Positions 1 to 64,000 of a stretch of DNA of 64,000 nt are shown here, piece after piece (positions within the stretch are counted from its first letter, which is position 1; each line of letters starts with the position of its first letter). A model generated the notes under the pieces. That model was not told the origin of the DNA and made no database searches. It saw only the letters and a program-made list of their open reading frames with translations. Source of the DNA: an uncultured Lentisphaerota bacterium (GTDB taxonomy: Bacteria; Verrucomicrobiota; Kiritimatiellia; RFP12; UBA1067); the NCBI GenBank assembly GCA_900321255.1, contig ONVK01000005.1, positions 41-64,040 of the forward strand. Reading direction: 5' to 3'. Made by a program: the position numbers and the translations under genes.

Positions 1-326
1 TCGGCGATCTTCTCGGCCTCGTCCTTGGCGATGGCTTCCTTGACCTTCTTGGGAGCGCCGTCGACCATGTCCTTGGCGTCCTTGAGGCCAAGACCGGTGA
101 TCGCGCGGATCTCCTTGATGACGGCGATCTTGTTCGCGCCAGCGGCCTTGAGGATGACGTCGAACTCCGTCTTCTCCTCGGCAGGAGCGGCGCCAGCGGC
201 GGGACCCGCGACTGCGACTGCGGCGGCGGCGGAAACGCCCCACGCCTCTTCGAGAGCCTTGACGAGCTCGTTGATTTCGAGAACCGTCTTGCCCGACAGC
301 TCCTTGATGATCTCTTCGTTTGTCAT
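1..326 (-). CDS. rplL: 50S ribosomal protein L7/L12 (3' end runs off the window start)
   Basis: Reverse-strand translation from the ATG at 326-324 reads [31 protein letters not shown]...[31 protein letters not shown], the canonical L7/L12 pattern. It lies directly downstream of rplJ. Confidence 0.95.
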
Positions 327-387
327 TTTTTGTTTCCTTTGTTTTACTTGTCAACCCTTGGCGTTTTTCATCCAAGGGAAATCTGGT

Positions 388-930
388 TTACTGTTGAGCG
401 GCTTCGGCGGCGGGCGCCTCGGCTGCAGGAGCGGCATCGCCGCCCTTCTTGGCCTTCTCGGAGAGGACGCGGGCGAGACGGGTCGCAGGCTCCTTGAGGA
501 GCATGAGAAGCGTCGCACGGAGCTGATCCTTGCCGGGAACCTTGGAGAGGGCCTCGACCATCGCGGCGTCAACGATCTTGTTGTCGTAGTCCGCGCCCTT
601 GACGGACGCCTTGCCGTTCGAGTCCTTGACGAACTCCATGATGGCCTTCGCGACGGCCGTAGGCTCGCCGTGACCGGTGACGATCGCGGAATTGCCCTTG
701 AACATCGCGTTGACCTCTTCGCTCCACCCCTTCTCCTTGGCGACCTTGCCGAGGAAGGTGTTCTTCACGACGAGGAGACGGCTGTCGAGCGCGCGGAGGG
801 CCTTGCGGAGCTTCGCGAACTGCGCGACGGTAACGCCGCCGTGGTCGATGATGAAGCAGTAGTCAGAGTCCTTTACTCGGGCGACGACCTCGTCGAGGAT
901 TGCAATCTTTTCGATTCTCATTTTAGTCAC
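388..930 (-). CDS. rplJ: 50S ribosomal protein L10
   Basis: 180-aa ORF with an L10-like sequence (LRKALRALDSRLLVVKNT...). It sits between rplA and rplL. Confidence 0.93.
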   Translation of the reverse strand: MTKMRIEKIAILDEVVARVKDSDYCFIIDHGGVTVAQFAKLRKALRALDSRLLVVKNTFLGKVAKEKGWSEEVNAMFKGNSAIVTGHGEPTAVAKAIMEFVKDSNGKASVKGADYDNKIVDAAMVEALSKVPGKDQLRATLLMLLKEPATRLARVLSEKAKKGGDAAPAAEAPAAEAAQQ

Positions 931-935
931 CCTCC

Positions 936-1631
936 TTATTCGGCATCACTGACGACCTGGACCGGAACGCCGACGCCCATGGTCGAGGAGATGCTCATGC
1001 CCTTGATGAACACACCCTTGACCGTGGCCGGCTTCGCGGCCTGGACGGCGGAAACGATGGCCTTGATGTTCTCGACGAGCTTGGCGGCGTCAAACGAGCG
1101 CTTGCCCGCGATGACGGCCATGTTGCCCGTCTTGTCCATGCGGAAGTCGACCTTGCCGCCCTTCGCCTCCTTGACGGCGGTCGCCGTATCGTCGGTGACC
1201 GTGCCGGTCTTGGGGTTGGGCATGAGGCCGCGCGGACCGAGGATGCGGGCGCACTTGCGGACTTCCTTCATGGCCTCGACAGTGGCGATCGCGACGTCGA
1301 AGTCGCACCAGCCCTCTTTCGTGACCTTCTCGATGAGGTCGGCGAGACCGACGTAGTCGGCACCTGCCTGACGCGCCTCCTCGGCGTGGTCGCCGCCGGC
1401 GAACACCGCCACCTTGACGGTCTTGCCCGAGCCGTTGGGGAGCTTGACGGTGCCGCGCACCGCCGTGTCGCCCTTGGTGAGCTCCTTGCCGAGACGGAAG
1501 TAGACGTCGACCGTCTCGTCGAACTTCGCGCCGGCGTTGTCCTTTACGAACTTGACCGCCTCCTCGAGGGAGACCTCCTTCTTGGGGGCCTTCTTCAGCG
1601 CGTTGAAATACCTCTTTCCGTGCTTGCTCAT
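936..1631 (-). CDS. rplA: 50S ribosomal protein L1
   Basis: 231-aa ORF with L1 hallmarks (GKRY..., [29 protein letters not shown]). It overlaps the rplK stop by 4 nt. Confidence 0.96.
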
Positions 1632-2053
1632 TCGACCACCTCGATTCCCATGTTGCGAGCCGTGCCTGCGATCATCTTGACCGCCTGCTCGGGATCGTCG
1701 GTGTTGAGGTCGGCCTTCTTCATCTCAACGATCTTGAGAAGCTGGGCCTTGGTGACCTTGCCGACCTTGTTCTTGTTGGGAACGCCGCTGCCCTTGGCGA
1801 GACCGGCCTCCTTCTTGAGGAGCACCGACGCAGGCGGCGACTTGAACTGCAGCGAGAAGCTGCGGTCCTGGTAGACCGTGATGATCACGGGGATGACTAG
1901 CCCCGAGTCCTTCGCCGTCTTGGCGTTGAACTCCTTGCAGAACTGCATGATGTTGACACCAGCAGAACCGAGGGCGGGGCCCACGGGCGGCGCGGGATTC
2001 GCGGCGCCGGCGGGAATCTGGAGCTTTACGACTCCAGTGACTTTCTTTGCCAT
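1628..2053 (-). CDS. rplK: 50S ribosomal protein L11
   Basis: 141-aa ORF reading [42 protein letters not shown], the canonical L11 N-terminus. Confidence 0.97.
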
Positions 2054-2217
2054 ATTAGTGTTCGCTCAGTCGCTTGCTTCGCACGGGCAATCCTGCACTC
2101 CGCTCGCTTCCTCGCTCAACCCTTCTTTTCTCTGTCGGCTCCTTCCGGGGATCCTTCCCGGTGCTTCCGGCGCGCCTCGCGGCGCTTCCGGCCTTTCGGA
2201 CCGTAATTACACGCCTC

Positions 2218-2823
2218 CTACTTGATCGGCTCGAGAGTCTCCTCGACGGGGACTTTCTCGACCTGCCAGTATTCGACGTCGACAGGGACCTTGCGGCCGA
2301 AGACTGCGACTTCGACCTTGAGCTTGCCCTTGTCGGGATCCACCATTGAAACCTGGCCCGTCAAGCCCATGAACGCGCCATCGTTTATCTTCACCGTCTC
2401 GTCGACGCTGAAATCAACCTTCGGACGCTCGGCCATCGCGCCCGCCGAAGGACGGTCGAGGAGAATCGAATCCACCTCGCTCTGCTTCAGCGGCTGCGGC
2501 CTGTCTCCGCCCACGAACCCGATCACGCCGGGTGTCTCGCGGAGGAACTGCCACGTCCTTTCGAAAATCGCCTTCTTCCCGTTTTCGTCGAGCCCCTTCG
2601 CCTCGTCGTAGAGCGCGAGCTCCGCGAGAACGTAGCCGGGGAAGAACTTCTTCGTGATCGTGCGCTTCCTGCCGTCCTTCTTCTCGGTGACGCGCTCGGT
2701 CGGGATCACGCACCGGCCGATGTACTCTTCCATGCGCTCGAGCTTTACGCGAGCCTCGATCGACTTCTGGGCCTTGTTTTCCTGGCCGGTGAGCGTGTGA
2801 AGCACAAACCACTGCTTGACCAT
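2218..2823 (-). CDS. nusG: Transcription termination/antitermination factor NusG
   Basis: 201-aa ORF starting KQWFVLHTLTGQENKA with a C-terminal KOW-like segment (VKINDGAFMGLTGQV). It follows secE, the conserved order. Confidence 0.93.
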   Translation of the reverse strand: MVKQWFVLHTLTGQENKAQKSIEARVKLERMEEYIGRCVIPTERVTEKKDGRKRTITKKFFPGYVLAELALYDEAKGLDENGKKAIFERTWQFLRETPGVIGFVGGDRPQPLKQSEVDSILLDRPSAGAMAERPKVDFSVDETVKINDGAFMGLTGQVSMVDPDKGKLKVEVAVFGRKVPVDVEYWQVEKVPVEETLEPIK

Positions 2824-2861
2824 AGTCTTACCTCTTCGGTCCTTCTGCTACCTGCGGCCCC

Positions 2862-3059
2862 TCACGCCCCCGCGTGGACGACCTTGATGAACGCCTCGAT
2901 CAGCTTGTCGCATACGAGCGTCGTGGCCGCGAGTATGAAGATGAACGAAATCACGACGAGCGTCGACTCCCAAAGCTCGCCCTTCCCGGGCCACGTCACG
3001 CGCTTGGCCTCGGCGGACACGCCGGCCAGGTACTCCTGCGTCTTCTTGAAAAAGCTCAT
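2862..3059 (-). CDS. secE: Preprotein translocase subunit SecE
   Basis: 65-aa ORF with a single C-terminal TM helix and the KRVTWP motif. It lies between tRNA-Trp and nusG. Confidence 0.9.
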   Translation of the reverse strand: MSFFKKTQEYLAGVSAEAKRVTWPGKGELWESTLVVISFIFILAATTLVCDKLIEAFIKVVHAGA

Positions 3060-3079
3060 CTTCCTTTTCCTCGTTCCGT

Positions 3080-3153
3080 TGGCAGGGTAGGAGGGAATCG
3101 AACCCCCATAGGCGGTTTTGGAGACCGCTGCACTGCCATTGTGCTACTACCCT
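3080..3153 (-). tRNA. tRNA-Trp (anticodon CCA)
   Basis: The reverse complement is AGGGTAGTAGCACAATGGCAGTGCAGCGGTCTCCAAAACCGCCTATGGGGGTTCGATTCCCTCCTACCCTGCCA. The anticodon loop is CT-CCA-AA, a GGTTCGATTCC T-arm is present, and the 3' CCA is encoded. Location upstream of secE is typical. Confidence 0.93.
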
Positions 3154-3217
3154 AATTGAGCTCCCTCCCCTCGCGCACTTTCGCCTTTCGGCTAATTCAC
3201 GCTGGGGTCGCTCGAAA

Positions 3218-3367
3218 TCACTTGGTTTCCTTGTGGGTCGTGCGCTTGCGGCAGTGCGGGCAGAACTTCACCTTCTCCAGACGCTCCGTCATTGTCTTCT
3301 TGTTGCGGGTCGTCGTGTAGTTGCGGTTCTTGCACTCACCACAGGCCAAAATAGCGAGTTCTCGCAT
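3218..3367 (-). CDS. rpmG: 50S ribosomal protein L33
   Basis: [49 protein letters not shown] is a 49-aa L33 with a CxxC...CxxC zinc ribbon. I prefer the internal ATG at 3367 over the longer tracked ORF start at 3412. Confidence 0.9.
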
Positions 3368-3398
3368 TTTCTGATCCTTCCGTCCTGGAGGAGACAGA

Positions 3399-3424
3399 GC
3401 CCGGCCGGCCACTTCCGGCCGGGC
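3399..3424 (-). terminator. GC-rich hairpin between tuf and rpmG (possible attenuator or processing site)
   Basis: Perfect 10-bp stem GCCCGGCCGG/CCGGCCGGGC with a 6-nt loop. It is followed on the minus strand by only a weak pyrimidine-rich tract, not a clean U-run. Confidence 0.3.
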
Positions 3425-3447
3425 ATCTCACAGGACTTCTCTTGCTG

Positions 3448-4418
<971 letters not shown>

Positions 4419-4467
4419 TTTTTTAACTCCTGTGAGTAGTTGTTCTTCGTTTGCCTCCGCCCCATGT

Positions 4468-4543
4468 TGGAGCCACCTAGCGGAATCGAACCGCCGACCT
4501 CATCCTTACCAAGGATGTGCTCTACCTACTGAGCTAAAGTGGC
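4468..4543 (-). tRNA. tRNA-Thr (anticodon GGT)
   Basis: The reverse complement is GCCACTTTAGCTCAGTAGGTAGAGCACATCCTTGGTAAGGATGAGGTCGGCGGTTCGATTCCGCTAGGTGGCTCCA. It forms a cloverleaf with anticodon loop TT-GGT-AA and sits upstream of tuf, as in many bacteria. Confidence 0.92.
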
Positions 4544-4567
4544 CTCCGTCTAGAGCGAAAACCTAGA

Positions 4568-4597
4568 TAGTATATCAAAAACGCGCCGATAGGCGCA
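4568..4597 (-). promoter_or_regulatory. Sigma70-like promoter for tRNA-Thr/tuf
   Basis: The minus strand reads TTGCGC-18 nt-TATACT with a TGn extended -10 (TTTTTGATATACT). Confidence 0.45.
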
Positions 4598-4634
4598 AGG
4601 GGGTATTTTTCATCGGACGAACTGCGTCCGGAAC

Positions 4635-4710
4635 TGGTGGCGAAGGAGGGGTTCGAACCCTCGACCCAAGGCTTATGAGTCCTTTGCTCTACCGACTGAG
4701 CTACCTCGCC
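4635..4710 (-). tRNA. tRNA-Met (anticodon CAT; elongator, initiator or Ile-lysidine type not resolved)
   Basis: The reverse complement is GGCGAGGTAGCTCAGTCGGTAGAGCAAAGGACTCATAAGCCTTGGGTCGAGGGTTCGAACCCCTCCTTCGCCACCA. The anticodon loop is CT-CAT-AA, with a GGTTCGAA T-arm and an encoded CCA. Confidence 0.88.
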
Positions 4711-4739
4711 AATGTCGCCTCAAGTGACAACAGGCGCGT

Positions 4740-4769
4740 AGTTTACCAAAACAGCGCGCCCGCCGTCAA
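4740..4769 (-). promoter_or_regulatory. Sigma70-like promoter upstream of tRNA-Met
   Basis: The minus strand reads TTGACG-18 nt-TAAACT preceded by TGG (extended -10). It is nearly identical to the rpsB promoter at 8682-8710. Confidence 0.5.
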
Positions 4770-4777
4770 GGGCGATT

Positions 4778-5422
4778 TCACTCAGAATCGCGGACGGCGT
4801 CGATCAGCTCGTCGGACGTGATGAAACGCCCCTTCGCGCGGCAGACGAGGATGCGGCCGATGAGCGCGCTCTCGAAGTCGGAGATGCAGACGCCGTCCTT
4901 GCGGTCGCGGAGTATCCGCATCAGGTCCTTCGCCGTGACAGCGTACTTCTGCTCCCTGCGGGGGACGAAGAGGTTCGTCACGGCGAGAAGCGCCTCGACG
5001 ACGGGATGCAGTACAGCCGCGAGCAGGCGGTAGACGCGCGCCATCCTCAGGCAGAAGAAAAGCGGACGCGCGGCGCAGAGCATCTTCGGCATGAACTCGG
5101 AGACATACAGGACCACAAGCGCGGAGGCGACGCTCCAGACGGCGCATCCGGCGCGCGAGCCGCCGAGCAGCTCGATCGAGAGCGCGGCGGAGGCGGAGGA
5201 GAACGCGACGCCGGCGAGGTTGTTGCCTATGAGCAGCGTCGTGAGCGTGCGGGACATGTCCGAAAGCGCCGACTGGACGATCTTCGCCTTGCGCCCGCCC
5301 GCGCGGGAGAGGTGGAGTATGCGCTCGCGGCTCACGGAGAGGAAGCCCGTCTCCGCGCCGGCGCAGAACGCGGCGAGAAGCAGCGCGGCGATCGCCGCGA
5401 GGAAGAGGAGGAACACCGTCAT
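4778..5422 (-). CDS. DUF21/CNNM transmembrane-domain protein (short form, no clear CorC_HlyC domain)
   Basis: MTVFLLFLAAIAALLLAAFCAGAETGFLSVSR... is the typical DUF21 N-terminus. I chose the start at 5422 (ATGA overlap with the upstream stop) rather than the tracked 5566. Confidence 0.7.
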   Translation of the reverse strand: MTVFLLFLAAIAALLLAAFCAGAETGFLSVSRERILHLSRAGGRKAKIVQSALSDMSRTLTTLLIGNNLAGVAFSSASAALSIELLGGSRAGCAVWSVASALVVLYVSEFMPKMLCAARPLFFCLRMARVYRLLAAVLHPVVEALLAVTNLFVPRREQKYAVTAKDLMRILRDRKDGVCISDFESALIGRILVCRAKGRFITSDELIDAVRDSE

Positions 5423-6678
5423 GCGTCGTCCTCCTCGGTCCGTTCGACCGCTGCGTCGGTTTCCTCTATCAGTTCCTCGTCGGATGTCGTCGTCGGACGC
5501 GAAAGCACCTCGAACCTGACAAGCGTGACGCGGCGGCCGCGACGCTTGAGGACGGTCGCGCGGCATCCGTCGGCCTCGATCTCCTGCCCGACGTGCGGAA
5601 TCCTCTCGGCGTGGAAAGTGACCCAGCCGGAGAGGCGGTCGGCATCCTCGGCCTCGAGCTCGAGATCAAGCTCGCGGTTCACCTCCTCGAGGCTCGCGCG
5701 CGCGTCGATCTCCCAGACATTGTCGCCCTTCTTCACGATCGCCGGCTCCTCGCCCGCGTTGCCGCCGAACACGGCGGGGCCCATGATTAGCTCGAGGACG
5801 TCGTTGAGCGCGATGATCCCCGCCGTCCCGCCGTATTCGTCGAGCACGACGGCGAGACGCCTGCCGCTCTTGGCGAACATGACGAACAGGTCGTCGAGCG
5901 TCATGTTCTCGGGAACGAAGACCGGCTCCTCGCTCCTGCCGGTGCGGACGTCGAGAACGCCCTCGATGGCGTCGGGCGTGCGGCGGAACTGCGGGAGGAA
6001 ACGGTGCTTCGCGTTCGCGACTGCGGCGGCGCGCGCCTCTTCGGGAAGGTCCAGGTCGACTCCTTCGATGTCGACGCGCGGCGTCATCTCGTCGTTCGCG
6101 TGTATCTCGGAGAGCCGCAGGACGCCCTCTATCATCTCGACGTCCTCGGAAAGCGACTCGTCCCTCTCGGCCGCAGACTCGAGGACGGTCATCAGCTCCT
6201 CGTCGGAAAGAGCCCGCCTCTCGCGCTCGAGGGCGGGCGCGAACGCCTTGGAGGAAAGCCGCAGGACGTTGTTGAACGGACGAAGGACGATGCGCCAGAA
6301 CTTGAGCAGCCGCGCGCACGGCGGCGCAAGGCGCTCGGCATAGCGGAGCGCGAGGCGCTTCGGGGTTATCTCGCCGAAGACGAGCAGAAGAAGCGTCATC
6401 GACGGAACGGCAAGCCAGCTCCCGCCGGGGACATACGCGCGGAACGCGAGGAAGCCGAGCGTCGAGATCGCGAAGTTTACGAGCGTGTTGCCGACGAGAA
6501 GGGTCGAGAAGAGAACGGCCTTGTCGGCGAGGCACTTCGTGATGAGGGCGTCCGCTGCGGCGCTCTTCGCGCGGATGCGCTCGCGCTGGGCCCCCGTCAA
6601 AGAGAAGAGCACTGTCTCCGCCCCGGAAAAGAACGCCGAGAGCAGAAACAGTGCCGGCAATGCGACAAGCACCGCCAT
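5419..6678 (-). CDS. CNNM/CorC-family Mg2+/Co2+ efflux (hemolysin-like) protein: DUF21 + CBS pair + CorC_HlyC
   Basis: MAVLVALPALFLLSAFFSGAETVLFSL... (DUF21), then CBS-like segments, then the C-terminal GWVTFHAERIPHVGQEIEADGCRATVLKRRGRRVTLVRF (CorC_HlyC). The start at 6678 is used. The longer tracked ORF (to 7458) is an Arg-rich readthrough overlapping tsf. Confidence 0.85.
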   Translation of the reverse strand: MAVLVALPALFLLSAFFSGAETVLFSLTGAQRERIRAKSAAADALITKCLADKAVLFSTLLVGNTLVNFAISTLGFLAFRAYVPGGSWLAVPSMTLLLLVFGEITPKRLALRYAERLAPPCARLLKFWRIVLRPFNNVLRLSSKAFAPALERERRALSDEELMTVLESAAERDESLSEDVEMIEGVLRLSEIHANDEMTPRVDIEGVDLDLPEEARAAAVANAKHRFLPQFRRTPDAIEGVLDVRTGRSEEPVFVPENMTLDDLFVMFAKSGRRLAVVLDEYGGTAGIIALNDVLELIMGPAVFGGNAGEEPAIVKKGDNVWEIDARASLEEVNRELDLELEAEDADRLSGWVTFHAERIPHVGQEIEADGCRATVLKRRGRRVTLVRFEVLSRPTTTSDEELIEETDAAVERTEEDDA

Positions 6679-6686
6679 GTGCGGAC

Positions 6687-7520
6687 TTAGGCGCCGAGCT
6701 GGAGGCGCGCGAAGCGCTTCACGGTGATCGGCGCGCCGATCTCCTTCGCGACGGACGCGAGGTACTGCTCGACGGTCTGCTCGCCGTCTGCGACGTAGTC
6801 CTGCTTGACGAGGCAGATCTGCGTGCAGAACTTGGAGGCCATGCCCTTCTTGATGCCGACGAGGGCCTGTTCGGGGGGAAGCTTGCCCTTCTGCTCCTTG
6901 AGCGCGTTGAGCTTGATCTCGAGCTCGGCGTCGATCTCGGCCTGGGGAACATCCTCGGGCTTGACGTACTTCGGCGCGTTCGCCGCGACCTGGAGGCACA
7001 CCATGTGCGCCGCCTCGTCGAGCTTCTCGCAGGGCTTGTCGCAGACGAGCTCGACGAGAACGCCGATCTTGCCGCCCATGTGGATGTAGCCGCTGAGGCA
7101 GCCGGCGCCCTCGAGCACATAGCGCTCGCTGCGGCGGATCTTCACGTTCTCGCCCGTCTTGGTGAGGAGCATCTTGTAGTCGTCGTTGAGCGTCTGCTCG
7201 ATGTCCTTGCCTTCGAGAGCGACCTTTGCCGCGTCGTCGACGAACTTGATGAACGCCTCCGTCTTGGCGACGAAGTCGGTCTCGCAGTTGACCTCGGCGA
7301 GGGCCATCGACTTCTTGTCGTCCGCGACGGCGAGGGCTACGATGCCCTGCTTGGACTCCTTGTCGACGCGCTTCGCGGCGACGGCGAGGCCCTTCTCGCG
7401 GAGGAACTTGACGGCCTCCTCCATGTTGCCGTTGGTGGCCGTGAGGGCTTCCTTGCACGCTCCCATTCCGGCGGCGGTCGCCTCGCGGAGCTCCTTGATC
7501 TGCTGAATAGTGATTGCCAT
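6687..7520 (-). CDS. tsf: Elongation factor Ts
   Basis: 277 aa starting MAITIQQIKELREATAAGMGACKEALTATNGNMEEAVKFLREKGLA, with the UBA-like N-terminus and EF-Ts core. It follows rpsB. Confidence 0.95.
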   Translation of the reverse strand: MAITIQQIKELREATAAGMGACKEALTATNGNMEEAVKFLREKGLAVAAKRVDKESKQGIVALAVADDKKSMALAEVNCETDFVAKTEAFIKFVDDAAKVALEGKDIEQTLNDDYKMLLTKTGENVKIRRSERYVLEGAGCLSGYIHMGGKIGVLVELVCDKPCEKLDEAAHMVCLQVAANAPKYVKPEDVPQAEIDAELEIKLNALKEQKGKLPPEQALVGIKKGMASKFCTQICLVKQDYVADGEQTVEQYLASVAKEIGAPITVKRFARLQLGA

Positions 7521-7552
7521 TGTTTTAAACCTTTCTTTTCCTTAACTCTGCC

Positions 7553-8575
7553 TCACTCGGCCTTCGGGGCCTCCGCCGCAGGAGCGGCCTCGGCGGCTGC
7601 GACGACGGCTGCCTCCGCCTCGGCGACCTTGGCCTTGCGCTTCGCGGCGAGATCTGCCTTCGCCTTGGTCTCGGCGGCCTCCTTGGCGGCGCGCGCGGCG
7701 GCCTTGACGTTCGCGGCGACGCCAGACTTCTTCGAGGCGGCTCCGCCAGCGGCGGCCTTGCGGGTCGTGGCCTTCGCACGACGCTCGGCGCGGGCCGCCT
7801 TCTCGGCGTCATCGCGGTTCTTGCGCTCCTGCTCGCGCTTGCGGTTCTCCTCGGCGGCCTTCGCGCCGTACTCGTCGTTAGCGCCCTTGACGACCTTGAC
7901 GAGGCCGTTGAGGATCAGTTCGACGCCGCGGACGGAATCGTCATTGCCGGGGATCACGTAGTCGATCGGCTCGGGGTCGGCGTTGGTGTCGACGATCGCG
8001 ACGACGGGGATGTGGAGACGCACCGCCTCCTTGACGGCGTTGGCCTCGCGAACGACATCGACGACGACGAGCGCGCCCGGGAGCTCCGCCATGTCGGCGA
8101 CGCCGGTGAGGTTCTTCTCGAGCTTGTTGAGCTCGCGGCGGAGCATCGAGGCCTCCTGCTTGTGCTCGGAGAGCTCGCCGCCGTTGGCCTTGGCGGTCGC
8201 CTGGAGCTGGCGCATGCGGCGGACGGACGAGCGGATGGTCTTCGCGTTCGTGAGCGTGCCGCCGAGCCAGCGCTCGGTCACGTAGAACTGCTCGACGGAC
8301 TCGGCCGCCGACTTGACGAGCTCGGAGACCTGCTTCTTCGTCGCGACGAAGAGGATCTTCTTGCCGCCGAGGACCGTGTCCTTGAGGAACTGCGCGGCCT
8401 CGTCGAGGAGGGCGACGGACTGGGTGAGGTCGATGATGTGGATTCCGTTGCGCTTGTCGAAGATGTATCCCTTCATCTTCGGGTTCCAGCGCTTCGTCTG
8501 ATGGCCGAAGTGAAGACCGGCATCAAACATGTCCTTGAGCGTGATGCCCGTGAGGGCGGACGTAGGCATTTCCAT
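7553..8575 (-). CDS. rpsB: 30S ribosomal protein S2 with a long Lys/Ala-rich C-terminal extension
   Basis: The S2 core is present (GLHFGHQTKRWNPKM, VATKKQ, ERWLGGTLTN). It is followed by about 100 aa of low-complexity K/A/E-rich tail. Confidence 0.93.
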   Translation of the reverse strand: MEMPTSALTGITLKDMFDAGLHFGHQTKRWNPKMKGYIFDKRNGIHIIDLTQSVALLDEAAQFLKDTVLGGKKILFVATKKQVSELVKSAAESVEQFYVTERWLGGTLTNAKTIRSSVRRMRQLQATAKANGGELSEHKQEASMLRRELNKLEKNLTGVADMAELPGALVVVDVVREANAVKEAVRLHIPVVAIVDTNADPEPIDYVIPGNDDSVRGVELILNGLVKVVKGANDEYGAKAAEENRKREQERKNRDDAEKAARAERRAKATTRKAAAGGAASKKSGVAANVKAAARAAKEAAETKAKADLAAKRKAKVAEAEAAVVAAAEAAPAAEAPKAE

Positions 8576-8681
8576 TTTGTTTTCTCCTTGAATCCTTTGT
8601 TCAGATTAATCCGCTTTGGCCGAGGATGGACTACCCCGGCTCATTCGCTTCATCCCGCCCACCATGGACAAGATGGCGCGT

Positions 8682-8710
8682 AGTTTACCAAACGGCGCCG
8701 ATTCCGTCAA
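8682..8710 (-). promoter_or_regulatory. Sigma70-like promoter for rpsB-tsf
   Basis: The minus strand reads TTGACG-17 nt-TAAACT with TGG extended -10, about 105 nt upstream of the rpsB ATG. It overlaps the stop codon of the upstream gene. Confidence 0.55.
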
Positions 8711-11472
8711 GGGGTCGCCGTTATCCTGTAGACGTGGCGGGAGTACGCGGGATAGGCGTCGGAGAACTCTCCGTTCTCAAAGGCGATCCTGCGGTTTTCG
8801 TAGAGCACCTCGGCAACGCCCCTGCGCGGCGCCTCGGGCGGCAGCGTGAAAACGACCTCTTCGAGAGGCCCTGCGTCGATGTTGCAGGAGAAGACATACC
8901 AGTCGTCGCCGCACTTCGACGTGCGATGGCGGAGGAGGTCCGTTCCGACCGACGCGCGCGCCGGCTCGCACAGCTCCTCCGAGAGGATGAAGTCCTTGAG
9001 TTCCTGGGCCTCGCGGTTGAAATCCACCATCGCCTGCCAGTTGGCCCTGGAGCCGACCATGTTGATGAACCAGGTGACTCCCGAGCAGCCGGCGCATATC
9101 GCGCCCCAGCTCTGCGCGAACTGCTCGCCGTACGACGGCTGCTTGTAGTGTATCGAGTTTGCGCCCGTGAGGAAGAACCAGCAGGGAACGCCGGGCCGCG
9201 CCTTCATCATCTCGTCGACGTTGCGGAGCACCTGGTCGACCGTGTTGAACTCCGCTGCGGTGAGATAGGCGTCGAGCATGAAGATGTCTGTCCTCAGGTC
9301 GGCGAACCGGCTCGGAAAGCCGAACGTCGTGTTGTTCATCTGCACCGGGGTGTAGGGATAGTGCTTCTTCTCCTCGATCATGAAGTCGCGCACCTCGTCG
9401 CTGGGCCGGGCAAGCTCCGGCTCGTCGGTCGCCACGCGGCTGATGATGTTGTCGTAGTGCATCAGCCGCGCACGCGTCTCTGCGCGCGTCTCGGTCTTGC
9501 CGTCCTGGTCTCCCGTCCAGAGAATAAAGTCCATGCCGAGGTCGCGGCCTGCGTCTAGCATCTCGATCGCCATGTCCGTCAGCTTCCTGTCCGAGAAGGT
9601 GCAGATGTGCACATAGCGGAAGCCGCGCCTCTTCATGATCTCGAGCTGCTCGTAGCGCCCGTTCCTGTTCTTCGGGTTTTCGCGGTTCAGGAGGCAGTTG
9701 GCAGCCATCAGGACCTTTTCGCCGCCGTGGACCACGGAACGCGAGAATCGGTTCACCTGCGTGGCGCCCTTCCAGTAGGGGAGCTTCACGACTTCCACGG
9801 GCCAGCTGCGGCCATGCGCCCTTACGGAGACGGCGTTCGTGCCGCATGGCATCTTCGTGATGTCGAGCGAGACCTCCTCGACGGCGCCCTTCTCGTCCCA
9901 GATGCGCCAGCGCGCCTCCGGCTCGTTCATGTAGAAATCGAGTCTTCCGAGCACGACCGGCTCCGCGGACGACTTCTTCGCCGCGGCGACGCGCGCCCAT
10001 TTCGCGTACACGTCTGCGGGCAGGTCAAGCGAAGCCCAGTATGCATCGTCTCGGAAGTCGCCGTTCTTCGAATAGGATGTGCCGGGGCACTGCGGGTTGA
10101 CGCTGTGGCGGTCGTTGCGGCCGAGATTGAAGAGCCAGTGCCGGTCCATGCCGTTCTCGGCTATGTCTGCGAATGGGACCGCGACGAGATACTCGACGGC
10201 TCCGCCAGCATCGCGCGCCTTCACCGTCCAGCCGCCGTCCCACGTCTTGTCCTCGCCGTACGCATCGGCGCGGCTTCCGTTCGGCGCGCAGAAAAGGTGG
10301 TAGTTCTTCTTCTCCTCGGTCGGACGCAGGAGCACCTCGACCGAGTCGCTCATGCAGATTCCCGTATCGTCCTTGAAGTACGACGCGTGCCTGAGCTGCG
10401 AGACATCCTCCCCGTAGTTGCGGAAGCCGATGTAGAGCCTGTCGTCGTCGCACGCGAGGAAAGCCTGCGTGCGGTTGATCGGCTCCTGGCGCCTGATGTA
10501 GAACTTCCCCGCATTCGTCGCGAACTTCTCCCATGTCGAGATGTCCACGCTCGGCTTCACTCCGACGGGGAGCTTTTTCACCTGTATGGTCGGCGGGCGC
10601 TCGACCTTGTCCTGCGCCCCGAAGCGCGACGCGTCAAGGTCGCTCGGCCGCCATTCGGTCGCGCCGTCGCCGAATTCGAGCTGGAGGTCGTCGAGCCAGA
10701 TGCGCCCGTCGTACATGCCGGGTTCCTGGACGCAGAACGTGACGGGGCTGAAAAGCCCGGGAGCCGGCATGTTCGTCGTGGAGACCTCGTAGCGTCTCCA
10801 TTCCGTGGAGAGGTCGAAAGTGCGCCTCTCCTGGCCAAGGCCCACGGTGATCTTCATCCCGGGCCTGTCGGCCTTCATCCAGCCGGTGAAGACGCCGTGC
10901 GCGCCCTTGCGCGTCGCGGTGCGCCACGGATAGAAGCTGAGTTGCCCCCAAAGCCCGTTTACGGCGAGCCTGAGCGACTGGCGGCCCGAATGCCGTTCGG
11001 CGGCATCTACCGCAAAGCTCTCCGTCCACTTCTCGTACTCCTCGCCGGAGTGGTCGCGCCAGTTGAAGCTGCCGCGGTTGCAGTAGTATGGCGGCACGCC
11101 GTCTTCGTCGTGCTCGAAGCCGGAGTTGACGATGAGGTTCGGGGAGGCGTTGGCGTCTTCGGGGAGCGACACCACGACGTCGTCGATGATGCGCGCGCGG
11201 TTGCGCGCCGCGAACACCACGGCCGGGTTCTTCCCTCGGTCGCATTCAACGCGGTTCGGCCTGCGTTCCTCGCCCTCGGCCCACTCGAGGACATACTTCT
11301 CGGGCACCGAGCCGCGCCAGACCGCCTTCGCGCCGGGCATTACGACAAGATGGCCGCCTTCGCTTCTTATCTCGCCATCCGCCCGCCAGTGCTCCGCGAG
11401 CGTCTGGTTGGTCGCAAAGTCGTCGGTGAAGACGCTTATCGCGGCAAGGACAAGCATTGATGCGGTCGACAT
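8707..11472 (-). CDS. Secreted multidomain putative glycoside hydrolase (CBM4/9-like + CBM9/DOMON-like + TIM-barrel-like C-terminal domain)
   Basis: 921 aa. NLIVNSGFEHDEDGVPPYY...HSGRQSLRL matches the CBM4_9 pattern. FYIRRQEP...DDRLYIGF...DSVEVLL...WLFNLGRND matches the CBM9-like pattern. The C-terminal roughly 400 aa are paralogous to 43912-47217 and contain a DEPE motif. The exact family was not identified. Confidence 0.6.
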   Translation of the reverse strand: MSTASMLVLAAISVFTDDFATNQTLAEHWRADGEIRSEGGHLVVMPGAKAVWRGSVPEKYVLEWAEGEERRPNRVECDRGKNPAVVFAARNRARIIDDVVVSLPEDANASPNLIVNSGFEHDEDGVPPYYCNRGSFNWRDHSGEEYEKWTESFAVDAAERHSGRQSLRLAVNGLWGQLSFYPWRTATRKGAHGVFTGWMKADRPGMKITVGLGQERRTFDLSTEWRRYEVSTTNMPAPGLFSPVTFCVQEPGMYDGRIWLDDLQLEFGDGATEWRPSDLDASRFGAQDKVERPPTIQVKKLPVGVKPSVDISTWEKFATNAGKFYIRRQEPINRTQAFLACDDDRLYIGFRNYGEDVSQLRHASYFKDDTGICMSDSVEVLLRPTEEKKNYHLFCAPNGSRADAYGEDKTWDGGWTVKARDAGGAVEYLVAVPFADIAENGMDRHWLFNLGRNDRHSVNPQCPGTSYSKNGDFRDDAYWASLDLPADVYAKWARVAAAKKSSAEPVVLGRLDFYMNEPEARWRIWDEKGAVEEVSLDITKMPCGTNAVSVRAHGRSWPVEVVKLPYWKGATQVNRFSRSVVHGGEKVLMAANCLLNRENPKNRNGRYEQLEIMKRRGFRYVHICTFSDRKLTDMAIEMLDAGRDLGMDFILWTGDQDGKTETRAETRARLMHYDNIISRVATDEPELARPSDEVRDFMIEEKKHYPYTPVQMNNTTFGFPSRFADLRTDIFMLDAYLTAAEFNTVDQVLRNVDEMMKARPGVPCWFFLTGANSIHYKQPSYGEQFAQSWGAICAGCSGVTWFINMVGSRANWQAMVDFNREAQELKDFILSEELCEPARASVGTDLLRHRTSKCGDDWYVFSCNIDAGPLEEVVFTLPPEAPRRGVAEVLYENRRIAFENGEFSDAYPAYSRHVYRITATP

Positions 11473-11532
11473 GTATCGCTCCTTTTGTCGTATGGACGTT
11501 CAACGGTTGGCCGCAGGCGCCCCGCGGCAAGG

Positions 11533-11763
11533 TTATTCGACGACGATCTGGTAGAAGCACGTCGGCTCGTTGGGGTCGCGCGCAATCGTGAAGAGGAGCT
11601 CGCCCGCAGTCGCGACAGGATTTTCCATGGGCACGACCTGCGCGTCCTTCAGCCCTTCGAGCGTCGTCGACTTCTTGTAGCCGTAGACATGACCGACAAT
11701 GGCATTGTCGATTGTTATCTTGATTCCGTCGCTCCCGTTGTCGAACCCGGAGATCGAGGGCTT
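11533..11763 (-). other. Shared C-terminal domain, copy 1 (ends CFYQIVVE)
   Basis: ...GHVYGYKKSTTLEGLKDAQVVPMENPVATAGELLFTIARDPNEPTCFYQIVVE* aligns with the termini at 16616-16864 and 32630-32878. Confidence 0.75.
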
Positions 11764-13296
11764 GTAGTCGTCGGGGAGCGGTTTGGTCGGATCGACTGGG
11801 TCGTCGGAAGCATCGAACTCGCCCTGGTAGCAGCCGATGTCGACCTTGCCCTTGTAGAGACGCGAATGCCCAGCCAGGTCGGTGGCGGCGGACATCCATT
11901 CAAGGACTGCGCCGTGCGCATTCAGCACCGAGCCGTCCGCGGGACGGAAGTCACCGCTCGAATAATTCGCGAACTTGATGCCCTCGTTGTCAGCGCGGCA
12001 AGAGAGATTGGAGCTGACGCCCGTAGTGTCGACATTGACAACTGTCATAAGGTCCGGATTCTCCGATGCACCTTTGAACACGCAGTTCGCGACCTGCACT
12101 CCAGCAGGTAGTCCGCTGTAGTGGAAAGTGATGCCGCAGCCGCCCTTGGTTATCTTGGCACCCTCGCACTTCCACTCTGTGTTGCCCCAGAATACGCAGT
12201 TCTCCAGCAAGGGGGTCATCGCGTCGGCCTTGCAGAACACCCCGCCGGCGTTGTCCACGAACGTGCAGTTCACGTAGGAGTCCGAGCCGAACAGCTGTAT
12301 GGGAAGTTTGTTGTCAACAAAGAGTGTGTTACGGCACTCTGGGGTTGACTGATCATTGACCCAGGGACGCGTCGAGATTCCGTTCACGGCACTGATGGCG
12401 TCAGTCTCCATGAGTGTGTCATACTTCGCCTTCGCCGCCGCATAGCAGTTGGAGACGATGCAGCGGTCGATGACGGAGTATGCCTCTCCGACGAGCGGAC
12501 CTTCGTCGATGCCGGCGAACACGCAGTCCTCGACAAGAAGGTGCGCCCTGCCGCCGGACTGCGACATGCAGATGATGCCTGTGGAAGTCGGCAGCACCGC
12601 CACTCCCATGTTCGAAAACACGCAGTTTGAAACGACCGACGAGCTGTGCAGCATCACGACGCTCCAGGCCTGGCGCGTACAGGCGTCAAACGTCGAGTTC
12701 TCCACCCAGAAACTTCCGCAAACCGCGCCGCCCTGCGAGACAGAGTTGTCGCCATGCGAACCGCAGGCCTTGAAGTCGCAACCGGTAATGACCGGATAGT
12801 TTGCGCGAGCTTCGATTCCGCTGCTGCCAACGTCCGCACCGTCGGATGTAGCCATGCCGCCCGCGCGCTTGCCGTGGCAGTTGACGAACTCGCAGTCGCG
12901 GATTTCGAATCCTGACATGGCATTGTCGCCCGAGGAGACATACACCGTGGCATTGTCATTGAGGTCTGAGGCGTTCTGGATCGTCAAGCCGGAAATCTTG
13001 ACGTTAGGCGCGTGCACGTAGAATACAGCGTTAGCCCTGGCCGGTTCTGCCGTCGAGCCACCGTCAAGAATCGTAAGACCCTTGCCTGCACCTGTTATCG
13101 TCACAGACTTGGTAATTGTGATCTCATTCGTAACCTCATACAAACCCTCATTGAGGATAATCTCGTCGCCGCTGGAAGCGGTGGAGATTGCCTTGGAGAG
13201 TCCGGCAAAGTCACTTACCGTGGTTTGCGCGGCACCGGCGGTGAATGAAATGCTCGCGACAAGCGCGGCTGTTGCTATGAGAGTTTTCGTGTTCAT
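11533..13296 (-). CDS. Secreted right-handed beta-helix (pectate-lyase-fold, choice-of-anchor-Q-like) protein with a (C/G)FYQIVVE C-terminal domain
   Basis: 587 aa with a signal peptide (MNTKTLIATAALVASISFTAGA). It has repeated NC/ENS beta-helix rungs and a DIGCYQ motif. The last 76 aa are homologous to the C-termini of the two giant proteins. Confidence 0.7.
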   Translation of the reverse strand: MNTKTLIATAALVASISFTAGAAQTTVSDFAGLSKAISTASSGDEIILNEGLYEVTNEITITKSVTITGAGKGLTILDGGSTAEPARANAVFYVHAPNVKISGLTIQNASDLNDNATVYVSSGDNAMSGFEIRDCEFVNCHGKRAGGMATSDGADVGSSGIEARANYPVITGCDFKACGSHGDNSVSQGGAVCGSFWVENSTFDACTRQAWSVVMLHSSSVVSNCVFSNMGVAVLPTSTGIICMSQSGGRAHLLVEDCVFAGIDEGPLVGEAYSVIDRCIVSNCYAAAKAKYDTLMETDAISAVNGISTRPWVNDQSTPECRNTLFVDNKLPIQLFGSDSYVNCTFVDNAGGVFCKADAMTPLLENCVFWGNTEWKCEGAKITKGGCGITFHYSGLPAGVQVANCVFKGASENPDLMTVVNVDTTGVSSNLSCRADNEGIKFANYSSGDFRPADGSVLNAHGAVLEWMSAATDLAGHSRLYKGKVDIGCYQGEFDASDDPVDPTKPLPDDYKPSISGFDNGSDGIKITIDNAIVGHVYGYKKSTTLEGLKDAQVVPMENPVATAGELLFTIARDPNEPTCFYQIVVE

Positions 13297-13334
13297 GACG
13301 CGGATATTTTCGCAAATACCCGCCCGTCAAGCAA

Positions 13335-13350
13335 CTACTCACATGGGTAA
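13335..13350 (-). promoter_or_regulatory. Palindromic operator (degenerate copy) abutting a -35 element, upstream of 11533-13296
   Basis: The minus strand reads TTACCCATGTGAGTAG followed immediately by TTGCTTGACG. There is one mismatch to TACCCAnnTGGGTA. The -10 is less clear (AAAATA). Confidence 0.5.
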
Positions 13351-13366
13351 TTCGTTCAAACAAGGA

Positions 13367-14494
13367 TCAGAGGCCAAGCTCCGCGGCTTGCCTGGCGGCG
13401 ACGCGCTCCGACTCTACAGCGGCCGCGGCGCGGTCGATCTGAAGACCGAAGGCCGCGCCTTCCACGCTGCCGCGGTCACCGATCGGCTCGTCGCCGAAAT
13501 GCGTCGCCATGATGGAGAAGATGCGCGAGAAGTTCGCGTCGCAGGAGCTGAAGTGCGTATCCTTCTCGCTTATGCGGTTGGTGAGTACGACCTCCACCGC
13601 GTCAAGGCCCGGATCGATCAGGAAATAGCATCCCGTGGCGCCCGCGTGCCCGACGGCTTCCATCGTGTTGACGTCGGCGAAGTACTGCCCGAACCCAACG
13701 AACCCGGACTTCGCGAAGAAAGCCGGCGTGCGGTTGAATTCCGGCTTGAGGCAGCGGCGGAGAAGCGCGTCGACGCCCTGCGGCGTGAGAATGCCGTTCC
13801 TTCGCGTGCGGCGGATGTCGAGGAGATGGCGGCCGAACCTGACAAGGTCGGGCGCGGTAATCTGAAGCCCAGCCTGGCCCTGGTGCGCCGCGAAAGCCGA
13901 ATGCTCCATGCCGAGCGGACGGAAGATGCGGTCGCGAGCAAGATCAGCGACATCCGCCGCCCCCGTCACCTTCTCGCAAATCTCGGCGAGGATGTCGTAA
14001 CCCTGCGACATGTAGCGGAATCTCTCGTTAACCTCCGCTTCCTTGAACATGGTCTCGTAAAACTCGTCGTGACGCCCTGCGTCCACCGATTTCGCCACAT
14101 GGCCCGTCTTGTTGCGCCAGCCGGAGGTGTGGGTCATCAGGCTGATGATAGGCACGTCCGCGCCCTTGAACTCGGGAATGTACTTCTGCACATAGTCGAG
14201 AAGCGACACCTTCCCCTCTTCGGACAGCTGCATCAGCAGAGTCGCGGTGAAGACCTTCGTGATGGAGGCGACGTGAACAGGCGTGTTCTCGTCAAATCCC
14301 TTCCAGCCCTTCTCGGCGACGAAGCTGTAGCGCGTCTTCCCGTGCTGCTCGTAGGCGCAGCTCATGCACTTGAGCGCACCACCCTCGAATTCGCCCGTGA
14401 GAAAGGCGTCCACGCGCGCCTTCGCGCCGCCGTCGGCCGCGATTGCGGAGACGGAGAGGATTGCGGTCATGGCTGCGATTGCGTTGACTTTCAT
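13367..14494 (-). CDS. Serine hydrolase of the beta-lactamase/PBP4* (class C-like) family
   Basis: 375 aa with a signal peptide and the SxxK motif in VHVASITKVFTATLLMQL. Fold-typical YxN-like and HAGATG segments are also present. Confidence 0.75.
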   Translation of the reverse strand: MKVNAIAAMTAILSVSAIAADGGAKARVDAFLTGEFEGGALKCMSCAYEQHGKTRYSFVAEKGWKGFDENTPVHVASITKVFTATLLMQLSEEGKVSLLDYVQKYIPEFKGADVPIISLMTHTSGWRNKTGHVAKSVDAGRHDEFYETMFKEAEVNERFRYMSQGYDILAEICEKVTGAADVADLARDRIFRPLGMEHSAFAAHQGQAGLQITAPDLVRFGRHLLDIRRTRRNGILTPQGVDALLRRCLKPEFNRTPAFFAKSGFVGFGQYFADVNTMEAVGHAGATGCYFLIDPGLDAVEVVLTNRISEKDTHFSSCDANFSRIFSIMATHFGDEPIGDRGSVEGAAFGLQIDRAAAAVESERVAARQAAELGL

Positions 14495-14507
14495 GTCATT
14501 GTTCCTT

Positions 14508-16610
14508 TCATTTCAGATTCAATGTCGGCCGGCGCTCCCCGGCGAGATCCTTCTCGCGCAAAAGGCGCCATGCGTTCTCGCGAATGTCGTCCATCCCCTT
14601 GCGCAGGTGGCCGCAGGGAAGAGGGAACAGTCTGACGAGATGCGTCGCATGCCCCGGCACGGAGGCCTCGTACTTGTCGAGGAACACGCCGACGTCCTCC
14701 TGCCGCCACACGTCGCGGACGCGCCATTTGCACATCAGCCCGGCCGTCGCGAGGTCGAACGGCACGACCTGCTCGCGGTTCGACGTGTTGTAGAGGCCCG
14801 CGGCTATCGAGCCGTCGGCGAGCGGACGCGCCCAGATCTCCCACCCATCCCCCTCGGCAATGCATCCTGCGCCCTTCCCGAGCGGATCCTGGTCGATCTC
14901 GACCACTTCGTCGTTCGAAAGGAGCGAGAGCGTGAAGTCGTCGATCTTCGTGAGATCGCAGCCGATGAGCAGCGGCGCGGCGAGGAGCGACCAGAGCGAC
15001 ACGTGCGTGTACTGCTCGTTCGGCGCGAGGCGCGACGGCCCACCGTCGTTCCAGCATACGTTTCCGACGCAGAGCATGTCGGGGTCGTTCCACGCGCCGG
15101 GCTCGGTGTAGTAGAAGAGCTTCTTCTGCTTCTCGATTGCCGCGGAGACCGAGCTCCACGTGTCGAACACGTCGCCCGTCGTGCGCCAGCTCTGCGCACC
15201 GACGAGCCGCCCCCACGCGCTCACGTTCTCCATGCCGTACTGGCAGAGCGAGAAGTAGATGTCGCGCTCCTGGTGCGCGAGCGCACGCCCCATGACGAGA
15301 TACGGATACATCGCGCGGTCGAGCCCCTTGCCGAAAGCGACGTCGTCGTAGAAGCACCAGTCGTGCTTCAGGTAGTCGAAACCCCAGCCCGCGAACGTCT
15401 TCGCGTCGAACTCCTCGTGCTGCCAGCTTCCCGCGGCGCGCCCGCAGGTAAAGGGACCCGGGCTCGAGTAGATGCCGGCCTTGAGGCCCTTCGCGTGGAT
15501 GTGGTCCACCAGCCCCTTCATGTCGGGGAAGCGCCGGTTCGCGGCGATTCGCCCCTCGTCATCGCGCAGCGGCCCATCGAGGTCGGGATCCTCCTTCGCG
15601 CGCTCGGGGATGTTCTGCCAGAAGTCGTCGATGTTGACGTAGGCGTATCCGTGGTCGGCAAGCCCCGTCGCAACGAGCGCATCCGCCGCCGCGCGCACCT
15701 TCGCGTCCGACACGCTGCCGCCGAAGGCGTTCCAGCTGCTCCAGCCGAGCGCGGGCGTAAGGCCTATCTTCTCCCCGACTTTGATCGTCAGCGTCTTCTC
15801 GGCCTTGCCACAGGCGTTTTCCGCGGCGATCGTCACGGGATAGTCGCCGGGCTCTTTTATCGAGCCGGTGATGACGCGCGTATCGGGGTTGAAGAACAGC
15901 CCCGTCTGCGCCGCAGCGAAGTCGTCTCGGTCTACCGCCTCGACTTTCAACTTTGGACTTTTAACTTTCAATTTCATCGGCCGCCGGCCGGTGACGGGCA
16001 CGCGATAGAGGATCGGCTTGCCAGGACGCACGCCGTAGACGCACGGACCGTTCACGCGCGGCGCATCCGCCGCGGGCGGCGTGAGAATGCCGAGCTGGCG
16101 CGAGGTCTTCCGGACGTCGTTCGGGAGCCGCGCGCCGTCGCGGCACAGGACGCGCGCCTCGCCCCAGACCGCGAGAACGCCTTCGCCGGACCCTTCGACC
16201 GGATCGACCGCCAGCGTCATCGCCTGCACGCCCGTCACGTCGACATGCGCCTTCACCTCCTCCTTGTCGCCGAAGGCCGTCTGCGGCGAAACCCAGAGCT
16301 CACGGCCGTCGCCAAGGACGCGCAGCACGACGGCCCCCTTTGCGCCGGACTTGTCGACGCCGCACGAGGCCTCGAACGAAAGCGCCTCGCCGCCAAGCGG
16401 AATCTCCACTGCGAACGCCGCCGGCATCCGCATCCCGAAGAAGTGCTTGTGCGCGGACGTGGAGAACCGCTTCTCAAGCGCCGTGCAGGCGACTTCGACC
16501 GCGCCTTTCCCGCGCACGACCCTCGAGACGTCGAACTGCTCGCAGGGGATCTGCTGCCCGGCAAACGCCGTTCCCGCGGCGACAAGCGCCCATGCCAACA
16601 ACCTTTTCAT
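14508..16610 (-). CDS. GH27 alpha-galactosidase with an N-terminal NPCBM-like carbohydrate-binding module and an Ig-like linker
   Basis: LGWSSWNAFG...YVNIDDFWQ...GLKAGIYSSPG...YLKHDWC is the GH27 signature. The N-terminal segment (FEASCGVDKSG...VLRVLGDG) is NPCBM-like. ATG 16610 is preferred over the tracked GTG at 16619 because GGAG lies 9 nt upstream. Confidence 0.85.
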   Translation of the reverse strand: MKRLLAWALVAAGTAFAGQQIPCEQFDVSRVVRGKGAVEVACTALEKRFSTSAHKHFFGMRMPAAFAVEIPLGGEALSFEASCGVDKSGAKGAVVLRVLGDGRELWVSPQTAFGDKEEVKAHVDVTGVQAMTLAVDPVEGSGEGVLAVWGEARVLCRDGARLPNDVRKTSRQLGILTPPAADAPRVNGPCVYGVRPGKPILYRVPVTGRRPMKLKVKSPKLKVEAVDRDDFAAAQTGLFFNPDTRVITGSIKEPGDYPVTIAAENACGKAEKTLTIKVGEKIGLTPALGWSSWNAFGGSVSDAKVRAAADALVATGLADHGYAYVNIDDFWQNIPERAKEDPDLDGPLRDDEGRIAANRRFPDMKGLVDHIHAKGLKAGIYSSPGPFTCGRAAGSWQHEEFDAKTFAGWGFDYLKHDWCFYDDVAFGKGLDRAMYPYLVMGRALAHQERDIYFSLCQYGMENVSAWGRLVGAQSWRTTGDVFDTWSSVSAAIEKQKKLFYYTEPGAWNDPDMLCVGNVCWNDGGPSRLAPNEQYTHVSLWSLLAAPLLIGCDLTKIDDFTLSLLSNDEVVEIDQDPLGKGAGCIAEGDGWEIWARPLADGSIAAGLYNTSNREQVVPFDLATAGLMCKWRVRDVWRQEDVGVFLDKYEASVPGHATHLVRLFPLPCGHLRKGMDDIRENAWRLLREKDLAGERRPTLNLK

Positions 16611-16615
16611 GTCCG

Positions 16616-16864
16616 TCACTCCACGACTATCTGGTAGAAGCCACTCGGCTCGTTCTCCGCTTTCGGAATCTCGAGCGTCAGCACACCGTCCGCCGACGCG
16701 GGATTTTCGAAATACACGACGGGCGCGTCCTTGAGCCCTGCGAGGGTTACGGACTTCCTGTAGCCGTACCGATGACCCGCCGCGGCGTTGCCGATAGTGA
16801 TGGACACCTTGTCGGACGACACGGCGAACGGAACCTCAACCCCTTCGCCTCCGATCACCGGCGC
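16616..16864 (-). other. Shared C-terminal domain, copy 2 (ends GFYQIVVE)
   Basis: APVIGGEGVEVPFAVSSDKVSITIGNAAAGHRYGYRKSVTLAGLKDAPVVYFENPASADGVLTLEIPKAENEPSGFYQIVVE*. It is also similar at nucleotide level to 32630-32878. Confidence 0.8.
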
Positions 16865-19800
16865 GTCGGGCTCGGTTGCCGAGCCGCTTCCGCCGAGCCC
16901 CGTCAGCTTCAGCGCGCAGATGCGGCTAACGGTCGTTGCAGTCACCGTGAAGCCAAGAACAGTCTTGGTCGTAGTCGCGCCGCCGTCCGAGACGAGATAG
17001 ACGCCGTACGAGCCGTCGCTCAGCTGCGGACCGAGCGCGATTCCCTCGTACACGATCATGTTGTCTTTGTCCGTGCCATGGAAGTCGATCAGCGGCGACC
17101 CCTTCTCGACCGCGGTGAACTGCGCGTTAGTAAGCGCCGATACGCCGGAGACTTCCGTTGCCGCGGCAAGCGCACCTGTCGTGATGCGGTAGATGCGGCA
17201 GCGCCCCCAAGTCGCCGTGCTGACTTCGCGCTCGAGCGCGAGGAGCGATCCGTCGGGCAGCGCGCAGAGACCCGAGAGCCCGCTCTGCGCGGAGATCGTA
17301 TCTGCGCACGGATCGCATGCATACGCCCACTCTCCCGCCGCCGTCCATCCGTCCTGCGCCGTCGTGCGCGTAAAGCGTGTCAGGCGCACGACCGTGCTAA
17401 CCGTCGTATTTCCGCTTGACGATTCGCCGTCGCACGTGAGCGCCTGTTCGTTCGCGGTCCACATCGTGAGTCCATCAGGCGAGATCGTCAGGGACTCTAG
17501 CGACAGGTTGGAGCGCAGATGCTCGCGCTGGACTGCAGGGACGGGCGCGGTTCGTCCCGTAGCCGTTCCGTCAAGCGCAAACTCTGCAATCGACGGCGGC
17601 TCCCATTCGTCGCTGATCCACAGAGCGCCGGAGAGCGGATCGCGCGCAAGCCCCTCGGAGTTACGGCATCCCGCCGGCGTAACCGCCGCGCCGAGCGTCT
17701 GGCTCTCGATGGCGCCTGTCGCAGAATTGATGCCGATCGTCAGCGGATATATCTTCGCATATCCGTCGTTGTCGTCATGGTCCTGCAATACATAGAACAA
17801 TCCGCCCTCTCCGGAATACGTGATGCCGCCGCATCCGTTCGCGCCAAATGGATATTCCGCAATCTTCGCGAGATGCAGAGTGTTGGTGGTGTCCGGTCCT
17901 GGGACGATCGGCTCGACCGTCTCGCCGCCGCCCGATCCTCCGCCACCCGAACTCTCGCCAAGGTCGCGCACCTGCACGGCGGCGACGAATCGTCCGGCGC
18001 CGGATCCGCCCATCTTGAACGTGACGACGTGCGACGCGGCCTCTGCCGTAAACGAACCGTAGACCGTCGCGCCGGAGGATCCGTTCCCGTTCTGGATGCT
18101 GACGGACGGCAAATCACCGATCGTGATGTAGGCGTTGCCATACGAGTTGCGCGCCAGTATCTGCAGGAGATACGCGTGGCCCGCTGTCAATCCCGAAAGC
18201 GTCAAATGGATTTCTCCCATGCCGGTGTCCACGCCGAAGTTCCAGGCCGTGCCAAGGAGCGAGCTACTTCCCGCGTCCGCGCCCGCATTGACGAAGGCGG
18301 GACTGAATGAGATGTTCGCTGACGAAAGATCGGCCCCGGCCTGAAACGTAACATCACCCAAGGTGCGGTCGGTCGAAGCGCCGCGATAGGCATAGAGAAG
18401 CATGCCTTCGGTGCGGAGCATCGTTTCGTCAGACGCAGGCAATGTCGCAACGGTCCAGTCGACCATAGGCACGGGATCATCTCCTCCGCCCGACCCACCT
18501 CCGCTTGTCTGCTGCACGATCGGATAGTCGGCGGCGACGAACGTCTTGTTGCCTGCGAGCGTGAATACGACCGGGTTGCCGCTCACGATCTCGTAGCCCT
18601 CGGCTGCGGCAAAATTAACAGTTACCTGCGTATTCGAGACAATCGTGTAACTGCCCGCAACCGCCGCCACAGCGACGCCGTTCGTCGTAACGGAATCAAG
18701 GTCAAGCCCCGTCATTGCGGGAATCGTCAGCTCGCAGACCAGCGTCACAGGATCGGGATCGACAGGATCGTCGCCACCGCCGCCGCCCTCGCCAAGGTTT
18801 CGCACCTGTATGGCGTTGAGCACGCGGCGCCCACCAGAGCCGGAAAAAGCAATCTCGACGTTCGCAGTCGCGCCAGCGGCCTCGAACACGCCCGTGAATA
18901 TCGCACCGTACTTGGCGTCGTCGCCCTGCAGTCCGACCGGCCCCTTTCCGCCGATGGAGATATTCACTCCGGGCGACCAATTGTGGTGCGCCAGTATCTG
19001 GACCAAGTAGCGGTTCCCGGCCGTCAGCCCCTTGAGCGTCAGCGTTGCGCTGTTCTGGTTCTGGCTCCACACCCATGTGTTCGCGAGCATCTTCCCGAAG
19101 TCGCCCGAAGCGCCCTCAGAGCCCGAATTGCCGTCCGTTGCGTTGAACGCCGGCGAGATCGATGTGCCTGCGGTCTCGAGATCGGCGTCCGCCGCGAACT
19201 CGATTCCGTTGACCGTCACCGACGAGACGGCATAGGCGTAGAGGAGTGTCCCGTCCGTGCTGAAAAAGCTCCCGTTGGCCGTCGCGGCCGCGCCAGTCCA
19301 GCCGGTCTCGACGGGATCCCCGCCACTGCCGCCACCGCCGCCACCACTCGACGTAGCGATCGTGAAAGAGACCGACTTCGCCGCCGAGGTCTTGTTCTTG
19401 TCGGTAGTGATCGTGACGCCGCATGTGTATTCGCCGTCGGCGAGATTCTCAATGGAGAAGGTCGCCGTCGCGCCGGTCTGGTTCGAGAGCGCTGCGACGG
19501 GGGTCCCGCCATTTAGCGCATAGGAGACGGAATAGGAAGTGGCGTTAGTCCCGGCATCGTCCGTCCCCATCACGATGCCGGAGAGAAAAAGCGACACGCT
19601 GCTCCCGTTCGGAGTCGCGGAGACCGACCCGATCGACGGCTCGACGACCGTCGCCCCGCCTTCTCCGCCGCCACCCGATTCTCCGTCAGAAATCTCGCGG
19701 ACCTGAACGGCATTGAACGGCATCTTGCCGCTCCCGCCCTGATAGGTGATCGTCACGTCCTTCGTCGCGCCGACGGCCGTGAAGACGCCCGTGACGAGCG

Positions 19801-22800
19801 CGCCGTACTTTCCGCTCTCAGCATTGTCGCCGTGGATGTGCACGGGGTCACACCCGTTAGCGGAGACGATCGTCGTATTGTTAAAAAAGTTGTGCGCCAG
19901 GAACTGGACGAGGTACTTCTTCCCGCCTGCGAGATTCGAGAGCGTCAGCGTGACCGTGTGCGTGCCCGCACCGTCGCTGTCCCAGTACCAGCCGTTGCCG
20001 AGGGTGAGACCGAAGTTGCCGCCGACGCCTTCGTTCAAGAAGTCGCCGGTGAAGCCGTCAATGTTGGGCGTGAAGGAAATCTTCGGAGGATTATCCGAGG
20101 ACTGGAGGTTTATCGACCGCTCGAACGGGATGCCATTGATGGTCCCGCCGTTGCACACGTAGCCGTATACGAAGGTGCCCTCAGTGCTGAAGGAGTTTCC
20201 GGACGCGTCCATCAGTGTCGAAGTCCAGACGTCGGAGACGGCGGACGTGTTGACGTAGAAGACGACCGACTTCGTCTTCGTCCGGCCCTTGTCCGTCGTC
20301 ATCGTCACCTCGCAAGTGTGGTTGCCGTCCGCAAGGCCTTCAAGCGTGAACGAGCTGTCCGTCGTCTGGTCGGTTAGCGCCGTCGCGGCGGAGGATGCTC
20401 CGTCGAGCTTGTAGGTGACGGAATACTTTGTCGCTGGAACAGAATTGGCGTCCGTGCCCAAGACCACGCCAGCGAGCGAAATCGTCGCATTCGATCCGCT
20501 CGGCGCCGCGGTGAGCTCCGTGATGCGCGGATACTTCGGACGGTTGTTCATCGCGCGGTTCTGCGCGAACAGCCAAACGAACCGGTGGTTCGGCGCGCCC
20601 GCCGTGACGTCGTCCGTCCTTGAATAGCATGTCGTCCAGGCGTCGTGGCTGTTGTTCTCAAGCTTCTCGAAGATGACGTCCGACCCGAGCGCCCTGAGTG
20701 CCGTGACGATGCCCTCGGTCTGCTCGACGGGAATGGTCGGGTCGCCTCGGTTGTGGACGGCCAAGACAGGGACGTGCGCGATGTCGGCCGCACAGGCGGG
20801 ATCGCCGCCGCCGCAACACGGCATCGCCGCGGCGAAGAAGTCGGGACGGCGGCAGATCGCGTCCCATGTGCCATGCCCGCCCATGGAGAGCCCGGTGACG
20901 TAGATGCGGTTGGCGTCGACATCCGCCATCGCGGCGTAGGAGTCGAGAAGGTCGAACACCGCCTGGAGCGCCGAAGACGGCTTGTCCTGGAACGTGCACG
21001 TTGTCGAATTCATGGAGAACTCCGCCCACTTGACGTCGTTAGGACACTGCGGAACGAGAAGCCTGTAGCCGCTGGAAACGCCCGCACCGTCGAGATAGCT
21101 CTTGATGTTCGTCATCTCGTTGATCGTGAACGAATTGTCGACGCCGCACTGACCGTATCCGTGAAGGAACACGACGACGGGAACCTTGCCGCCGTTCGGA
21201 TCGGCCTTCGCCGCGACGCGGTAGGGGAGGTGAAGCTTGTTGGACGCGATGAATGTCTTCTTGACGAATTCGCCCGTCAGTTCTTCGCCGCCGCCACTTT
21301 CTCCGCCACCGGTCTCGCCACCACCACTTTCGCCGCCGCCACTTTCACCGCCGCCAGTCTCTCCGCCACCGCCTTCTCCTCCGCCCTCTCCGAGTTCGCG
21401 TAGCTGGATGGCCTTGACCTCGAACTTGCTGCTCGATCCGGAGAAGTTGACGACGACATTCTCCGTGGTGCCGGATGCCTCGAACACACGGGTGATAACG
21501 GCGCCGTACTTGTAGTCGTTGCTGTCGTTTGCGGTGACTGGGGCGATGTCGCCCGCAGAAACAGTTATGCCGCTGCTGTTGTGGTAGTGGCTCGCCACGA
21601 TCTGGACGAGATACTTGCGTCCGGACGTAAGCCCCTTGAGCTTGAATGTGACGTCCGTAGACGTTCCGGACATGTTCCACCACCAGAAGGCGTTGATGAT
21701 GTTGTTGTTGACGCCGAGGCCCCAGCCATCGCCGCCGGCCTTCGCAGGAGTTGTCTCGAGCGACGCATTCGAAGGATCGGAGCTCGACGCGAACGTCACC
21801 CCGCCGGCCGTGTCGCCGCCCTTCGCGATCGCGAAGACCTGCGTGCCGTCGCCGCGTATCGCGGAGCCGTCAGCTGTCATCGGCGCGACCTTCCAGCCGA
21901 CCGCGTCCGCCTGGGAATCCACCAGGAACTTTACGCGCTTCGGCGCGGAGACCATGCCATCGCCGGTCTTCACCATCACCGCGCAAGAGTGCCAGCCGTC
22001 GGCGAGATCCGCAAGCGAGAACGACGCCGTCGCGCCCGTCTGCGCCGTAAGCACCGTCGCCTCGGCGGCCGTGTCGAGCTTGGCGAGAACGGAGTAGGAC
22101 GACGCGGCGACACCGTTCGCGTCCGTGCCTTTCGTCACGCCGGAAATCGAGATCGTCGCCGACGTGCCGCTAACCTGCGCGGCAACGTCGCCAAGTGCGG
22201 GAAGCGTCACCGAAGAGGCGCCGGCCGCAGCCATGGCGGCGGAGATCGCAGGCGCCATGATCTCGCGGTAGCCCTTGGCCGAAAGGTGCAGGAACATGTC
22301 GGGATAGTCGCCGTCCTTCTCGAGGTACATCTCGCCCTTGAAGGTTCCGTCGGCGTTGAGGAACTGGCTGCGGACGTCGACGAGGATCACACGCTGTCCG
22401 TCCGCGTATGTCTTGATGATTTCGTTCGCCGTCTCGTTGTTGGCATACTGCGCCATGCCGGTCGCGTTATGCTGCGCGTTCGTGTAGCCGTAGGGGAGGA
22501 TCGGCATCAGGAGGACCTTCGACTCGGGATGCTTCGCGAGAACGAGATCCAGAACAGCCTTCACGCCCGCGGCGATGTCCGCGGGATCGTCCTTCGCCGG
22601 CTCGCGCTGGATGGTGTTGTTCGTGCCGATCAGGAGGTTGAAGAACTTCGTCGTGTAGCCGTCGAGGCATCCGCCCTCGAGACGCCACAGGAGGTTCTCG
22701 GTGAAATCGCCCGTGCGCCCGAGGTTGAACACCTTCGAGCCCAGTCCGTTCATGGAATCAGGATCGCTCGAGGACCACTTCTGCGTGATGGAGTCGCCGA

Positions 22801-23686
22801 GAAGGACGATATCGTAGCTCTTGCCGCCGATTGCGGACAAGTCGAACAGGTACTTCTCCCAGAAGAAGTTCTCCATCACCGCCTTGGACGACGGATAGGT
22901 TGCCGTCACCATATTCGCGGGACGCGCCGTCGCCACGAAGTCGGCGGGCATCGCGGCGCCGCTCGAAGCGGCGTCGACGTAGGGCGCGACCGCCTGCGCC
23001 CAGACTTCGTAACCGGACGCGTTAAGGGTGGCGTGATCGGCGTTGAAGAGCGAGGTCTTAAGCGTGTGGTGGTCCGACTCGAGGAAAAGGTCAGACATGT
23101 CGACCCACGTGCAGCCGTTCGCCTGGGCGTAGCGGCGGATTTCGTTGTTGACGAGGTCGTTGCGCGGACGCACGGGGTCGGACTCGTCGAGCCCGCGCGG
23201 CAGAATCGCCTGGACGACGATCTTGGCGGAGCTGTAGTTGGCCGCGAGGTAGTCGATTATGTCGCGGACCGCGCGGATGGTCTTGCCTGGCCCCTCCTCG
23301 GCCTTTGTGTAGATCGCGGAATTGTTGCCGCCGACCATGAGGAAGATCGCCTTGGGGCTTCCGATCTCGCCGTTCTGAATGCGCCAGAGGACGTTCTCGG
23401 TGCAGTCGCCGTCGAAGCCGAGGTTGAACATCGCCTTGTCGCCGGTGAAGTGCGACGCAAGCGCGGCCGCGCCTGTCGTCTCCCAGTCCTGCGTAAGTTC
23501 GTCACCGATGAAGACGATGTCCTTCTTTACGGAACTGTCCGCGAGCGCCGCGACCTTCTCGGCATGGCGTGCCGCCCACCAGTCGTCGACGCGAGAGACA
23601 GGCGTGTTCGCGCGGAAAGCCGCAAAGACATTCGACGCGACAAATGCGAGGCAAGAAGCAACGAGGAATTTAAGTGTTTTTGTCAT
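16616..23686 (-). CDS. Giant secreted mosaic protein A (2356 aa): 2x SGNH/PAF-AH-like esterase, 3 Ig-like modules, 4 malectin-like CBM modules, alpha/beta-hydrolase esterase, phytase-like beta-propeller, shared C-terminal domain
   Basis: Signal peptide MTKTLKFLVASCLAFVASNVFA; start 23686 chosen. SGNH domain 1 has GDELT (Ser replaced by Glu). SGNH domain 2 has an intact GDSIT...GTNN...HLSAKGY. The esterase has LHGYGQCG...GLSMGGHG. The phytase-like region has NSEGLARD...ISDEW...LESLTISPDG...LLALERE...YEGIALGP...LVSDGG. The protein ends GFYQIVVE. Confidence 0.85.
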   Translation of the reverse strand: MTKTLKFLVASCLAFVASNVFAAFRANTPVSRVDDWWAARHAEKVAALADSSVKKDIVFIGDELTQDWETTGAAALASHFTGDKAMFNLGFDGDCTENVLWRIQNGEIGSPKAIFLMVGGNNSAIYTKAEEGPGKTIRAVRDIIDYLAANYSSAKIVVQAILPRGLDESDPVRPRNDLVNNEIRRYAQANGCTWVDMSDLFLESDHHTLKTSLFNADHATLNASGYEVWAQAVAPYVDAASSGAAMPADFVATARPANMVTATYPSSKAVMENFFWEKYLFDLSAIGGKSYDIVLLGDSITQKWSSSDPDSMNGLGSKVFNLGRTGDFTENLLWRLEGGCLDGYTTKFFNLLIGTNNTIQREPAKDDPADIAAGVKAVLDLVLAKHPESKVLLMPILPYGYTNAQHNATGMAQYANNETANEIIKTYADGQRVILVDVRSQFLNADGTFKGEMYLEKDGDYPDMFLHLSAKGYREIMAPAISAAMAAAGASSVTLPALGDVAAQVSGTSATISISGVTKGTDANGVAASSYSVLAKLDTAAEATVLTAQTGATASFSLADLADGWHSCAVMVKTGDGMVSAPKRVKFLVDSQADAVGWKVAPMTADGSAIRGDGTQVFAIAKGGDTAGGVTFASSSDPSNASLETTPAKAGGDGWGLGVNNNIINAFWWWNMSGTSTDVTFKLKGLTSGRKYLVQIVASHYHNSSGITVSAGDIAPVTANDSNDYKYGAVITRVFEASGTTENVVVNFSGSSSKFEVKAIQLRELGEGGGEGGGGETGGGESGGGESGGGETGGGESGGGEELTGEFVKKTFIASNKLHLPYRVAAKADPNGGKVPVVVFLHGYGQCGVDNSFTINEMTNIKSYLDGAGVSSGYRLLVPQCPNDVKWAEFSMNSTTCTFQDKPSSALQAVFDLLDSYAAMADVDANRIYVTGLSMGGHGTWDAICRRPDFFAAAMPCCGGGDPACAADIAHVPVLAVHNRGDPTIPVEQTEGIVTALRALGSDVIFEKLENNSHDAWTTCYSRTDDVTAGAPNHRFVWLFAQNRAMNNRPKYPRITELTAAPSGSNATISLAGVVLGTDANSVPATKYSVTYKLDGASSAATALTDQTTDSSFTLEGLADGNHTCEVTMTTDKGRTKTKSVVFYVNTSAVSDVWTSTLMDASGNSFSTEGTFVYGYVCNGGTINGIPFERSINLQSSDNPPKISFTPNIDGFTGDFLNEGVGGNFGLTLGNGWYWDSDGAGTHTVTLTLSNLAGGKKYLVQFLAHNFFNNTTIVSANGCDPVHIHGDNAESGKYGALVTGVFTAVGATKDVTITYQGGSGKMPFNAVQVREISDGESGGGGEGGATVVEPSIGSVSATPNGSSVSLFLSGIVMGTDDAGTNATSYSVSYALNGGTPVAALSNQTGATATFSIENLADGEYTCGVTITTDKNKTSAAKSVSFTIATSSGGGGGGSGGDPVETGWTGAAATANGSFFSTDGTLLYAYAVSSVTVNGIEFAADADLETAGTSISPAFNATDGNSGSEGASGDFGKMLANTWVWSQNQNSATLTLKGLTAGNRYLVQILAHHNWSPGVNISIGGKGPVGLQGDDAKYGAIFTGVFEAAGATANVEIAFSGSGGRRVLNAIQVRNLGEGGGGGDDPVDPDPVTLVCELTIPAMTGLDLDSVTTNGVAVAAVAGSYTIVSNTQVTVNFAAAEGYEIVSGNPVVFTLAGNKTFVAADYPIVQQTSGGGSGGGDDPVPMVDWTVATLPASDETMLRTEGMLLYAYRGASTDRTLGDVTFQAGADLSSANISFSPAFVNAGADAGSSSLLGTAWNFGVDTGMGEIHLTLSGLTAGHAYLLQILARNSYGNAYITIGDLPSVSIQNGNGSSGATVYGSFTAEAASHVVTFKMGGSGAGRFVAAVQVRDLGESSGGGGSGGGETVEPIVPGPDTTNTLHLAKIAEYPFGANGCGGITYSGEGGLFYVLQDHDDNDGYAKIYPLTIGINSATGAIESQTLGAAVTPAGCRNSEGLARDPLSGALWISDEWEPPSIAEFALDGTATGRTAPVPAVQREHLRSNLSLESLTISPDGLTMWTANEQALTCDGESSSGNTTVSTVVRLTRFTRTTAQDGWTAAGEWAYACDPCADTISAQSGLSGLCALPDGSLLALEREVSTATWGRCRIYRITTGALAAATEVSGVSALTNAQFTAVEKGSPLIDFHGTDKDNMIVYEGIALGPQLSDGSYGVYLVSDGGATTTKTVLGFTVTATTVSRICALKLTGLGGSGSATEPDAPVIGGEGVEVPFAVSSDKVSITIGNAAAGHRYGYRKSVTLAGLKDAPVVYFENPASADGVLTLEIPKAENEPSGFYQIVVE
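17954..19305 (-). repeat. Dispersed cassette block in gene A: CBM 'X' - bridge - CBM 'Y' (read 5'->3' on the minus strand)
   Basis: Nucleotide-level similarity to 36160-37495 and, for the Y part, to 41733-42237. The same antisense shadow ORFs recur (e.g. ...RYAWPAVNPE.V.WISPMPVSTPKF.AVPRSELLPA...). Confidence 0.8.
21284..21388 (-). repeat. Seven tandem 15-bp units encoding a (G/S/T)GGGE linker
   Basis: The units are ttcgccgccgccact / ttctccgccaccggt / ctcgccaccaccact / ttcgccgccgccact / ttcaccgccgccagt / ctctccgccaccgcc / ttctcctccgccctc. They encode GEGGGEGGGGETGGGESGGGESGGGETGGGESGGGE. Confidence 0.9.
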
Positions 23687-23717
23687 GGCAGAAATCTCAG
23701 TTTGATTTTCTGCCTGT

Positions 23718-23762
23718 ATTGTACCTATTCTATCGTCCAAGCTCAATTACCCAGCTGGGTAT
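23718..23762 (-). promoter_or_regulatory. Operator + promoter of giant gene A
   Basis: The minus strand reads TATACCCAGCTGGGTAA-TTGAGC-17 nt-TACAAT. TACCCAGCTGGGTA (23748-23761) is a perfect 14-bp palindrome. Confidence 0.65.
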
Positions 23763-23788
23763 AAGGATCGAGCGACGTTGCGAGCTTG

Positions 23789-26700
23789 TCATTCGCCGAA
23801 GCGGATGCGGTAGGCGAATGACTTTGCGTCGCATTCGACCTTGAGCGTGTTTCCGGACTGGCTCCACACGGGCGTCTTGGCCCCGTCCTGCGAATCCACC
23901 GCATCGACGCCAGCAACAGCGCGCCCTGCAGCGCCAAAAACGGCAAGGTCGATCTCGACCGAGAAAGCTCTGGAATACGGCAGCGGAACAATCGTCCAGT
24001 CTGCGAAGCGCAGCGCTCCGTCGGTCGCAACTCCGCCAAAAGACACGGCGCGCCCCGCAGGCGGCTTGCGAGCGTCAACGAAGAGCCCGTTTGCCGACTT
24101 TGCGAAGGCGAAGCGAAGGCCGTCCTTCTCCACGATACCGCTCTCCGTGCCACGCGTATGCGCGTAGTAGCCGTAGGGCGGCAGCACCTTGCCGTTCGGA
24201 AGCCGCCACGTCTCGTTCGTCTGGCGGTTCACCCAAACTTCGCCACCGTTCGAGAAAAACGCATGCTGGCGGTGGATGCTGCCTTCGTACTTCAAGTCGA
24301 GGAACTCGGCGCGTCCGAGTTCGGCGCAGGCATCGTGCTGGAGCCAATACGTCTTTACCGCATTCCGCGAAAACGGCCCGTCGCACATCGGATTGCGTCC
24401 GCCGAGAATGGCGTTGGAAAGATAGTCGTCTGAAGCATAGCCGTGGAGTTCGGCGTCGCCGCCAGTGTGCCAGCCGTCCTCCTCCTGATAGCGATTCCCG
24501 AGCCCACCCGCGAACAGGACGTAGTAGCCGTGCGTCACTATGTCGTGCCACGGCGTGCGCTCGCTGTCGGCGAAGTTCCCGCTCCCAATCACCTTCGCAG
24601 CGCCGAAGTGGTCGCTCTGCCCGGCGTCCGCGACGCCCACGAGATGATCCTGCCCGGCCTCGCTGACGCATACAGTATCTGGGCGTCCGAAGCCCATGCG
24701 ATAAGTCTGGAAACCACGACCCCAGTTCGCCGAGACCTCGTTCTTCGTATGGAACCGGCCCTCGCGGTCCAAGTAGTCGAACGGGCCATGCGCCGTAAAG
24801 ACATCGATGAAAACCGCCTCTGGGTCGTAGCCCTGCTTCAGCAGCCTGGCGTTCCTAAAGCACCATGGAAAGAACGCGTGCGGCGCAAATCGGTAGGCGC
24901 GCGCGTGGCGGCCGGGATTGAACCAAGTCTGCTCAGGGGTGCCATCGAGCTTGAACGCCACGAGGTCATAGGAAAATCCATCACAGTCTGGATAGATGTC
25001 TGCGTAGTTGTCATGCGGGCAGAAGAGAATTCCGGCATCGCGGCAAGCTTTGCGCATCGCGCCAAACGCCGCGGCGTCTCCACGTGGCGGATAGATGTCT
25101 GGGAAACGGTAGTCGTATCCCCAGCGCTGCCAGTCGTGCTTTACGAAAATCGCGTCGTTGAGGCCGTACTTCGCCGCAAGCGCAATGTCCGCCGCCGCTT
25201 TTTCGTAGTCACCACCCCACTGGTCGAGGCACATCCTCGAACCGAGCGCGGCATGACCCGGGCTTGCCTTGTATCCTGACACGGCGCGGAACCGGCGCGC
25301 CGCCTCGAACGAACCCTTCGACGAGGGGACGAACGTGAACGTCGCGTCGTGGTGTGCGTGGAGCGAGAAAATGTTCCGAGAGCCGTCGCAGTCCACCGAA
25401 TCAGGCACAACGTCCACGGCATGCACCACGGAAAGCCCGTTTAAGTAGTCTGTACCTACATGGCGCGTGGAGAGCAGGAATCCGCTGGCGCGGGCCGAAA
25501 ACCTCTTCGGTCCCTCGATTACGTTGCCGAAGCCAAAGTAGACGCGGTGCGGAGTGACGCTCGCAGGCCCCACGGCAAGATCGACGATGCGGGGAAAGCC
25601 GCCTGCGCCACGCTTCGCGCCGGGAATGGACCAGGAAACGCGCAGAGTGCCCTTCTCCTCGCGGATCGACGCAATTGGCTCGGGCGCAGGGGAGCCGTCG
25701 TCCGTCTCGACGCGCGCGGCAAACCCGCGGAACACGACAGACTTATCGCCGTCCGTGAACGCAAGCGCGCCATCCACAAGCCCGCGCTCGCCATAAGCGA
25801 TTCCAGCTCCGTACACAATGCCGCCGGCATCGAGGCGCCAGCGTCCGGCCGCAGGATCAGTCCCAGACGTGCGCGCCGTCTTTGCCGCCGCAAGCGCCAG
25901 CGCGCAGCGCGCAGCCCAGTCGGCTTCACCGGGAGTCCTTGGCTGCGGACCGATTAGCAGCTTCACGTCGCCCCAGCCACCGCTGTCGTAGCTTGTGTCC
26001 ATCTTGGGGCCTGGCCCCGTCCAAAGGCGAAGCGTGACTTTCTTCCCGGCCCACGGGGCGAGATCGCCCGACATGTCGCGCCATAAATCCACGTCATTCA
26101 CAACCTGCGAGCAGACGACCTTCGGTTCTGCACCTTCTTCCAGAACGAGAACCTTGTACTCCACGCCGTCTGACGACGACTTGCCGCGGTAGGGGTCCAG
26201 AAAATTCGAGCAGGAAAACGCTAGTGGCGTCACGCCAGGCAGATCGAGGGAAAAGTCACTCCAGATGAACCCTGCCCCCTTCTTGTATGGCGGATGGCTT
26301 TTGAAACCGTTCTTCGCGATGCCGTCTGCCGACATACGGTCCTTCGACATCAAGGCGCCCCATTCGTCAGTCGATCCCGACTCCGGCACCTCGACGACCT
26401 CCCCTCCGACCTCAAGTGCAGTCGTACGCGCGAAACCGTAGTCGAGGCGGAACACGCCGGGGCTAAGTCTGGACGGAGCGATCTTCGGCACGCGGCGCGG
26501 AGCATCTGGATTCTTGAACATGAACACCGCGACCGGGTGCGGCGCATCGTCTTTCTTTGCGCCGGCAGGCGTAAACCGCGCATGAACAGGATAGAGGGCG
26601 TCGAGCGCACGCGGACGCGCAGCGCCAGTAAACGACAGCCCTTTCTTCTCTCCTGGCGCAAGCGAGATGGTCCCCTTTGGCCCCGTCACATCCCAGTCGT

Positions 26701-26959
26701 CGTTCATCCACACTTCTAGCTCTCCGGAGACCGGCTTGCCTGTTTTGTTTTCAAGCGTCACGGGAAACAAACGAGGAGCGCCGGCATGAACCTCGGTGAC
26801 GCCCAAAGGCCAGAGGAACTTGTTCTTGCCGGAACGGTCTATCTTCTGCGGGAAAGACCCTATCTCGACCTTCACGCCGCAACGCTCATCCACCGGCGGC
26901 AGGTATGCAGCCGCCGTTAGCACAGTCGCTGCGACGAAGAGCGAAAGCAGAAATTTCAT
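23789..26959 (-). CDS. Large secreted hypothetical protein, possible glycoside hydrolase (family not recognised)
   Basis: Signal peptide MKFLLSLFVAATVLTAAA. The start at 26959 makes an ATGA overlap with the upstream stop. A central region rich in W/D/Y (FVKHDWQRWGYDY...CPHDNYADIYPD) is suggestive of a sugar-processing barrel only. Confidence 0.5.
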   Translation of the reverse strand: MKFLLSLFVAATVLTAAAYLPPVDERCGVKVEIGSFPQKIDRSGKNKFLWPLGVTEVHAGAPRLFPVTLENKTGKPVSGELEVWMNDDWDVTGPKGTISLAPGEKKGLSFTGAARPRALDALYPVHARFTPAGAKKDDAPHPVAVFMFKNPDAPRRVPKIAPSRLSPGVFRLDYGFARTTALEVGGEVVEVPESGSTDEWGALMSKDRMSADGIAKNGFKSHPPYKKGAGFIWSDFSLDLPGVTPLAFSCSNFLDPYRGKSSSDGVEYKVLVLEEGAEPKVVCSQVVNDVDLWRDMSGDLAPWAGKKVTLRLWTGPGPKMDTSYDSGGWGDVKLLIGPQPRTPGEADWAARCALALAAAKTARTSGTDPAAGRWRLDAGGIVYGAGIAYGERGLVDGALAFTDGDKSVVFRGFAARVETDDGSPAPEPIASIREEKGTLRVSWSIPGAKRGAGGFPRIVDLAVGPASVTPHRVYFGFGNVIEGPKRFSARASGFLLSTRHVGTDYLNGLSVVHAVDVVPDSVDCDGSRNIFSLHAHHDATFTFVPSSKGSFEAARRFRAVSGYKASPGHAALGSRMCLDQWGGDYEKAAADIALAAKYGLNDAIFVKHDWQRWGYDYRFPDIYPPRGDAAAFGAMRKACRDAGILFCPHDNYADIYPDCDGFSYDLVAFKLDGTPEQTWFNPGRHARAYRFAPHAFFPWCFRNARLLKQGYDPEAVFIDVFTAHGPFDYLDREGRFHTKNEVSANWGRGFQTYRMGFGRPDTVCVSEAGQDHLVGVADAGQSDHFGAAKVIGSGNFADSERTPWHDIVTHGYYVLFAGGLGNRYQEEDGWHTGGDAELHGYASDDYLSNAILGGRNPMCDGPFSRNAVKTYWLQHDACAELGRAEFLDLKYEGSIHRQHAFFSNGGEVWVNRQTNETWRLPNGKVLPPYGYYAHTRGTESGIVEKDGLRFAFAKSANGLFVDARKPPAGRAVSFGGVATDGALRFADWTIVPLPYSRAFSVEIDLAVFGAAGRAVAGVDAVDSQDGAKTPVWSQSGNTLKVECDAKSFAYRIRFGE

Positions 26960-29019
26960 GCTCGAACGGATTGCCGTGGACATTCTACCTGATCACGACA
27001 ACCGTTCCGACATCCGCACCGAACAGATATTCGCAATCGCTCTTTCTGCGAAGCTTTCCATTTGGTAGAGCCGGCAAGCTTACCCTCAAAAGCCAGCGTG
27101 GGTTCGCCATTCACACGCAGAGCCGCAAACGCCGTGACCGCCTTGCAGTGCTTGTACGCCGCCAAGTTCTCAGGATCCGTAATCGTGAACGTCGCACCGG
27201 GCTCGAATGTAAGGTTGCCGTCAACATCTGCATGTTTGCCCGCGAACAGGTCTGCGCACGAGGCGCGTAGCGAGTTCGTCACCGTGATGTCGCACCCCGG
27301 CACGCTGCCGGCGCCACTGAAGGAGGAGAGGAAGAGCGGCGCTGGGTTCGCGAACCGCAACGTCGCGCCATACGCGACGCGGACGGACGTGTTGCTCGGC
27401 ACGACGCCGTCCGTTTCGGCGTAGAGCGTGCCCGATTCGACCGCGATGCCGTAGAACGTGTTGGTGGCGTATAGATGGAGATCGTGCTCACCACGCTTCA
27501 CGAGTTCACCGCCAAGACACGCGTTGTCCGAGAGCGTAAGCGCGCATTCCCAGCGCGTGGTGCGGTCGGGACTCTCCACGTACGCCTTCGCGTTGTCGCT
27601 GTAGTCGCAGCCGCGCGAAGTGAGGACGACGCGCGTGTGCTTCTTCGTGGCGAAGTCGTATTCAGCGTACGCGCTCGCGCCCCAGCCGGCCTCGTCCTCG
27701 AACACGATGCGCGCGGGGCCGATGTAGTTGGCCGTCGTGTAGTCTCCCTCGGTCGGCAGCGTGATGGACTCCACGCCCTTTCCTGTCGGTGCCGCAAACG
27801 AGAACGGCATGTGGCTCGCGGGGTCGTTTCCAGTGGATTCCGACGTGTCAATGACAAGACCCTTCTTCCAGATCACAAAATGACTGGGATTAGCCGTGTA
27901 GTAGTTCGCATCGTTCTGCGAACCGTTGGTCCAGTCGTAACCCATCGTCGGCATTAGCGTTCCGCCGTCGGCGTTGACGACAATGCGCGAAGCCGCGCCG
28001 GCGGCCCTGTGCTTGAAGAAGCGCGCCGCCTTTACCATTGCGCCATCCTTCACGTTGAAAATATTCGTGGAAACGGTTCCGCCGCCACCTCCGAAGCGCA
28101 GCGTCTCGGTCGCGAGCAAAGTTCCATCGCCCGACACCGTGACGTCGGAAGAACCGCCGTAGTCACTGAGATAAAAACGCTCGCTCTGTCCGCCCTGCGC
28201 GACACGTGTGTCGTTCGTGCCGCCGCTCACGTGGAACACGGCCGAACCGCCGCGGCCGACACTTAGTTTTCCGTTGTCCAGCTTGAAGAACCCGCCCGTC
28301 TGGATAAAGCTGCCGAAACTGCCGGCAACCTTCGCGACATAGACGTCATTGCTCGCATACGCTTCACCGCCCGACATGACCCAATGCGCGGTGCTCGACG
28401 CAGTAGGTCCGATTTCGGTCTTGCCGCCCACGCCAAGAACGCCGCCGGCCTGGTGGAAGACACCATAGTTGCTGTCAGGGCCTACGTAAATCGCATTGAA
28501 TAGCGCATGCCCGTCGCCGACCATCGACCTACTTCCGCCTTTCAGGACGAACGAATTGCCGAACACGCGCGAAGCCGTACTGGTCATGGCCAGAAGCCCC
28601 TGGTCAATCTGCACTGGGCGCGGAAGTTCGACGGCACCGTTCACGTAGAGCGTGCCCGACCCCTGTTTCCGGAAGATTTGCGACGAACCGGTCCCGCTGC
28701 CGGCCAGGGTTCCGTTGAGGTAGTGTACGTTCTGCCCTACGGTTACGAAATAGAGCGCGCCTTCCTCGATCACCACGTCGCCGGCATACTCAAGAGTCGT
28801 CGTCCACAGCTCCACCTTGCCGGCGCCCCTCTTAACGACTCGCGAATAGCCGTCAATCGCCGCTTCGACTTTGTATGATTCATCCGACTCGGCCGAGACA
28901 ACGTAATCCGCCCCGTCCGGACCAGCGCTGCCGGCAAACGTAGAAACCGGCGCTCCCGCCATGACCACCGCGCCAAGCGCCGCCAACATTACAATTCGCC
29001 TAGAATATCCTGCCATCAT
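26956..29019 (-). CDS. Autotransporter-associated beta-strand repeat (PATR) protein, secreted
   Basis: 687 aa with a signal peptide (...AGAPVSTFA). It has repeated segments such as VKRGAGKVELWTTTLEYAGDVVIEEGALY, QGSGTLYVNG and LVKRGEHDLHLYATNTFYGIAVESGTLY. A GAGGTG SD precedes the ATG. Confidence 0.7.
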   Translation of the reverse strand: MMAGYSRRIVMLAALGAVVMAGAPVSTFAGSAGPDGADYVVSAESDESYKVEAAIDGYSRVVKRGAGKVELWTTTLEYAGDVVIEEGALYFVTVGQNVHYLNGTLAGSGTGSSQIFRKQGSGTLYVNGAVELPRPVQIDQGLLAMTSTASRVFGNSFVLKGGSRSMVGDGHALFNAIYVGPDSNYGVFHQAGGVLGVGGKTEIGPTASSTAHWVMSGGEAYASNDVYVAKVAGSFGSFIQTGGFFKLDNGKLSVGRGGSAVFHVSGGTNDTRVAQGGQSERFYLSDYGGSSDVTVSGDGTLLATETLRFGGGGGTVSTNIFNVKDGAMVKAARFFKHRAAGAASRIVVNADGGTLMPTMGYDWTNGSQNDANYYTANPSHFVIWKKGLVIDTSESTGNDPASHMPFSFAAPTGKGVESITLPTEGDYTTANYIGPARIVFEDEAGWGASAYAEYDFATKKHTRVVLTSRGCDYSDNAKAYVESPDRTTRWECALTLSDNACLGGELVKRGEHDLHLYATNTFYGIAVESGTLYAETDGVVPSNTSVRVAYGATLRFANPAPLFLSSFSGAGSVPGCDITVTNSLRASCADLFAGKHADVDGNLTFEPGATFTITDPENLAAYKHCKAVTAFAALRVNGEPTLAFEGKLAGSTKWKASQKERLRISVRCGCRNGCRDQVECPRQSVRA

Positions 29020-29054
29020 GGGTTCACCTCTTCTTTCTGGGATTTTCCGATGGC

Positions 29055-29099
29055 ATTATAACAACATGCCAAATCTGGCTCAACTACCCACCTGGGTAG
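29055..29099 (-). promoter_or_regulatory. Operator + promoter of the PATR-protein operon
   Basis: The minus strand reads CTACCCAGGTGGGTAG-TTGAGC-17 nt-TATAAT. The palindrome lies at 29084-29099. Confidence 0.65.
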
Positions 29100-29104
29100 C
29101 CAAC

Positions 29105-32100
29105 TTACTTGGACTCGACGGAAATCCGCACGCCAAACGCATCGCCGGCGCGAATTGGCGCCGTCAAATAGGCGCAGAGGACGCCTCCGATTGGCGAAAA
29201 AGCACGGTCACCGCGATCTGTTTTTGCAAGTTCAAACGGCAATTCGGATTCAATCATGACGACCGAGCTGCCCTTTTCGATTCGAACGCACCCATTTCCA
29301 ATTTCGACACGGTCGGTATTGAGGGCGACTACGGGGAGGATGAAGCGCGCGTCTACGTCGCATTTACCACAAAGCGAAAACACTTTTTCGTCAACGCGCG
29401 AAACAAGTTCGTATGCAGCTCCGCGGCTACCTCGCTTTCCCGTAAGCTGTCCGCGCGCGCTGCACACAACTGCATTGGAAACGCATGCTGCCTTCATTGC
29501 GACGTCTACATCACGCGCAGAACTGGACATATCGCCCGCCTCTATGCGCGGCATCATAGAAAGAACGGTGCGTTCATGGCGAAGATCCTGAAGATTCCTT
29601 GCTTCGATGATGCTGTAGTCCGCCATCGTGCCGACGATCAGCGGACCGACAGCTTCGTGCCAGAGCAGGGAAGGCCCGCCGCCGGAAACTCGATGTCCGA
29701 CCATGCCCTGCACGAAGGAGTCGCCGCCGGCAAATGTGGCGCGCCATGGGCCGACCGCGGCAAGCTCTACGCCTATTGAGGGGAAAGACTTTAGGCCATA
29801 GCAATTTTCGCGCGGCAGACGCGCATCAGCGCCCTTCCTGGGAATAGAGCCGCCACGAAGAACGTCGACAATTGACTTTATATGCGCGAACGAATGGTGT
29901 ACGCACGCCGGCTCGTCGGCCGCCTCGTACTGCACACCGCCCGCCAAGAGGCCAGCAGAATTAGTGCATCGCCTGAACAGTTCAAGATAACGTTCCATCG
30001 CCCTGCCCGCCCATGGAACGCCTGCCTTCGCAAGTGCGGCAAGAACCGGCAGCATGCCGTCTGAAGTGCGGCTGCCGTAGTACGTCCATTTCGGACTCCT
30101 GCTTCCGAACGAGTCGTCTATGCCGCCGTCTGGAAGAATGAACTCGGCATGCGCGATAGCCGAGGCAAGGACTGCATCCTTCATCTTCGCGTCGCCGCAC
30201 ATCTCTGCATATGCGAGAAGCGACGGCAGCGTCTCTTCAAGATTGTAGCCAAGATCGACATACGCATGCCCGTGCGGAGAACGCTTGCTCATAGGCGCAC
30301 CTTCTCCCGTGACAAGGCCGTCAGGCAGGAACTGCGCCATCAACTTCTCGGACATGGCCTTTGCGCGCGCAGTCTTGTCGTCGTCTTTCAGCACCACCCC
30401 GGCAAGAGCCATTGCCTCGCAAAAAGCCGCAGGGTAGTTCACGTTGGTTGTATTCACGAACTTGTCGTCGAACCTTTCGACCACAAAATCTGTCTCGCGC
30501 TTGAAAATCTCGCTCCATCGGCTGTGCAAGTCTTGCGGCAAGTGTTCGCCGTAGTAAAGGAGCGTCTTGCCAATGGCGATTTGCGCAAACACGGTAGTGC
30601 CCCACCACAGGGTCTGGTAGTCGTTGTAAACTCCACCATCTTCTCTAAGCATCGTCGCCTCAGACCATTCGACTGCCTTCTCCGCCGCCGCAAGGTACTT
30701 CTTGTCTCCGGTAGTGGACCAACGATAGACAAGCGGATAGACGAGGTCGCATACTCGGCCATGCATGACGCCGCATGCAGGGCACGCGATTCCGCCGTCA
30801 ATCATCTTGTCGCCCGTACCCGAAATCTGACGAGCAAGAAGCGCATCGCACCACGTGGCGAAAAGACTTTCCGCAGAAGAGCGGCCTGCGGATGCATCTT
30901 CCATTTTCTTGATCTTCATCCAGACGAAACCGAGTTTCTCATGGACCGCGACTTTCAAAATCCCGTCTTCGATTCTCGCTTCACCGCGCCCGCCGATGAC
31001 AATCGGCTCCAGACCTTCAACATTCAAGTAGTCTGACAGCGGCAAAGAAAACTCTTCGCTTGCGTCAAGTTCGCGGAAAAGAAGCGCCGTCCCTGCCGAT
31101 CCATCTTTGGCCGCCGATACGAAACCCGTCCAAGCGAGGCCATCTGGAGCGCTGCCCACGGGATATATGTAGCCGTCATGGATTGCATCGCGCTCGCGTT
31201 TCCATTGGGCGATAAGCGGCTTCCACGCTGCGACTGTCTCCTGCGAAAGATTCTGTATTTCAAACCAACCGAGAGGAGAGGAATACATCGATATCGCGAA
31301 AATCGCATCGCGCGGCCAGCAAATTGGGGTAAGCGGATCGCCATTGGGATAAAGCCCGCTCTTGCGCTCGGGGTTCAAGACCTCCATCCGCAGGCGCACG
31401 GGATCGACAACGTGAGCGAGGCCCCAAAGATTCCTCAACGTGCGATGAGGCCACCAAAGGCGGACGTCATTCTCCCTGATGTACCTGTTTTCCACGAAAA
31501 CGGGGCCGATTCGGGGGAATGCAAAATATCCGGGACGCCTCCCAGCCGTTACGTCGAGATCTATGGTGATGCGACCATCAGACTCGTCCATCAGCCTGTC
31601 CATCAGCATCGCCTGCCTGGAAAGCGCAAGTGGCGTTGGCGTATGCATGGAATCGAACTTGAAGTAGTCTACGCCGAGATCACGGTGAAGAGACAGAAGG
31701 AAGTCAGCGTCCTTGTTCCAGTTCGCCGCGTCGTTTGAAGAATCAGGCCCGAACCAAAGCCCGAACTTCATGCCTCTCGAACGCGCTTCGCCAATCACTT
31801 TCCCAAGTCCGTTCGGGAACCTGACCGGATCGACATCCCAGAATCCTTCGACCTCCCACCACGAACCCCAGCGCCCTTTTTCGCCGGCGGCGAGACTGGC
31901 GGAATTTGCCGAACGCCCCTTCTGCCAGCCGTCGTCGATTTGTATCACGTCCACGCCAAGCTCAGCCCCAGAGGCGACCTCCGCAAGCAAAAAGCGTTCG
32001 TTGATGCAGGCATCTCTGTTGCCGTCCCCCCAGGTGTTGGAAAGGAAGAGTCCGTCACGACCGGCGACATACGGTCTGAATCTCCTCTGGAAATCCGTGG

Positions 32101-32512
32101 CCGCGCGAATGCGCCCCGCCTTCCCGCCCCGATAGCGGATGCTAACGCCCTGATAGTCGTTTGAAAGAACGGTCACTTTCCTTCCCAGTGGATCCACATG
32201 CCAATCAGGTGAATTGGACGTGCGGGCATGAGGAAGCGGCGCCTTGCGGAAAAAGGCGATCCCTTCTCCAGTAAGCGAGTCCTCGATGAAAAGCGCGGGC
32301 GCAGAGACGTCAAACGGCTTTTCGCAGCGGGAAAGCAGATATTCCTTCTCGAAATAGAGCTCGTCGTGCCTGTCCGTGTCGTCCATCAGCTGGACTTCGA
32401 CAAGACGCGGATGATTCCACGAGTAAGAATAGACTTCACTATCCGCAGCCGCGCATGATAGCGCGCAAGAGATGGCGAGCAAGGCAAGCAGACCTGATGT
32501 TCTGACTGACAT
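29105..32512 (-). CDS. GH36-like alpha-galactosidase fused to a C-terminal alpha-helical, (alpha/alpha)6-barrel-like domain
   Basis: LSNTWGDGNRD...GVDVIQIDDGWQKGR...GMKFGLWFGPDSS...VDYFKFDSMH is clan-D GH36/27-like. The C-terminal roughly 600 aa are helix-rich with W/Y/H motifs. The start at 32512 (MSVRTSG..., signal peptide) was chosen because a TATAAT box directly abuts the earlier ATG at 32539. Confidence 0.65.
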   Translation of the reverse strand: MSVRTSGLLALLAISCALSCAAADSEVYSYSWNHPRLVEVQLMDDTDRHDELYFEKEYLLSRCEKPFDVSAPALFIEDSLTGEGIAFFRKAPLPHARTSNSPDWHVDPLGRKVTVLSNDYQGVSIRYRGGKAGRIRAATDFQRRFRPYVAGRDGLFLSNTWGDGNRDACINERFLLAEVASGAELGVDVIQIDDGWQKGRSANSASLAAGEKGRWGSWWEVEGFWDVDPVRFPNGLGKVIGEARSRGMKFGLWFGPDSSNDAANWNKDADFLLSLHRDLGVDYFKFDSMHTPTPLALSRQAMLMDRLMDESDGRITIDLDVTAGRRPGYFAFPRIGPVFVENRYIRENDVRLWWPHRTLRNLWGLAHVVDPVRLRMEVLNPERKSGLYPNGDPLTPICWPRDAIFAISMYSSPLGWFEIQNLSQETVAAWKPLIAQWKRERDAIHDGYIYPVGSAPDGLAWTGFVSAAKDGSAGTALLFRELDASEEFSLPLSDYLNVEGLEPIVIGGRGEARIEDGILKVAVHEKLGFVWMKIKKMEDASAGRSSAESLFATWCDALLARQISGTGDKMIDGGIACPACGVMHGRVCDLVYPLVYRWSTTGDKKYLAAAEKAVEWSEATMLREDGGVYNDYQTLWWGTTVFAQIAIGKTLLYYGEHLPQDLHSRWSEIFKRETDFVVERFDDKFVNTTNVNYPAAFCEAMALAGVVLKDDDKTARAKAMSEKLMAQFLPDGLVTGEGAPMSKRSPHGHAYVDLGYNLEETLPSLLAYAEMCGDAKMKDAVLASAIAHAEFILPDGGIDDSFGSRSPKWTYYGSRTSDGMLPVLAALAKAGVPWAGRAMERYLELFRRCTNSAGLLAGGVQYEAADEPACVHHSFAHIKSIVDVLRGGSIPRKGADARLPRENCYGLKSFPSIGVELAAVGPWRATFAGGDSFVQGMVGHRVSGGGPSLLWHEAVGPLIVGTMADYSIIEARNLQDLRHERTVLSMMPRIEAGDMSSSARDVDVAMKAACVSNAVVCSARGQLTGKRGSRGAAYELVSRVDEKVFSLCGKCDVDARFILPVVALNTDRVEIGNGCVRIEKGSSVVMIESELPFELAKTDRGDRAFSPIGGVLCAYLTAPIRAGDAFGVRISVESK

Positions 32513-32539
32513 ATAACAGCTCTTTGATTGTTTGAGCAT

Positions 32540-32568
32540 ATTATATAGTTTTCAGGCCAGAACCTCAA
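32540..32568 (-). promoter_or_regulatory. Sigma70-like promoter for 29105-32512 (only a proximal half-operator present)
   Basis: The minus strand reads TTGAGG-17 nt-TATAAT. The 15 nt upstream (TGAGTTGATGGGGAA) keep only the promoter-proximal half-site. Confidence 0.45.
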
Positions 32569-32629
32569 TTCCCCATCAACTCAGCACTCGCTCGGCTCAC
32601 CTCTTCGCCCCACTTGTCTTAATCGGACA

Positions 32630-32878
32630 TTATTCCACTACGATCTGGTAGAAGCAGCTCGGCTCGTTCGCGGCCTTCGGAATCTCGAGCGTCAGGATAC
32701 CGTCTGCCGCAGCGGGATTCGCGAAGTACACGACCGTCGCATCCTTGAGGCCGGCGAGCGTCGTCGACTTCCTGTAGCCGTAGGTGTGCCCTGACGCGGC
32801 GTTGCTGATCGTGATCGACACCTTGTCGGATCCGACTACGATCGGACTTGCAACCCCTTCACCGCCGATCACTGGCGC
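32630..32878 (-). other. Shared C-terminal domain, copy 3 (ends CFYQIVVE)
   Basis: APVIGGEGVASPIVVGSDKVSITISNAASGHTYGYRKSTTLAGLKDATVVYFANPAAADGILTLEIPKAANEPSCFYQIVVE*. Confidence 0.8.
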
Positions 32879-35800
32879 GTCTGGCGCGGCGGCTTCGACA
32901 AAGACCGCCGTCCAGTCGTCCGTCGAATCCGCAAGCGGCGTCTCGTTGTCGAAGCGCGTCGCCTGGAGGGCGTAGCCGCCTTCGTCTGTCCGCTTATCGC
33001 AAAGCCCGAAGTGCAATTCGCCAATCTGGACGGTTGCGCCCGTCTTGTCGGCGATCTTCATGGCGATGCTTCCGTTCGTGATCTTTTCCCATCCGGCAGC
33101 CGCGTAGTCGGCCTGGTCGAGTCGGATGGACGCGAAGCCCGGAAGATCGACGTCTCCAAGGACGACCTTGCACTTGGGCGTGCCGCCCGCCTTCCCGCAG
33201 GACACCTCGACGCCTTCAAGATTCACGACGCCGGACGAGACGTTCGTGATGACGATGAACTCGCCCGAGTCGCCTTTACCATTGAGCGTCGAACCGTAAA
33301 TGGTGTGGAAACGGAGGTTGGCCTGGTCGGGATCGCCGCTGTCAGGCGCGGTCATCAGTACCTGGGTCGTGCCGTCGGCGGCGAAGACCTGCAATATGGC
33401 CGTGTCGGAGAAGGTCGCGTTGCCGACGATCACCTGGTCCGTAAGCGCATCCGCGTGCGTGGCGACATAGGCGCGGCGATCCGCGACGACGTAGATCGCG
33501 TCCTGCGCGTCGCAGACGGTGCCAGCGGGAAGCGTCCACTCGACGGCCGTCTTGAGCACCCATCCGCTCATGTCGACGACCTCGTTGTTCCCATTGGAGA
33601 TCACGACCACGCCGTCGGCGAGACCCGAGAGGTCGGCCGTAATGTTCGGAGCCAGCGTCTCAATCGGGCTCTGCGCCTCGGGGATGCCGGCGTTGAGACG
33701 CGAGCCGTAGCCGACCGTCTTCGCCGTGTTCGTCACGGAGTGCGTCACATAGAGGTGCTCGCGGCGCGGAACGACGTAGTTGTCCCAGATGTCCTGGATA
33801 CCGGCATCCATGCTGGCGGGACGGCTGGACGACGACCACACGTCGATGTTGCTGTCGGTGCCGTTGTTGGGCCACTTGGCCGCGTCGCTTGCGGCGTCAG
33901 CGCGCATCAGGCCAGCCATCTCGCGCATTTTCGCCATGAAGGGAACCTCGCTCTCTGGCGTACCCGGCTCCTTGAGCTCCTGGTCCATCAGCGTCCTGAG
34001 GCGGCGCAGGTAGAGGCGGCGGAACTTCGCGGACTGCCACACAGCCTCGAACCCGTCGTTGCCGTAGTTGATCGTAGTGGACATCGCTGACGACGAATAG
34101 CACCTGACGCGGCTGCCGCCGTAGAACGGGTGCGATTTGAACCAGTCGTTCGTCGCGAAAAGGCCGTTTCCGCCGACGCCGTTGTCGCGGTAATATTGGC
34201 CGAAGCTCAGGTTGAAGTCATAGCCGAGCGGCATCCACGTACCGGTGCCGCGCGCACCCTGGAGCATGTCGGGGTTGTCGTAGTACGCGCAGACGTTGGC
34301 CCACACGTCGTCCATCTCCTGGGTGATGCGCGCGGAGGCGAGGTAGTTGAGCCACGCCGGGAGGTCGAACTTCTCGACGACGAACTTAGTGAGCGCGGCG
34401 TTATCGAGCCCCGTGGACCCTCCGTCCGGCGAACTGGACACCTGCTGCGCCGCAGTTATCTTGGAGCGTAGCTCGTTCTGTAGGACTGTGATGTTCGACT
34501 CGTCCTCGTCGTCAGGAGTCTTCTTCTCGATGCCACCCGCCGTCGTTCCCGATCCGCTCCTCAGCGTGCCGACGTTCTTGTATCCGTAGCCGAACTTGTC
34601 GAGACCGTAGACATCCTCGATAAGCTCGTCGGTGAAGCGCTCGGAGTTGAACGCGAGCTGGTAGAACTCGCCGTTCAGGTTGCAGCGGACGGGGAAGTCG
34701 AAGGGAACGAGGTTCCCCATCTTGCGCCACAGCCAGAAAGCGATCATCTGGCGCATGTAGCTCGGGTCGGCGAACTCGCTGATGAGCGAGGTCTTGCGGA
34801 TCTCCTCGACCGCCTCGCCCGTCACGGCGTCGGTCATCGTCATGGGATGCGACTTGGCGAACCTGAGGCCGTGGCCCTTCTTCGTGAAGCCAGCGGACGT
34901 GTTGCCGCGAAGGTCGATCCGCACGTAGTCGTAGTAGTTGGAGGTCGACGAATCGTAGATGGCGACGCGCGCGTTGTGGGGAACGAGCGAAAGATTCTGC
35001 TTGTCGGCGTCGACGTCCATCTGCATCAGGTGGTTGCCGCTCGCAAACATGTGCCACGTCGGGAGCGTCGCGCTGTTGAGTTCGCCCGGTTCGACGATCG
35101 TGCCGTACCACTCGTAGCCGTCGTCCTTGTTGTTGAAGCTCGGGGAAGTCCACTCCACGCCCTCGCCGTCGGTGATCAGGACCTTCCACTGCATCAGGTG
35201 TCCTGCCGCGGGGAAGTAGCTAGAAGGAATCGTCGCCGTGTACTGGTCGCCCCAGTTGGCGTCCGTCGTCTTCGTGGCAAGGTTCACTTCGTTCGTGACG
35301 AGAGTCGCGTCGTCGAGGTCCTTGCGGTAGACGAACTTGATGGACTGGATCTGGTCCGCCGCACGCGGCGTGAACGTTCCATCGGGGTTCATCACGCCGT
35401 TTATCGGGAGCGTCACCGAATAGTCCTCGCCTGGAACGGCGGGCGGCACGGGGGCCGCAAATTCGCTTGCATATGTCGTCTTTGCCTGTCCCGGCTTCTC
35501 GTAGAGCGGACCGACGTTCGGGCCGATGCGGACGAGTCCAGCAGTCGAGGTGTTCGCCGTGCCGCGCGTAGGCGTCGGGCACATCCAGCGGCGAGTGCCC
35601 TCGCCATCCGCGGCGTCTCCGACGATGATCGACCACCCTTCCGGCAAGTCGCTCGGGATGACGACCGTGTCGACGACGCTTACGATGTTGCTGGCATTGC
35701 TGACCGGCGCGTAGTAGAGGCGCACGTAAGGCGACTTCTTCGGGTTCACCTTGTCGCCCCACACGAGGATGTCGCCGTAGTTCTCGAAAATCATCGGCTT

Positions 35801-38800
35801 GCCGTCGAACGTTCCTTCCGCAAACGCGCTCACCGTCTTGTCCTTGCTGTTGGAATAGCGCTCGGACGTGTAGAAGATCGCGCGACCGTGAGGCGGGACA
35901 AGGCGCGACGGGAAGTTGCCGTAGCCCGCGGGATCGGTCTTCTTGCCGCGGTTCACGCGGATGAAGCGGTAGTCGGCGAGATCGGCCCACTTGTCGGACG
36001 TGTTCTCGACTTCGACCCAGCCAGACTCGAGTCCGTTGACGTCCATCCCTTCCATGCCGTTCAGCGTCCGCGCGTCCGTGGGCTTGGGCAGTATCTCGCT
36101 GATCCTGAGGACGCACCCCTCCGCCATATTGCCCTCGGGATCGACATAGGGCGACTCCCCTTCAAGCTCGCGCACCTGCACGGCGTTGAGCGCGCGCCAA
36201 GCGGCCGCGCCCGAATATTTTATGACAACACTCTCGGAGTTGGCAATCGCCTCGAAAACATAGACAAGCGAGGCGCCATACTTGTTGTCATTGCGCATGG
36301 CCATCGCTTCGAGATCGCCGGCGCTTATCAGCGCATCGCTCCACTGGTTGTGCGCGAAGAACTGCGCGAGATAGCGCTTCCCGATCGTCAAGCCCTTAAG
36401 CGTTACCGTCAGCGTGCTCGTCGAGTTGGCCCACTCCCACGAGTTATTCAGCATCGTGCCGAAATCGCCTGCGACACCCTCGCTGCCCGAGTTGCCGTCC
36501 GTCTGCGCCAGATCCGGCTGCACGGTCGTATCGGCCGTGTTGAGGTCGGCATCCGCGGCGAAGGCAATTCCGTTGACCGTCACCGACTGGACGGCGTAGG
36601 CGTAGAGAAGCTTGCCGTCCGTGCTGAAAAAGCTCCCGTTGGCCGTCGCAGCCGCGCCGGTCCAGCCCGCATCGACGGAACCGCCGCCACCACCGCCACT
36701 CGTCGTCTGCACGGTCGGATAGTCGGCGTCGACGAACGTCTTGTTGCCCGAGAGGGTGAATACGACCGGATTGCCGCCCGTGATTTCGTAACCCGAGGCC
36801 GGGGCAAACGTCACCGTCACCTGCGTGTTCGAGACGATAGAGTAGTTTCCGCCGACCGCCGTCACCGCGACGCCGTTTGTCGTCACCGACTGGAGCTGAA
36901 GCCCCGTCTTCTCTGGAATCGTCAGCATGCACACAGGCGTCGTCGGGTCGACAGGATCGATCGGATCTTCGCCACCACCGCCGCCGCCCTCGCCGAGGTC
37001 GCGGACCTGGAGGGCGGCGACGTAGCGCGCGGCGCCGGATCCGCCCATCTTGAACGTGACTACTTGCGACGACGCTTCCGCCGTGAACGAACCGTACACC
37101 GTCGCGCCGGACGAGCCGTTCCCGTTCTGGGTGTTGACGGCGGGCAGGTCGCCGATCGTGATGTAGGCGTTTCCATACGAGTTGCGGGCCAGGATCTGCA
37201 AAAGATACGCATGGCCGGCCGTCAATCCCGAAAGAGTCAGATGGATCTCGCCCATGCCTGTGTCCACGCCGAAGTTCCACGCCGTGCCAAGGAGCGAACT
37301 GCTACCGGCATTCGCGTCCGCATTGACGAAGGCCGGATCGAAAGAGATGCTCGCGGAAGACAGGTCGGCGCCCGCCTGGAACGTCACGCCGCCCAGGGTC
37401 CGGTCCGTCGAGGCCCCGCGATAGGCATAGAGAAGCGTTCCGGCCGTCTGGAGCATCGTTTCGTCCGACGCGCTCAGCGTTTCGACGGTCCAGCCCTCCG
37501 CGACGATTTCGCCGCCGCCGCCCGACGTGCTGACGACGAACGAGGCGGTCTTCGTGGCCGTCTTGCCCTTGTCGGTCGTGATCGTGACTTCGCAGGTGTA
37601 GGAACCGTCGGCGAGATCGGCGATCTGGAACGAAGCCGAAGTACCGGTCTGGTTCGAGAGCGCCGCCACCGCGGCCCCGCCGTTCAAAGTGTAGGATACC
37701 GCATAGGATGTCGCGGCAACGCCTTCGTCGTCCGTGCCCAGTTTGACGCCGGAAACCGAGACCGTCGCGTTCGAGCCGCTGACGCTGGAATCCGCCGACG
37801 TAATCGACGGCGCGATGACGATCACTCCGCCGCCTTCGCCGAGGTTTCGCACCTGGACGGCGTTGACCGGGCGATCGCCGTTCGAGCCGGAAAAGAGAAG
37901 CTCGACATCCTGCGTCTCGTCCGAAGCCGTGAAGATACCGGTCAAGAGAGCACCGTACTTTCCGCCCGCCTCGTCAGAGCCGTGGACGTGCTGCGCTTCG
38001 CAGCCATTGGCAGAGACAAGCATGCTGTTGCTCCAGGCCGTGTGCGAGAGGATCTGGACAAGATACCGCTCACCCGGCGTCAGGTTCTTCAGCGTCAGCG
38101 TCACTGTCTTGGTGTCCGTCGAGGAATCGGTCCACGTCCAGCCATTCCCGAGGATTAGTCCGTAACCTGTATCTGAAACACCTTCGTTCATGAGGCTGCC
38201 GTCAAAGCCGGTAGGCGCCGGCGTGAAGGCGATGCTATGTGTGGATGCGAGTGGAAGCGCCCGCGTGAACGCGACGCCGTTGACGGTCTGCCCCTGCGTC
38301 GCATAGGCGTAGACGAGCGTGCCCTCCGTGCTGAACTTCGCGCCGGCGGCGTCCATCGGTTCGGACGTCCAGCCGACCGGCATCGGCGGCGGCTCGCCAA
38401 TCCTGAAGTTGACGGACTTCGCCGCGGACGTCTTGTTCTTGTCGGTCGTTATCGTCACCGCGCAGGAATAGACCCCGTCGGCGAGATCGGCGATGTCGAA
38501 CGAAGCAGTCGAAGCGCTTTGGCCCTCGAGCGCAGCCACGTCAGACGCATTGGTCAGGGAGTAGAAAACCGAATAAGAGGTCGCCGCAACGCCTCCGTTG
38601 TCGGTTCCCATCTCTATGCCCGAAAGCGAGATCGTCGCCGTCGTGCCGTTCGTCGAGACGGAAACCGACCCGATCGACGGCGCAATGACCGGCGCCGGCG
38701 GCTCGCCGATCCGGAAGGAGACGGACTTCGCCGCGGATGTCTTGTTCTTGTCGGTCGTAATCGTCACCGCGCAGGTGTATTCGCCGTACGCGAGACCGGA

Positions 38801-40681
38801 GATCGTGAACTGCGCGGACGCACCGGTCTGGCCCGAAAGCGCAGCCACGGACGCCGCGTTGTTGAGCGAGTAGGAGACGGAATAGGAATTTGCGCTCTCA
38901 CCGGCATCGTCCGTCCCCAGCACGATGCCCGAGAGAAAAACCGTCGCCGCCGTTTCGTTCGTCGTGGCGGTGACCGAGCCAACCTTCGGCTGGACGACGA
39001 TCGGCACGCCGCTCGCGCCGAGGTCGCGCACCTGGATGGCGTTGATGCCGTAGTTTCCGTCGGACGTGATGGTGAACGTCTTTGTTGCCTCGGTCGCCGT
39101 GAGGGCACCTGTAAGAACACCGCCGCAGGACCAGCCGTCGCCGTAGACCTTGATGAAATTCGGATCCCAGTACGACTCCTTGATCCAGACATGGGCCTTG
39201 CTGTCGCTGTTGTAGTTGCGGTAGCCGAATATCTGGACGAGATAGACGTGACCAGGCGTGAGGTTCTTGAGTGTCACCGTCTTGTCGCCCTGATTCGCCC
39301 ACCAGCAACGGTTCAGGAGGTCATAGTAAGAGCCAGAGATGCTGCTCGGAGCCGACGCGCCGGAGGTCTGGCTGTACGGCCAGGAAATGTCGCCCGAGAT
39401 GTTCGCGTTGTTGTTTCCGGCAGCTGCGAACGCAACGCCGTTGACCGTGCAGGCCGAGGGGGCATACGCATACTTGAGCGTGCCGTCCGTGCGGATGGCG
39501 CTGTCGTCGGTTGGAAGCGGGCTCGCGTACCACGGCTCGGTCATCTTGAAGTCGAGCAGAGTCACGAGCTCCTTGTTGTCGGCCGTCGTGACGGTCACCT
39601 TGCAGGTATGGTCGCCAAGGGCGACGTTCGGGATCACAAACGAAGCCCGGGTGCCCGTCTGGCCGGAAAGCGCGCGCGTCTTCGCCCCGCCGTCGAGCTC
39701 GTAGTCGATCGAATAGGTCGTCACGGCGTTCGCGTTCGCGTCCCTTCCGAGGGAAATGCCGAAGACCGTGATCGTCGCAGAGCCCGCGCCGTCCGCGTTC
39801 GGGGCGGCCTTGGCGTAGCCGATGGAAGGATCCGCCGTCTGCGGCTGTCCGGCGGGAACCGCGAGATACTTGTGCATCGCGTTCGAGATGGCGGGACGCC
39901 AGAAATCGGAATAGGTGAAGAACTCCGGATGGAGGCAGAGTCCCACGGCATCGTATCCGCCGTGGCCGCCCTCGCGGTAGCATGTCTTGTCGGGCATCGA
40001 ATTCTGCTGGAGATACTGGCTGCGGAGGTCCACCCAGAACACGCGCTTGTTGTCGACGAACTGGAGGATGTAGTCGTTGACCGCTTCGCTCATCTCCGTC
40101 ACTTCGGCCGCCTCGAAGTACTTGCTATCGAAGCTGTAGGGGAGAATCGGCATCAGGAGGATCTTCGCGTTCGGATGTTTCGTCGCCATCTCACACAGCA
40201 TGAGACGGATCGACTCGGCGACATCCTCTGCGCGATCGGCATGCTCGTTGTGGTCGATGCACTTCTGGTGGCCGTTGTTGATGCCGACCATCAACGTGAA
40301 GTACTTCGTGGTATAGCCGTCAAGCGCACCGTTCCGAAGACGCCACAGGAGGTTCTGGACGCGATCGCTGCCGATGCCCATGTTGAACGCCGCGGCGTAG
40401 TTGATGGGATTCCCGTCGAGGGCCAGACTCGGGTTGTTCCAGAAATCGGTGATGGAGTCGCCGAACAGGACCACGTCGAAGTCCTTGCCCTGGCTGCCGC
40501 TGATGTCAGCGCTGAAGTGGTTCCTGTGGTAGTCGTCCGTGCGCTCCTTCGGCGTACACGGCTCAGAACTGTGATCAGATCCCGGCACCTGGGTGCCGAT
40601 CACGATCGGATCGCCGAACGCAACGAGCGAAGCGGCGGCGAGGACTGATGCTGCGACTTTTTTCAATGTGTTTGTTTTCAT
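32630..40681 (-). CDS. Giant secreted mosaic protein B (2683 aa): SGNH esterase, 4 Ig-like modules, 4 malectin-like CBM modules, LTD-CotH-LTD-LTD block, shared C-terminal domain
   Basis: Signal peptide MKTNTLKKVAASVLAAASLVAFG. The SGNH domain has an intact GDSITDFW...GINN. The first lamin-tail-like domain is CVLRISEILPKP...WVEVENTS (around 36115-35750). The CotH-like core is FTKKGHGLRF...LISEFADPSYMRQ...NGEFYQLAFNSERF...YGYKNVG (around 35080-33800). Two further LTD-like segments lie around 33660-33100. The protein ends CFYQIVVE. Confidence 0.85.
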   Translation of the reverse strand: MKTNTLKKVAASVLAAASLVAFGDPIVIGTQVPGSDHSSEPCTPKERTDDYHRNHFSADISGSQGKDFDVVLFGDSITDFWNNPSLALDGNPINYAAAFNMGIGSDRVQNLLWRLRNGALDGYTTKYFTLMVGINNGHQKCIDHNEHADRAEDVAESIRLMLCEMATKHPNAKILLMPILPYSFDSKYFEAAEVTEMSEAVNDYILQFVDNKRVFWVDLRSQYLQQNSMPDKTCYREGGHGGYDAVGLCLHPEFFTYSDFWRPAISNAMHKYLAVPAGQPQTADPSIGYAKAAPNADGAGSATITVFGISLGRDANANAVTTYSIDYELDGGAKTRALSGQTGTRASFVIPNVALGDHTCKVTVTTADNKELVTLLDFKMTEPWYASPLPTDDSAIRTDGTLKYAYAPSACTVNGVAFAAAGNNNANISGDISWPYSQTSGASAPSSISGSYYDLLNRCWWANQGDKTVTLKNLTPGHVYLVQIFGYRNYNSDSKAHVWIKESYWDPNFIKVYGDGWSCGGVLTGALTATEATKTFTITSDGNYGINAIQVRDLGASGVPIVVQPKVGSVTATTNETAATVFLSGIVLGTDDAGESANSYSVSYSLNNAASVAALSGQTGASAQFTISGLAYGEYTCAVTITTDKNKTSAAKSVSFRIGEPPAPVIAPSIGSVSVSTNGTTATISLSGIEMGTDNGGVAATSYSVFYSLTNASDVAALEGQSASTASFDIADLADGVYSCAVTITTDKNKTSAAKSVNFRIGEPPPMPVGWTSEPMDAAGAKFSTEGTLVYAYATQGQTVNGVAFTRALPLASTHSIAFTPAPTGFDGSLMNEGVSDTGYGLILGNGWTWTDSSTDTKTVTLTLKNLTPGERYLVQILSHTAWSNSMLVSANGCEAQHVHGSDEAGGKYGALLTGIFTASDETQDVELLFSGSNGDRPVNAVQVRNLGEGGGVIVIAPSITSADSSVSGSNATVSVSGVKLGTDDEGVAATSYAVSYTLNGGAAVAALSNQTGTSASFQIADLADGSYTCEVTITTDKGKTATKTASFVVSTSGGGGEIVAEGWTVETLSASDETMLQTAGTLLYAYRGASTDRTLGGVTFQAGADLSSASISFDPAFVNADANAGSSSLLGTAWNFGVDTGMGEIHLTLSGLTAGHAYLLQILARNSYGNAYITIGDLPAVNTQNGNGSSGATVYGSFTAEASSQVVTFKMGGSGAARYVAALQVRDLGEGGGGGGEDPIDPVDPTTPVCMLTIPEKTGLQLQSVTTNGVAVTAVGGNYSIVSNTQVTVTFAPASGYEITGGNPVVFTLSGNKTFVDADYPTVQTTSGGGGGGSVDAGWTGAAATANGSFFSTDGKLLYAYAVQSVTVNGIAFAADADLNTADTTVQPDLAQTDGNSGSEGVAGDFGTMLNNSWEWANSTSTLTVTLKGLTIGKRYLAQFFAHNQWSDALISAGDLEAMAMRNDNKYGASLVYVFEAIANSESVVIKYSGAAAWRALNAVQVRELEGESPYVDPEGNMAEGCVLRISEILPKPTDARTLNGMEGMDVNGLESGWVEVENTSDKWADLADYRFIRVNRGKKTDPAGYGNFPSRLVPPHGRAIFYTSERYSNSKDKTVSAFAEGTFDGKPMIFENYGDILVWGDKVNPKKSPYVRLYYAPVSNASNIVSVVDTVVIPSDLPEGWSIIVGDAADGEGTRRWMCPTPTRGTANTSTAGLVRIGPNVGPLYEKPGQAKTTYASEFAAPVPPAVPGEDYSVTLPINGVMNPDGTFTPRAADQIQSIKFVYRKDLDDATLVTNEVNLATKTTDANWGDQYTATIPSSYFPAAGHLMQWKVLITDGEGVEWTSPSFNNKDDGYEWYGTIVEPGELNSATLPTWHMFASGNHLMQMDVDADKQNLSLVPHNARVAIYDSSTSNYYDYVRIDLRGNTSAGFTKKGHGLRFAKSHPMTMTDAVTGEAVEEIRKTSLISEFADPSYMRQMIAFWLWRKMGNLVPFDFPVRCNLNGEFYQLAFNSERFTDELIEDVYGLDKFGYGYKNVGTLRSGSGTTAGGIEKKTPDDEDESNITVLQNELRSKITAAQQVSSSPDGGSTGLDNAALTKFVVEKFDLPAWLNYLASARITQEMDDVWANVCAYYDNPDMLQGARGTGTWMPLGYDFNLSFGQYYRDNGVGGNGLFATNDWFKSHPFYGGSRVRCYSSSAMSTTINYGNDGFEAVWQSAKFRRLYLRRLRTLMDQELKEPGTPESEVPFMAKMREMAGLMRADAASDAAKWPNNGTDSNIDVWSSSSRPASMDAGIQDIWDNYVVPRREHLYVTHSVTNTAKTVGYGSRLNAGIPEAQSPIETLAPNITADLSGLADGVVVISNGNNEVVDMSGWVLKTAVEWTLPAGTVCDAQDAIYVVADRRAYVATHADALTDQVIVGNATFSDTAILQVFAADGTTQVLMTAPDSGDPDQANLRFHTIYGSTLNGKGDSGEFIVITNVSSGVVNLEGVEVSCGKAGGTPKCKVVLGDVDLPGFASIRLDQADYAAAGWEKITNGSIAMKIADKTGATVQIGELHFGLCDKRTDEGGYALQATRFDNETPLADSTDDWTAVFVEAAAPDAPVIGGEGVASPIVVGSDKVSITISNAASGHTYGYRKSTTLAGLKDATVVYFANPAAADGILTLEIPKAANEPSCFYQIVVE
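36160..37495 (-). repeat. Dispersed cassette block in gene B: CBM 'Y' - bridge - CBM 'X' (order permuted relative to gene A)
   Basis: Y (36989-37495) matches A 17954-18460. The bridge (around 36700-36985) matches A around 18490-18780. X (36160-36668) matches A 18788-19305. Confidence 0.8.
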
Positions 40682-40710
40682 AAGAAATCCACCTTCCTGA
40701 GTTTGGCACT

Positions 40711-40756
40711 ATTGTATAAATTCCTTCCCTTGTGCGACAACTACCCTACTGGGTAA
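40711..40756 (-). promoter_or_regulatory. Operator + promoter of giant gene B
   Basis: The minus strand reads TTTACCCAGTAGGGTAG-TTGTCG-18 nt-TACAAT. The palindrome has one mismatch. Confidence 0.6.
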
Positions 40757-40815
40757 AAGCAACTCGCCGACATTTTGCGCCGATGCAAGGAGAAATCTTT
40801 GTCAGCGACGGCCGC

Positions 40816-42315
40816 TTACTTGCAGATAAAATAGAACCCACGCGAAGACACTGGCCCATCCGCCGGCAGCTCCCGCACCTGGATGGCGTTGATCGGGCGA
40901 TACCCGGTCGCGTTGCCCGAGTATGTTACCGCGACATCCTCCGTCGCGTCCGTGGCAGAGAAGGTACCGACGATGGACGCGCCATACTGATACGTCGTAT
41001 CGCTGCCGTTGGGACCGATATGCTGAGGCGGCGTCCCGTTTACGGAAATCATCATGCCGGCCTCTTCAGACCGCGAGCTGAAGGAAACGATCTGGACTAG
41101 ATAGTTATGCCCGCTGACCAGATTCTTGAGCCGAAGCGTCATCGTCGTTTCCGAAACGGAGGAAGACCAGTAGAGTGCACGTTTAAGCAGCCAGCCGTAG
41201 TTCGTCCAATCAACGTGCCCCATTCCTTCGATATGCCCCGAAAAAGAGGGGGTCACACTGATGTTCTCGGCCAAAGCATCGCTACTGGCGCCGCGGCGGA
41301 ACGAAACGTCGTGAACGGGTTGGTTTTGGTCGAGGGTCGCGTAGGCGTAGACAAGCGTCCCGTTCGTGAGGATCGAAGTCTCGTCCGGTCCCATCGGCGA
41401 AACGGTCCACGGCGCGACAGGCGCTTCACCGACACGGAAAACAAGATTTGTCGACGCGGTCTTGCCTGCATCTGTCTCAACCGTGACCGCGCACGTGTAT
41501 TCGCCGTCGGCGAGGTTCGCGATATTGAACGAGGCCGTCGCGCCGGTTTGGTCGTTGAGCGCAACGACCGCCGGCGCGTTGGTCAGCGAATAGGAGACGT
41601 CGTATGACGTCGCGGCCGCGCCCTGCGCATCCGTCCCCAGCACGATCCCGCCCAGCGAGACAGTCGCCGTGGCTTCTGTCACCGAAACGGATGCCGATTC
41701 GATCGACGGATCGACAACCGATGGTGCCGCCGCTCCGAGGTCGCGGACCTGGACGGCGGCGACATAGCGCGCGGCACCCGATCCGCCCATCTTGAACACG
41801 ACATCGTGCGAAGATCCGACCGCCTGGATGGTGCCGTAGACCGTTGCGCCGGACGATCCGTTTCCGCTTTGGATGTTGACGCGCGGCAGATCGCCGATCG
41901 TGATGTATGGATTGCCCCATGCGTTGCGGGCCAGAATCTGGACGAGATACTCATGGCCGCTCGTAAGCCCCGAGAGCGTCAACCGGATTTCGGCCATGCT
42001 TTGCGAAGCGCCGAAATTCCACGCCGTACCGAGAAGCGAGCTGCCGCCGGCGTTCGCGTTCGCTTCCGTGAAGGCCGGATCGAAGGCTATGTTCGCCCCC
42101 GAGAGGTCGGCACCGGCCTGAAACGTCACGTCGCCGAGAGTCATTGCCGACGATGCGCCGCGATAGGCGTAGAGAGGCGTCCCGGCCGTCTGGAGCATGG
42201 TTGCGTCAGATGCTGGCAATGTTTCGACTGTCCATGTGCCGTCCGTCGCGGCGGGCGCGGATGCGGCGAAGAAAGCCACGATGGCAGCAAAGGCAATGGA
42301 GAAAGGCATTTTCAT
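40816..42315 (-). CDS. Secreted CBM-Ig-CBM protein C (499 aa) made only of the cassette types found in giants A and B
   Basis: Signal peptide MKMPFSIAFAAIVAFFAASAPAA with AAGGAG SD. It has a Y-type malectin-like module, one Ig-like module (..LGTDAQGAAATSYDVSYSL..LADGEYTCAVTVETDAGKT) and a second CBM ending INAIQVRELP. No enzymatic domain and no FYQIVVE tail are present. Confidence 0.8.
   Translation of the reverse strand: MKMPFSIAFAAIVAFFAASAPAATDGTWTVETLPASDATMLQTAGTPLYAYRGASSAMTLGDVTFQAGADLSGANIAFDPAFTEANANAGGSSLLGTAWNFGASQSMAEIRLTLSGLTSGHEYLVQILARNAWGNPYITIGDLPRVNIQSGNGSSGATVYGTIQAVGSSHDVVFKMGGSGAARYVAAVQVRDLGAAAPSVVDPSIESASVSVTEATATVSLGGIVLGTDAQGAAATSYDVSYSLTNAPAVVALNDQTGATASFNIANLADGEYTCAVTVETDAGKTASTNLVFRVGEAPVAPWTVSPMGPDETSILTNGTLVYAYATLDQNQPVHDVSFRRGASSDALAENISVTPSFSGHIEGMGHVDWTNYGWLLKRALYWSSSVSETTMTLRLKNLVSGHNYLVQIVSFSSRSEEAGMMISVNGTPPQHIGPNGSDTTYQYGASIVGTFSATDATEDVAVTYSGNATGYRPINAIQVRELPADGPVSSRGFYFICK
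41733..42237 (-). repeat. Y-type cassette copy in gene C
   Basis: Similar at nucleotide and protein level to 17954-18460 and 36989-37495 (WTVETLPASD.TMLQTAGT.LYAYRGAS...LLGTAWNFG...GSSGATVYG...VAAVQVRDLG). Confidence 0.8.
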
Positions 42316-42336
42316 GGCAAAGCTCCTTTGACGAAA

Positions 42337-43833
42337 TCAGCGAAGACTGATCTTGAAACCAGCAATCGCATGGAACTCATAGCAGCCGATGTCTGGCAGC
42401 GCATCATCACTTACAAGCCCCCTTTTCAGGCAACGCTTGTGGCCGGCGAGATCGCTGGCCGAATTCATCCAGTCGGCCTTGACTCCGGCATCGATCATGA
42501 CAGACGAGCGTTTGAGCGTCCAGTCGCCGGCTGCAGCATCCTTGAACCCAGGGCCCTTCTGCGCCGCGAGCGCCGTGAGGCGCGAAGATTCGCCCGTCGC
42601 GTCAGCCGCGAGGACCGCCGCGACATCTGCGTTGTCAGTGCCGCCTTCTACGACAGTGGTGCCGATCTTGATAAGATCCTGGAGCGGAGTGGTGGGATGC
42701 CAGTAGATGCCAGGGACGCCCTTGAATTTATTGCCATAGGGCCATTCGGTCTTTTCGATGTTGCCCCAGAACACGCAGTTGGTGATGGCAAAGTTCAATG
42801 ACTGCACGTTGTCGCAGACAAGGCCGCCGACATTGCGGACAAACGTGCAGTTCACAATCGGAGGCATTGCGTCCATCCTGAACGGATACTTGTTGTCGAT
42901 GAAAAGACAGCTTGTGATTCTGCTGAAGCTCTTGTCGCCCGAAGCGTCCAGGCGATAGATGCTGGCAAGCGTCGATGTCACGGTCGACTCGTTGTTGGAT
43001 ATTACGCAACGGTCGAGGATGACTTTTCTGTGGAACAGAACGTCATCCTGATTGTGGCCGACGTTGTTCGCGATAAGGCAATCCACCAAACGCGAGCACC
43101 CCTGCTGCTCCCGCTGTTCCTTGGACCCGACAAGACCGCGCTTCGTCTGTGTGTGGTTGCGGAAAATGCAGTTCGTCACCGTAGAGTAGCTCGTGACGTC
43201 AATCGCCGCGTGATACTGATTCTTCGAAACGTCCGAGCAGTAGCAAGCGTCAAAGACCGAGCCCTCGACCCAAAGCGCGCCGAAGATAGCGCCGCCGCCG
43301 CCTTCCTCTCCAACTGTCGCAATCCCGCAACGAAGGAAGGTGCAGCCGCTGACGATGCCGTAGTTCTCCCGCGGTTCAAAGGACGTGTAGCTGTTCTGCC
43401 CGGCATAGATCGCCCCGCCGTACTTCGCCGAACAGTCGATGAAATCGCAGTCCTTGATCATCGCGGTCTGCGAAACGCTCGAGGAGCTGAAGCTGATCGC
43501 CCCGCCGTTGCCGGCATAATACGCGTTCCTGAACGTGATCCCCTCAACCTTGAAGTTGCTCCCGCTTACATAGAGGATGCGGAACTGCGAACCTCCATCG
43601 ATTATTGCGCTGGCCTTGCCGTTCGCGGAACGAAGCGTCACGTTCGCCGCCGAAACCGGAAGTTCCCCCCTGATGAGGCTGTACTCGCCTGCCGCAAGCG
43701 TGATAACATCTCCGGGATCCGCATCGTTAAGGGCTGCACGGAGATCATCAACCGTCGAGACGGTGGAACTGGCGGCAACGGCGGAAGCCGCAAACAGAGC
43801 GGCGGAAACAGCAGGAATGATGGATATTTTCAT
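42337..43833 (-). CDS. Secreted right-handed beta-helix (choice-of-anchor-Q-like) protein, paralog of the N-terminal part of 11533-13296
   Basis: 498 aa with a signal peptide. It has the VSTVDDLRAALNDADPGDVITLAAGEY entry motif, repeated NC/beta-helix rungs and DIGCYE near the C-terminus. No shared C-terminal domain is present. Confidence 0.7.
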   Translation of the reverse strand: MKISIIPAVSAALFAASAVAASSTVSTVDDLRAALNDADPGDVITLAAGEYSLIRGELPVSAANVTLRSANGKASAIIDGGSQFRILYVSGSNFKVEGITFRNAYYAGNGGAISFSSSSVSQTAMIKDCDFIDCSAKYGGAIYAGQNSYTSFEPRENYGIVSGCTFLRCGIATVGEEGGGGAIFGALWVEGSVFDACYCSDVSKNQYHAAIDVTSYSTVTNCIFRNHTQTKRGLVGSKEQREQQGCSRLVDCLIANNVGHNQDDVLFHRKVILDRCVISNNESTVTSTLASIYRLDASGDKSFSRITSCLFIDNKYPFRMDAMPPIVNCTFVRNVGGLVCDNVQSLNFAITNCVFWGNIEKTEWPYGNKFKGVPGIYWHPTTPLQDLIKIGTTVVEGGTDNADVAAVLAADATGESSRLTALAAQKGPGFKDAAAGDWTLKRSSVMIDAGVKADWMNSASDLAGHKRCLKRGLVSDDALPDIGCYEFHAIAGFKISLR

Positions 43834-43867
43834 GGCAGCCCTCCTATCGTTTCAAAAAGACGCCACA

Positions 43868-43911
43868 ATTGTATCCATTCCGGCAAGACAAGACAACTAC
43901 CCAGTTGGGTG
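43868..43911 (-). promoter_or_regulatory. Operator + promoter of the beta-helix / protein C operon
   Basis: The minus strand reads AACACCCAACTGGGTAG-TTGTCT-17 nt-TACAAT. The operator starts immediately after the stop codon of the upstream gene. Confidence 0.6.
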
Positions 43912-46900
43912 TTATTTTACAATGCGGTAGATGTGCCGCGAAAAGCCGTCGAAGGAATCGCCGAAGATGCCGTTCTTCGCCTGAAGCGAGCGGTTCTCGT
44001 ACATGACCTCGACCTTCGCGTCCGCCTGGATCTCCGGCGGAAGCCGAAAGCCGACGAGCTTGTTGGGATGCGGGTTGACGTTGGCGGTGTAGATGCGCCA
44101 CTCGTCGCCGTGCCTGCGCGTGAGGCAGCGGATGTAGTTCTCCGTCTCGCTCGAGATCGCGCCGCCGCAGAGCTCGTCCGAGCAGAGGAAGTCGACGTTG
44201 TCGAGAATCTCGCGGTTGACGTCCACAAGCGCGTCGTAGCAGCAGCGCGAAGTCGGCATGTTGACGAACCAGCTGAGTCCCGACGCGCCGGCCGCGATCG
44301 AGCCCCAGCACTGCGCAATCTGCTCCTTGTAGGACGGGATGCGCGGATGCAGCGAGTTCTCGCTCTCCATGAAGTACCAGCAGGGCTTGCCTGGCGCGAT
44401 GGAGCGGAGGACGTCGACCTTTGAGACGACCATGTCGAGCGTCGTGCCGTCGCAGGTGAGGTAGTAGTCGACCATCAGGATGTCCGTCGGCAGCCCCGCG
44501 AAGCGCCCCGAGATGCCCATCCAGCAGTTGTTCATCTGTACGGGGTTGTAGGGGAAGAGCTTCTTCGTGCGCTCCATGAACGCCCTGCACTCGTCCGCCT
44601 TGCGGTATTCCGGCTCGTCGAGGACAAGCCAGTTGATGACGTTCTCGCTGTCGAGCATCCTGTACATCTTCTCGCGGGACCAGTCCGTCGCCGAGTTGTC
44701 CTCCCACCTCCTGATCTCGCCGACGTCGTCGAGGGTCTGTCCCTCGCCCGTCCAGACCGTGAACTTAAGGCCCTTCTTCGCCGCGTAGGCGAGCGTCTTC
44801 TGGTTCATCTCGATGTCGCGGACGTTCAGGTTGTTCTGGAGGTTAAGGTACTTGAACCCCGCGTCGCATATGATGTCGACCTGCTTCGACGTGCCGTCCT
44901 CCTGCGGCGCGTTCTCGCGTCCGATGAGGCACGGCGAGCTCATGAACACCTTCTCCCCGTCGTGGACGAGCGTGCGCGACCACTGGTTAATCTGCGTCGC
45001 GCCCTTTTTGAACGGAAGCTTGCGCACCTCGCTTTTCCACTCCTTCCCGAGCGCCTTTACCGTGACGGCGTTTGTCCCGTTCGCCATCTTCGAAATGTCG
45101 ACCGACACCTCCTCGAAGCCTCCGTTCGCGTCCCACACGCGGAAGCCCGCCGTCTTCTCGTTCATGTAGAAGTCGTAGTGCCCGAGGACGAGCCCCTCCG
45201 CCGGGACCGTGTAGCCGCAGAGCGCGTTCTCCGCCGCGGTGTAGGGGGTCTTCCGCTCGGGCCTCGCGTGGGGAGTGGGCTTCCCGAGCGTGAAGTTCGC
45301 CGCGTCGCCGGATTTCGGCTTGTACTCAGTCGCGTATGTCTTCGCGCTGTCGAACCCTCCCTCCGGCGCGTCGACCATCTCGAGCTGGAGGTCGTCAAGC
45401 CAGATCGACGCCTCGGTCGTGCGCTGGTGGAGATCCGGCACGTCGAACCAGACGGGGCTGAAGATTCCTGGGGATGGCATGTTCGTCGTCGTTATCTCGT
45501 AGCGCGTCCACTCCGTCTTAAGGTCCACGATCTTCGCATCCTTCGACAGCTTCAGCTTGAACTTGACGCCGGGTTCGGACGCCTTGGCCCACACGGAGAG
45601 GACCGCGCTCCTGCCCTTCTGGGTCGGGGTGTTCCAGGTGAAGAAGTCGAAGCTGCGGACGAACGGCCCGATGTTGAGCCGGAGCGACTGCTTGCCGGAG
45701 TGCCGCTCCTTGCGGTCGACCATAAAGCACCTAAGGTACTTCTCCTTGTAGTCCTCGACAGACACCTTGTCCATCGCGCAGAAGTTGCGGTTGCAGTAGT
45801 GCGGCGGCACCCCGTCGCTGTCGTATTCGAAGCCGGAGTTCGCGATGAGGTTCGGACTGTCGTCGCCCTGCAGCGCGTATATCGTGACGCGGCGAACCTC
45901 GAAAGGACACTGGAAGTTGTCGATGACGAGCGGATTCGACCTCGCCACTCCGTCGAAGCCGACCTTCTTCTTCGGCGTCGGTGCGGTGAAGTAGTTTGCC
46001 TGGACGCCGTTGATGAGGAACGTGTAGCCCATCATCTTGTCGCCGATCCTGCGGCGTTCGAAGCGGACCGTCACCGGCTCGCCCTCCTTGAAGTTTGCGA
46101 TCCACGGATAGCAGCTGCGCGTTGCCTGGCCTTCCGCCGGCGCGTAGAGACTCACGCCGTATCCGTCGCTCCTGACGCCGTAGTTGCCGTAGTCGCAGCC
46201 CATAGACGCCCAGTGGTAGTCGCCGTCCTTCGGATCCTTGATCTTGCTCCACTCCGGATAGCACACGAAATCGGCCTCGACCGCGCACTCGTCGGGAAGC
46301 TCGCCCTTCCACTGGATGCCGTCGCCCGTGTTGCCGCTCGGCACGCGCACCGCGCCGTCCTTCACCTCGATCTCCTTCTGCGCGTGCCCGCGGAAGTCCC
46401 ACCGCTCCGCGAAGACCTTGGGGTTCGTGAAGTCGTCCTCGAAAACCGGCACCGAGAAGTCGATCCCCTCCTTCCCCTTGACCTTGGCCTTCGCCTTGTC
46501 CTTCTTCTCGGCCTTCGGGCCGGCCGTCAGCGGGACATCCGTGGCGCTCGCGTAGAACTTCTTCGCGACCTTCTCGTAGAGCCCCGCGACTCCGCCCTTC
46601 ACCACGGGCACGAACTCGGCGACCTGCTTGCCGTCCCTGTAGAACGACGCGCCGTAGAGCGACATGTCGTAGCAGGCATATGACTTGGGCGTCCCGTCCG
46701 CGCACGTCATGCCGAAGAACGAGACCGGCACCTTTCCGGTCGCCGTGCGCTCGCCTTCGAGCTTCATGCGGAAACTTCCCCACGAGACGTTCCGTCCGTC
46801 GTAGACGATAGCGATGCGCGAGCCGATTACTGCGTCGTTGACCTCCTGGAGTCCGCAGTGGATCCACCTGTCCCGGCTCTTGCGCCCGAGGCTCACGAAC

Positions 46901-47217
46901 GTCTGGTACGCCTGCGCCTCGTGTCCGCCGAGGGCCAGGTTGTAGAGATTGCGGAACCCTTCGGAATCCTCGGCGTCCTCCTGTCCGAAGAACGCCGTCG
47001 TCTGCTTCGCTTGGTCGAACTTTCCGCCGAATATCTGGTTGAACGGACCCTCGAACATCAGTTCGATCCTGAACGTGAGCCCGCTCTCCGGAAGCAAGTC
47101 GGTCTTGACGACGCTGCCGTGGGAGGATTTCACATACTCGACTTCGTAGTCGTACGGAGCCGCGGTCACGACGGTCATCGAAGCGGCGAACAGGGCAAAT
47201 GCTATTTGTGGTTTCAT
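43912..47217 (-). CDS. Secreted multidomain putative glycoside hydrolase, paralog of 8707-11472, with extra N-terminal lectin/DUF1080-like modules
   Basis: 1101 aa, starting MKPQIAFALFAASMTVVTAAP. NLIANSGFEYDSDGVPPHY...HSGKQSLRL is CBM4_9-like. The C-terminal catalytic-like domain with LDEPEY is collinear with 8707-11472. The tracked 1663-aa ORF extends artefactually, antisense through the kinase gene. Confidence 0.65.
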   Translation of the reverse strand: MKPQIAFALFAASMTVVTAAPYDYEVEYVKSSHGSVVKTDLLPESGLTFRIELMFEGPFNQIFGGKFDQAKQTTAFFGQEDAEDSEGFRNLYNLALGGHEAQAYQTFVSLGRKSRDRWIHCGLQEVNDAVIGSRIAIVYDGRNVSWGSFRMKLEGERTATGKVPVSFFGMTCADGTPKSYACYDMSLYGASFYRDGKQVAEFVPVVKGGVAGLYEKVAKKFYASATDVPLTAGPKAEKKDKAKAKVKGKEGIDFSVPVFEDDFTNPKVFAERWDFRGHAQKEIEVKDGAVRVPSGNTGDGIQWKGELPDECAVEADFVCYPEWSKIKDPKDGDYHWASMGCDYGNYGVRSDGYGVSLYAPAEGQATRSCYPWIANFKEGEPVTVRFERRRIGDKMMGYTFLINGVQANYFTAPTPKKKVGFDGVARSNPLVIDNFQCPFEVRRVTIYALQGDDSPNLIANSGFEYDSDGVPPHYCNRNFCAMDKVSVEDYKEKYLRCFMVDRKERHSGKQSLRLNIGPFVRSFDFFTWNTPTQKGRSAVLSVWAKASEPGVKFKLKLSKDAKIVDLKTEWTRYEITTTNMPSPGIFSPVWFDVPDLHQRTTEASIWLDDLQLEMVDAPEGGFDSAKTYATEYKPKSGDAANFTLGKPTPHARPERKTPYTAAENALCGYTVPAEGLVLGHYDFYMNEKTAGFRVWDANGGFEEVSVDISKMANGTNAVTVKALGKEWKSEVRKLPFKKGATQINQWSRTLVHDGEKVFMSSPCLIGRENAPQEDGTSKQVDIICDAGFKYLNLQNNLNVRDIEMNQKTLAYAAKKGLKFTVWTGEGQTLDDVGEIRRWEDNSATDWSREKMYRMLDSENVINWLVLDEPEYRKADECRAFMERTKKLFPYNPVQMNNCWMGISGRFAGLPTDILMVDYYLTCDGTTLDMVVSKVDVLRSIAPGKPCWYFMESENSLHPRIPSYKEQIAQCWGSIAAGASGLSWFVNMPTSRCCYDALVDVNREILDNVDFLCSDELCGGAISSETENYIRCLTRRHGDEWRIYTANVNPHPNKLVGFRLPPEIQADAKVEVMYENRSLQAKNGIFGDSFDGFSRHIYRIVK

Positions 47218-47224
47218 GTCTCTA

Positions 47225-47269
47225 ATTATAAATGAACGGTAACTTCCCGTCAAATACCCGACTGGGTAT
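47225..47269 (-). promoter_or_regulatory. Operator + promoter of 43912-47217, in the divergent region shared with the histidine kinase
   Basis: The minus strand reads CATACCCAGTCGGGTAT-TTGACG-17 nt-TATAAT. Only 7 nt separate the -10 from the ATG, so a leaderless transcript is predicted. Confidence 0.6.
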
Positions 47270-47288
47270 GGGGAAAGCAATTTCCCGA

Positions 47289-47317
47289 TTGCCGAATTTC
47301 GCCAAATTCTGTAAAAT
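47289..47317 (+). promoter_or_regulatory. Sigma70-like promoter of the histidine kinase / response regulator operon
   Basis: TTGCCG-17 nt-TAAAAT, with 9 nt to the ATG at 47327. The -35 lies 20 bp from the palindrome at 47254-47269. Confidence 0.45.
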
Positions 47318-47326
47318 ATACGGTGA

Positions 47327-49099
47327 ATGCTGGGATGTATCTCCATTTTGCTACTGTCCGCCACGCTTGTTGACGCAAGGCAGGTCGCCTCTGGCGACTT
47401 CATCGGGCAGCGCGTCTCCATCCGCGGCGTGGTCTCCGCGGCGGTACGCGACGACATAGACGACGGCTTCAACTGGGTTCTGCTAAAAACGCCCGAGGGG
47501 ACCGTCTGCGCGTCAACCGACAACAGGGTCCACTCGCTGGAGGAGCTCCTCCCCCTTCTCGACGCGGATGTCGAGTTGACCGGCACCGTACAGCGCTTCA
47601 CCCACTGGCGCAAGTTCCTCGGCTGCCAGATGCTTTTCGACAATGTCGCAGAAGGCGACAGCATCAAGGTCATAACGCCCGCTTCCGAAGACCCGTTTTC
47701 CGCGCAGCCCCTGACGAACGCCTCGTGCCCACACCGCCAGACGACGACAGGCACCGTGGTCGCCATGACCGGAGAATGCTTCTTCCTGCGCCATGACGAG
47801 GGGCTCCTCCGCGTGCGTCCCGTCGATCCCGACGACGTCCCGCACCTCGGCGGGCTCGTTACTGTCAGCGGCTTCATCGAGCAGAACCAGTTCATTCCGC
47901 TGATGACCGGCGCGCTCTGGCGCACCGAGCCGGCAAAGCCCGCTCGCCCCGAATCGGCTACGGACATCACCGCGGACGACCTCTTCAGGACCGACCCGCG
48001 CTCGCACTCGGGCGGCAGCTTCCACCGGTACGTCAACATGGACATCAGCGGGAAGACGGTCCGCCTCGCCGGGCGCGTCGAATACGCCGCGCGCGAGGCG
48101 CGCGGACCGGCGGGCTTCCGCATCGACTGCAGCGGCGAATCGGTTTTCGTCGACCTCTCCGGCTTCGCGCCCGAGACCGTCTCCGCGCCGAGACAAGGCG
48201 CCGTAGTTTCTGTCACAGGCCTCTGCCTCGCCGACTTCGACACGAGCGGCAGCGCCATATTCCCTCGATTTCTCGGTCTCACCATCATTCCGCGCACACC
48301 GGAAGACCTGCAGATAATCCGTCGCGCCCCCTTCTGGACGATCGCGCGGCTTGCCTTGATGCTCGCGCTCGCCGTTCTCGTGGCAGTCGGCTTCGCCGTG
48401 TGGTCAGCGGCGCTGAAGGTAGTCTCGACGCGGCGCGGCAGGGAACTCGCGCGCGAACAGATTCGCGGAGCGCGCGCGGAGCTGAAGGTCGAGGAGCGGA
48501 CCCGGCTTGCGGTCGAGCTGCACGACTCAATCTCCCAGGTGCTTACCGGCGTGGCCCTCCAGATCGACGCCGCGTCCGGAGCGGACGGAAAAGGCGCCAA
48601 GAAGTTCCTCTCGACCGCGCGCAACATGCTCGCGTCCTGCCGCGAGGAGCTTAACGGGTGCCTCTGGGATCTCCGCAGCCGCACCTTCGAGGAGAAGGAC
48701 ATGACGGAGGCCGTGCAGCGCACGCTCGCCCCGCATGTCGGCTCGGCGAAGCTCGCGGTGCGCTTCAACGTGCCGCGCGAAATGATCTCGGAAGCGACTG
48801 CGCACGCCGTCCTGAGAATCGTCCGGGAGCTCGGCACGAACGCCGTCAAGCACGGGCACGCGAAGAACATAAAGATCGCCGGCGAATTCCACAGCGACAC
48901 CATATCGTTCTCGGTGCTCGACGACGGATGCGGCTTCGATCCCGCCGAAGCGCCGGGACCGGCCCAGGGCCACTTCGGGCTTCAGGGCGTCCGCGAACGC
49001 CTCAACGCCTTCAACGGCACGATACGCTGCGACAGCGAGCCTGGCTGCGGAGCGAAGTTCACGGTCGTTCTGCACACCTCGCCATCGGAGGAGAAATGA
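47327..49099 (+). CDS. NarX/DegS-class sensor histidine kinase (HisKA_3 + HATPase_c) with a large periplasmic domain
   Basis: 590 aa with a signal/TM segment and a second TM (LALMLALAVLVAVGFAVWSAAL). The H-box is RLAVELHDSISQVL, followed by N and G boxes (RELGTNAVKHG, DDGCGFD, GLQGVRERL). The roughly 330-aa periplasmic part looks like three beta-barrel (OB-like) repeats. Confidence 0.88.
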   Translation: MLGCISILLLSATLVDARQVASGDFIGQRVSIRGVVSAAVRDDIDDGFNWVLLKTPEGTVCASTDNRVHSLEELLPLLDADVELTGTVQRFTHWRKFLGCQMLFDNVAEGDSIKVITPASEDPFSAQPLTNASCPHRQTTTGTVVAMTGECFFLRHDEGLLRVRPVDPDDVPHLGGLVTVSGFIEQNQFIPLMTGALWRTEPAKPARPESATDITADDLFRTDPRSHSGGSFHRYVNMDISGKTVRLAGRVEYAAREARGPAGFRIDCSGESVFVDLSGFAPETVSAPRQGAVVSVTGLCLADFDTSGSAIFPRFLGLTIIPRTPEDLQIIRRAPFWTIARLALMLALAVLVAVGFAVWSAALKVVSTRRGRELAREQIRGARAELKVEERTRLAVELHDSISQVLTGVALQIDAASGADGKGAKKFLSTARNMLASCREELNGCLWDLRSRTFEEKDMTEAVQRTLAPHVGSAKLAVRFNVPREMISEATAHAVLRIVRELGTNAVKHGHAKNIKIAGEFHSDTISFSVLDDGCGFDPAEAPGPAQGHFGLQGVRERLNAFNGTIRCDSEPGCGAKFTVVLHTSPSEEK

Positions 49100-49728
49100 A
49101 AAAACCGGAAAAGAAGACAAAGGTACTCCTCGCAGACGACCATCTCGTCGTACGGATGGGACTTTCGGCCATCATCTCGCTGGAGAAGGACATGACCGTC
49201 GTCGCGGAGGCGGAGAACGGCGAAGACGCCGTGCGTCTCGCCGCCGAGAAGAAACCGGACGTGGTGGTCATGGATCTCATGATGCCAAAGCTCGACGGCG
49301 CGAAGGCGACGGCGGAGATTCTCGCCGCCAACCCGGAGGCGAAGGTGATAATCCTCACGACGTTCGGCGGCTCCATCGACGTGAAGCGCGCACTTGACGC
49401 GGGCGCACGCAGCGCGCTCATCAAGGCGACGTCACAGCGCGATCTCATCGCGGCGATCCGCCGCACGGCCGCCGGGGAGTCGGTCATCTGCTCCGAAATC
49501 AGCAACACGCTCGAGTCGGACGCCGACTCCGTCGACCTTTCGGAACGCCAGATCGAGATTCTCTCCTATGTCGCGAAAGGCCTCAACAACCGCGAAATCG
49601 CCGAAGTGATGCATGTCGGGCGCGACTGCATCAAGGCCCATCTCAAGACTATATTCGCGAAGCTCGGCGTAGCCTCGCGCTCCGAGGCCGCCGCACTCGC
49701 CGTCAACCGCAGCATGGTCAAGGTCTGA
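49096..49728 (+). CDS. NarL/FixJ-family response regulator (REC + LuxR-type HTH)
   Basis: 210 aa: VLLADDHLVVRMGL...VVVMDLMMPKLDG...LTTF (REC) and LSERQIEILSYVAKGLNNREIAEVMHVGRDCIKAHLKTIFAKLGV (GerE/LuxR HTH). It has an ATGA overlap with the kinase stop. Confidence 0.92.
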   Translation: MKKPEKKTKVLLADDHLVVRMGLSAIISLEKDMTVVAEAENGEDAVRLAAEKKPDVVVMDLMMPKLDGAKATAEILAANPEAKVIILTTFGGSIDVKRALDAGARSALIKATSQRDLIAAIRRTAAGESVICSEISNTLESDADSVDLSERQIEILSYVAKGLNNREIAEVMHVGRDCIKAHLKTIFAKLGVASRSEAAALAVNRSMVKV

Positions 49729-49767
49729 CGGCCGCGGCAGCGGAAGACTTACATTCCGCCGCGGCCG
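49729..49767. terminator. Perfect 10-bp GC inverted repeat at the convergent junction of the response regulator and secY
   Basis: CGGCCGCGGC-19 nt-GCCGCGGCCG. The second arm lies inside the last codons of secY, and there is no U-tract on either side. Confidence 0.3.
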
Positions 49768-51155
49768 CGAAGCGAGCCGTGCGAGAGGAAGCCCTCGTAC
49801 TTGCGGACGAGGAGATGCGACTCCATGATGCGGAGCGTATCGAGCGCAACGCCCACGATGATGAGGAGCGACGTGCCGCCGAAGAACGAGGCGATCGCCC
49901 ACGGAATCGACATCCAGCCCATGAGGACGAGAGGGATCAGGGCCACGACGAGCAGCCCCGTGCCGCCGATGAGCGTGATCTTCGTCATCAGGTCGTCGAG
50001 GTACTCGGCCGTAGCGCGGCCCGGGCGGATGCCGGGAACGTAGCTGCCGTCCTTCTTGAGGTTGTCGGAGATGTCGACGGCGTTGAACTGGGTCGCGACC
50101 CAGAAGAACGCGAAGAACATGATGAGCGCCGCGTAGATGACGAGATAGAGGATCGACGGCTTGGAGGGGTTGGAGAGCCCCTGCGCGAAGGCGTTGAGCT
50201 TGCCGGAGATGCCGCCCGCGGTCGGATCGGTGAGCTTGACGAGAATCGCGGCCGGGATCTGGATGAGCGGCTGCGCAAAGATGATCGGCATGACGCCCGT
50301 GTAGTTGACCCTGAGAGGCATGAACGTCTGCTGCATGCCGTAGGTGCTCCCGCCTCCGACGGAACGGCGGGTCGTGTGGATGGCGACCTTCCTGACGCCC
50401 TGGGTGAGCATCACCGTGCCCATCACGACGAGCAGGAAGAAGATCACGAGGATCGGGAGCTCGGCGATCGGGGCGTTAGCCCTGACGCCGCCGAGGCCGA
50501 AGTAGCGCGCCCACGCGTCGATTAGCGCCTGCGGGAGACGCGACGTGATGTTGATCATGATGATGAGCGACGCGCCGTTGCCGATGCCGAAGGTCGTGAT
50601 CTGGTCGGCGAGCCACATGACGAAGAGCGAGGCCGTGGTCATGCCGATCACCGTCATCAGATGGAAGCCGATGCCGGGGTTCGCGACGATTTCGGTGCCC
50701 GCAAACGCCGGGCCGAGCATGCCGGGGTGGCTGAGGACCGTCGCGATGCCCCATGACTGCACAACGCAGAGCACGATAGTGAGGTAGCGCGTGATCTGGG
50801 CAAGCTGCTGGCGACCCGACTCGCCTTCCTTCTTCATCTTCTCAAGCGCCGGGATCACCGAGCCGAGCAGCTGGATGACGATCTGCGCCGAGATGTAGGG
50901 CCAGATCGAGAGGAAGCCGATCGCGCACTGCCCGAGCGCGCCGCCGGTGAACACCTCGAACCAGTCGAGCATGCCGCCGCCCGCGCTGTTCGCCTTGAAG
51001 TCGGCGATGATGCGCTGAAGCGCCTGCCAGTCGACGCCAGGCGTCGGTATCTGCGAAACAAGACGGCACACGAACACGAGGCCGAGCGTAATCAAGATTT
51101 TCTTCCGAAGCTCCGGGATGCGGAATGCGTTCGAAAATCCCTTCATCATCGCCAT
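49749..51155 (-). CDS. secY: Preprotein translocase subunit SecY
   Basis: 468 aa starting ELRKKILITLGLVFVCRL, with multiple TM segments and the typical SecY C-terminus. Confidence 0.95.
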   Translation of the reverse strand: MAMMKGFSNAFRIPELRKKILITLGLVFVCRLVSQIPTPGVDWQALQRIIADFKANSAGGGMLDWFEVFTGGALGQCAIGFLSIWPYISAQIVIQLLGSVIPALEKMKKEGESGRQQLAQITRYLTIVLCVVQSWGIATVLSHPGMLGPAFAGTEIVANPGIGFHLMTVIGMTTASLFVMWLADQITTFGIGNGASLIIMINITSRLPQALIDAWARYFGLGGVRANAPIAELPILVIFFLLVVMGTVMLTQGVRKVAIHTTRRSVGGGSTYGMQQTFMPLRVNYTGVMPIIFAQPLIQIPAAILVKLTDPTAGGISGKLNAFAQGLSNPSKPSILYLVIYAALIMFFAFFWVATQFNAVDISDNLKKDGSYVPGIRPGRATAEYLDDLMTKITLIGGTGLLVVALIPLVLMGWMSIPWAIASFFGGTSLLIIVGVALDTLRIMESHLLVRKYEGFLSHGSLRGRGGM

Positions 51156-51197
51156 TTTTTATCTCTCTTTCCTTCTACGTTGCGAAAACTTTTGTAT

Positions 51198-51227
51198 ATT
51201 ATATCAAAAATCAGCCGCCCCTTTCAA
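51198..51227 (-). promoter_or_regulatory. Sigma70-like promoter for secY
   Basis: The minus strand reads TTGAAA-18 nt-TATAAT with TGA extended -10. It overlaps the smpB 3' end. Confidence 0.5.
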
Positions 51228-51663
51228 GGTCACGCCTGAGGGCCTTCTTCTTGAGGGCGTCGCGCTTGTCGTGGAGCTGCTTGCCGCGGCACACGCCGAG
51301 GTCAACCTTTATGCGCCCGTTTTTGAGGAAAACCCTGAGGGGAATGAGCGTCAGCCCCTTCGCCTCGGTCTTGAGCTGGAGGTCGCGCACTTCCTTCGCG
51401 TGGACGAGGAGCTTTCGCATCGACTTCGGCTCGTGGTTGAAGCGGTTGCCGAACTTGTAGGCAGCGATGTCCGCCCCGACGAGCCAAAGCTCGCCCTTCA
51501 GGACGGCGCCGTAGCTCCCCGAGAGCGACACCTCGCCGTGGCGCACGCTCTTGACCTCGGTGCCCGTAAGCACTATACCGCACTCGATCGTCTCGAGCAC
51601 GGTATAGTCATGTCTCGCCTTCCTGTTCTCGGCGAAGACCGGATTGAACTTCTTGTCGGCCAC
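51211..51663 (-). CDS. smpB: SsrA-binding protein SmpB (GTG start)
   Basis: 150 aa: NRKARHDYTVLETIECGIVLTGTEVKSVR...GRIKVDLGVCRGKQLHDKR, the canonical SmpB pattern. Confidence 0.93.
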   Translation of the reverse strand: MADKKFNPVFAENRKARHDYTVLETIECGIVLTGTEVKSVRHGEVSLSGSYGAVLKGELWLVGADIAAYKFGNRFNHEPKSMRKLLVHAKEVRDLQLKTEAKGLTLIPLRVFLKNGRIKVDLGVCRGKQLHDKRDALKKKALRRDLERGG

Positions 51664-51942
51664 TTAGTCCGAGTAGAGCGAATTCACGTTGACGTGCTTC
51701 TGGTTCCACTTCGTCTTCGCGTCCTCGGCCTTGGCAATGGCGTCGAAGTCGATTTCAGCGATTAGTTTGCCTTCGGCGACCTCTCGGAGCGCGATGTCGC
51801 ACTTGTCCTCGTCGAGCGACTGGGGCTTCACGAGCGGCTTCGCGCCGTTGATGAGCTCGCGCTCGCGCTTGGAAATGAGGTTCACAAGCACGGGAACGGA
51901 AGGTATCTTCTCGTGGGCCTTCTTCAAAAGTTCGTTGTTCAT
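51664..51942 (-). CDS. rpoZ: DNA-directed RNA polymerase subunit omega
   Basis: 92 aa. IPSVPVLVNLISKRERELINGAKPLV...DIALREVAEGKL fits the RpoZ pattern. Confidence 0.75.
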   Translation of the reverse strand: MNNELLKKAHEKIPSVPVLVNLISKRERELINGAKPLVKPQSLDEDKCDIALREVAEGKLIAEIDFDAIAKAEDAKTKWNQKHVNVNSLYSD

Positions 51943-51982
51943 CTCTGTCTTCTCTCCAGTTGGAAGCGCGTATTATATCAAA

Positions 51983-52537
51983 TTATTTCACTTCGCGGTA
52001 GGCGTCAACCGCTTTTTTCCACGCAGGGGTGCCGCAGTAGCCGCACGGCTTGAACTCCGGGCAGAACCCTCGGTAGACGCATTCCGGGACGCAGCAAGCA
52101 GCGACCTCGGGCTCCTTTTTCGCGATTTCGTCGACTACGGCCCTCCACGCCGCGCGCGTCTCCGCGCTCGCCTGCCCGCACAGGCGGCGACGCGAAATGA
52201 ACATGACGGCCTGGGCGTTCGCGAAGCACTCGTGCATGACAGGCGCGTCCTGGCGGTTTGCATCGCGCTGGACGCCGGTCCTGTCGGTGCGCTGGGTCGA
52301 GACGAAATGCTCGATGCCGAATTTATGGCGCACGAAATGGACACTCACCCAGTACGGGAGGTCCACCCACTTCCAGTTGAAGCAGAGCTTGCGGACCGGC
52401 GAGTGCTCGGCGAGCAGTATGCGCTTTTTCCACTTTGAGCTCGGCTCTCCCTCGCCCTCCTCGCGGCGGATTGTCGTTCTGGCCGCGTCGGCGACCTCGC
52501 GCCACGTGCCCTTGACCTTCAGGAACTTGATTTTCAT
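51983..52537 (-). CDS. Divergent ThyX-fold protein with a C-terminal six-cysteine cluster
   Basis: 184 aa. AEHSPVRKLCFNWKWVDLPYWVSVHFVRHKFGIEHFVSTQRTDRT aligns with the ThyX EHSP...RHR....S.RY block, but reads RHK and STQRTD instead. The C-terminus is ACCVPECVYRGFCPEFKPCGYCG. The start has an ATGA overlap with the upstream stop. Confidence 0.5.
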   Translation of the reverse strand: MKIKFLKVKGTWREVADAARTTIRREEGEGEPSSKWKKRILLAEHSPVRKLCFNWKWVDLPYWVSVHFVRHKFGIEHFVSTQRTDRTGVQRDANRQDAPVMHECFANAQAVMFISRRRLCGQASAETRAAWRAVVDEIAKKEPEVAACCVPECVYRGFCPEFKPCGYCGTPAWKKAVDAYREVK

Positions 52538-53442
52538 TTCATCCCTCCATTGTTGAAGCCGTGTAGAATTTCCGCATTTGCCTGGCGCGGGCGGAACGCG
52601 ACGCGGCGCCAGCCAATGAGCAAATCGTACTTTAGAAGCGTGTCCGCCCCGATGCGGTTCATCGGCTCCGCGACGACCATTGGACGGATCGACAAGGGGA
52701 TTCCAAGCGTGAGCACCCCTTCTCTGCCGACGACGGGCCTCAGGGCGTTGCCCACGCCATTCACGTCGGTAGCGGAAATATCCGCCTTCTCGTCCGTCAC
52801 CGGCCATCCGGTTTCGCGCCCGAGAAACGTCATCGTCGCGGCCGAGTCGACGATAAGCGGGATATCCTTCTCGCCGCAGCGCGCCTTAAGGTCGATGCTG
52901 AAGGGATCGGACGCGGCGCGATCGACGGCGTTCGTAAACCCGGCGAGGCGGTCGCGCCTCGGCGCAAAGACGACTTCGCCGGAACCCAGGGAAACGAGCG
53001 TCGTGACGCGCCCGACGACGTTCATGCCAATTACGCCGTCGATCTTCTCGCCGATCCCCTTCTGGAAATGCGAGATGTCGAGCACCATCACGTCGAAATC
53101 GCAGAACTCAGCTGGCCCCACCTTGAACGAATCGGCATGCACAAGAGACGGCGCGCCCTCGACATTCGTTACGCCCGCAAGGACGACCTTCTCAAGTTTG
53201 CGGTCCTTGAGTTCGCGCTCGACAAAACCCTTGTCCAGAGTCGTGTGCGTCGCTCCGGTGTCGAATAGGAGCGTGCAGGGCTTGCCGTCCACTTCGCCGC
53301 GAACGATCGGCATGTTGTTGCCGAGAACGCGCACCGCAACAGGCGTGTCGTTCGTGGGGGCGGTTTCGGGCAGAAACGGCACCCGCCCGGCGAAGGCGGG
53401 TACCGATGCGGCAAAAACCAGAAATGCCGCGGACAGTCTCAT
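52534..53442 (-). CDS. Secreted single-chain, two-lobed retropepsin-like aspartic protease
   Basis: 302 aa with a signal peptide (MRLSAAFLVFAASVPAFAG). Lobe 1 has LLFDTGATHTTL and lobe 2 has LIVDSAATMTFL. Each lobe has GMN/GAD-like flap or dimer-interface segments. Confidence 0.7.
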   Translation of the reverse strand: MRLSAAFLVFAASVPAFAGRVPFLPETAPTNDTPVAVRVLGNNMPIVRGEVDGKPCTLLFDTGATHTTLDKGFVERELKDRKLEKVVLAGVTNVEGAPSLVHADSFKVGPAEFCDFDVMVLDISHFQKGIGEKIDGVIGMNVVGRVTTLVSLGSGEVVFAPRRDRLAGFTNAVDRAASDPFSIDLKARCGEKDIPLIVDSAATMTFLGRETGWPVTDEKADISATDVNGVGNALRPVVGREGVLTLGIPLSIRPMVVAEPMNRIGADTLLKYDLLIGWRRVAFRPRQANAEILHGFNNGGMK

Positions 53443-54038
53443 CAGAAGCCGAGCGCCGCCTTGGTCTGCTGCTTGCGGATCTCCTGCTCGTCGGTCCAGG
53501 CGATCTCCCCGCTCGCGATGTCCTTCATGTTCAGCGTGAACTTGAAGTAGCGGTCCGTCACGCCGTCGACCTGCTGGCGCATCTCGGTAAGCGCGCCGTA
53601 CAGGTACAGCTGCGCGGCGGACTGCTGGCCCGCGGCGACGGCCTTTGAGGGGTCCGTCATTCCGTTGAGCGCCTGGTCGTTCATGAACTGGAGATCGGTC
53701 GCCGATGTCGTGCGGTCCATGAAACGAAACTTGCGCGAGCGCACGAGCTTGGTGCGGATCGAGTCGGTGATCGACTGCATGTCGAGGTGCATCGTCGAGC
53801 GGTTCTGCAGCGGCCCGATGTCTAGAACCGGCTTCCCGGCGACGTACTCGGCGATGAACTCGCGGTCGGCGAGCATCGAATCAACCATCTTCTCGACCGT
53901 CCGGCGCACGTCCTGCGGCTCGATCGCCGCCGACATCGCGCGCTGGTCCAGCTGAACCTCGCGCGCCCTCGGTCCCGCGCACCCGCACAGCAGCGCCGCG
54001 AGCGCGACGCCTCCGACAACCATAGTCTGCTTCATCAT
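53442..54038 (-). CDS. lpoB: LpoB/YcfM-family (COG3417) outer-membrane lipoprotein
   Basis: Lipobox LLCGCAG. PVLDIGPLQNRSTMHLDMQSITDSIRTKLVRSRKFRFMD...LYLYGALTEM matches the LpoB-family pattern. The start at 54038 is preceded by AAGGAG. Confidence 0.6.
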   Translation of the reverse strand: MMKQTMVVGGVALAALLCGCAGPRAREVQLDQRAMSAAIEPQDVRRTVEKMVDSMLADREFIAEYVAGKPVLDIGPLQNRSTMHLDMQSITDSIRTKLVRSRKFRFMDRTTSATDLQFMNDQALNGMTDPSKAVAAGQQSAAQLYLYGALTEMRQQVDGVTDRYFKFTLNMKDIASGEIAWTDEQEIRKQQTKAALGF

Positions 54039-54073
54039 GTAGTCTCCTTTGTGAATGTATTGCAACGCTTATG

Positions 54074-54487
54074 TCAGATTCCCTGGGCGGTGTCGGTTTC
54101 GCGCACCTGCAGGCGGGCCGTCACGCCCTTTTCGTTCGGCGCCATCCCCGTGAAGGTCGTGACGTCGTTTCCGTCGAGGACTATCGCACGGAACGGCTTG
54201 CCGTCGGGATCGATCTCGGTCCCCTCGAAGTCAAGCCACACCATCCTGGCCTGCAGCTCCTGCCTCTTGTGCGTCAGCGACTCGAGCGTCACCGTGGCCC
54301 TCTTGATGCCGTCGACGTCTCCGTATGTGACGCGGACGACCTTGACGCGGTTTGCGAGGCGGGTGGAGCACTCGAGAATCGAGGCGTCCCCCGTCTGGGT
54401 ATCGACCGTGACACGCGTTCCCGCCGTCTCGACGCACCCTGCGAAAATGGCGGCTACGGCCGCCAGCACGACTGTCTTCATTGTCAT
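54074..54487 (-). CDS. ycfL: YcfL-family (DUF1425) lipoprotein
   Basis: 137 aa with lipobox IFAGC. ATVTLESLTHKRQELQARMVWLDFEGTEI fits the YcfL pattern and the gene is adjacent to lpoB. ATGA overlap with the upstream stop. Confidence 0.6.
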   Translation of the reverse strand: MTMKTVVLAAVAAIFAGCVETAGTRVTVDTQTGDASILECSTRLANRVKVVRVTYGDVDGIKRATVTLESLTHKRQELQARMVWLDFEGTEIDPDGKPFRAIVLDGNDVTTFTGMAPNEKGVTARLQVRETDTAQGI

Positions 54488-55878
54488 TTGTTTATCTCCT
54501 TGCCGTTTAAATACATGCCAGGCGCCCCAACAGGGCCGGCCGCGGCAGATGCGCCGCGCACAACAGACCCCGCGTCGGCTATCCACAAAACGCGCGTCTC
54601 GCCCGCCGCAAGCGGAACCTGCGCCGTGATGATCCGTCCGTCGACCGAAACCGACACGGCGTAGACGCCTGGCTTCATGCCGTCGTCGCACCATACCTGC
54701 TGAGACGACGGAAGGGTGCGCCAGCTTCGCGTGTCGGCCGACCTGCAGGCCGAGACGACCACGTTGAACAGGAACATGCCGAGCTGCGCATATTCGTTCC
54801 CCGAGGCGTTCACCGCCGCCTGCGCGCCGGCCTGCGCCACGGCGCGCGTCACGTTGCGGGCGACTATGCCGGGCATCTGCTCCTTCAGGTCGCGCGCCGC
54901 AAGCGAGCGCACGCTCACCGCCAATGCCGCCGCCTTCGCGCCAGAGGAACCCGCAACGGACACGTTGTTCTCGCCAAACGGCACGGTTGGATACTTCGGG
55001 ATCTGCACCGAAAAGCCGGTGTAGAGCGGAATCGGGATCTCAAGCGATTCACGCATCGGCACGAAACCCTGGTCGTAGAAGACGACGAGGCGCGCCGAAT
55101 CCGCACGCGGCGAGGCGCTTCCGCCGGATCGCGCCGCGTCGGCGGCGAAATACGGGTTTTCGGGGCGTATCGCCGCCGCCTTGCGGTAGCTCTGCCACGC
55201 CATGTCCAGCTCTCCGTTCGCCTCGAAGAGGATGCCGGTAAGCCACCAAAGGGCGGGGTTCTCCCACGAATTGCGCGTCGCCGCGATCATCTCGTCGAGG
55301 CTCGCCGACTGCGATGCCACGATGGAACGCGACGATGCGCTCGCGCCCTCCGGATCCTTCGCGAGGTCGGCCCCGCAAGTCTCGGCGAGCGTGTCCTGAA
55401 CATATACGGCAAGCCGCGCGTCGATCAGCGCATCCTCGCGCAGCCCCGCCAGAAGCTGGGCGATTATGCCGTATTCAAGCGCGAGGTTGATCTCGTACGG
55501 GGGAAGATAGTATTCGCGCGTGCGGTCGTCGGTGATCGTGGCCGAAAGCGCGGTGTTGCCCCAGTCGGAGAGCTTCATCTTCGGCGCCGTCTCGCTGCGC
55601 TCCACCGCCGAGTCGACTGCCGCGCGGAACCGCCTCGTCGCCTCTCCGTAGCTGCCCGCGAGCAGATTGACGCGACCGGCCTCGACGAGACCGAGGTTCC
55701 GGGAATAATGGCTTTCGTCGGCGAGTTCGGCGCTCCACGCAATTGCCGCGGCGTCGTCGCCGCGGGCGAGAGCCGCGACCGCGGCCATCGCCTCCTCGTC
55801 GACGGTGACGCACCCGCTGAACGCCGCAACAGCAGCGGCGACGGCGAGAATCGAAAACCGATCCGCCAGCAGCTTCAT
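54484..55878 (-). CDS. COG3014-like helical-repeat lipoprotein commonly linked to lpoB/ycfL
   Basis: 464 aa with lipobox AAFSGC and an alpha-helical repeat-like N-terminal half. Its operon position is upstream of ycfL-lpoB. Confidence 0.45.
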   Translation of the reverse strand: MKLLADRFSILAVAAAVAAFSGCVTVDEEAMAAVAALARGDDAAAIAWSAELADESHYSRNLGLVEAGRVNLLAGSYGEATRRFRAAVDSAVERSETAPKMKLSDWGNTALSATITDDRTREYYLPPYEINLALEYGIIAQLLAGLREDALIDARLAVYVQDTLAETCGADLAKDPEGASASSRSIVASQSASLDEMIAATRNSWENPALWWLTGILFEANGELDMAWQSYRKAAAIRPENPYFAADAARSGGSASPRADSARLVVFYDQGFVPMRESLEIPIPLYTGFSVQIPKYPTVPFGENNVSVAGSSGAKAAALAVSVRSLAARDLKEQMPGIVARNVTRAVAQAGAQAAVNASGNEYAQLGMFLFNVVVSACRSADTRSWRTLPSSQQVWCDDGMKPGVYAVSVSVDGRIITAQVPLAAGETRVLWIADAGSVVRGASAAAGPVGAPGMYLNGKEINK

Positions 55879-55882
55879 GCCG

Positions 55883-57010
55883 TCAGTTCGTCTGCTTGAT
55901 GACGACGGGCGGACGGCCGCCGTAGGTTACGTCGCGCCAGCTTGACGAGTCGTGGTTGACCTTGATGCCGCGCGTCATGGCGGCTTCCGCGTAGCCCTGC
56001 GCGACATTCGCCCTGAGCGCCTCGACAGAGCCCCACTTCTCGATGCCCTCCTCGCTCATCTCGAGCGCAATCTCGAACACGGCTCCAGGCTGGACGTTGA
56101 TGGTTCCGGTAAAAGGCTCCATCCACGCGCGCGACACCTTGATCTGGTGCAGCCCCGGCGTCGCCATGAACTGGCCGGGGGCAGAGCCGACAACGGCGCC
56201 GTCAAGCTCGACCGTCGCGCCGCCGACAACCTTGCGGAGCTCCTGGAGCTGCTCGCCGGAAACGCCCTTCGTCTGGCTCTCGAGCGCCGCGATGACGCGG
56301 TCGATCGTCGTGGAGACGGTGAAGGGAACCATTCCCTGCGCCTCGGCGGGACGCCTCCAGCGGGCGGACTTCTGCGCCACGACGGGCGTCACCTGCGCGA
56401 TCCACTTGTCGAAAAGCATCTGGTAATAGCCCATGGGATCGTCATCGCCCGCGCCGAGAATGGGCATCTGCAGCGCCGGCAGCGGAACGCTGTCGACGCT
56501 CGCGCCTGTCGCGTCCATGATCTTGAGCGTCATGCGCAGCATGTAGTTCTTCGCCGGCTGCCCGCCGATGTTGCGCGCCATGGCTCGCGCGTCCGCAATC
56601 GTCGCGGCGGCGATGTAGTCGCAGCCAAGCATCTGCGAAACGCGCGGGACAGACCCGCCCGTGAAGATGCCCGGCACAAGCCCCGTCTTCTCCTCGTCCG
56701 TCGTCACCTTGTAGCGGCGGAAGGTGTCGGCTACCTGCGCCGAGTCCATCACGGCAAAGCCTTCGATCTCGGCAAACGCCGCCGCGAGACGGTCGCGAAC
56801 GCCGTCAACCTCGTCGTCCATCCCCGGGACGCGCGTGCGGTTCTGCACGAACACGGCGATTTTCCTGAGCTCCGAGCGCTGCTGCTGCCATTCGACCGTC
56901 TCGACGACCGTTGTGGTCACGTTCTTGACGACTGTCGTAGTCGTTGTCGCCTGCTGCGCAAAAGCCGCGAAGAGACCCGCCGCGAGAGCGGCCGCTATCA
57001 TGTGTTTCAT
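55883..57010 (-). CDS. Secreted envelope protein with an LpoB/CsgG-like N-terminal region and a PEGA-like C-terminal domain
   Basis: 375 aa with a signal peptide. KIAVFVQNRTRVPGMDDEVDGVRDRLAAAF...FAVMD resembles LpoB/CsgG-like modules. GATVELDGAVVGSAPGQFMATPGLHQIKVS...INVQPG is PEGA-like. Confidence 0.4.
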   Translation of the reverse strand: MKHMIAAALAAGLFAAFAQQATTTTTVVKNVTTTVVETVEWQQQRSELRKIAVFVQNRTRVPGMDDEVDGVRDRLAAAFAEIEGFAVMDSAQVADTFRRYKVTTDEEKTGLVPGIFTGGSVPRVSQMLGCDYIAAATIADARAMARNIGGQPAKNYMLRMTLKIMDATGASVDSVPLPALQMPILGAGDDDPMGYYQMLFDKWIAQVTPVVAQKSARWRRPAEAQGMVPFTVSTTIDRVIAALESQTKGVSGEQLQELRKVVGGATVELDGAVVGSAPGQFMATPGLHQIKVSRAWMEPFTGTINVQPGAVFEIALEMSEEGIEKWGSVEALRANVAQGYAEAAMTRGIKVNHDSSSWRDVTYGGRPPVVIKQTN

Positions 57011-57034
57011 ATGGCGTCGTCCTTTAATAAAGCG

Positions 57035-57415
57035 TCAGAAATACCAGTTGATGATCGGCAGGAACGGAATGTCGTTGTCCTGGATGACGTTCACGACACC
57101 GACCTGGACGCCGTACATCTTGCGCGTCACGTTTATGACGCCGAGCTGCCAGCCGCGGAAGACGTCGGTCGTGTTTATTACGCCGATCTGCCAGCCGTCG
57201 AAGTCCTCGACCCAGTTGAACACGCCGATCTGAAGGCCCTTTACGTTCCAGAACCCGGGAGGAAGGCCGACGGGCGTCACGATGTTGATCGAAAGCGGTG
57301 TGTAGCTCCGCATGACTTCGGAGGGAGGGTTCTTGCCCTCGAGATACAGGTTGGCATCGGCTCCAAGCGCGACGGCTGACACCGCCATCGCGGCGGCAAA
57401 GAAAAGACTTTTCAT
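57035..57415 (-). CDS. Small secreted protein with G(W/V)Q(I/L/V)GV(F/I/V)N repeats (LA_2272-like surface repeat family)
   Basis: 126 aa with a signal peptide (MKSLFFAAAMAVSAVALG). The repeats are GLQIGVFNWV, GWQIGVINTT, GWQLGVINVT and GVQVGVVNVI. The start at 57415 follows AAAGGAGCAGGAG. Confidence 0.6.
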   Translation of the reverse strand: MKSLFFAAAMAVSAVALGADANLYLEGKNPPSEVMRSYTPLSINIVTPVGLPPGFWNVKGLQIGVFNWVEDFDGWQIGVINTTDVFRGWQLGVINVTRKMYGVQVGVVNVIQDNDIPFLPIINWYF

Positions 57416-57452
57416 CGGTCTCCTGCTCCTTTCGTAGTTTTCTACAGACGAA

Positions 57453-57481
57453 ATTATACCAAATCCAGAGGCCTGACGCAA
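57453..57481 (-). promoter_or_regulatory. Sigma70-like promoter for 57035-57415
   Basis: The minus strand reads TTGCGT-17 nt-TATAAT with TGG extended -10. Confidence 0.5.
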
Positions 57482-57492
57482 AGCAGAAAGCG

Positions 57493-60235
<2,743 letters not shown>

Positions 60236-61322
60236 TACTGCTGCTTCTGATCTTCGGCGTGCGCGGCGACGCGGCGATCGCTTTCTGGATGAGCCCCGAC
60301 ACGTCGTTGGTCGCCGCAGCGACGCCGGCTTTTACGGCGTAGTAGATTGCCTTGTGCGAAGAGCTGCCATGCCCGATGATGACTGCGCCTGGGACGCCCA
60401 GGAGAGGCGCTCCGCCGTAGATCTCGGGATCAAGCTGCTTCTTGAGCGCGCGGAACGCCCCCTTCAGGAGTAGCGCGCCGAGAACACGCCAGGGCCCGCG
60501 GAAGCACTCGCGCTTGAGCCAGTAGCCGATGGCCTTCGCGATCGACTCGGTCGTCTTGAGGACGACGTTGCCGACGAAGCCGTCGCAGACCGCGACGTCG
60601 ATCTGGCCCTTGTAGAGGTCCTTGCCCTCGATGTTGCCGACGAAGTTCAGGTCCTTCACTTCCTTGAGGAGCGGGAAGGTCTGCTTCGTCATCTCGTTGC
60701 CCTTGCAGTCCTCGGTGCCGATCGAGATAAGCCCGATGGCGGGAGTCGTGCGCTTCAAGACGGCCTTCGAGTAGGCGTTGCCCATGATAGCGAACTGGAC
60801 GAGCCACTCGGGGTGGCAGTCCATGTTCGCGCCAGCGTCGAGAACGACGAGCGGGCGGCGAGGCGTGCGGTTGGGCATCACCGTCGCGATGGCCGGGCGC
60901 TTCACGCCCGGTATGCGCCCGAGAGTCAAAATCGCGCTTGTCGCGACGGCCCCGGAATTGCCCGCCGACACGAACGCATCGGCGCGGCCTTCCTTTACGA
61001 GGCGCATGGCGACGTTGATCGAGCAGTCCTTTTTCTTCCGGACGGCGTCAACCGGAGACTCGTCCATTTCGGCGACGTCAGGCGCGTGGACAATCTCCAG
61101 CTGGCCGTGTTCAATCGCCGTCTGGGCGGACTTCTTGAGGTCCTTGGGAAGCTTGTCGAGCTCGGCCTGGATAGGCGCGAGCTGTCCGACGAGCAGAACC
61201 TTCACCCCGGGGATGCCGGCGGCGGCCTCAACCGCCCCGACGACTATCTCGCCGGGGGCGTGGTCACCGCCCATCGCATCAAGAGCAATCCGCGTCATAT
61301 GCGGAAACCTCCCGAAACCTGG

Positions 61323-61505
61323 TTACTTGGCCGCGGCGACGACCTTGCGGCCCTTGTACGTGCCGCACTTCGGGCACGCACGATGCGAACGGACGGCAGC
61401 ACCGCACTCGGGGCAGGTGCCGATCTGGGCGAGGATGGGCTTCTCGAGGGAAGCGACGCGCTCGCGTTTACGGCGCTTGGACACACGATTCTTAGGACTT
61501 GCCAT
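61323..61505 (-). CDS. rpmF: 50S ribosomal protein L32
   Basis: 60 aa: MASPKNRVSKRRKRER...CPECG...HRACPKCGTYKGRKV. Confidence 0.93.
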   Translation of the reverse strand: MASPKNRVSKRRKRERVASLEKPILAQIGTCPECGAAVRSHRACPKCGTYKGRKVVAAAK

Positions 61506-61947
61506 TTTCTCTTTCTCCTTGCTTGTTCAAACTGTCGAGCACGTTCCACCGATCGTCCGACGGCATTTCGACCGTCTGTTCGACTCCCGGGCAGGTCTCG
61601 TCGCAGACCGGGTATGTCGGTAGGGCGAGTATTATACTCTCTCTTAGCTCTTCCGTCAAATCGACCTCTGGCGAATCCTCGCCGATTTCGAAGGACGCCG
61701 TGAAGTCCTCGACCTTGATCGTGTCGTCGAAATCCTTGCCGCAGCGGCTGCACACGAGGTCGAAATCCTGCTCAAGACGGCCTCTAACGAGAAGTTCCGA
61801 GCCAAAGACCTGGATCTGGAGTACATAGCGGACGCCGCCGAACGGCTTCACGAACGGCTCGTCAAGGTCCACGCAGTCGACTTCGCCCTCAAGCTCCTCG
61901 CCCTCGGGGTCGACGCGCGACGTGTCTATTGTCAGTTTTGTCTCCAT
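61492..61947 (-). CDS. yceD: YceD/DUF177 family protein (large-subunit ribosomal RNA accumulation protein)
   Basis: 151 aa from METKLTIDTS. It has the CSRCGKDFD...CDETCPG zinc-ribbon-like motifs and the conserved position upstream of rpmF-plsX. The tracked longer ORF start is rejected. Confidence 0.8.
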   Translation of the reverse strand: METKLTIDTSRVDPEGEELEGEVDCVDLDEPFVKPFGGVRYVLQIQVFGSELLVRGRLEQDFDLVCSRCGKDFDDTIKVEDFTASFEIGEDSPEVDLTEELRESIILALPTYPVCDETCPGVEQTVEMPSDDRWNVLDSLNKQGERENGKS

Positions 61948-61956
61948 GTGGCTGAT

Positions 61957-61965
61957 ATTATACCA
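61957..61965 (-). promoter_or_regulatory. Extended -10 promoter (TGGTATAAT) for yceD-rpmF-plsX; leaderless transcript predicted
   Basis: The minus strand reads TTTTTTGGTATAAT-9 nt-ATG. No good -35 element was seen. Confidence 0.4.
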
Positions 61966-62236
61966 AAAAATCGGGGCGGCGATCGACCCCATAGCGCGCA
62001 CTTGCTTTCGCGATACATGTTGACTACTATTTGCCAACCTGTGCGTGTTTGCCTTCCAGTGTGCGGCTGCGGTCAGGGCAACCGTGCTCGCCGCCTTATC
62101 GTCGTCTCGCTTAACAACTTGCAACCACTACCACGCTTCTGCGAACTCTCTTATGCAAGGCGAAAATACGTCGCCGTCAGACTCTAACCGATTCTATCAG
62201 ACCCCAGTCAACCCCGCCGCTCCTACCAAATAACTC

Positions 62237-62254
62237 CGCGGCAAATCTGCCGCG
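62237..62254 (-). terminator. Rho-independent-type terminator after the helicase-S24 gene
   Basis: The minus strand reads CGCGGCA-GATT-TGCCGCG followed by GAGTTATTTGG. It starts 10 nt after the stop codon. Confidence 0.5.
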
Positions 62255-62263
62255 AACAGTTGG

Positions 62264-64000
62264 TTAACCGTTCAGCACCTTGTGCAGATAGGCGACAACG
62301 GCTATGTCATTATTGCGCTCCACTGCAATATCAGAATACTCGTGGTTGATTGACCGGAGCAGCGTCTTATCGCCCTTCTTGACAAGCTTCTTTAGCAAAT
62401 ATGCACCACCAGACTCGGGATCGGAAGATTTGTCGTTGCGCTGTGCGAGAACGATTTGGTCGGCGTAATTTCCACCGCCAACCTTTCTCACAACGCAGAG
62501 ATCGCCGTCATGGATTGTCGGCTCCATCGAATCGCCCTCAGCGCGAACAACAACCATCGTATTGTCGAGCTTGCCAATTCCCTCCGCCTTGACCCAGCCC
62601 TCGGGCGCGACATCTCTTCCCTCTCCCAGCACGCCGCACGCCGCGCGAAGCGAATAGAGCGGAAGGTAACTACGATACCTGAGTGAATACCCGACGTTGG
62701 CGAGGATTGCGTCATCAGAGGCAGACTGCTCCGTCTTGCCTGCCATCGCGTTGTAGTCTTCGCGCGACAGCACCGTGTTGTAGAGTCCGACGTTTTCGCC
62801 TGTGTGCTTGTCTATGCCGGTATACGTAAGACTCGCGTCCTCGTAGCGCTTGAACTTGTACACCGCGTCGTTCATCAGCCCCTCGTTGAACACGTTCAGC
62901 GACACAAGCAGCTCGAAGTCCTTGACGTTGAGCCCCGTCACGCGCTTGAAAAGTTCCGGCTCAAGATCTGTGATGACGTCGACAAGGCTCATCTCGCGAT
63001 AGTCCGTCAGATACATGAACACCGGGATGCGCGTAGCGAACTTGATGAGCTTCTCCTGAATCTCCTTGCGCTTCGACTTGTACTCCTTCTCCTCCTGGCT
63101 GAGCTCCTTCTTCTCCTTCGGCGTGAGCTTCTTCCCGGACTTCATCGCCTTCTTCACCGCCTCGGACTTGTTGATGATCGTCTCAATCTCCGTGTTGAGG
63201 CTTCTGAAGCCCTCGATCCTCATCAGCGCGTCCATCGCCTTCTCGTTCGCCATCAGGCGCTTCAGCGTATCGTTGTCGACGTTGACGAGGAGCGCGCTCT
63301 CCCAGCGCTTCGCAAGCAATGTTGCCGAGGTTCCCGACATCGCCATATCGAGAATGTCCACTGCGTTGACCTGCCGCATGGAGCTTCCGTCGTACGCCAG
63401 CACGGGAAGGAACTTGATGAACTCGTCGACCTTCTTCTCGGGATTCGACTCGGCGACGTTCAACCGGCAGCTGTAGTCCGATATCTGCTTCAGCGCCCGG
63501 TCGAGCGCAAAGTCGAACACGTAGCAGACCTTCTTTACGATTTCGGTCGTGCCGTCGTCCCGCTTCACCTCCCACGGACTCTGCACCCTGAACGCCGCCT
63601 GGAAGTAGGTCTCAGGACTCGACAGGTTCCGCAGCATGAAGATTCCGCTCCACGGCCTGATCGTGACTCCCGTCGTCAGCTTCCCGCACGAGAGCGTGAT
63701 CGTCTTCGACTCGAGCGGATCACGCATGGACGCCCTCACGGGGCCCAGTGCCGCCAATCCAATCCCCGCCCTCGTCCCCGCGCAGATGTTGACCTTGTAG
63801 TCATGGTAGAAGACGTTCTGCTTCTTCTTCAGCAGATTCGCCATCGCATGGCACGACGCGACATTCGGCAAAAACCAGAGCGTATGCGACAGCACGTTGA
63901 GGAGACGCGCGTCCGAAAACGGCATCGGCGGCTTCTCCGCGCCGAGCTTCAGTTCCTCGACCGCGGTCTCGAGATACGAGCCGCGTATGAGGTTCAGCCA
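62264..64000 (-). CDS. C-terminal part of a superfamily-2 (restriction/DEAD-like) helicase fused to an S24 LexA-like peptidase domain (5' end beyond the window)
   Basis: Helicase C-terminal motifs are present (ITLSCGKLTTGVTIRPWSGIFMLRNLSSPETYFQAAFRVQSPW). A long helical and K/E-rich region follows. The S24 domain is VVVRAEGDSMEPTIHDGDLCVV...GAYLLKKLVKKGDKTLLRSINHEY, with both Ser and Lys of the dyad present. The reading frame stays open upstream of the tracked Met to the window edge. Confidence 0.7.
   Translation of the reverse strand, partial: WLNLIRGSYLETAVEELKLGAEKPPMPFSDARLLNVLSHTLWFLPNVASCHAMANLLKKKQNVFYHDYKVNICAGTRAGIGLAALGPVRASMRDPLESKTITLSCGKLTTGVTIRPWSGIFMLRNLSSPETYFQAAFRVQSPWEVKRDDGTTEIVKKVCYVFDFALDRALKQISDYSCRLNVAESNPEKKVDEFIKFLPVLAYDGSSMRQVNAVDILDMAMSGTSATLLAKRWESALLVNVDNDTLKRLMANEKAMDALMRIEGFRSLNTEIETIINKSEAVKKAMKSGKKLTPKEKKELSQEEKEYKSKRKEIQEKLIKFATRIPVFMYLTDYREMSLVDVITDLEPELFKRVTGLNVKDFELLVSLNVFNEGLMNDAVYKFKRYEDASLTYTGIDKHTGENVGLYNTVLSREDYNAMAGKTEQSASDDAILANVGYSLRYRSYLPLYSLRAACGVLGEGRDVAPEGWVKAEGIGKLDNTMVVVRAEGDSMEPTIHDGDLCVVRKVGGGNYADQIVLAQRNDKSSDPESGGAYLLKKLVKKGDKTLLRSINHEYSDIAVERNNDIAVVAYLHKVLNG

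Follow-up and report, generated by a model that had tools for sequence, protein, structure and literature searches.

Three genes in the 64,000-nucleotide stretch of DNA analyzed here, hereafter called the window, encode proteins with predicted Sec signal peptides that differ in their main domains and end in the same C-terminal module. All of them lie on the minus strand (at the positions of the modules the plus strand translates into nonsense), and the flanks of the window consist of housekeeping genes. The features are as follows.

11533..13296, minus strand: carrier 1, secreted right-handed beta-helix protein, 587 aa (Pfam Beta_helix, 9.7e-13; Pect-lyase_RHGA_epim)
11533..11781, minus strand: module of the beta-helix protein with its stop codon, 82 aa, …KPSISGFDNGSDGIKITIDNAIVGHVYGYKKSTTLEGLKDAQVV…NEPTCFYQIVVE-stop (translation; HMM domain E 1.3e-42)
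13228..13296, minus strand: predicted Sec signal peptide of carrier 1, MNTKTLIATAALVASISFTAGAA, putatively cleaved before Q (sequence; hydrophobicity heuristic on ortholog P0028)
16616..23686, minus strand: carrier 2 (giant A), esterase/phytase-like protein, 2356 aa (Pfam, NCBIfam, ortholog N-termini)
16616..16882, minus strand: module of giant A with its stop codon, 88 aa (translation; HMM domain E 1.9e-51; AF2)
23618..23686, minus strand: predicted Sec signal peptide of carrier 2, MTKTLKFLVASCLAFVASNVFAA, putatively cleaved before F (sequence)
32630..40681, minus strand: carrier 3 (giant B), GDSL/CotH/LTD protein, 2683 aa (Pfam CotH, 1.4e-18; Lipase_GDSL_2; LTD)
32630..32899, minus strand: module of giant B with its stop codon, 89 aa (translation; HMM domain E 7.1e-52)
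40613..40681, minus strand: predicted Sec signal peptide of carrier 3, MKTNTLKKVAASVLAAASLVAFG, putatively cleaved before D (sequence)
42337..43833, minus strand: paralog of carrier 1 that lacks the tag, a beta-helix protein of 498 aa with its own signal peptide (BLASTP)

The beta-helix protein has a Pro/Asp-rich linker (…DASDDPVDPTKPLPDDYKP…) ahead of its module, and its orthologs P0028 and L016-L019 retain the tail. The tag-less paralog aligns to residues 33-496 of this protein (32% identity, E 8e-58 in BLASTP) and ends just where linker and tail would follow, which bears out the modularity proposed in the sequence-only reading. Giant A begins with two GDSL esterase domains and one alpha/beta-hydrolase esterase, followed by alternating Ig-like and ~170-aa beta-sandwich repeats and by a phytase-like domain, after which a Gly/Ser/Pro linker joins the module; the listed open reading frame (16616..23746, minus strand) opens at a TTG at 23746, and the true start is likely the ATG at 23686, as in the ortholog P0022. 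In giant B the order is GDSL esterase, Ig-like and ~170-aa repeats, LTD, CotH, LTD and module, and the ortholog P0022 has an identical architecture and the tail. Pro/Asp/Gly-rich linkers stand before the module, which is present on only 3 of the ~11 signal-peptide proteins of the window cluster.

Minus-strand translation and HMM matches confirm that three Sec-signal proteins share one ending, of the form …NAxxGHxYGY[KR]KSxTLxGLKDA…NEP[ST][CG]FYQIVVE, with the stop codon directly after the final Glu in all three copies (…NEPTCFYQIVVE in the beta-helix protein, …NEPSGFYQIVVE in giant A and …NEPSCFYQIVVE in giant B). Of the earlier description as a terminal module of 76-82 residues the terminal module stands and the length does not, since the HMM and the AF2 model set the limits of the domain at 82-89 residues and take in an N-terminal 'P-D-A-P-V-I-G-G' strand; in the beta-helix protein the HMM match covers residues 516-597 of the stop-to-stop frame. 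The alignment of the three tails has 43 invariant columns, with the giant A tail showing 79% identity to that of giant B and 56% to that of the beta-helix protein. When the six-frame translation of the window was searched with an HMM built from these tails, exactly 3 matches were obtained (domain E 1e-42 to 7e-52) and no further copy of the module was found. The resemblance of the tails is far beyond chance. Among the 86 codons compared between the tails of giants A and B there are 24 synonymous and 16 non-synonymous differences, so these tails are old paralogs under purifying selection, and this codon divergence rules out both recent duplication and a repeat created by the assembly.

Searched exhaustively with the profile, 1.84 billion representative proteins yielded 61 matches to the module, of which 57 end 0-15 residues from the C-terminus; the frequent internal placement that would speak against a terminal tag is not seen, P0070 being the sole genuine internal copy. 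Among full-domain matches alone, 57 of 58 lie at the terminus, spread over several tag subtypes and 10 or more architectures. At the DNA level, the window and 11 species-level MAGs contain 38 copies, all in frame and ORF-terminal, and in 37 of them the HMM match ends 0-12 codons ahead of the stop. Members of divergent subfamilies have 6-15 extra residues beyond the last strand, whereas in the closest subfamily every copy has zero residues between that strand and the stop codon. Wherever the N-terminus of a carrier is intact, it includes a Sec-type signal peptide (30 carriers flagged, 1 borderline), so that the association with exported proteins holds. The presence on cargo of unrelated function also proved correct: the at least 10 cargo families include GDSL, alpha/beta-hydrolase, phytase-like, CotH/LTD, beta-helix, Cthe_2159, GH16, GH141-like, LamG, Tyr-phosphatase and Gly_rich_2 proteins, and most carriers are giants with Ig/CBM-like repeats. 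Each tag subtype is found on several cargo types, LTD+CotH cargo is joined to two different tag subtypes, P0030 combines the signal peptide and tag subtype of the beta-helix protein with a different cargo, and P0037 keeps a tail and lacks the phytase-like domain of giant A. To judge from these sequences, the tag subtypes have moved among cargos, landing at the C-terminus each time.

The named MAGs that carry the module are Kiritimatiellae from ruminant guts, and pattern scans of 185,579 species genomes recovered the family only in gut/rumen Kiritimatiellae MAGs. This confinement does not support the suggested link with FYRV-type endings on large PVC proteins, and the module shows no homology to the other '…YRI…' endings of the window (<1% probability in hhalign). 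The three tails have no match in Pfam-A or NCBIfam even at E<=10, 43 diverse tails of the family have none to known families at E<=1, and a PDB sequence profile search of the module gave nothing meaningful. The module is thus uncharacterised, as had been surmised, and belongs to a small domain family that had not been described before and that is specific to gut/rumen Kiritimatiellae.

The AF2 model of the giant A module (pLDDT 89.3, pTM 0.75) predicts a 6-7-strand Ig-like beta-sandwich with one short helix of 4 residues, which conforms, as a fold class only, to the generic Ig-like/FN3/CBM type (two-sheet Greek-key, ~7 strands). Among the 50 best Foldseek matches listed from the PDB there is no specific structural neighbour (E>=0.13, TM <=0.55), the best of these non-significant matches being CBM21- and CBM48-type starch-binding domains and FN3. 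We propose, on the basis of this model, that the module is an autonomously folding Ig-like beta-sandwich of ~85 residues; the model of the whole protein (pLDDT 57) is too poor to show domain independence. The invariant residues (N, Y-G and F) look less like an obvious binding site than like determinants of the fold, in the form of a core Phe and a tyrosine-corner-like G-x-x-Y.

Several known C-terminal systems can be set apart from the module. The ending …EPSxFYQIVVE has neither a hydrophobic stretch of 15-20 residues nor a basic cluster, in agreement with the earlier view that it is not PEP-CTERM- or LPXTG-like, and no NCBIfam sorting-signal model (PEP-CTERM, LPXTG, GlyGly-CTERM, MYXO-CTERM) matches the tails. 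With GlyGly-CTERM/rhombosortase and PEP-CTERM/exosortase the module shares the character of a lineage-restricted C-terminal tag on Sec-exported, unrelated cargo, but those tags consist of a short motif, a transmembrane helix and an Arg-rich tail, in contrast to a globular domain of ~85 aa. GlyGly-CTERM and PEP-CTERM proteins are often T2SS-dependent, and these tags came to light by the same kind of genomic reasoning, from a tail common to cargo of unrelated kinds. An autotransporter domain was rightly rejected at the outset, for a predicted 6-7-strand sandwich of ~85 aa without Pfam match differs from a 12-stranded barrel of ~250 aa or more (PF03797). An outer-membrane beta-signal is equally rejected: the close subfamily ends in E or K and other members in a Pro/acidic extension, with no terminal aromatic, and the module is predicted to be a soluble sandwich and not a barrel strand. 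T1SS cargo has no Sec signal, an unstructured C-terminal signal and usually RTX repeats, whereas the carriers have Sec signal peptides, a tail predicted to be folded and no RTX/HemolysinCabind matches.

The reading that we consider best, if tentatively, and which is drawn from sequence comparison, is that of a lineage-specific C-terminal module for surface retention or docking. The carriers, Sec-exported and mostly very large multi-domain proteins of hydrolase- or adhesin-like type, would present the module at the extreme C-terminus by means of the Pro/Asp/Gly-rich linker, and it would act after export as a targeting module, keeping the exoproteins on the cell surface by binding a component of the envelope (an outer-membrane protein, LPS or capsule) or, alternatively, docking them onto a partner or scaffold. 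We infer that the constraint on terminal position reflects targeting, to the cell surface rather than to the translocon, any partner being putative throughout. Retention or docking is favored over a general export signal because only 3 of the ~11 signal-peptide proteins of the cluster have the module, because its carriers are mostly giants with Ig/CBM-like repeats, and because extensions of 6-15 residues and one internal copy are tolerated.

The role would most likely be analogous to that of dockerins, of SLH domains or of the T9SS CTD in attachment, without kinship to any of them. Dockerins resemble the module in being mostly C-terminal, ~70 aa long and attached to unrelated secreted enzymes of gut/rumen fibre degraders (cellulosomal Clostridia, Ruminococcus and anaerobic fungi), with an overlapping cargo of GDSL/SGNH, CotH and FN3-containing proteins; proteins of these types bear dockerins in cellulosomal bacteria (PMC3413522; PMC12484212). 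A dockerin, however, binds cohesins and is built of two Ca-binding, EF-hand-like helical repeats, whereas no cohesin-like partner of the module is known, the fold predicted for it is all-beta apart from a single helix of 4 residues, and PF00404 gives no Pfam match, so dockerin identity is rejected. SLH and LPXTG are C-terminal retention devices of large exoproteins in monoderms, comparable in the role proposed here, but the module has no TM helix, basic tail or SLH match and its host is a diderm. The cargo of one carrier has weak homologs that terminate in three SLH domains (Clostridiales MAG) or in an LPXTG-like IPETG followed by a TM segment and a basic tail (Eubacteriales MAG), a comparison of terminal slots that is weak and rests on partial cargo homology (E 1e-5 to 1e-4).

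No recurring partner or machinery gene was found beside the carriers, the neighbours of which vary by locus. This result was counted against a targeting role, together with the internal copy P0070 and the fold-like invariant residues.

It is possible, if rather doubtful, that the module is an ordinary accessory beta-sandwich serving for CBM-like binding, as a spacer or as a cap, its C-terminal bias stemming from 3'-end recombination in a young lineage. The generic fold, the CBM21, CBM48 and FN3 domains that head the non-significant Foldseek matches, the internal copy and the tiny size of the family (61 of 1.84 billion clusters, confined to one clade) are consistent with this explanation, as are carriers of carbohydrate-active or adhesin-like type, on which terminal CBMs are common, and conserved aromatics (Y-G-Y, F-Y) that could form a sugar-binding platform. 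The conserved residues nevertheless suit structural roles, and the likeness to Ig-like, FN3, CBM21, CBM48 and Big sandwiches is one of fold class, with no similarity at the family level and no Pfam match. Known CBM and Ig families, moreover, occur in N-terminal, internal and C-terminal positions, unlike the module with its 57 terminal copies among 58 full-domain matches; the other Ig/CBM-like repeats of the giants are internal, and the module is never within those arrays. Part of the terminal bias could still have been inherited through 3'-end recombination and not maintained by selection, because the family is young and narrow.

Unlikely, in our judgement, is an outer-membrane translocation signal for an undescribed secretion or attachment machinery of Kiritimatiellae, possibly cleaved after transport. 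Giant folded proteins need some way across the outer membrane, and the closest subfamily has nothing between its last strand and the stop codon. The gross anatomy is also that of the T9SS type A CTD, an Ig-like beta-sandwich of ~70-100 aa with which Sec-signal proteins of diverse function end; the predicted sandwich of ~80-90 aa resembles it, also in being modular, with paralogs with and without tail side by side. PorV/PorU/SprA recognise the T9SS CTD, which PorU removes. As the sequence-only reading anticipated, PF18962/TIGR04183 fail to match even at permissive thresholds (E<=10 for the three tails, E<=1 for the 43), and the type B CTD is rejected as its models (TIGR04131, CHU_C PF13585) are unmatched as well; the 50 best PDB matches listed by Foldseek include no structure of a T9SS CTD. 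The T9SS is, to our knowledge, confined to the Fibrobacteres-Chlorobi-Bacteroidetes group, with none known in PVC bacteria such as the host, and its core components (PorK/L/M/N, SprA/Sov, PorU, PorV) have no counterpart within the window. Against a translocation signal stand further the absence of the tail from most secreted proteins of the cluster, the short C-terminal extensions of divergent members, the internal copy and the lack of candidate machinery near any carrier.

Less probable still is a role of the tail as recognition element in an undescribed, independently evolved PVC sorting pathway, a T9SS- or sortase-like analogue, which would provide dedicated outer-membrane translocation or covalent or non-covalent surface attachment through machinery genes located elsewhere in the genome and co-varying with the tail across species. 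That the shared ending is an artefact (chance resemblance, mis-assembled repeat or frame error) is hardly conceivable, for even if apparent frameshifts in tuf and leuS indicate some indel errors in the contig, it is refuted by the HMM E-values within the window (1e-42 to 1e-52), the 38 in-frame, ORF-terminal copies plus those of many metagenomes, a synonymous divergence that signifies selection at the protein level and the confident AF2 fold.

Kiritimatiellae are common, uncultured members of the rumen and hind-gut that encode very large secreted enzymes and adhesins, and the export and display of such proteins by PVC-group diderms are poorly understood. No T9SS CTD, PEP-CTERM or dockerin was found on the carriers by model search, and these known C-terminal sorting systems were themselves discovered from such a genomic signature, in which cargo of unrelated kinds shares a module that is strictly terminal. 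The family provides a marker, ready for HMM searches, with which the probable surface proteome of Kiritimatiellae can be catalogued, and a handle for phylogenetic profiling toward a partner machinery, with a defined domain of ~85 aa usable for binding, partner and structure studies. Were it merely a binding domain, it would still constitute a new, unannotated domain family of rumen carbohydrate-active proteins.

The sequence-only reading had placed a common C-terminal ending on three secreted proteins, and our analysis confirms it. Translation on the plus strand gives nonsense and was rejected as a reading of these genes; the segments beginning at positions 11533, 16616 and 32630 hold the 3' termini of three long minus-strand ORFs, as follows.

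11533..13296, minus strand: ORF of carrier 1, the beta-helix protein (587 aa)
16616..23746, minus strand: ORF of carrier 2, giant A (start probably the ATG at 23686, giving 2356 aa)
32630..40681, minus strand: ORF of carrier 3, giant B (2683 aa)

All three proteins have Sec-type signal peptides at their N-termini and end, in the same order, in …NEPTCFYQIVVE, …NEPSGFYQIVVE and …NEPSCFYQIVVE, followed by the stop codon. The shared module, hereafter called the tail, is C-terminal and stop-adjacent as originally described, but its common region measures 82-89 aa and not 76-82 aa. The tail of giant A is 79% identical to that of giant B and 56% identical to that of the beta-helix protein, with 43 invariant columns, and an HMM built from the three tails recovers them from the six-frame translation of the window with E values of 1e-42 to 1e-52, finding no fourth copy in any of the six frames. 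Of 86 codons compared, 24 differ synonymously and 16 non-synonymously between the tails of the two giants; their likeness has therefore been kept by protein-level selection, and reflects neither a recent duplication nor an assembly artefact.

The module had also been considered uncharacterised, and this holds. The three isolated tails have no match in Pfam-A or NCBIfam at E<=10, the full-length carriers have none over the tail region, and 43 diverse tails of the wider family produce only scattered single noise matches at E<=1 in the same databases. Profile comparison with all PDB sequences returned nothing meaningful (only a spurious match to protein A), no public source names the carriers, and no description of the tail was found in the literature. 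Fold prediction, which had been proposed as a check, was carried out with AlphaFold2 on a 15-sequence alignment and yields a confident model, a beta-sandwich of 6-7 strands plus one short helix (pLDDT 89.3, pTM 0.75). Foldseek finds no match to this model in the PDB below E 0.1, the structures returned being heterogeneous sandwiches of Ig, FN3, CBM21 and CBM48 type with TM <=0.55; on the predicted structure, the module belongs to the generic Ig-like sandwich fold class only. (The model of the whole beta-helix carrier, with pLDDT 57 from a shallow alignment, says little on domain packing.)

In genomic behaviour the tail resembles T9SS CTDs, dockerins and SLH domains, although membership tests failed for all three. 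It has no HMM match to T9SS CTDs of type A or type B, and, being neither helical nor Ca-binding, it is not a dockerin. The TM helix and basic tail of PEP-CTERM, LPXTG and GlyGly-CTERM are absent, so that the module is none of these, and the absence of a terminal aromatic residue sets it apart from OMP beta-signals. An autotransporter barrel is larger and differs in fold, while T1SS is ruled out by the Sec signal peptides of the carriers.

In carrier 1 the cargo is a right-handed beta-helix. Carrier 2 has a pair of GDSL esterase domains, a further esterase of the alpha/beta-hydrolase type, a phytase-like domain and numerous repeats, both Ig-like and ~170-aa sandwich ones; in carrier 3, GDSL and these two kinds of repeat are combined with LTD, CotH and LTD. 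The giants (16616-23686 and 32630-40681, minus strand), as well as the product of 40816-42315, are built of alternating ~170-aa repeats (GWT..M…TDGTL.YAY…VNGV.F…L.GL..G..YLVQ…YG…GVFTA…NA.QVR.LG) and ~90-aa Ig-like repeats (SIGSVSA…LSG…GTD…SYSV.Y.L…LADG.Y.C.V.I.TDK). Since Pfam covers just fragments of them (fn3, Big_13), the ~170-aa repeat may, judging from its sequence, represent another undescribed family. All three carriers lie in a 40-kb stretch coding for large proteins with signal peptides, among them alpha-galactosidases, a beta-lactamase-fold protein, PATR-repeat proteins and unknowns, and only 3 of its ~11 exported proteins bear the tail. This all-minus-strand block (8700-49100) is flanked by rplJ/rplA/rplK-nusG-tuf-tsf-rpsB on one side and secY on the other, an unusual site for a cargo island. 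Within it, the beta-helix paralog at 42337..43833, already cited as a tail-less relative, aligns to residues 33-496 of carrier 1 and stops at the Pro/Asp linker and onset of the tail, which is therefore modular.

A wider census extends these features to the family. The ending …FY[QR]I[VL][VTA][EKD] before the stop is found in 18 of 19 close fragments from a word-indexed search (one of the 19, P0017, is truncated and probably frameshifted). Exhaustive profile searching of 1.84 billion representative proteins gave 61 hits, of which 31 reach E<=1e-10. In 57 of the 61 the match stops within 15 residues of the C-terminus, 25 of these exactly at it. One of the 61 is a truncated, probably frameshifted fragment, and two proteins with partial, repeated matches were treated as spurious and rejected as members: P0046, a eukaryote-like Ig-repeat protein, and P0072, a Firmicute cadherin-like/SLH protein. 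The sole genuine internal copy among the 61 hits is that of P0070 (E 2e-4), a complete gene in which a Gly/acidic linker, GDSL and a CelD_N/GH9-like region come after the tail. At the DNA level, all 38 copies reach a stop codon after a short tail at most; the HMM match ends 0-12 codons before it in 37, and 29 codons before it in one weak match, which we read as alignment truncation. Signal peptides are present on every carrier with an intact N-terminus. Represented among the cargo families are GDSL, esterase, phytase-like, GH16, GH141-like, Tyr-phosphatase, CotH/LTD/Fn3_assoc, beta-helix, Cthe_2159, LamG, Gly_rich_2 and several unknowns.

The tails fall into three or more subtypes, with the following endings before the stop codon.

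…CFYQIVVE: tag subtype
…YGYRFAERL…GFYRIVVE: tag subtype
…NAKAGLYYG…GFYRVVVGDRAPQN, and …FYRVLVDFAPIPTTPAE: tag subtype or subtypes

Every subtype is spread over several kinds of cargo, and two are found on LTD+CotH cargo. P0030, a metagenome protein of 300 aa, has the signal peptide (MNT[KR]TLIATAALVASI…) and tag subtype of the beta-helix carrier with one ~170-aa repeat module in place of the beta-helix, which looks, at the sequence level, like a cassette-like swap of cargo between fixed head and tail; P0037 resembles giant A without the phytase-like domain and retains the C-terminal tail. The module has therefore repeatedly changed cargo, nearly always coming to lie at the C-terminus. Divergent subfamilies (DNA copies L030-L033 from yak Kiritimatiellae MAGs, and proteins P0052, P0053, P0057, P0061 and P0064) show a conserved short Pro/acidic extension past the last strand, as in …VVGDRAPQN, …VVTDDPRGK and …LVDFAPIPTTPAE.

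Pattern scanning, in four rounds with one genome for each of 185,579 species (the first broad subfamily alignment, A4, was too divergent for use in a genome scan), detected the module in 11 MAGs only. Their labels are Kiritimatiellae/Kiritimatiellia, 'uncultured Verrucomicrobia' or rumen 'RUG' bin, and they stem from cattle rumen, goat jejunum, yak cecum and comparable sites. With this restriction to gut Kiritimatiellae, the suggested tie to general 'FYRV' endings of PVC bacteria is not borne out. The suggestion may be explained by four signal-peptide proteins of the window that have no tail (8707-11472, 23789-26983, 40816-42315 and 43912-48903, minus strand) and show an aromatic-Y-R-I-type strand before the stop, ending in …HVYRITATP, …FAYRIRFGE, …GFYFICK and …HIYRIVK. 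Homology of …HIYRIVK and …FAYRIRFGE to the module was rejected (hhalign probability <1%), and the …HVYRITATP tail is paralogous to that of …HIYRIVK; we thus take these three endings, from sequence comparison, as closing strands unrelated to the module.

The window shares synteny with CACYNF010000028.1 (RUG12088); in one tail-bearing MAG, MAG202 (JAEDKA01), at least 8 carriers are spread over at least 6 contigs. A co-occurring conserved gene set, which the sequence-only reading had proposed to look for, did not emerge beside the carriers in the window or the MAG202 loci: carriers are scattered among unrelated genes with no recurring non-cargo neighbour, those at other loci of MAG202 have neighbours with nothing in common, and no gene of the window resembles dedicated partner machinery, its flanks being housekeeping genes (ribosomal proteins, EF-Tu/Ts, SecY, LeuRS, PlsX, signal peptidase I, LpoB-like). 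An envelope-type run at 52534-57010 (minus strand) encodes a retropepsin-like aspartyl protease (Asp_protease_2), an LpoB-family lipoprotein, a 464-aa protein without hits and a PEGA-domain protein; no link between these genes and the tail was found. Of note, tuf (EF-Tu; 3230-4418, minus strand) has an apparent frameshift, its ORF 3660..4418 encoding 252 aa of which the last ~35 are out-of-frame junk, with the C-terminal domains missing from that frame; this is probably an assembly indel error and not a pseudogene. Leucyl-tRNA synthetase (57493-60235, minus strand) appears split into overlapping ORFs, one of 789 aa with the catalytic and editing domains and one of 175 aa (57493..58020) with the anticodon-binding domain, and this, again an apparent frameshift in an essential gene, suggests indel errors in the contig.

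Position is strongly constrained in a folded, selected and modular domain of exported, functionally unrelated proteins. Such a pattern is typical, among known systems, of sorting, anchoring and docking modules, whereas ordinary Ig or CBM domains may stand anywhere in a protein, and this favours a targeting role. The candidate sorting or anchoring tag originally proposed remains reasonable and withstands the refuting conditions set out with it, the module being novel, rarely internal and borne by exported proteins, even if no machinery was found. The main rival, a sandwich with a simple binding or structural role that owes its terminal bias to history, fits a young and narrow family with invariant residues (Asn, Tyr-Gly, Phe) that look structural and with nearest, non-significant folds that include starch-binding CBMs; given that the tail is position-bound and never occurs in the many internal Ig/CBM-like arrays of the giants, we regard it as somewhat less likely. 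A signal for outer-membrane translocation appears still less probable, because the tail is present on a minority of the cluster's exported proteins, divergent subfamilies tolerate 6-15 residues past the last strand and an internal copy exists.

Within targeting, the same observations would favour surface retention or docking, a reading we put forward tentatively. Most carriers are giant proteins rich in repeats, a type that cells display on their surface, and dockerins sit on the same cargo classes (GDSL/SGNH, CotH, FN3) in cellulosomal organisms (PMC3413522; PMC12484212). Weak cargo homologs of one carrier, in Clostridia MAGs, also point to retention or docking, ending either in three SLH domains (Pfam 1.6e-39) or in IPETG with a TM and basic tail. 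A large homolog search for this 'domain slot', run with giant B's CotH domain, returned close Kiritimatiellae fragments only, and a Paludibacteraceae homolog was not counted, its tail resembling a T9SS CTD by eye and Pfam giving no confirmation at E<=0.01. The tail is a new domain family, confined to a small clade of gut Kiritimatiellae, whose genomic behaviour is that of a known kind of element.

Follow-up and report, generated by a model that had tools for sequence, protein, structure and literature searches.

A palindromic box at six promoters as the candidate operator of a neighbouring HisKA_3/NarL-type two-component system in Kiritimatiellae

Described systems and their likeness to the locus

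At RcsA-independent promoters, the NarL/FixJ-family regulator RcsB uses a 14-bp box, an inverted repeat of the TA...TA type that lies immediately upstream of the -35 element. VraS and LiaS, the kinases of the cell-envelope stress systems VraSR and LiaSR of Firmicutes, are intramembrane-sensing and have no large extracytoplasmic domain. Complex glycans in the rumen, the gut and anoxic sediments are degraded by Kiritimatiellae, which are abundant and for the most part uncultured. In Pontiella agarivorans, pairs of a HisKA_3 kinase and a regulator occur near glycoside hydrolase and sulfatase genes (PMC10880615). NarL prefers inverted heptamers of the TACYYMT type, such as TACCCCTAAAGGGGTA, and its 7-2-7 sites at the NarL-activated promoters of napF (-40 to -49) and yeaR (-38 to -47) are located upstream of the start (PMC4549865). 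In the literature that we searched, no operator has been defined for Kiritimatiellota or Kiritimatiellae.

Here, we analyzed a window of 64,000 nt (the whole stretch of DNA under study, from contig ONVK01000005.1 of an uncultured gut/rumen bacterium of the Kiritimatiellae, catalogued as Lentisphaerota), in which a box, TACCCAnnTGGGTA, stands at six promoters beside genes for a sensor kinase and a response regulator. As in NarL/NarP of E. coli, a regulator with REC and LuxR-type HTH domains is accompanied by a HisKA_3 kinase. The box half-site TACCCA fits positions 1-6 of the heptamer TACYYMT, and the site is an inverted repeat just upstream of the -35 element, here predicted to receive a dimer. 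The recognition helix of the regulator has a K-x-H-x-K pattern, which we take to be that of NarL's KVHVK. However, the box is 14 bp long rather than the 16 bp of a 7-2-7 site, its half-site centres are 2 bp closer, and heptamer position 7 is not T but mostly G (23/37). The sensor region of the kinase, a predicted triple OB fold, also differs from that of NarX/NarQ, the targets are secreted hydrolase-type proteins instead of respiratory genes, and the regulator is closer in sequence to VraR/LiaR.

The nearest solved relatives of the regulator are VraR, LiaR, ChrA, NarL and DesR, the best being those of VraSR/LiaSR (E = 3e-42), with which it shares the regulator domain order and a HisKA_3 kinase partner. 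The recognition helices (KTHVSN versus KAHLKT here) and the regulons differ. RcsB differs from the present case in half-site sequence, phosphorelay architecture and biology. A dedicated sensor-regulator beside a cluster of secreted glycan-active enzymes also recalls the regulators of polysaccharide utilization loci (PULs). However, unlike Bacteroidota PULs, the block has no SusC- or SusD-type genes (no such Pfam families among its 13 proteins), and it is accompanied by a classical two-protein system with a LuxR-type HTH, not by a hybrid AraC-type system.

The box, its promoters and the genes behind them

A search of the window with TACCCANNTGGGTA at up to two mismatches gave exactly six matches, a number reached by 0/100 shuffles. 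Each of them has at most one mismatch to TACCCAnnTGGGTA (two perfect, four with one), where 0.41 matches are expected. There is no copy with two mismatches in the window, and only three extra copies have three, for which the chance level is 6.1; thus, the six-box set is cleanly set apart from the background. The box is a 14-bp palindrome with a 6-2-6 (or 7-0-7) architecture, and all six copies are intergenic, on the minus strand and co-oriented with the downstream gene. A first-pass annotation had reported six copies at coordinates that equal the 14-bp cores to within 1 nt, and this count was borne out by the mismatch scan. It had described the copy at 23748-23761 as perfect and the others as having up to two mismatches; the former part holds, but at 29085, too, all 12 specified bases match, and no copy has two mismatches.

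In minus-strand order, all six sites consist of the box, 1 nt, TTGnnn, 17 or 18 nt and a -10 hexamer, followed by the ATG of a signal-peptide protein. Together the promoters head a contiguous block of 13 genes (8707-47217), whose products are secreted giant esterase/CotH, beta-helix and alpha-galactosidase-like proteins. All the coordinates below that belong to the block refer to the minus strand.

Box 6 (TACCCAGTCGGGTA, 47255-47268) lies between the divergently oriented genes for the kinase and for a 1101-aa secreted protein; its promoter (-35 TTGACG at 47253-47248, -10 TATAAT at 47230-47225, ATG at 47217) heads unit 6 (43912-47217). Box 5 (CACCCAACTGGGTA, 43898-43911) abuts the stop codon of the upstream gene, and its promoter (TTGTCT at 43896-43891, TACAAT at 43873-43868, ATG at 43833) precedes the two genes of unit 5 (40816-43833), which encode a Pel9A-like/chondroitinase B-like beta-helix protein of 498 aa (42337-43833) and a 499-aa fn3/PKD/Ig protein (40816-42315). 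Box 4 (TACCCAGTAGGGTA, 40742-40755) is followed by TTGTCG at 40740-40735, an 18-nt spacer, TACAAT at 40716-40711 and an ATG at 40681. Its unit (29105-40681) has two genes, one for a 2683-aa protein with GDSL, Ig/fn3, CotH and LTD domains (32630-40681) and one for a protein of 1144 aa that weakly resembles a GH36-like alpha-galactosidase (29105-32539); the second gene has a promoter of its own at 32568-32540. This internal promoter keeps 5/6 bases of the proximal half-site and 1/6 of the distal one, as had been proposed when it was first described as a half-site promoter.

Box 3 (TACCCAGGTGGGTA, 29085-29098) precedes TTGAGC at 29083-29078, a -10 region TGTTATAAT ending at 29055 and an ATG at 29019; unit 3 (23789-29019) contains two genes, for a PATR-repeat protein of 687 aa (26956-29019) and for a 1064-aa protein (23789-26983). 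Box 2, the perfect 14-bp palindrome (TACCCAGCTGGGTA, 23748-23761), is followed by TTGAGC at 23746-23741, TACAAT at 23723-23718 and an ATG at 23686. The three genes of unit 2 (13367-23686) encode a 2356-aa protein with two GDSL domains, one DLH-type hydrolase domain and one phytase-like domain (16616-23686), a 703-aa GH27-type alpha-galactosidase with NPCBM (14508-16619), and a protein of 375 aa with a beta-lactamase fold (13367-14494). Box 1 (TACCCATGTGAGTA, 13336-13349) is followed by TTGCTT at 13334-13329, a weak -10 hexamer GAAAAT at 13311-13306 and an ATG at 13296, and unit 1 (8707-13296) comprises two genes, whose products are a right-handed beta-helix protein of 587 aa (11533-13296) and a protein of 921 aa (8707-11472). 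For the 1101-, 1064- and 921-aa proteins, no Pfam or PDB sequence relatives were found. Some genes of the block are paralogous, namely the two giant GDSL proteins and the two beta-helix proteins, and a common C-terminal module also occurs. The block had been called a secreted-glycan locus, which is a misnomer because its genes are for secreted proteins and not for glycan synthesis; most likely these proteins degrade or de-esterify glycans.

Sites 3 and 6 carry TATAAT as the -10 hexamer, and sites 2, 4 and 5 carry TACAAT. When the sigma-70 consensus was searched for independently, five of the six box promoters were recovered and site 1 was missed. The promoter layout with a TA(T/C)AAT hexamer that was originally claimed for all sites therefore stands for sites 2-6, but not for site 1, with its weak -10 (GAAAAT/AAAATA). 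The ATG of promoter 6 is only 7 nt past the -10 hexamer, so its transcript is probably leaderless; that of promoter 1 (9 nt past) would have little or no leader. Among 40 distinct box-promoter composites collected across the lineage, the gap between box and -35 is always 1 nt, in agreement with the invariant offset noted earlier at the six sites, and the spacer is 17 nt in 22, 18 nt in 16 and 19 nt in 2. The box never overlaps the -35, the -10 or the predicted +1 in these composites.

If the start is taken about 7 nt past the predicted -10, the box extends from about -50 to -37 and is centred at about -43.5 or -44.5. Class II-type activator sites abut or overlap the -35 element, with centres from about -41.5 to -44.5. 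The activator-like position suggested for the palindrome is supported in so far as the predicted -37 to -50 interval matches the NarL sites at napF and yeaR. Promoters 1-5 have partial -35 hexamers (TTGCTT, TTGAGC twice, TTGTCG, TTGTCT), and TGn is absent from five of the six box promoters. Four of the six combine a poor -35 with no extended -10 and resemble activator-dependent promoters. An activator might be dispensable at two of the six, namely promoter 6, which is near-consensus (TTGACG-17-TATAAT), and promoter 3, with its extended -10.

TGnTAnAAT occurs six times in the window, with 1.1 expected. Five copies, all on the minus strand, lie outside the block: ahead of secY, ahead of an RNA_pol_Rpb6-family gene, and three on the housekeeping flank (57453, 61957, 62191). 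The tRNA promoter reads TTGACG...TGGTAAACT. The extended -10 had been said to distinguish housekeeping promoters from box promoters, and this largely holds; because promoter 3 also carries TGn, it is a tendency and not a rule. No convincing intrinsic terminators were found between the units, terminator-like matches being at or below the shuffle level, so the six "transcription units" are defined by promoters only. Three tRNAs are the only known RNA families in the window.

The genes of the kinase and the response regulator diverge from promoter 6. The sensor histidine kinase (590 aa, 47327-49099, plus strand; promoter TTGCCG-17-TAAAAT at 47289-47317, plus strand) consists, in order, of a signal/TM segment, an extracytoplasmic region, a TM helix, HisKA_3 (PF07730) and HATPase_c (PF02518). 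Its extracytoplasmic region is predicted to form three tandem OB folds (pLDDT 86), with Foldseek matches to the OB domains of RPA, HIN and AsnRS. The kinase stop codon overlaps the start of the regulator gene (49096-49728, plus strand), and this pairing is kept in all orthologous loci. The regulator, the candidate box binder, is a 210-aa NarL/FixJ-family protein with REC (PF00072, 7.8e-27) and GerE/LuxR-type HTH (PF00196, 4.7e-15) domains and the recognition helix RDCIKAHLKTIF.

Conservation of the box with the kinase-regulator lineage

The motif and its fixed geometry are conserved among relatives and are linked exclusively to this kinase-regulator lineage. We scanned 185,579 genomes with a strict composite pattern, which matches five of the six window sites; owing to this strictness and to the incompleteness of the bins, such a scan could overlook regulon members that are weaker or distant. 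The scan gave 51 matches, against about 35 expected by chance, and 24 of them were in Kiritimatiellae-related bins. In the six genomes of close relatives, 17/17 strict matches map to this block, so that the genome scan proposed as a check came out in favor of the regulon, with the strict pattern and on incomplete bins. Five further strict matches adjoin an orthologous kinase-regulator pair and lie upstream of a secreted protein unrelated to those of the window.

Where the regulator is 57-85% identical, the box is kept with the same geometry before different secreted-enzyme genes. In metagenomes, another four loci with an orthologous kinase (regulator 81-85% identical) contain eight boxes with at most one mismatch in 82.5 kb, where about 0.2 are expected, and each is upstream of a gene with the geometry of the window. 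In the group at 57% identity, the proteins of about 940 aa downstream of the box are mutually homologous and are not homologous to any window protein; a set of conserved targets across lineages was accordingly rejected. The regulons at orthologous loci also include GH43, a GH78-type rhamnosidase, a GH27-type alpha-galactosidase, a sugar transporter and a sugar kinase. Thus the box accompanies orthologues of the kinase-regulator pair in 10 or more lineages despite changing target genes, and box promoters are gained or lost among species (6 to 8). In orthologous promoters, the half-sites, the -35 and the -10 are fixed, the two central box bases vary, and the sequence upstream of the box is divergent or has indels.

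We also examined 1.23 Mb around 80 relatives of the regulator, and the box (at most one mismatch) was found exclusively around regulators with 57% identity or more; it is absent at the loci of relatives with 40-54% identity. Several paralogues with 40-47% identity have other TACCC-type palindromes, which vary with the recognition helix. TACCCGT-N6-ACGGGT(G/A) accompanies the helix SVEEHVN; of two other paralogues, one has CCCTAC-N4-GTAGGG and one has GACCCAnnTGGGTC. One dedicated regulator had been postulated for the block, and the adjacent response regulator appears to be that protein, since the box travels with its orthologues (57-100% identical) and is absent at 40-54%. In the JBJEWA relative, the box promoter (L042) and a 54%-identical regulator (L057) are on different contigs, so adjacency of box and regulator is not universal.

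A cross-phylum element (Chloroflexota, Firmicutes, Bacteroidota and others) was rejected because the roughly 27 strict matches in such phyla are about as many as chance would give (about 35). The Chloroflexota clusters, in which three promoters are Anaerolinea orthologues of one another and three copies share a single Chloroflexia bin, were not taken as the same system. Among the strict matches outside Kiritimatiellae, only that of Ignavibacteriaceae (L020) adjoins a NarL-type regulator, which has a RAHIK helix and is encoded directly downstream of the same box.

A proposed mechanism, its rivals and its meaning

We consider it probable that the box is the operator of the adjacent NarL/FixJ-family regulator, paired with its kinase, and that the regulator activates the six promoters; the box most likely serves as an activator site of class II type that depends on phosphorylation. 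What we infer here from the sequences is that the regulator binds, that it activates and does not repress, where transcription starts and what the signal is. The kinase would sense an extracytoplasmic cue through its triple OB-fold domain, and the content of the regulon makes a breakdown product of plant glycans the probable cue. The kinase would then phosphorylate the regulator, and a regulator dimer would occupy the box, which spans about -50 to -37 and ends a single base pair ahead of the -35. The bound dimer would help RNA polymerase to start at six promoters that have a partial -35 and mostly no extended -10, and the 13 genes for secreted proteins of the esterase, CotH, beta-helix and alpha-galactosidase types would be switched on together.

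It is unlikely that the same regulator acts from the same box as a repressor, with its dimer blocking sigma region 4 or the alpha-CTD until the signal relieves it. Promoters 6 and 3 do look intrinsically strong, and NarL-family regulators can repress, for example at frdA; however, the NarL repression site at frdA is near the start (-4/+6) and not upstream of the -35 (PMC4549865). Overlap of the box with the -35, -10 or +1 in 0/40 composites and the activator-dependent look of four of the six window promoters also argue against repression. We regard as quite improbable that another transcription factor encoded elsewhere binds the box while the two-component system is a bystander. The contig split in JBJEWA would fit such a factor, but the co-occurrence of box and pair across lineages with changing targets, the resemblance of the half-site to the NarL heptamer, and the absence of the box beside paralogues whose own palindromes match different helices all point to the adjacent regulator.

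The paralogy of some block genes could suggest a promoter cassette without operator function, copied by gene duplication within the block or by a small mobile repeat. This is very improbable, as the six copies are dissimilar outside the box, TTG and -10 (about 0-0.4 bits in flanks and spacers) and the box is kept before unrelated genes in other genera. Hardly credible is a role in RNA, as a hairpin that terminates or stabilizes the upstream transcript. In its favor, each box closely follows the stop codon of the preceding gene (box 5 abuts it) and one copy was classed as terminator-like, although in the plus (non-coding) direction. Against it, the stem would be at most 5-6 bp with a loop of 2-4 nt, the coding strand lacks a U tract, the mismatches have no compensating changes (TACCCA/TGAGTA, CACCCA/TGGGTA), and terminator-like matches do not exceed the shuffle level.

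As the operator of the adjacent regulator, the box would define a regulon of an ordinary kind, with no new regulatory principle. The locus supplies a candidate regulator together with an operator that is sharply delimited and a small, complete regulon, and with one 210-aa regulator and a 14-bp site it would be a simple experimental system. It would also allow very large secreted proteins that cannot be annotated to be grouped by function into expression units from sequence alone.

With slightly less than even confidence, we propose that Kiritimatiellota have expanded HisKA_3/NarL-type pairs, each with a private TACCC-type palindrome one base from the -35 that wires a private, fast-changing island of secreted glycan-active proteins, and that the operator code can be read from the recognition helix. 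If this is true, such pairs would be the counterpart of Bacteroidota PUL regulators in the PVC superphylum, half-site and spacing would follow the helix (KAHLK with a 6-2-6 site, VEEHVN with a 7-6-7 site), and targets could be predicted directly from metagenomes of uncultured lineages. The RAHIK regulator of Ignavibacteriaceae hints that the pairing of helix and box is older than the phylum. The gain and loss of box promoters among species also suggests a way in which islands of substrate-specific enzymes become wired, and rewired from one close relative to the next.

The palindromic box and the block it precedes

We searched the window for the 14-bp palindrome TACCCANNTGGGTA (the box) at up to two mismatches and found exactly six matches, at 13336, 23748, 29085, 40742, 43898 and 47255 (boxes 1 to 6). 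The shuffle expectation was 0.41 and none of 100 shuffles attained six, which bears out the six recurring palindromes reported in the first-pass annotation. Two boxes are perfect, four have one mismatch and none has two. With three mismatches, just three further sites appeared where 6.1 were expected by chance; thus the six-box set is distinct from the background.

On the minus strand, one base separates every box from a TTGnnn; a -10 hexamer comes 17 or 18 bases later and then an ATG, and all six downstream products carry an N-terminal signal peptide. The common promoter layout claimed earlier therefore holds in its spacing and TTGnnn, but the -10 of promoter 1 is weak (GAAAAT). An independent sigma-70 consensus scan found five of the six box promoters, and also picked up the kinase promoter and the internal promoter at 32568-32540. 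The latter matches five of six bases in the proximal half-site and one of six in the distal, so that, as first described, it retains just the proximal one. The -35 hexamer is non-consensus in five of the six box promoters, the extended -10 seen at other window promoters is missing from five, and four combine both features. TGnTAnAAT occurs six times in the window (1.1 expected), with five copies outside the block: one before secY, one before an RNA_pol_Rpb6-family gene and three farther along the housekeeping flank. The proposed contrast with housekeeping promoters stands as a tendency, but promoter 3 itself has a TGn extended -10.

The six promoters head 13 co-oriented minus-strand genes without gaps (8707-47217). 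Terminator-like hairpins showed no excess over the shuffle level in the window, so promoters are the sole basis for defining the units. Domain matches comprised GDSL/SGNH esterase, DLH-type hydrolase, phytase-like and CotH plus LTD modules in two proteins (2356 and 2683 aa), right-handed beta-helix domains (Pel9A-like), NPCBM with a GH27-type alpha-galactosidase, a weak GH36-like match, a beta-lactamase-fold protein, and Ig, fn3 and PKD spacers; three large proteins had no relatives in Pfam or PDB. The block most likely encodes secreted proteins acting on glycans, not glycan secretion as the earlier name "secreted-glycan locus" implied.

A C-terminal module of about 45 aa (...TL.GLKDA.VV..ENP....G.L.L.I.K..NEP..FYQIVVE*), without a Pfam match, is common to three minus-strand proteins (11533-13296, 16616-23686 and 32630-40681) and may serve in sorting or anchoring; further block proteins terminate in comparable ...Y(R/Q)I... 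strands. A promoter-like minus-strand sequence, TTGACGG...TTTGGTAAACTACGCGCC, is nearly identical at about 4745 (upstream of tRNA-Met/Thr) and at 8682-8710, just past the block, where a leader of about 100 nt with no Rfam family match precedes an ORF at 7553-8575.

Distribution of the box in other genomes

The window derives from an uncultured rumen or gut member of the Kiritimatiellae. A strict pattern of 18 fixed bases, ACCCANNNGGGTANTTG-N20/21-TANAAT, which fits five of the six window sites, was run against 185,579 species genomes (596 Gb, both strands and two spacings). There were 51 matches against about 35 expected by chance, 24 of them in Kiritimatiellae-related bins. Six close relatives (80-97% identical in DNA) account for 17 matches, all of them inside this block, and this approximation to a genome-wide scan supports the regulon proposed in the first-pass annotation. 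Five more belong to a more distant group (regulator 57-66% identical), in which the box lies in the divergent region adjoining the orthologous kinase-regulator pair and drives a secreted protein of about 940 aa without relation to any window protein. In 1.23 Mb of sequence from 80 loci surrounding relatives of the regulator, boxes with at most one mismatch were confined to loci where the regulator was at least 57% identical, and none was found beside the many Kiritimatiellae relatives at 40-54%.

Close relatives have extra box promoters without a window counterpart (L025 6713 / L130 3187; L039 7607; L054 14669 and 16991). One such promoter lies between two genes of about 498 aa, where the window has a 22-bp gap (42315-42337), and promoter number and gene order vary from species to species. 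Over 40 box promoters, the distance from -10 to ATG is bimodal, at 6-9 nt or 27-35 nt, and the shorter class probably represents leaderless mRNAs (listed for this observation: window 47217 and 13296; L049 5334, L053 8677, L054 14669, L135 and L137). Kinase genes of several orthologues likewise begin 6-9 nt past a -10.

In an Ignavibacteriaceae bin (L020 6079-6092), a perfect TACCCATTTGGGTA-G-TTG...TATAAT composite stands immediately 5' of a gene for a NarL-type regulator; the recognition helix of this protein, TVRAHIKNIY, is similar to CIKAHLKTIF of the window regulator. Since a chance match at this position is unlikely, the helix-box pair may be present outside Kiritimatiellae. One Chloroflexia bin (L005, L016, L021) has three strict-pattern copies of AAATTAACCCATTTGGGTACTTGCA...TATAAT, and one orthologous promoter matches the strict pattern in three Anaerolinea bins (L003, L008, L015); no NarL-type regulator was found near these matches within the fetched loci.

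The adjacent kinase-regulator pair as a candidate for reading the box

Divergent from promoter 6 lies a HisKA_3 histidine kinase gene (47327-49099, plus strand), whose stop codon is overlapped by the gene of a 210-aa response regulator with REC and GerE domains (49096-49728); secY, smpB and other housekeeping genes lie beyond. For the extracytoplasmic region of the kinase (47327-48340, residues about 20-335), structure prediction gives three OB folds in tandem with good confidence (pLDDT 86), and Foldseek matches it to OB domains of RPA, HIN, CST and AsnRS; as modelled, such a sensor is an unusual architecture. The kinase -35 sits 20 nt from box 6, whose centre is thus near -62.5 for this promoter. 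At the orthologous locus L056 (7920-7990), one box has the arrangement box-1nt-hexamer-17/18-TATAAT on either side, so that target gene and kinase share it from back-to-back divergent promoters, hinting at positive autoregulation there.

Alignments of orthologous promoters diverge or carry indels upstream, up to the first T of the box; the half-sites, TTG and -10 do not change, and the central two bases vary freely. The information content over 37 distinct sites is 1.5-2 bits at positions 1-6 and 10-14 and below 0.5 bit in the flanks. The box-to--35 gap is one base in 40 of 40 composites (box plus -35 and -10), with a spacer of 17, 18 or, in two, 19. Paralogous pairs of the same class have different palindromes at the same placement relative to the -10: TACCCGT-N6-ACGGGT(G/A) with helix SVEEHVN, CCCTAC-N4-GTAGGG with SVKEHIS, TACC-N6-GGTA with GVKAHLT, and GACCCAnnTGGGTC with SVKRRLS. 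Operator type thus follows the recognition helix, as expected if the regulator reads the box. In four paralogous loci (L066, L070, L071, L073), the 20-bp palindrome TACCCGT-N6-ACGGGT(G/A) separates two divergent promoters, mostly with an extended -10 (TTTTGGTAAAAT type) and an ATG close behind each; one serves a 403-aa kinase and the other an opposite-strand gene.

Judged from these sequence comparisons, the box is likely to be the operator of the adjacent regulator; that the regulator acts as an activator is somewhat less likely. Taking a start about 7 nt past the predicted -10, the box would span about -50 to -37, from which the phosphorylated regulator would exert class II-type activation. 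This predicted NarL-like position, the mostly non-consensus -35 hexamers and the mostly missing extended -10 favour activation. Repression by the same protein through the box is the main rival, since promoters 6 and 3 appear strong unaided.

NarL binds as a dimer to inverted heptamers, TACYYMT, and its sites lie upstream of the start at promoters that it activates (napF, -40 to -49; yeaR, -38 to -47) (PMC4549865). The half-site TACCCA corresponds to positions 1-6 of that heptamer, and the box system, of the NarL/FixJ family by domain content, would resemble a NarL/NarP class II promoter in its working. However, the box is 14 bp whereas the NarL site is a 16-bp 7-2-7 element, the kinase sensor is unrelated, the targets differ, and the regulator is nearer to VraR/LiaR in sequence; a NarL orthologue is therefore ruled out. 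A Bacteroidota-type PUL is likewise ruled out because the SusC/D pair is absent. In Pontiella (Kiritimatiellota), HisKA_3 kinases and regulators have been reported near glycoside hydrolase and sulfatase genes, with no operator defined (PMC10880615), and the literature searched contained no description of an operator for Kiritimatiellota kinase-regulator systems.

Box promoters and their targets at metagenome loci

As an independent test set we used four more metagenomic loci with an orthologous kinase (sensor 56-64% and regulator 81-85% identical). Their recognition helix is identical to that of the window regulator, and every locus contains two or three box-promoter composites within 10 kb. 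Eight composites with at most one mismatch were found in 82.5 kb (about 0.2 expected), all intergenic, with the same geometry and a gene downstream. At the level of sequence, the box regulon is well supported by comparative genomics. The targets are a CotH giant protein, GDSL esterases, an orthologue of the 1101-aa protein, a PL9-like beta-helix with a GH27 alpha-galactosidase, a metallophosphatase with a GH78-type rhamnosidase, and an operon of a beta-lactamase-fold protein, GH43, sugar transporter and PfkB kinase. This content suggests that the regulon may serve a branched, esterified plant glycan, e.g., pectin or arabinogalactan.

Follow-up and report, generated by a model that had tools for sequence, protein, structure and literature searches.

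The neighbouring genes A, B and C of this uncultured Lentisphaerota bacterium, a rumen member of the Kiritimatiellae, share related modules in permuted order. Within the window (the whole 64,000-nt stretch of DNA analysed here), gene A has the order X-bridge-Y, gene B has the order Y-bridge-X, and a third Y is located in gene C. This raises the question of how the permutation arose, and whether the cassettes are still being exchanged or homogenised, as was proposed in a preliminary description of the locus.

Modular organization of genes A, B and C

Module positions were assigned using HMMs built from the modules themselves and hand segmentation. The coordinates and the two cassette orders given in the preliminary description proved right, and its counts of 8 Ig-like modules (3 in A, 4 in B, 1 in C) and 10 M modules, which are ~170-aa beta-sandwich domains (4 in A, 4 in B, 2 in C), were exact. 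The translation of each of the three genes shows a signal peptide, and the Gly-rich linkers that had been described are present. The genes and all features listed below are on the minus strand.

Gene A (16616-23746) is an ORF of 2376 aa when read from a TTG, with a likely start at the ATG at 23686 (2356 aa, as called in contig L006). It starts with a signal peptide, two GDSL domains, an Ig-like module, an M module, a Gly linker and an esterase domain. The second GDSL/SGNH esterase domain (aa 313-496; 22259-22810; Pfam PF13472, E 6e-32), with the first copy upstream of it, is followed by Ig-like module 1 (21917-22213), the M module of type a1 (21389-21901), a GGGE(S/T) linker encoded by a 15/45-nt tandem repeat (21283-21385), and an alpha/beta-hydrolase esterase domain (Abhydrolase_2/DLH; 20630-21205), which was found by profile search and weakly matches PHB-depolymerase-type esterases. 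The remainder consists of Ig-like module 2 (20249-20530), the M module of type a2 (19688-20233), Ig3 ending in TITTDKNKTSAAKSVSF (19355-19645), the hybrid M module X_A (18791-19306), the bridge, an all-beta domain of ~85 aa (18506-18760), Y_A (17957-18463), a phytase-like (esterase-like) domain (16985-17836; Pfam PF13449, E 1.5e-40), and a C-terminal domain of ~87 aa that was recognized by sequence comparison as shared with B (16619-16879).

Gene B (32630-40681) encodes 2683 aa, beginning with a signal peptide and a GDSL domain. These are followed by Ig-like module 1 (39542-39835), the M module of type b1 (39017-39538), a 309-nt tandem pair formed by Ig2 (TITTDKNKTSAAKSVSF; 38708-38998) and Ig3 (TITTDKNKTSAAKSVNF; 38399-38689), the M module of type b2 (37841-38377), Ig4 (37526-37822), Y_B (36992-37498), the bridge (36701-36958) and X_B (36161-36670). 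A CotH kinase-like domain (33860-34918; PF08757, E 1.4e-18) with lamin-tail (LTD) domains (PF00932) on either side precedes the shared C-terminal domain (32633-32893), which is 80% identical in amino acids to that of A and 97-99% identical in nucleotides to L002.

Gene C (40816-42315; 499 aa) consists of a signal peptide, Y_C, an Ig-like module (41425-41718), an M module of type c2 (40867-41415) and a short tail. The third Y was confirmed at 41734-42240; it is 74-76% identical in amino acids to Y_A and Y_B, and is an outgroup to both. No close relative of the c2 module was found in the sampled relatives.

The similarity between module copies is far beyond chance (module HMM domain E-values of 1e-59 to 1e-72), and the direct repeats were also detected independently. 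The preliminary estimate of 80-90% nucleotide identity holds for the Y modules of A and B (83% nt, 88-89% aa), and is too high for Y in A/C (73%) and B/C (77%), for the bridge in A/B (77%), and for X_A and X_B overall (65% nt, 60% aa). The reported sharing of Ig-like modules between A and B, those with TITTDKNKTSAAKSV(S/N)F, is correct: A_Ig3 is 70% aa and 75% nt identical to B Ig2, and 61% aa and 67% nt identical to B Ig3.

Predicted folds and gene neighbourhood

The M modules had been called malectin-like, a label that could not be verified. No match to Malectin (PF11721, PF12819; CBM57) was obtained with A, B, C or the isolated Y, even at E <= 10, and Malectin was absent from the top 50 Foldseek fold matches of M. 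Pfam and NCBIfam gave no domain match on M, only an fn3-like motif of ~25 residues, and a profile search of the PDB likewise returned fn3 motif matches only. The AlphaFold2 model of M (pLDDT 86.9) weakly resembles CBM35/CBM6 structures, the CBM35 of Ape1 and binary-toxin receptor-binding domains. The Foldseek matches, with E values between 6e-3 and 1e-2, were CBM35 (2w47, 2w3j, 2w1w), CBM6 (2y8k), MiXBM and a porphyran-binding CBM, with probabilities of 0.97-0.99, yet with TM scores of only 0.35-0.46. The predicted fold of M is a CBM6/35-like jelly roll, and this weak resemblance suggests that M may bind glycans. The bridge was modelled as a 7-strand beta sandwich (pLDDT 91.3), with no significant structure match in the PDB and no Pfam or NCBIfam model match.

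Nearby glycan-degrading genes include an alpha-galactosidase with NPCBM, a beta-helix/pectate-lyase-like gene and an ulvan-lyase-like gene. We hypothesize that an exchange of M types could direct the esterases towards other glycans, of plant or host origin; a cassette-driven diversification of putative binding or epitopes is plausible.

Age of the module copies

To judge from synonymous divergence, the copies are old. The Y modules of A and B have a pS of 0.48 and a dS of ~0.75, with dN/dS of 0.09 (0.09-0.23 for the Y copies); point substitutions are under purifying, not diversifying, selection. The pS is 0.46 for the A/B bridge and 0.31-0.43 for the N-terminal tract of X, compared with 0.54-0.66 between unlike modules; the synonymous sites of the paralogous copies are near saturation (pS 0.31-0.55). 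No tract of very low pS was found between the A, B and C copies. The lowest value over 30 codons is 0.31, at the X N-terminus, and the 30-codon ranges are 0.33-0.72 for Y and 0.34-0.57 for the bridge.

Concerted evolution, for which per-module phylogenies had been suggested, was not observed: the Y copies of the window do not form one group in the tree. In nucleotides, Y_B shares ~90% identity with the L004 Y (11204-11710) and 83% with Y_A, and Y_A is ~86% identical to L001. At the amino acid level, Y_A and Y_B are 89% identical, and each is 88-90% identical to the Ys of other genomes; since this gap is small, the case against concerted evolution comes mainly from nucleotide identity and synonymous divergence. 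The copies in the three genes are probably old paralogues kept similar by purifying selection and not now being homogenised.

X_A is a hybrid. Over the N-terminal 70 aa it shares 80% identity with X_B, and its last 57 aa have their best match in b2/a2-type modules rather than in X. In nucleotides, X_A and X_B are 83-94% identical over the first ~200 nt and 45-70% thereafter, the latter being the level of any two M modules. The N-terminal tract is closer to X_B (~88% nt) than to the X of L001 (71-76% nt). These values place a breakpoint inside X_A and point to an old rather than a current event.

Mosaic ancestry and sister-species alleles

The related MAGs are Kiritimatiellae from rumen and goat gut. 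All of the relatives are short-read metagenome contigs, and chimeric assembly could account for some of the mosaic signals, most clearly for L003, the first ~2.4 kb of which is 99-100% identical to the window and the rest 70-90%. In 150-nt profiles, A and B change abruptly at module borders in how closely they match four related MAG loci. Over the 5' part of A (24082-19666), identity is 94% with L003 and 78% with L001; over the 3' part (18819-16620), it is 89% with L001 and 80% with L003. A recombination breakpoint test, as proposed in the preliminary description, was run as max-chi-square and gave values of 535 at ~19673 (a2|Ig3, directly after the a2 module of gene A), 123 at ~18652 (inside the bridge) and 55 at ~38999 (b1|Ig2, directly after the b1 module of gene B), each with 0/2000 permutations as high. 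A further breakpoint, at ~38700 (Ig2|Ig3), was found against L019. The breakpoints are mostly on module borders, with the one at ~18652 as the exception.

Individual modules also have different closest relatives. A Ig3 is closest to L004 10577-10870 (84-87% nt), and Ig4 and Y_B match L004 10886-11727 as a single unit (86% nt). Bridge_A and bridge_B fall in different orthologous groups: bridge_A clusters with the Y-preceding bridge in the A-type genes of L001, L002 and L003, and bridge_B with the X-preceding bridge in B-type genes (L001 4592, L002 4401). X_B shares 93% aa identity with the X of P0182, likewise located ahead of LTD/CotH.

Related genomes were also compared, as suggested earlier. 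An architecture census of ~60 relatives revealed combinatorial module orders, in which Ig and bridge can stand in for one another at a given position, and the terminal M is X, p, Y or q; an alternating M-bridge-M-bridge-M array is present in L001 and L003. In a sister species, which has 79-89% nt identity to the window, three alleles from different samples (P0155, P0157, P0173) occupy one locus orthologous to B, with common neighbours (beta-lactamase, beta-helix, the gene, ulvan-lyase-like; L014/L015, L016/L017, L018). One has [b2]-Ig-[X], another [b2]-bridge-[X] and another [b2]-Ig-[p], the cassette alone being replaced between flanks of ~100% nt identity (>2.5 kb upstream, >1.5 kb downstream). 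Two of the three were each assembled twice, independently. The allele breakpoints (NAVQVRNLGEGGG, a linker with GWTG, and NAIQVRELP) are located at the conserved NA(V/I)QVRxL motif and the Gly linker. Among B-type genes with N-terminal parts >=97% identical, every one of the five groups with two or more members is mixed in its cassette sets. When unlike M modules are compared, nucleotide conservation is highest at the NAIQVR end, with a mean identity of 72% and exact matches of up to 20 nt. No donor sequence was identified for any of the cassette swaps. From where the breakpoints fall, we infer that the conserved junctions are the recombination substrate.

Assemblies of the window's own species

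Alternative cassette orders within the species, which had been envisaged, were not found in nine contigs from ~10 samples, all collinear at >=99.8% identity, though consensus assemblies hide minority variants. A single alignment of contig L005 to window 8608-24236, spanning a2-Ig3-X-bridge-Y, shows 99.8% identity; gene A has three indels in L005, including one within the bridge at 18633. Eight more samples, processed with different assemblers, supplied L006-L013, which are collinear with the B-C region at >=99.8%, and an identical 2683-aa B product is recorded on 6 contigs. Only 5 SNPs in total were found within modules, with no conversion-like cluster. Recent cassette recombination is seen elsewhere in the family and not within the window's own species. 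Of the earlier reading of ongoing recombination or gene conversion, the part that stands is past cassette recombination; ongoing conversion among A, B and C is not supported.

Origin of the permuted cassettes

Taken as a whole, the explanation that we consider probable is that A, B and C encode secreted multi-domain proteins, with cassettes permuted through homologous recombination at conserved junctions and copies that are now old paralogues. The proteins carry SGNH/GDSL, alpha/beta-hydrolase and phytase-like esterases and a CotH kinase-like domain as catalytic parts. The repeated unit is a ~170-aa CBM-like jelly-roll M module, of sequence types including X, Y, a1, a2, b1, b2, p and q, with a ~90-aa beta-sandwich spacer (Ig-like or bridge). 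Homologous recombination would have produced the X-bridge-Y/Y-bridge-X permutation by crossovers at short sequences that all module borders have in common (the NA(V/I)QVRxLG end of M, GGC-rich Gly linkers and the GWT start of M), which would lead to in-frame replacement, insertion or deletion of whole cassettes.

A purely vertical history of ancient tandem duplications and independent losses, with no recombination between lineages or paralogues, appears unlikely. The module types are indeed old and conserved across genomes, and different deletions from an M-bridge-M-bridge-M array such as those of L001 and L003 could yield either order. However, one gene shows opposite identity gradients (L003 at the 5' end, L001 at the 3' end, 0/2000 permutations), the two bridges belong to different orthologous groups, and loss alone cannot give ~100% identical flanks around non-homologous cassettes (Ig versus bridge, X versus p). 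Present-day intragenomic gene conversion among A, B and C, which would keep the cassettes 80-90% alike and reshuffle them, is distinctly unlikely. The abrupt end of the ~200-nt stretch in X, and its proximity to X_B rather than to the X of L001, are in its favour, and this tract fits one past partial conversion or chimeric duplication in this lineage. Conversion in the recent past is largely refuted by pS values (X tract 0.31-0.43, Y 0.48, bridge 0.46) near those of unlike modules, by Y_B being nearer to the Y of L004 than to Y_A, by the separation of the window's Y copies in the tree, and by the same structure in ~10 samples, with none of the 5 module SNPs in a conversion-like cluster.

Programmed variation of the pilE/pilS, vlsE or shufflon-like kind would require silent donors and a dedicated recombinase or reverse transcriptase that switch epitopes. 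Variable cassettes flanked by conserved junction motifs, and the small "cassette-only" gene C adjoining B, are reminiscent of such systems. Against this, 19 contigs carry C in identical form, as an intact ORF with a start codon and a signal peptide; all cassettes sit within long intact ORFs with signal peptides, with no silent copies; no recombinase, invertase or reverse transcriptase was found among the neighbours covered by a non-exhaustive scan or annotated in related contigs; and no within-species variants were found. We consider this very improbable. The idea that a short-read assembler jumped between repeated modules and created a chimeric order, which the preliminary description had named as a possible refutation, is scarcely credible. 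The modules are repeated, and the indels of L005 include one in the bridge, but independent contigs (L005 for A, L006-L013 for B-C) reproduce the structure. As the repeats are only 65-83% identical, they are too diverged to mislead a de Bruijn assembly over whole modules.

Comparison with known systems

Neisseria pilE/pilS, Borrelia vlsE and tandem paralogues under concerted evolution resemble A, B and C in having cassettes repeated in neighbouring genes, and in a single tract, at the N-terminus of X, where high identity ends abruptly. The present genes differ in their lack of silent cassettes, their high synonymous divergence and the absence of within-species variation. M is similar to Malectin/CBM57 and CBM6/CBM35 in size (~170 aa) and in its predicted all-beta jelly roll, but has no sequence-level match to them, and the TM scores of its fold matches are low.

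Pneumococcal PspA/PspC, streptococcal M-like proteins and phage tail-fibre receptor-binding modules are mosaics formed by homologous recombination at conserved junctions. They share several traits with A, B and C: the 5' and 3' ends are conserved, cassettes in internal or distal positions can be replaced, breakpoints lie at short junction sequences that are conserved, and phylogeny is incongruent along the gene. In contrast to the surface proteins, A, B and C show no evidence of immune or phage selection, and their cassettes are whole folded domains on enzymes, under purifying selection.

Modular carbohydrate-active enzymes, both cellulosomal and non-cellulosomal, combine CBMs, Ig/FN3-like spacers and Gly/Pro/Thr-rich linkers in architectures that evolve by domain shuffling. 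A, B and C are alike in being secreted, in having several esterase-type catalytic domains, repeated beta-sandwich modules and flexible linkers, in their glycan-degrading neighbourhood, and in module orders that differ among paralogues and relatives. They are unlike in that M and the bridge lack a Pfam or NCBIfam model, with PDB neighbours that are weak (M) or absent (bridge), and in that the swaps here are documented as alleles at one locus with near-identical flanks. The A/B/C case is a well-documented instance of a known process, that of mosaic modular genes.

Modular organization of genes A, B and C

Genes A, B and C lie on the minus strand, in a run of minus-strand genes that spans 16.6 to 47.2 kb of the window (G+C ~62%). 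The ORF of gene A (16616-23746) encodes 2376 aa, with a likely ATG at 23686 that gives a 2356-aa product, as called on an independent contig. Gene B (32630-40681) encodes 2683 aa and gene C (40816-42315) 499 aa, and all three products begin with a typical signal peptide. Pfam domains were assigned in gene A to two GDSL/SGNH esterases, an alpha/beta-hydrolase esterase and a phytase-like (esterase-like) domain, and in gene B to one GDSL domain and a CotH kinase-like domain between lamin-tail domains. The glycan-degrading neighbours comprise an alpha-galactosidase with NPCBM, beta-helix/pectate-lyase-like proteins and a melibiase/ulvan-lyase-like protein.

The repeated modules of A and B sit between the catalytic domains. 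Together, the three genes carry eight Ig-like modules (~97 aa each) and ten M modules (~170 aa each), and A and B each contain one ~85-aa bridge and a common ~87-aa C-terminal domain. Module borders were set by manual segmentation, and then checked with HMMs made from those modules. Gene A has the M types X (18791-19306) and Y (17957-18463) around its bridge (18506-18760) in the order X-bridge-Y, while gene B has Y (36992-37498), bridge (36701-36958) and X (36161-36670), and a third Y is located at the start of gene C (41734-42240), all on the minus strand. The coordinates, module order and counts in the preliminary description were correct by both HMM and manual segmentation, and the same pairs were returned by an unsupervised repeat finder.

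The ~87-aa C-terminal domain, ending ...CFYQIVVE, is found at 16619-16879 (A), 32633-32893 (B) and 11536-11760, the last in a separate beta-helix (pectate-lyase-like) protein (ORF 11533-13296, minus strand). It has no Pfam or NCBIfam match, is exchanged in relatives for another tail of ~110 aa ending ...HHFYRAILTR, and possibly functions as a signal for sorting or anchoring. A 15/45-nt tandem repeat makes up the GGGE(S/T) linker of A (21283-21385), and P0179, a relative with 90% identity, has one extra linker unit, indicating that linker length varies too. According to precomputed Pfam matches of an identical product, the gene at 29105-32539 (minus strand) joins ulvan-lyase N and C domains to a melibiase-like part. 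Its orthologue in the sister species has 626 aa and the lyase part only, apparently a further case of gene fusion or fission. A 1663-aa ORF at 43912-48903 (minus strand) is over-extended; the real gene, at 43912-47217, encodes 1101 aa starting MKPQIAFALF, is kept in relatives and has no Pfam match. The antisense shadow ORFs are regarded as by-products of the high G+C.

The M module and the bridge as domain families

No model covering the M module was found in the Pfam or NCBIfam copies searched, and the sole scoring part was a ~25-residue fn3-like motif (LxLxGLxxGxxYLVQ). These modules had been described as malectin-like, an identity that was rejected as a search with the Malectin profile gave no match. 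An AlphaFold2 model of Y, with ten window copies as input, is an all-beta jelly roll (pLDDT 86.9). Foldseek comparison of this model to the PDB returned weak matches only (E ~1e-3 to 1e-2, TM 0.35-0.46), to CBM35/CBM6, the CBM35 of the Ape1 O-acetylesterase and the receptor-binding domains of binary toxins. The M profile retrieved 433 clusters (50% identity) at E <= 1e-10 from 1.8 billion representatives, some of which match the short fn3-like motif only; at least one full-length M is present in 133 of the best 150 of these 433 clusters. The giant relatives P0001 (5227 aa, 17 M modules) and P0007 (4429 aa, 10 M modules), with Ig and bridge spacers in between, contain M arrays far larger than any in the window.

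The bridge is extremely conserved, with a mean column identity of 86% over eight copies from four genomes, and, with the two window copies as input, is predicted to form a seven-strand beta sandwich (pLDDT 91.3) with no significant neighbour in the PDB (best E 0.1). An InlB B-repeat identity was not adopted, since the match was below threshold (E 0.065). The M module and the bridge are two domain families without a Pfam or NCBIfam model, new here, and literature searches turned up no account of the genes or of their modules.

Divergence of the copies within the window

The preliminary description had proposed that X/bridge/Y cassettes are permuted between A and B through ongoing recombination or gene conversion, and had estimated their nucleotide similarity at 80-90%. 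This range holds for Y of A and B (83% nt, 88% aa) but not for Y of A and C (73% nt, 74% aa), Y of B and C (77% nt, 76% aa), the bridges (77% nt, 76% aa) or X (65% nt, 60% aa). For Y of A and B, the Nei-Gojobori method gave pS 0.48, dS 0.75, pN 0.06 and dN/dS 0.09, and in comparison with the pS of 0.52-0.66 between unlike M modules, this pair is near saturation. Its nucleotide similarity is mostly due to protein conservation and codon bias. In 30-codon windows, pS nowhere fell below 0.31, a value reached in the N-terminal part of X, and the bridges ranged from 0.34 to 0.57.

At the nt level, closer counterparts of the Y modules of A and B are found outside the window. Y of gene B matches that of the related locus L004 at 82-96% nt per 150-nt bin (Ig4 and Y together at 86%, as a single 845-nt match), above its 83% with Y of gene A, which in turn is ~86% identical to its positional counterpart in the related locus L001. 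In trees, the three window Ys were not grouped and Y of gene C was the outgroup; the margins between Y copies are small at the aa level, and these groupings were weighed by pairwise identities. Together with the collinearity of same-species contigs (see below), the high pS and the proximity of Y of gene B to L004 leave no evidence in these sequences that A, B and C are exchanging sequence at present.

The X modules differ in pattern. Sliding-window identity between the copies of A and B is 94, 90, 85 and 83% across the first ~200 nt, and thereafter 45-70%, which is the level between any two M modules. The final 57 residues of X of gene A best match b2/a2-type modules, not X, indicating that the module is a hybrid or a very divergent X-type member; with all other X modules it shares 56-61% identity. 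Its N-terminal ~200 nt are ~88% identical to X of gene B, compared to 71-76% for the X of L001. This is the one remaining sign of an intragenomic event, and is compatible with partial conversion long ago or with a chimeric duplication.

Fixity of the structure in consensus contigs of the window species

L005, a contig of the same species, corresponds to window 8608-24236 at 99.8% in a single alignment that includes the whole of gene A, and L006-L013, produced with several assemblers from eight additional sample accessions, are collinear with the B-C region at >=99.8%. The identical 2683-aa B product occurs on 6 contigs, and the identical C product on 19. Within modules, a full listing of differences among the same-species contigs gave five SNPs only. 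A single length polymorphism was seen in the species: in one sample (L009), 21 bp are missing in frame from the LTD part of B (35759-35781), for a product of 2676 aa. Cassette order did not differ among the consensus contigs L005-L013. This agreement indicates that the structure is not an assembly chimera, and at the level of consensus assemblies, where minority variants are invisible, it is invariant in the window species.

Mosaic ancestry of genes A and B

The related loci L001-L004 belong to Kiritimatiellae MAGs from rumen and goat gut, and all named homologues are from Kiritimatiellae; all relatives compared are short-read contigs. Along gene A, L003 is the nearer relative in the 5' part (24082-19666; 94%, compared to 78% for L001) and L001 in the 3' part (18819-16620; 89%, compared to 80% for L003). 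In 150-nt bins along A and B, the nearest relative switches from module to module. A max-chi-square test, restricted to sites where the window matches just one of two relatives, placed breakpoints at ~19673 (a2/Ig3 border), ~18652 (inside the bridge) and ~38999 (b1/Ig2 border), and for each of these, 0 of 2000 permutations reached the observed value. L019, a further relative, is ~95% identical to B over the first 1.8 kb and ~70% from the Ig2/Ig3 border on.

Positions 1-2700 of L003 match window 24082-21350 at 99-100% nt, and the remainder of this contig at 70-90%. This near-identical 5' stretch, which measures ~2.4 kb in the 150-nt bins, could reflect a transfer that was very recent, or else a chimera within a MAG contig assembled from samples in which the window species is also present. 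In the flanking genes, 9 SNPs are clustered within ~330 nt (26627-26960) in L007, and the flanks of three sister-species contigs (L014, L016 and L018) contain patches of 80-95% identity in otherwise ~100% identical sequence. These patches suggest that homologous recombination with diverged relatives is common in these genomes generally.

Module architectures among relatives

In a census of ~60 relatives, with modules typed by M cluster (clustering on 164 close-family modules of 495), architectures were combinatorial. The spacer between the same pair of M modules can be Ig or bridge, as in b2-Ig-X and b2-bridge-X, b2-Ig-p and b2-bridge-p, or a2-Ig-Y and a2-bridge-Y, so that the bridge looks like a functional alternative to the Ig module; the distal M is X, p, Y or q. 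In A-type relatives, the counterpart of the window's a2-Ig3-X-bridge-Y is a2-bridge-Y or a2-bridge-p-bridge-Y, and P0182, a partial CotH-bearing relative of B, has q-bridge-X in place of Y-bridge-X. The bridge of gene A clusters with the Y-preceding bridges of A-type genes, and that of gene B with the X-preceding bridges of B-type genes, indicating that the resident pairs are bridge-Y in A and bridge-X in B. In A, an X-like module was inserted ahead of bridge-Y, and in B an Ig4-Y unit ahead of bridge-X. The X-bridge junction of A and the Y-bridge junction of B were found, among the ~60 relatives, in the window species only. P0195, which is probably orthologous to C, retains both signal peptide and tail (...GPVSSRGLFFICK) but has q-bridge-p where C has Y-Ig-c2, indicating that cassettes are replaced even in this "cassette-only" gene.

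Cassette alleles in a sister species

Three sister-species proteins (P0155, P0157 and P0173) are 100% identical over the first ~600 aa and end in Ig-X, bridge-X or Ig-p. Their genes share one locus (beta-lactamase, beta-helix, the gene itself, ulvan-lyase-like, etc.) that is syntenic with the B locus, on contigs that differ in sample and assembler of origin. For two of the three alleles there are two independent assemblies each, which strengthens the evidence. The flanks are ~100% identical at the nt level for >2.5 kb upstream and >1.5 kb downstream, while in the cassette region identity falls to 42-66% (Ig versus bridge) and 44-62% (X versus p). The alleles switch after ...NAVQVRNLGEGGG, in the linker ahead of GWTGGAADAE, and at NAIQVRELP.... 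Differing cassette sets were found in all five B-type groups with at least two members and an N-terminal GDSL-Ig-b1 part >=97% identical.

Mosaic ancestry, the architecture census and these alleles argue that cassette shuffling does occur in the family. The preliminary observation is confirmed with corrections, and its interpretation partly supported, at the level of the family and not of present exchange among A, B and C.

Discussion

The NA(I/V)QVRxL end of the M module is the best-conserved nucleotide stretch of unlike modules (mean 72%, compared to 37-64% elsewhere), with exact matches of up to 14-20 nt. The Gly linkers that come after it are GGC-rich and include the 15/45-nt tandem repeat. 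We propose that homologous recombination resolves at these junctions, with longer homology provided by shared adjacent modules. The partners could be paralogues or DNA of related strains, and the outcome would be the in-frame replacement of entire domains. The residues of Y are under purifying selection (dN/dS 0.09-0.23), suggesting that diversity comes from the choice of module and not from hypermutation. That swaps retarget the attached esterases to other glycans is plausible in view of the CBM-like fold and of the neighbouring genes. A more far-reaching proposal is that the junctions (NA(V/I)QVRxLG end and GGC-rich linker) are built-in recombination sites at which strains and paralogues frequently swap modules and spacers, generating combinatorial, strain-specific glycan-targeting esterases built on two undescribed families (M and bridge), with diversity kept by frequency-dependent selection through substrate niches, phage or host antibody. 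We regard this full scenario as unlikely.

The genes provide a sequence-level example of how modular glycan-active proteins gain architectures in an uncultured, abundant rumen lineage, by whole-domain exchange at conserved junctions and with allelic variants between otherwise identical strains. The M family includes at least several hundred protein clusters, with up to 17 copies per protein, and for such proteins the gene-level orthology and function calls of MAG catalogues can fail at the module level.

Genes A, B and C are unlike the programmed systems pilE/pilS, vlsE, shufflons and DGRs: silent cassettes are absent, neither a recombinase nor a reverse transcriptase was found among the neighbours examined, and the consensus contigs of the window species contain no within-species cassette variants. 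They are an instance of the known phenomenon of mosaic modular genes, and the novelty lies in the lineage, in the two domain families that no Pfam or NCBIfam model describes, and in the documentation at the level of alleles. They resemble modular carbohydrate-active enzymes in their domain shuffling, and surface proteins and phage receptor-binding proteins in the exchange of cassettes at conserved junctions.
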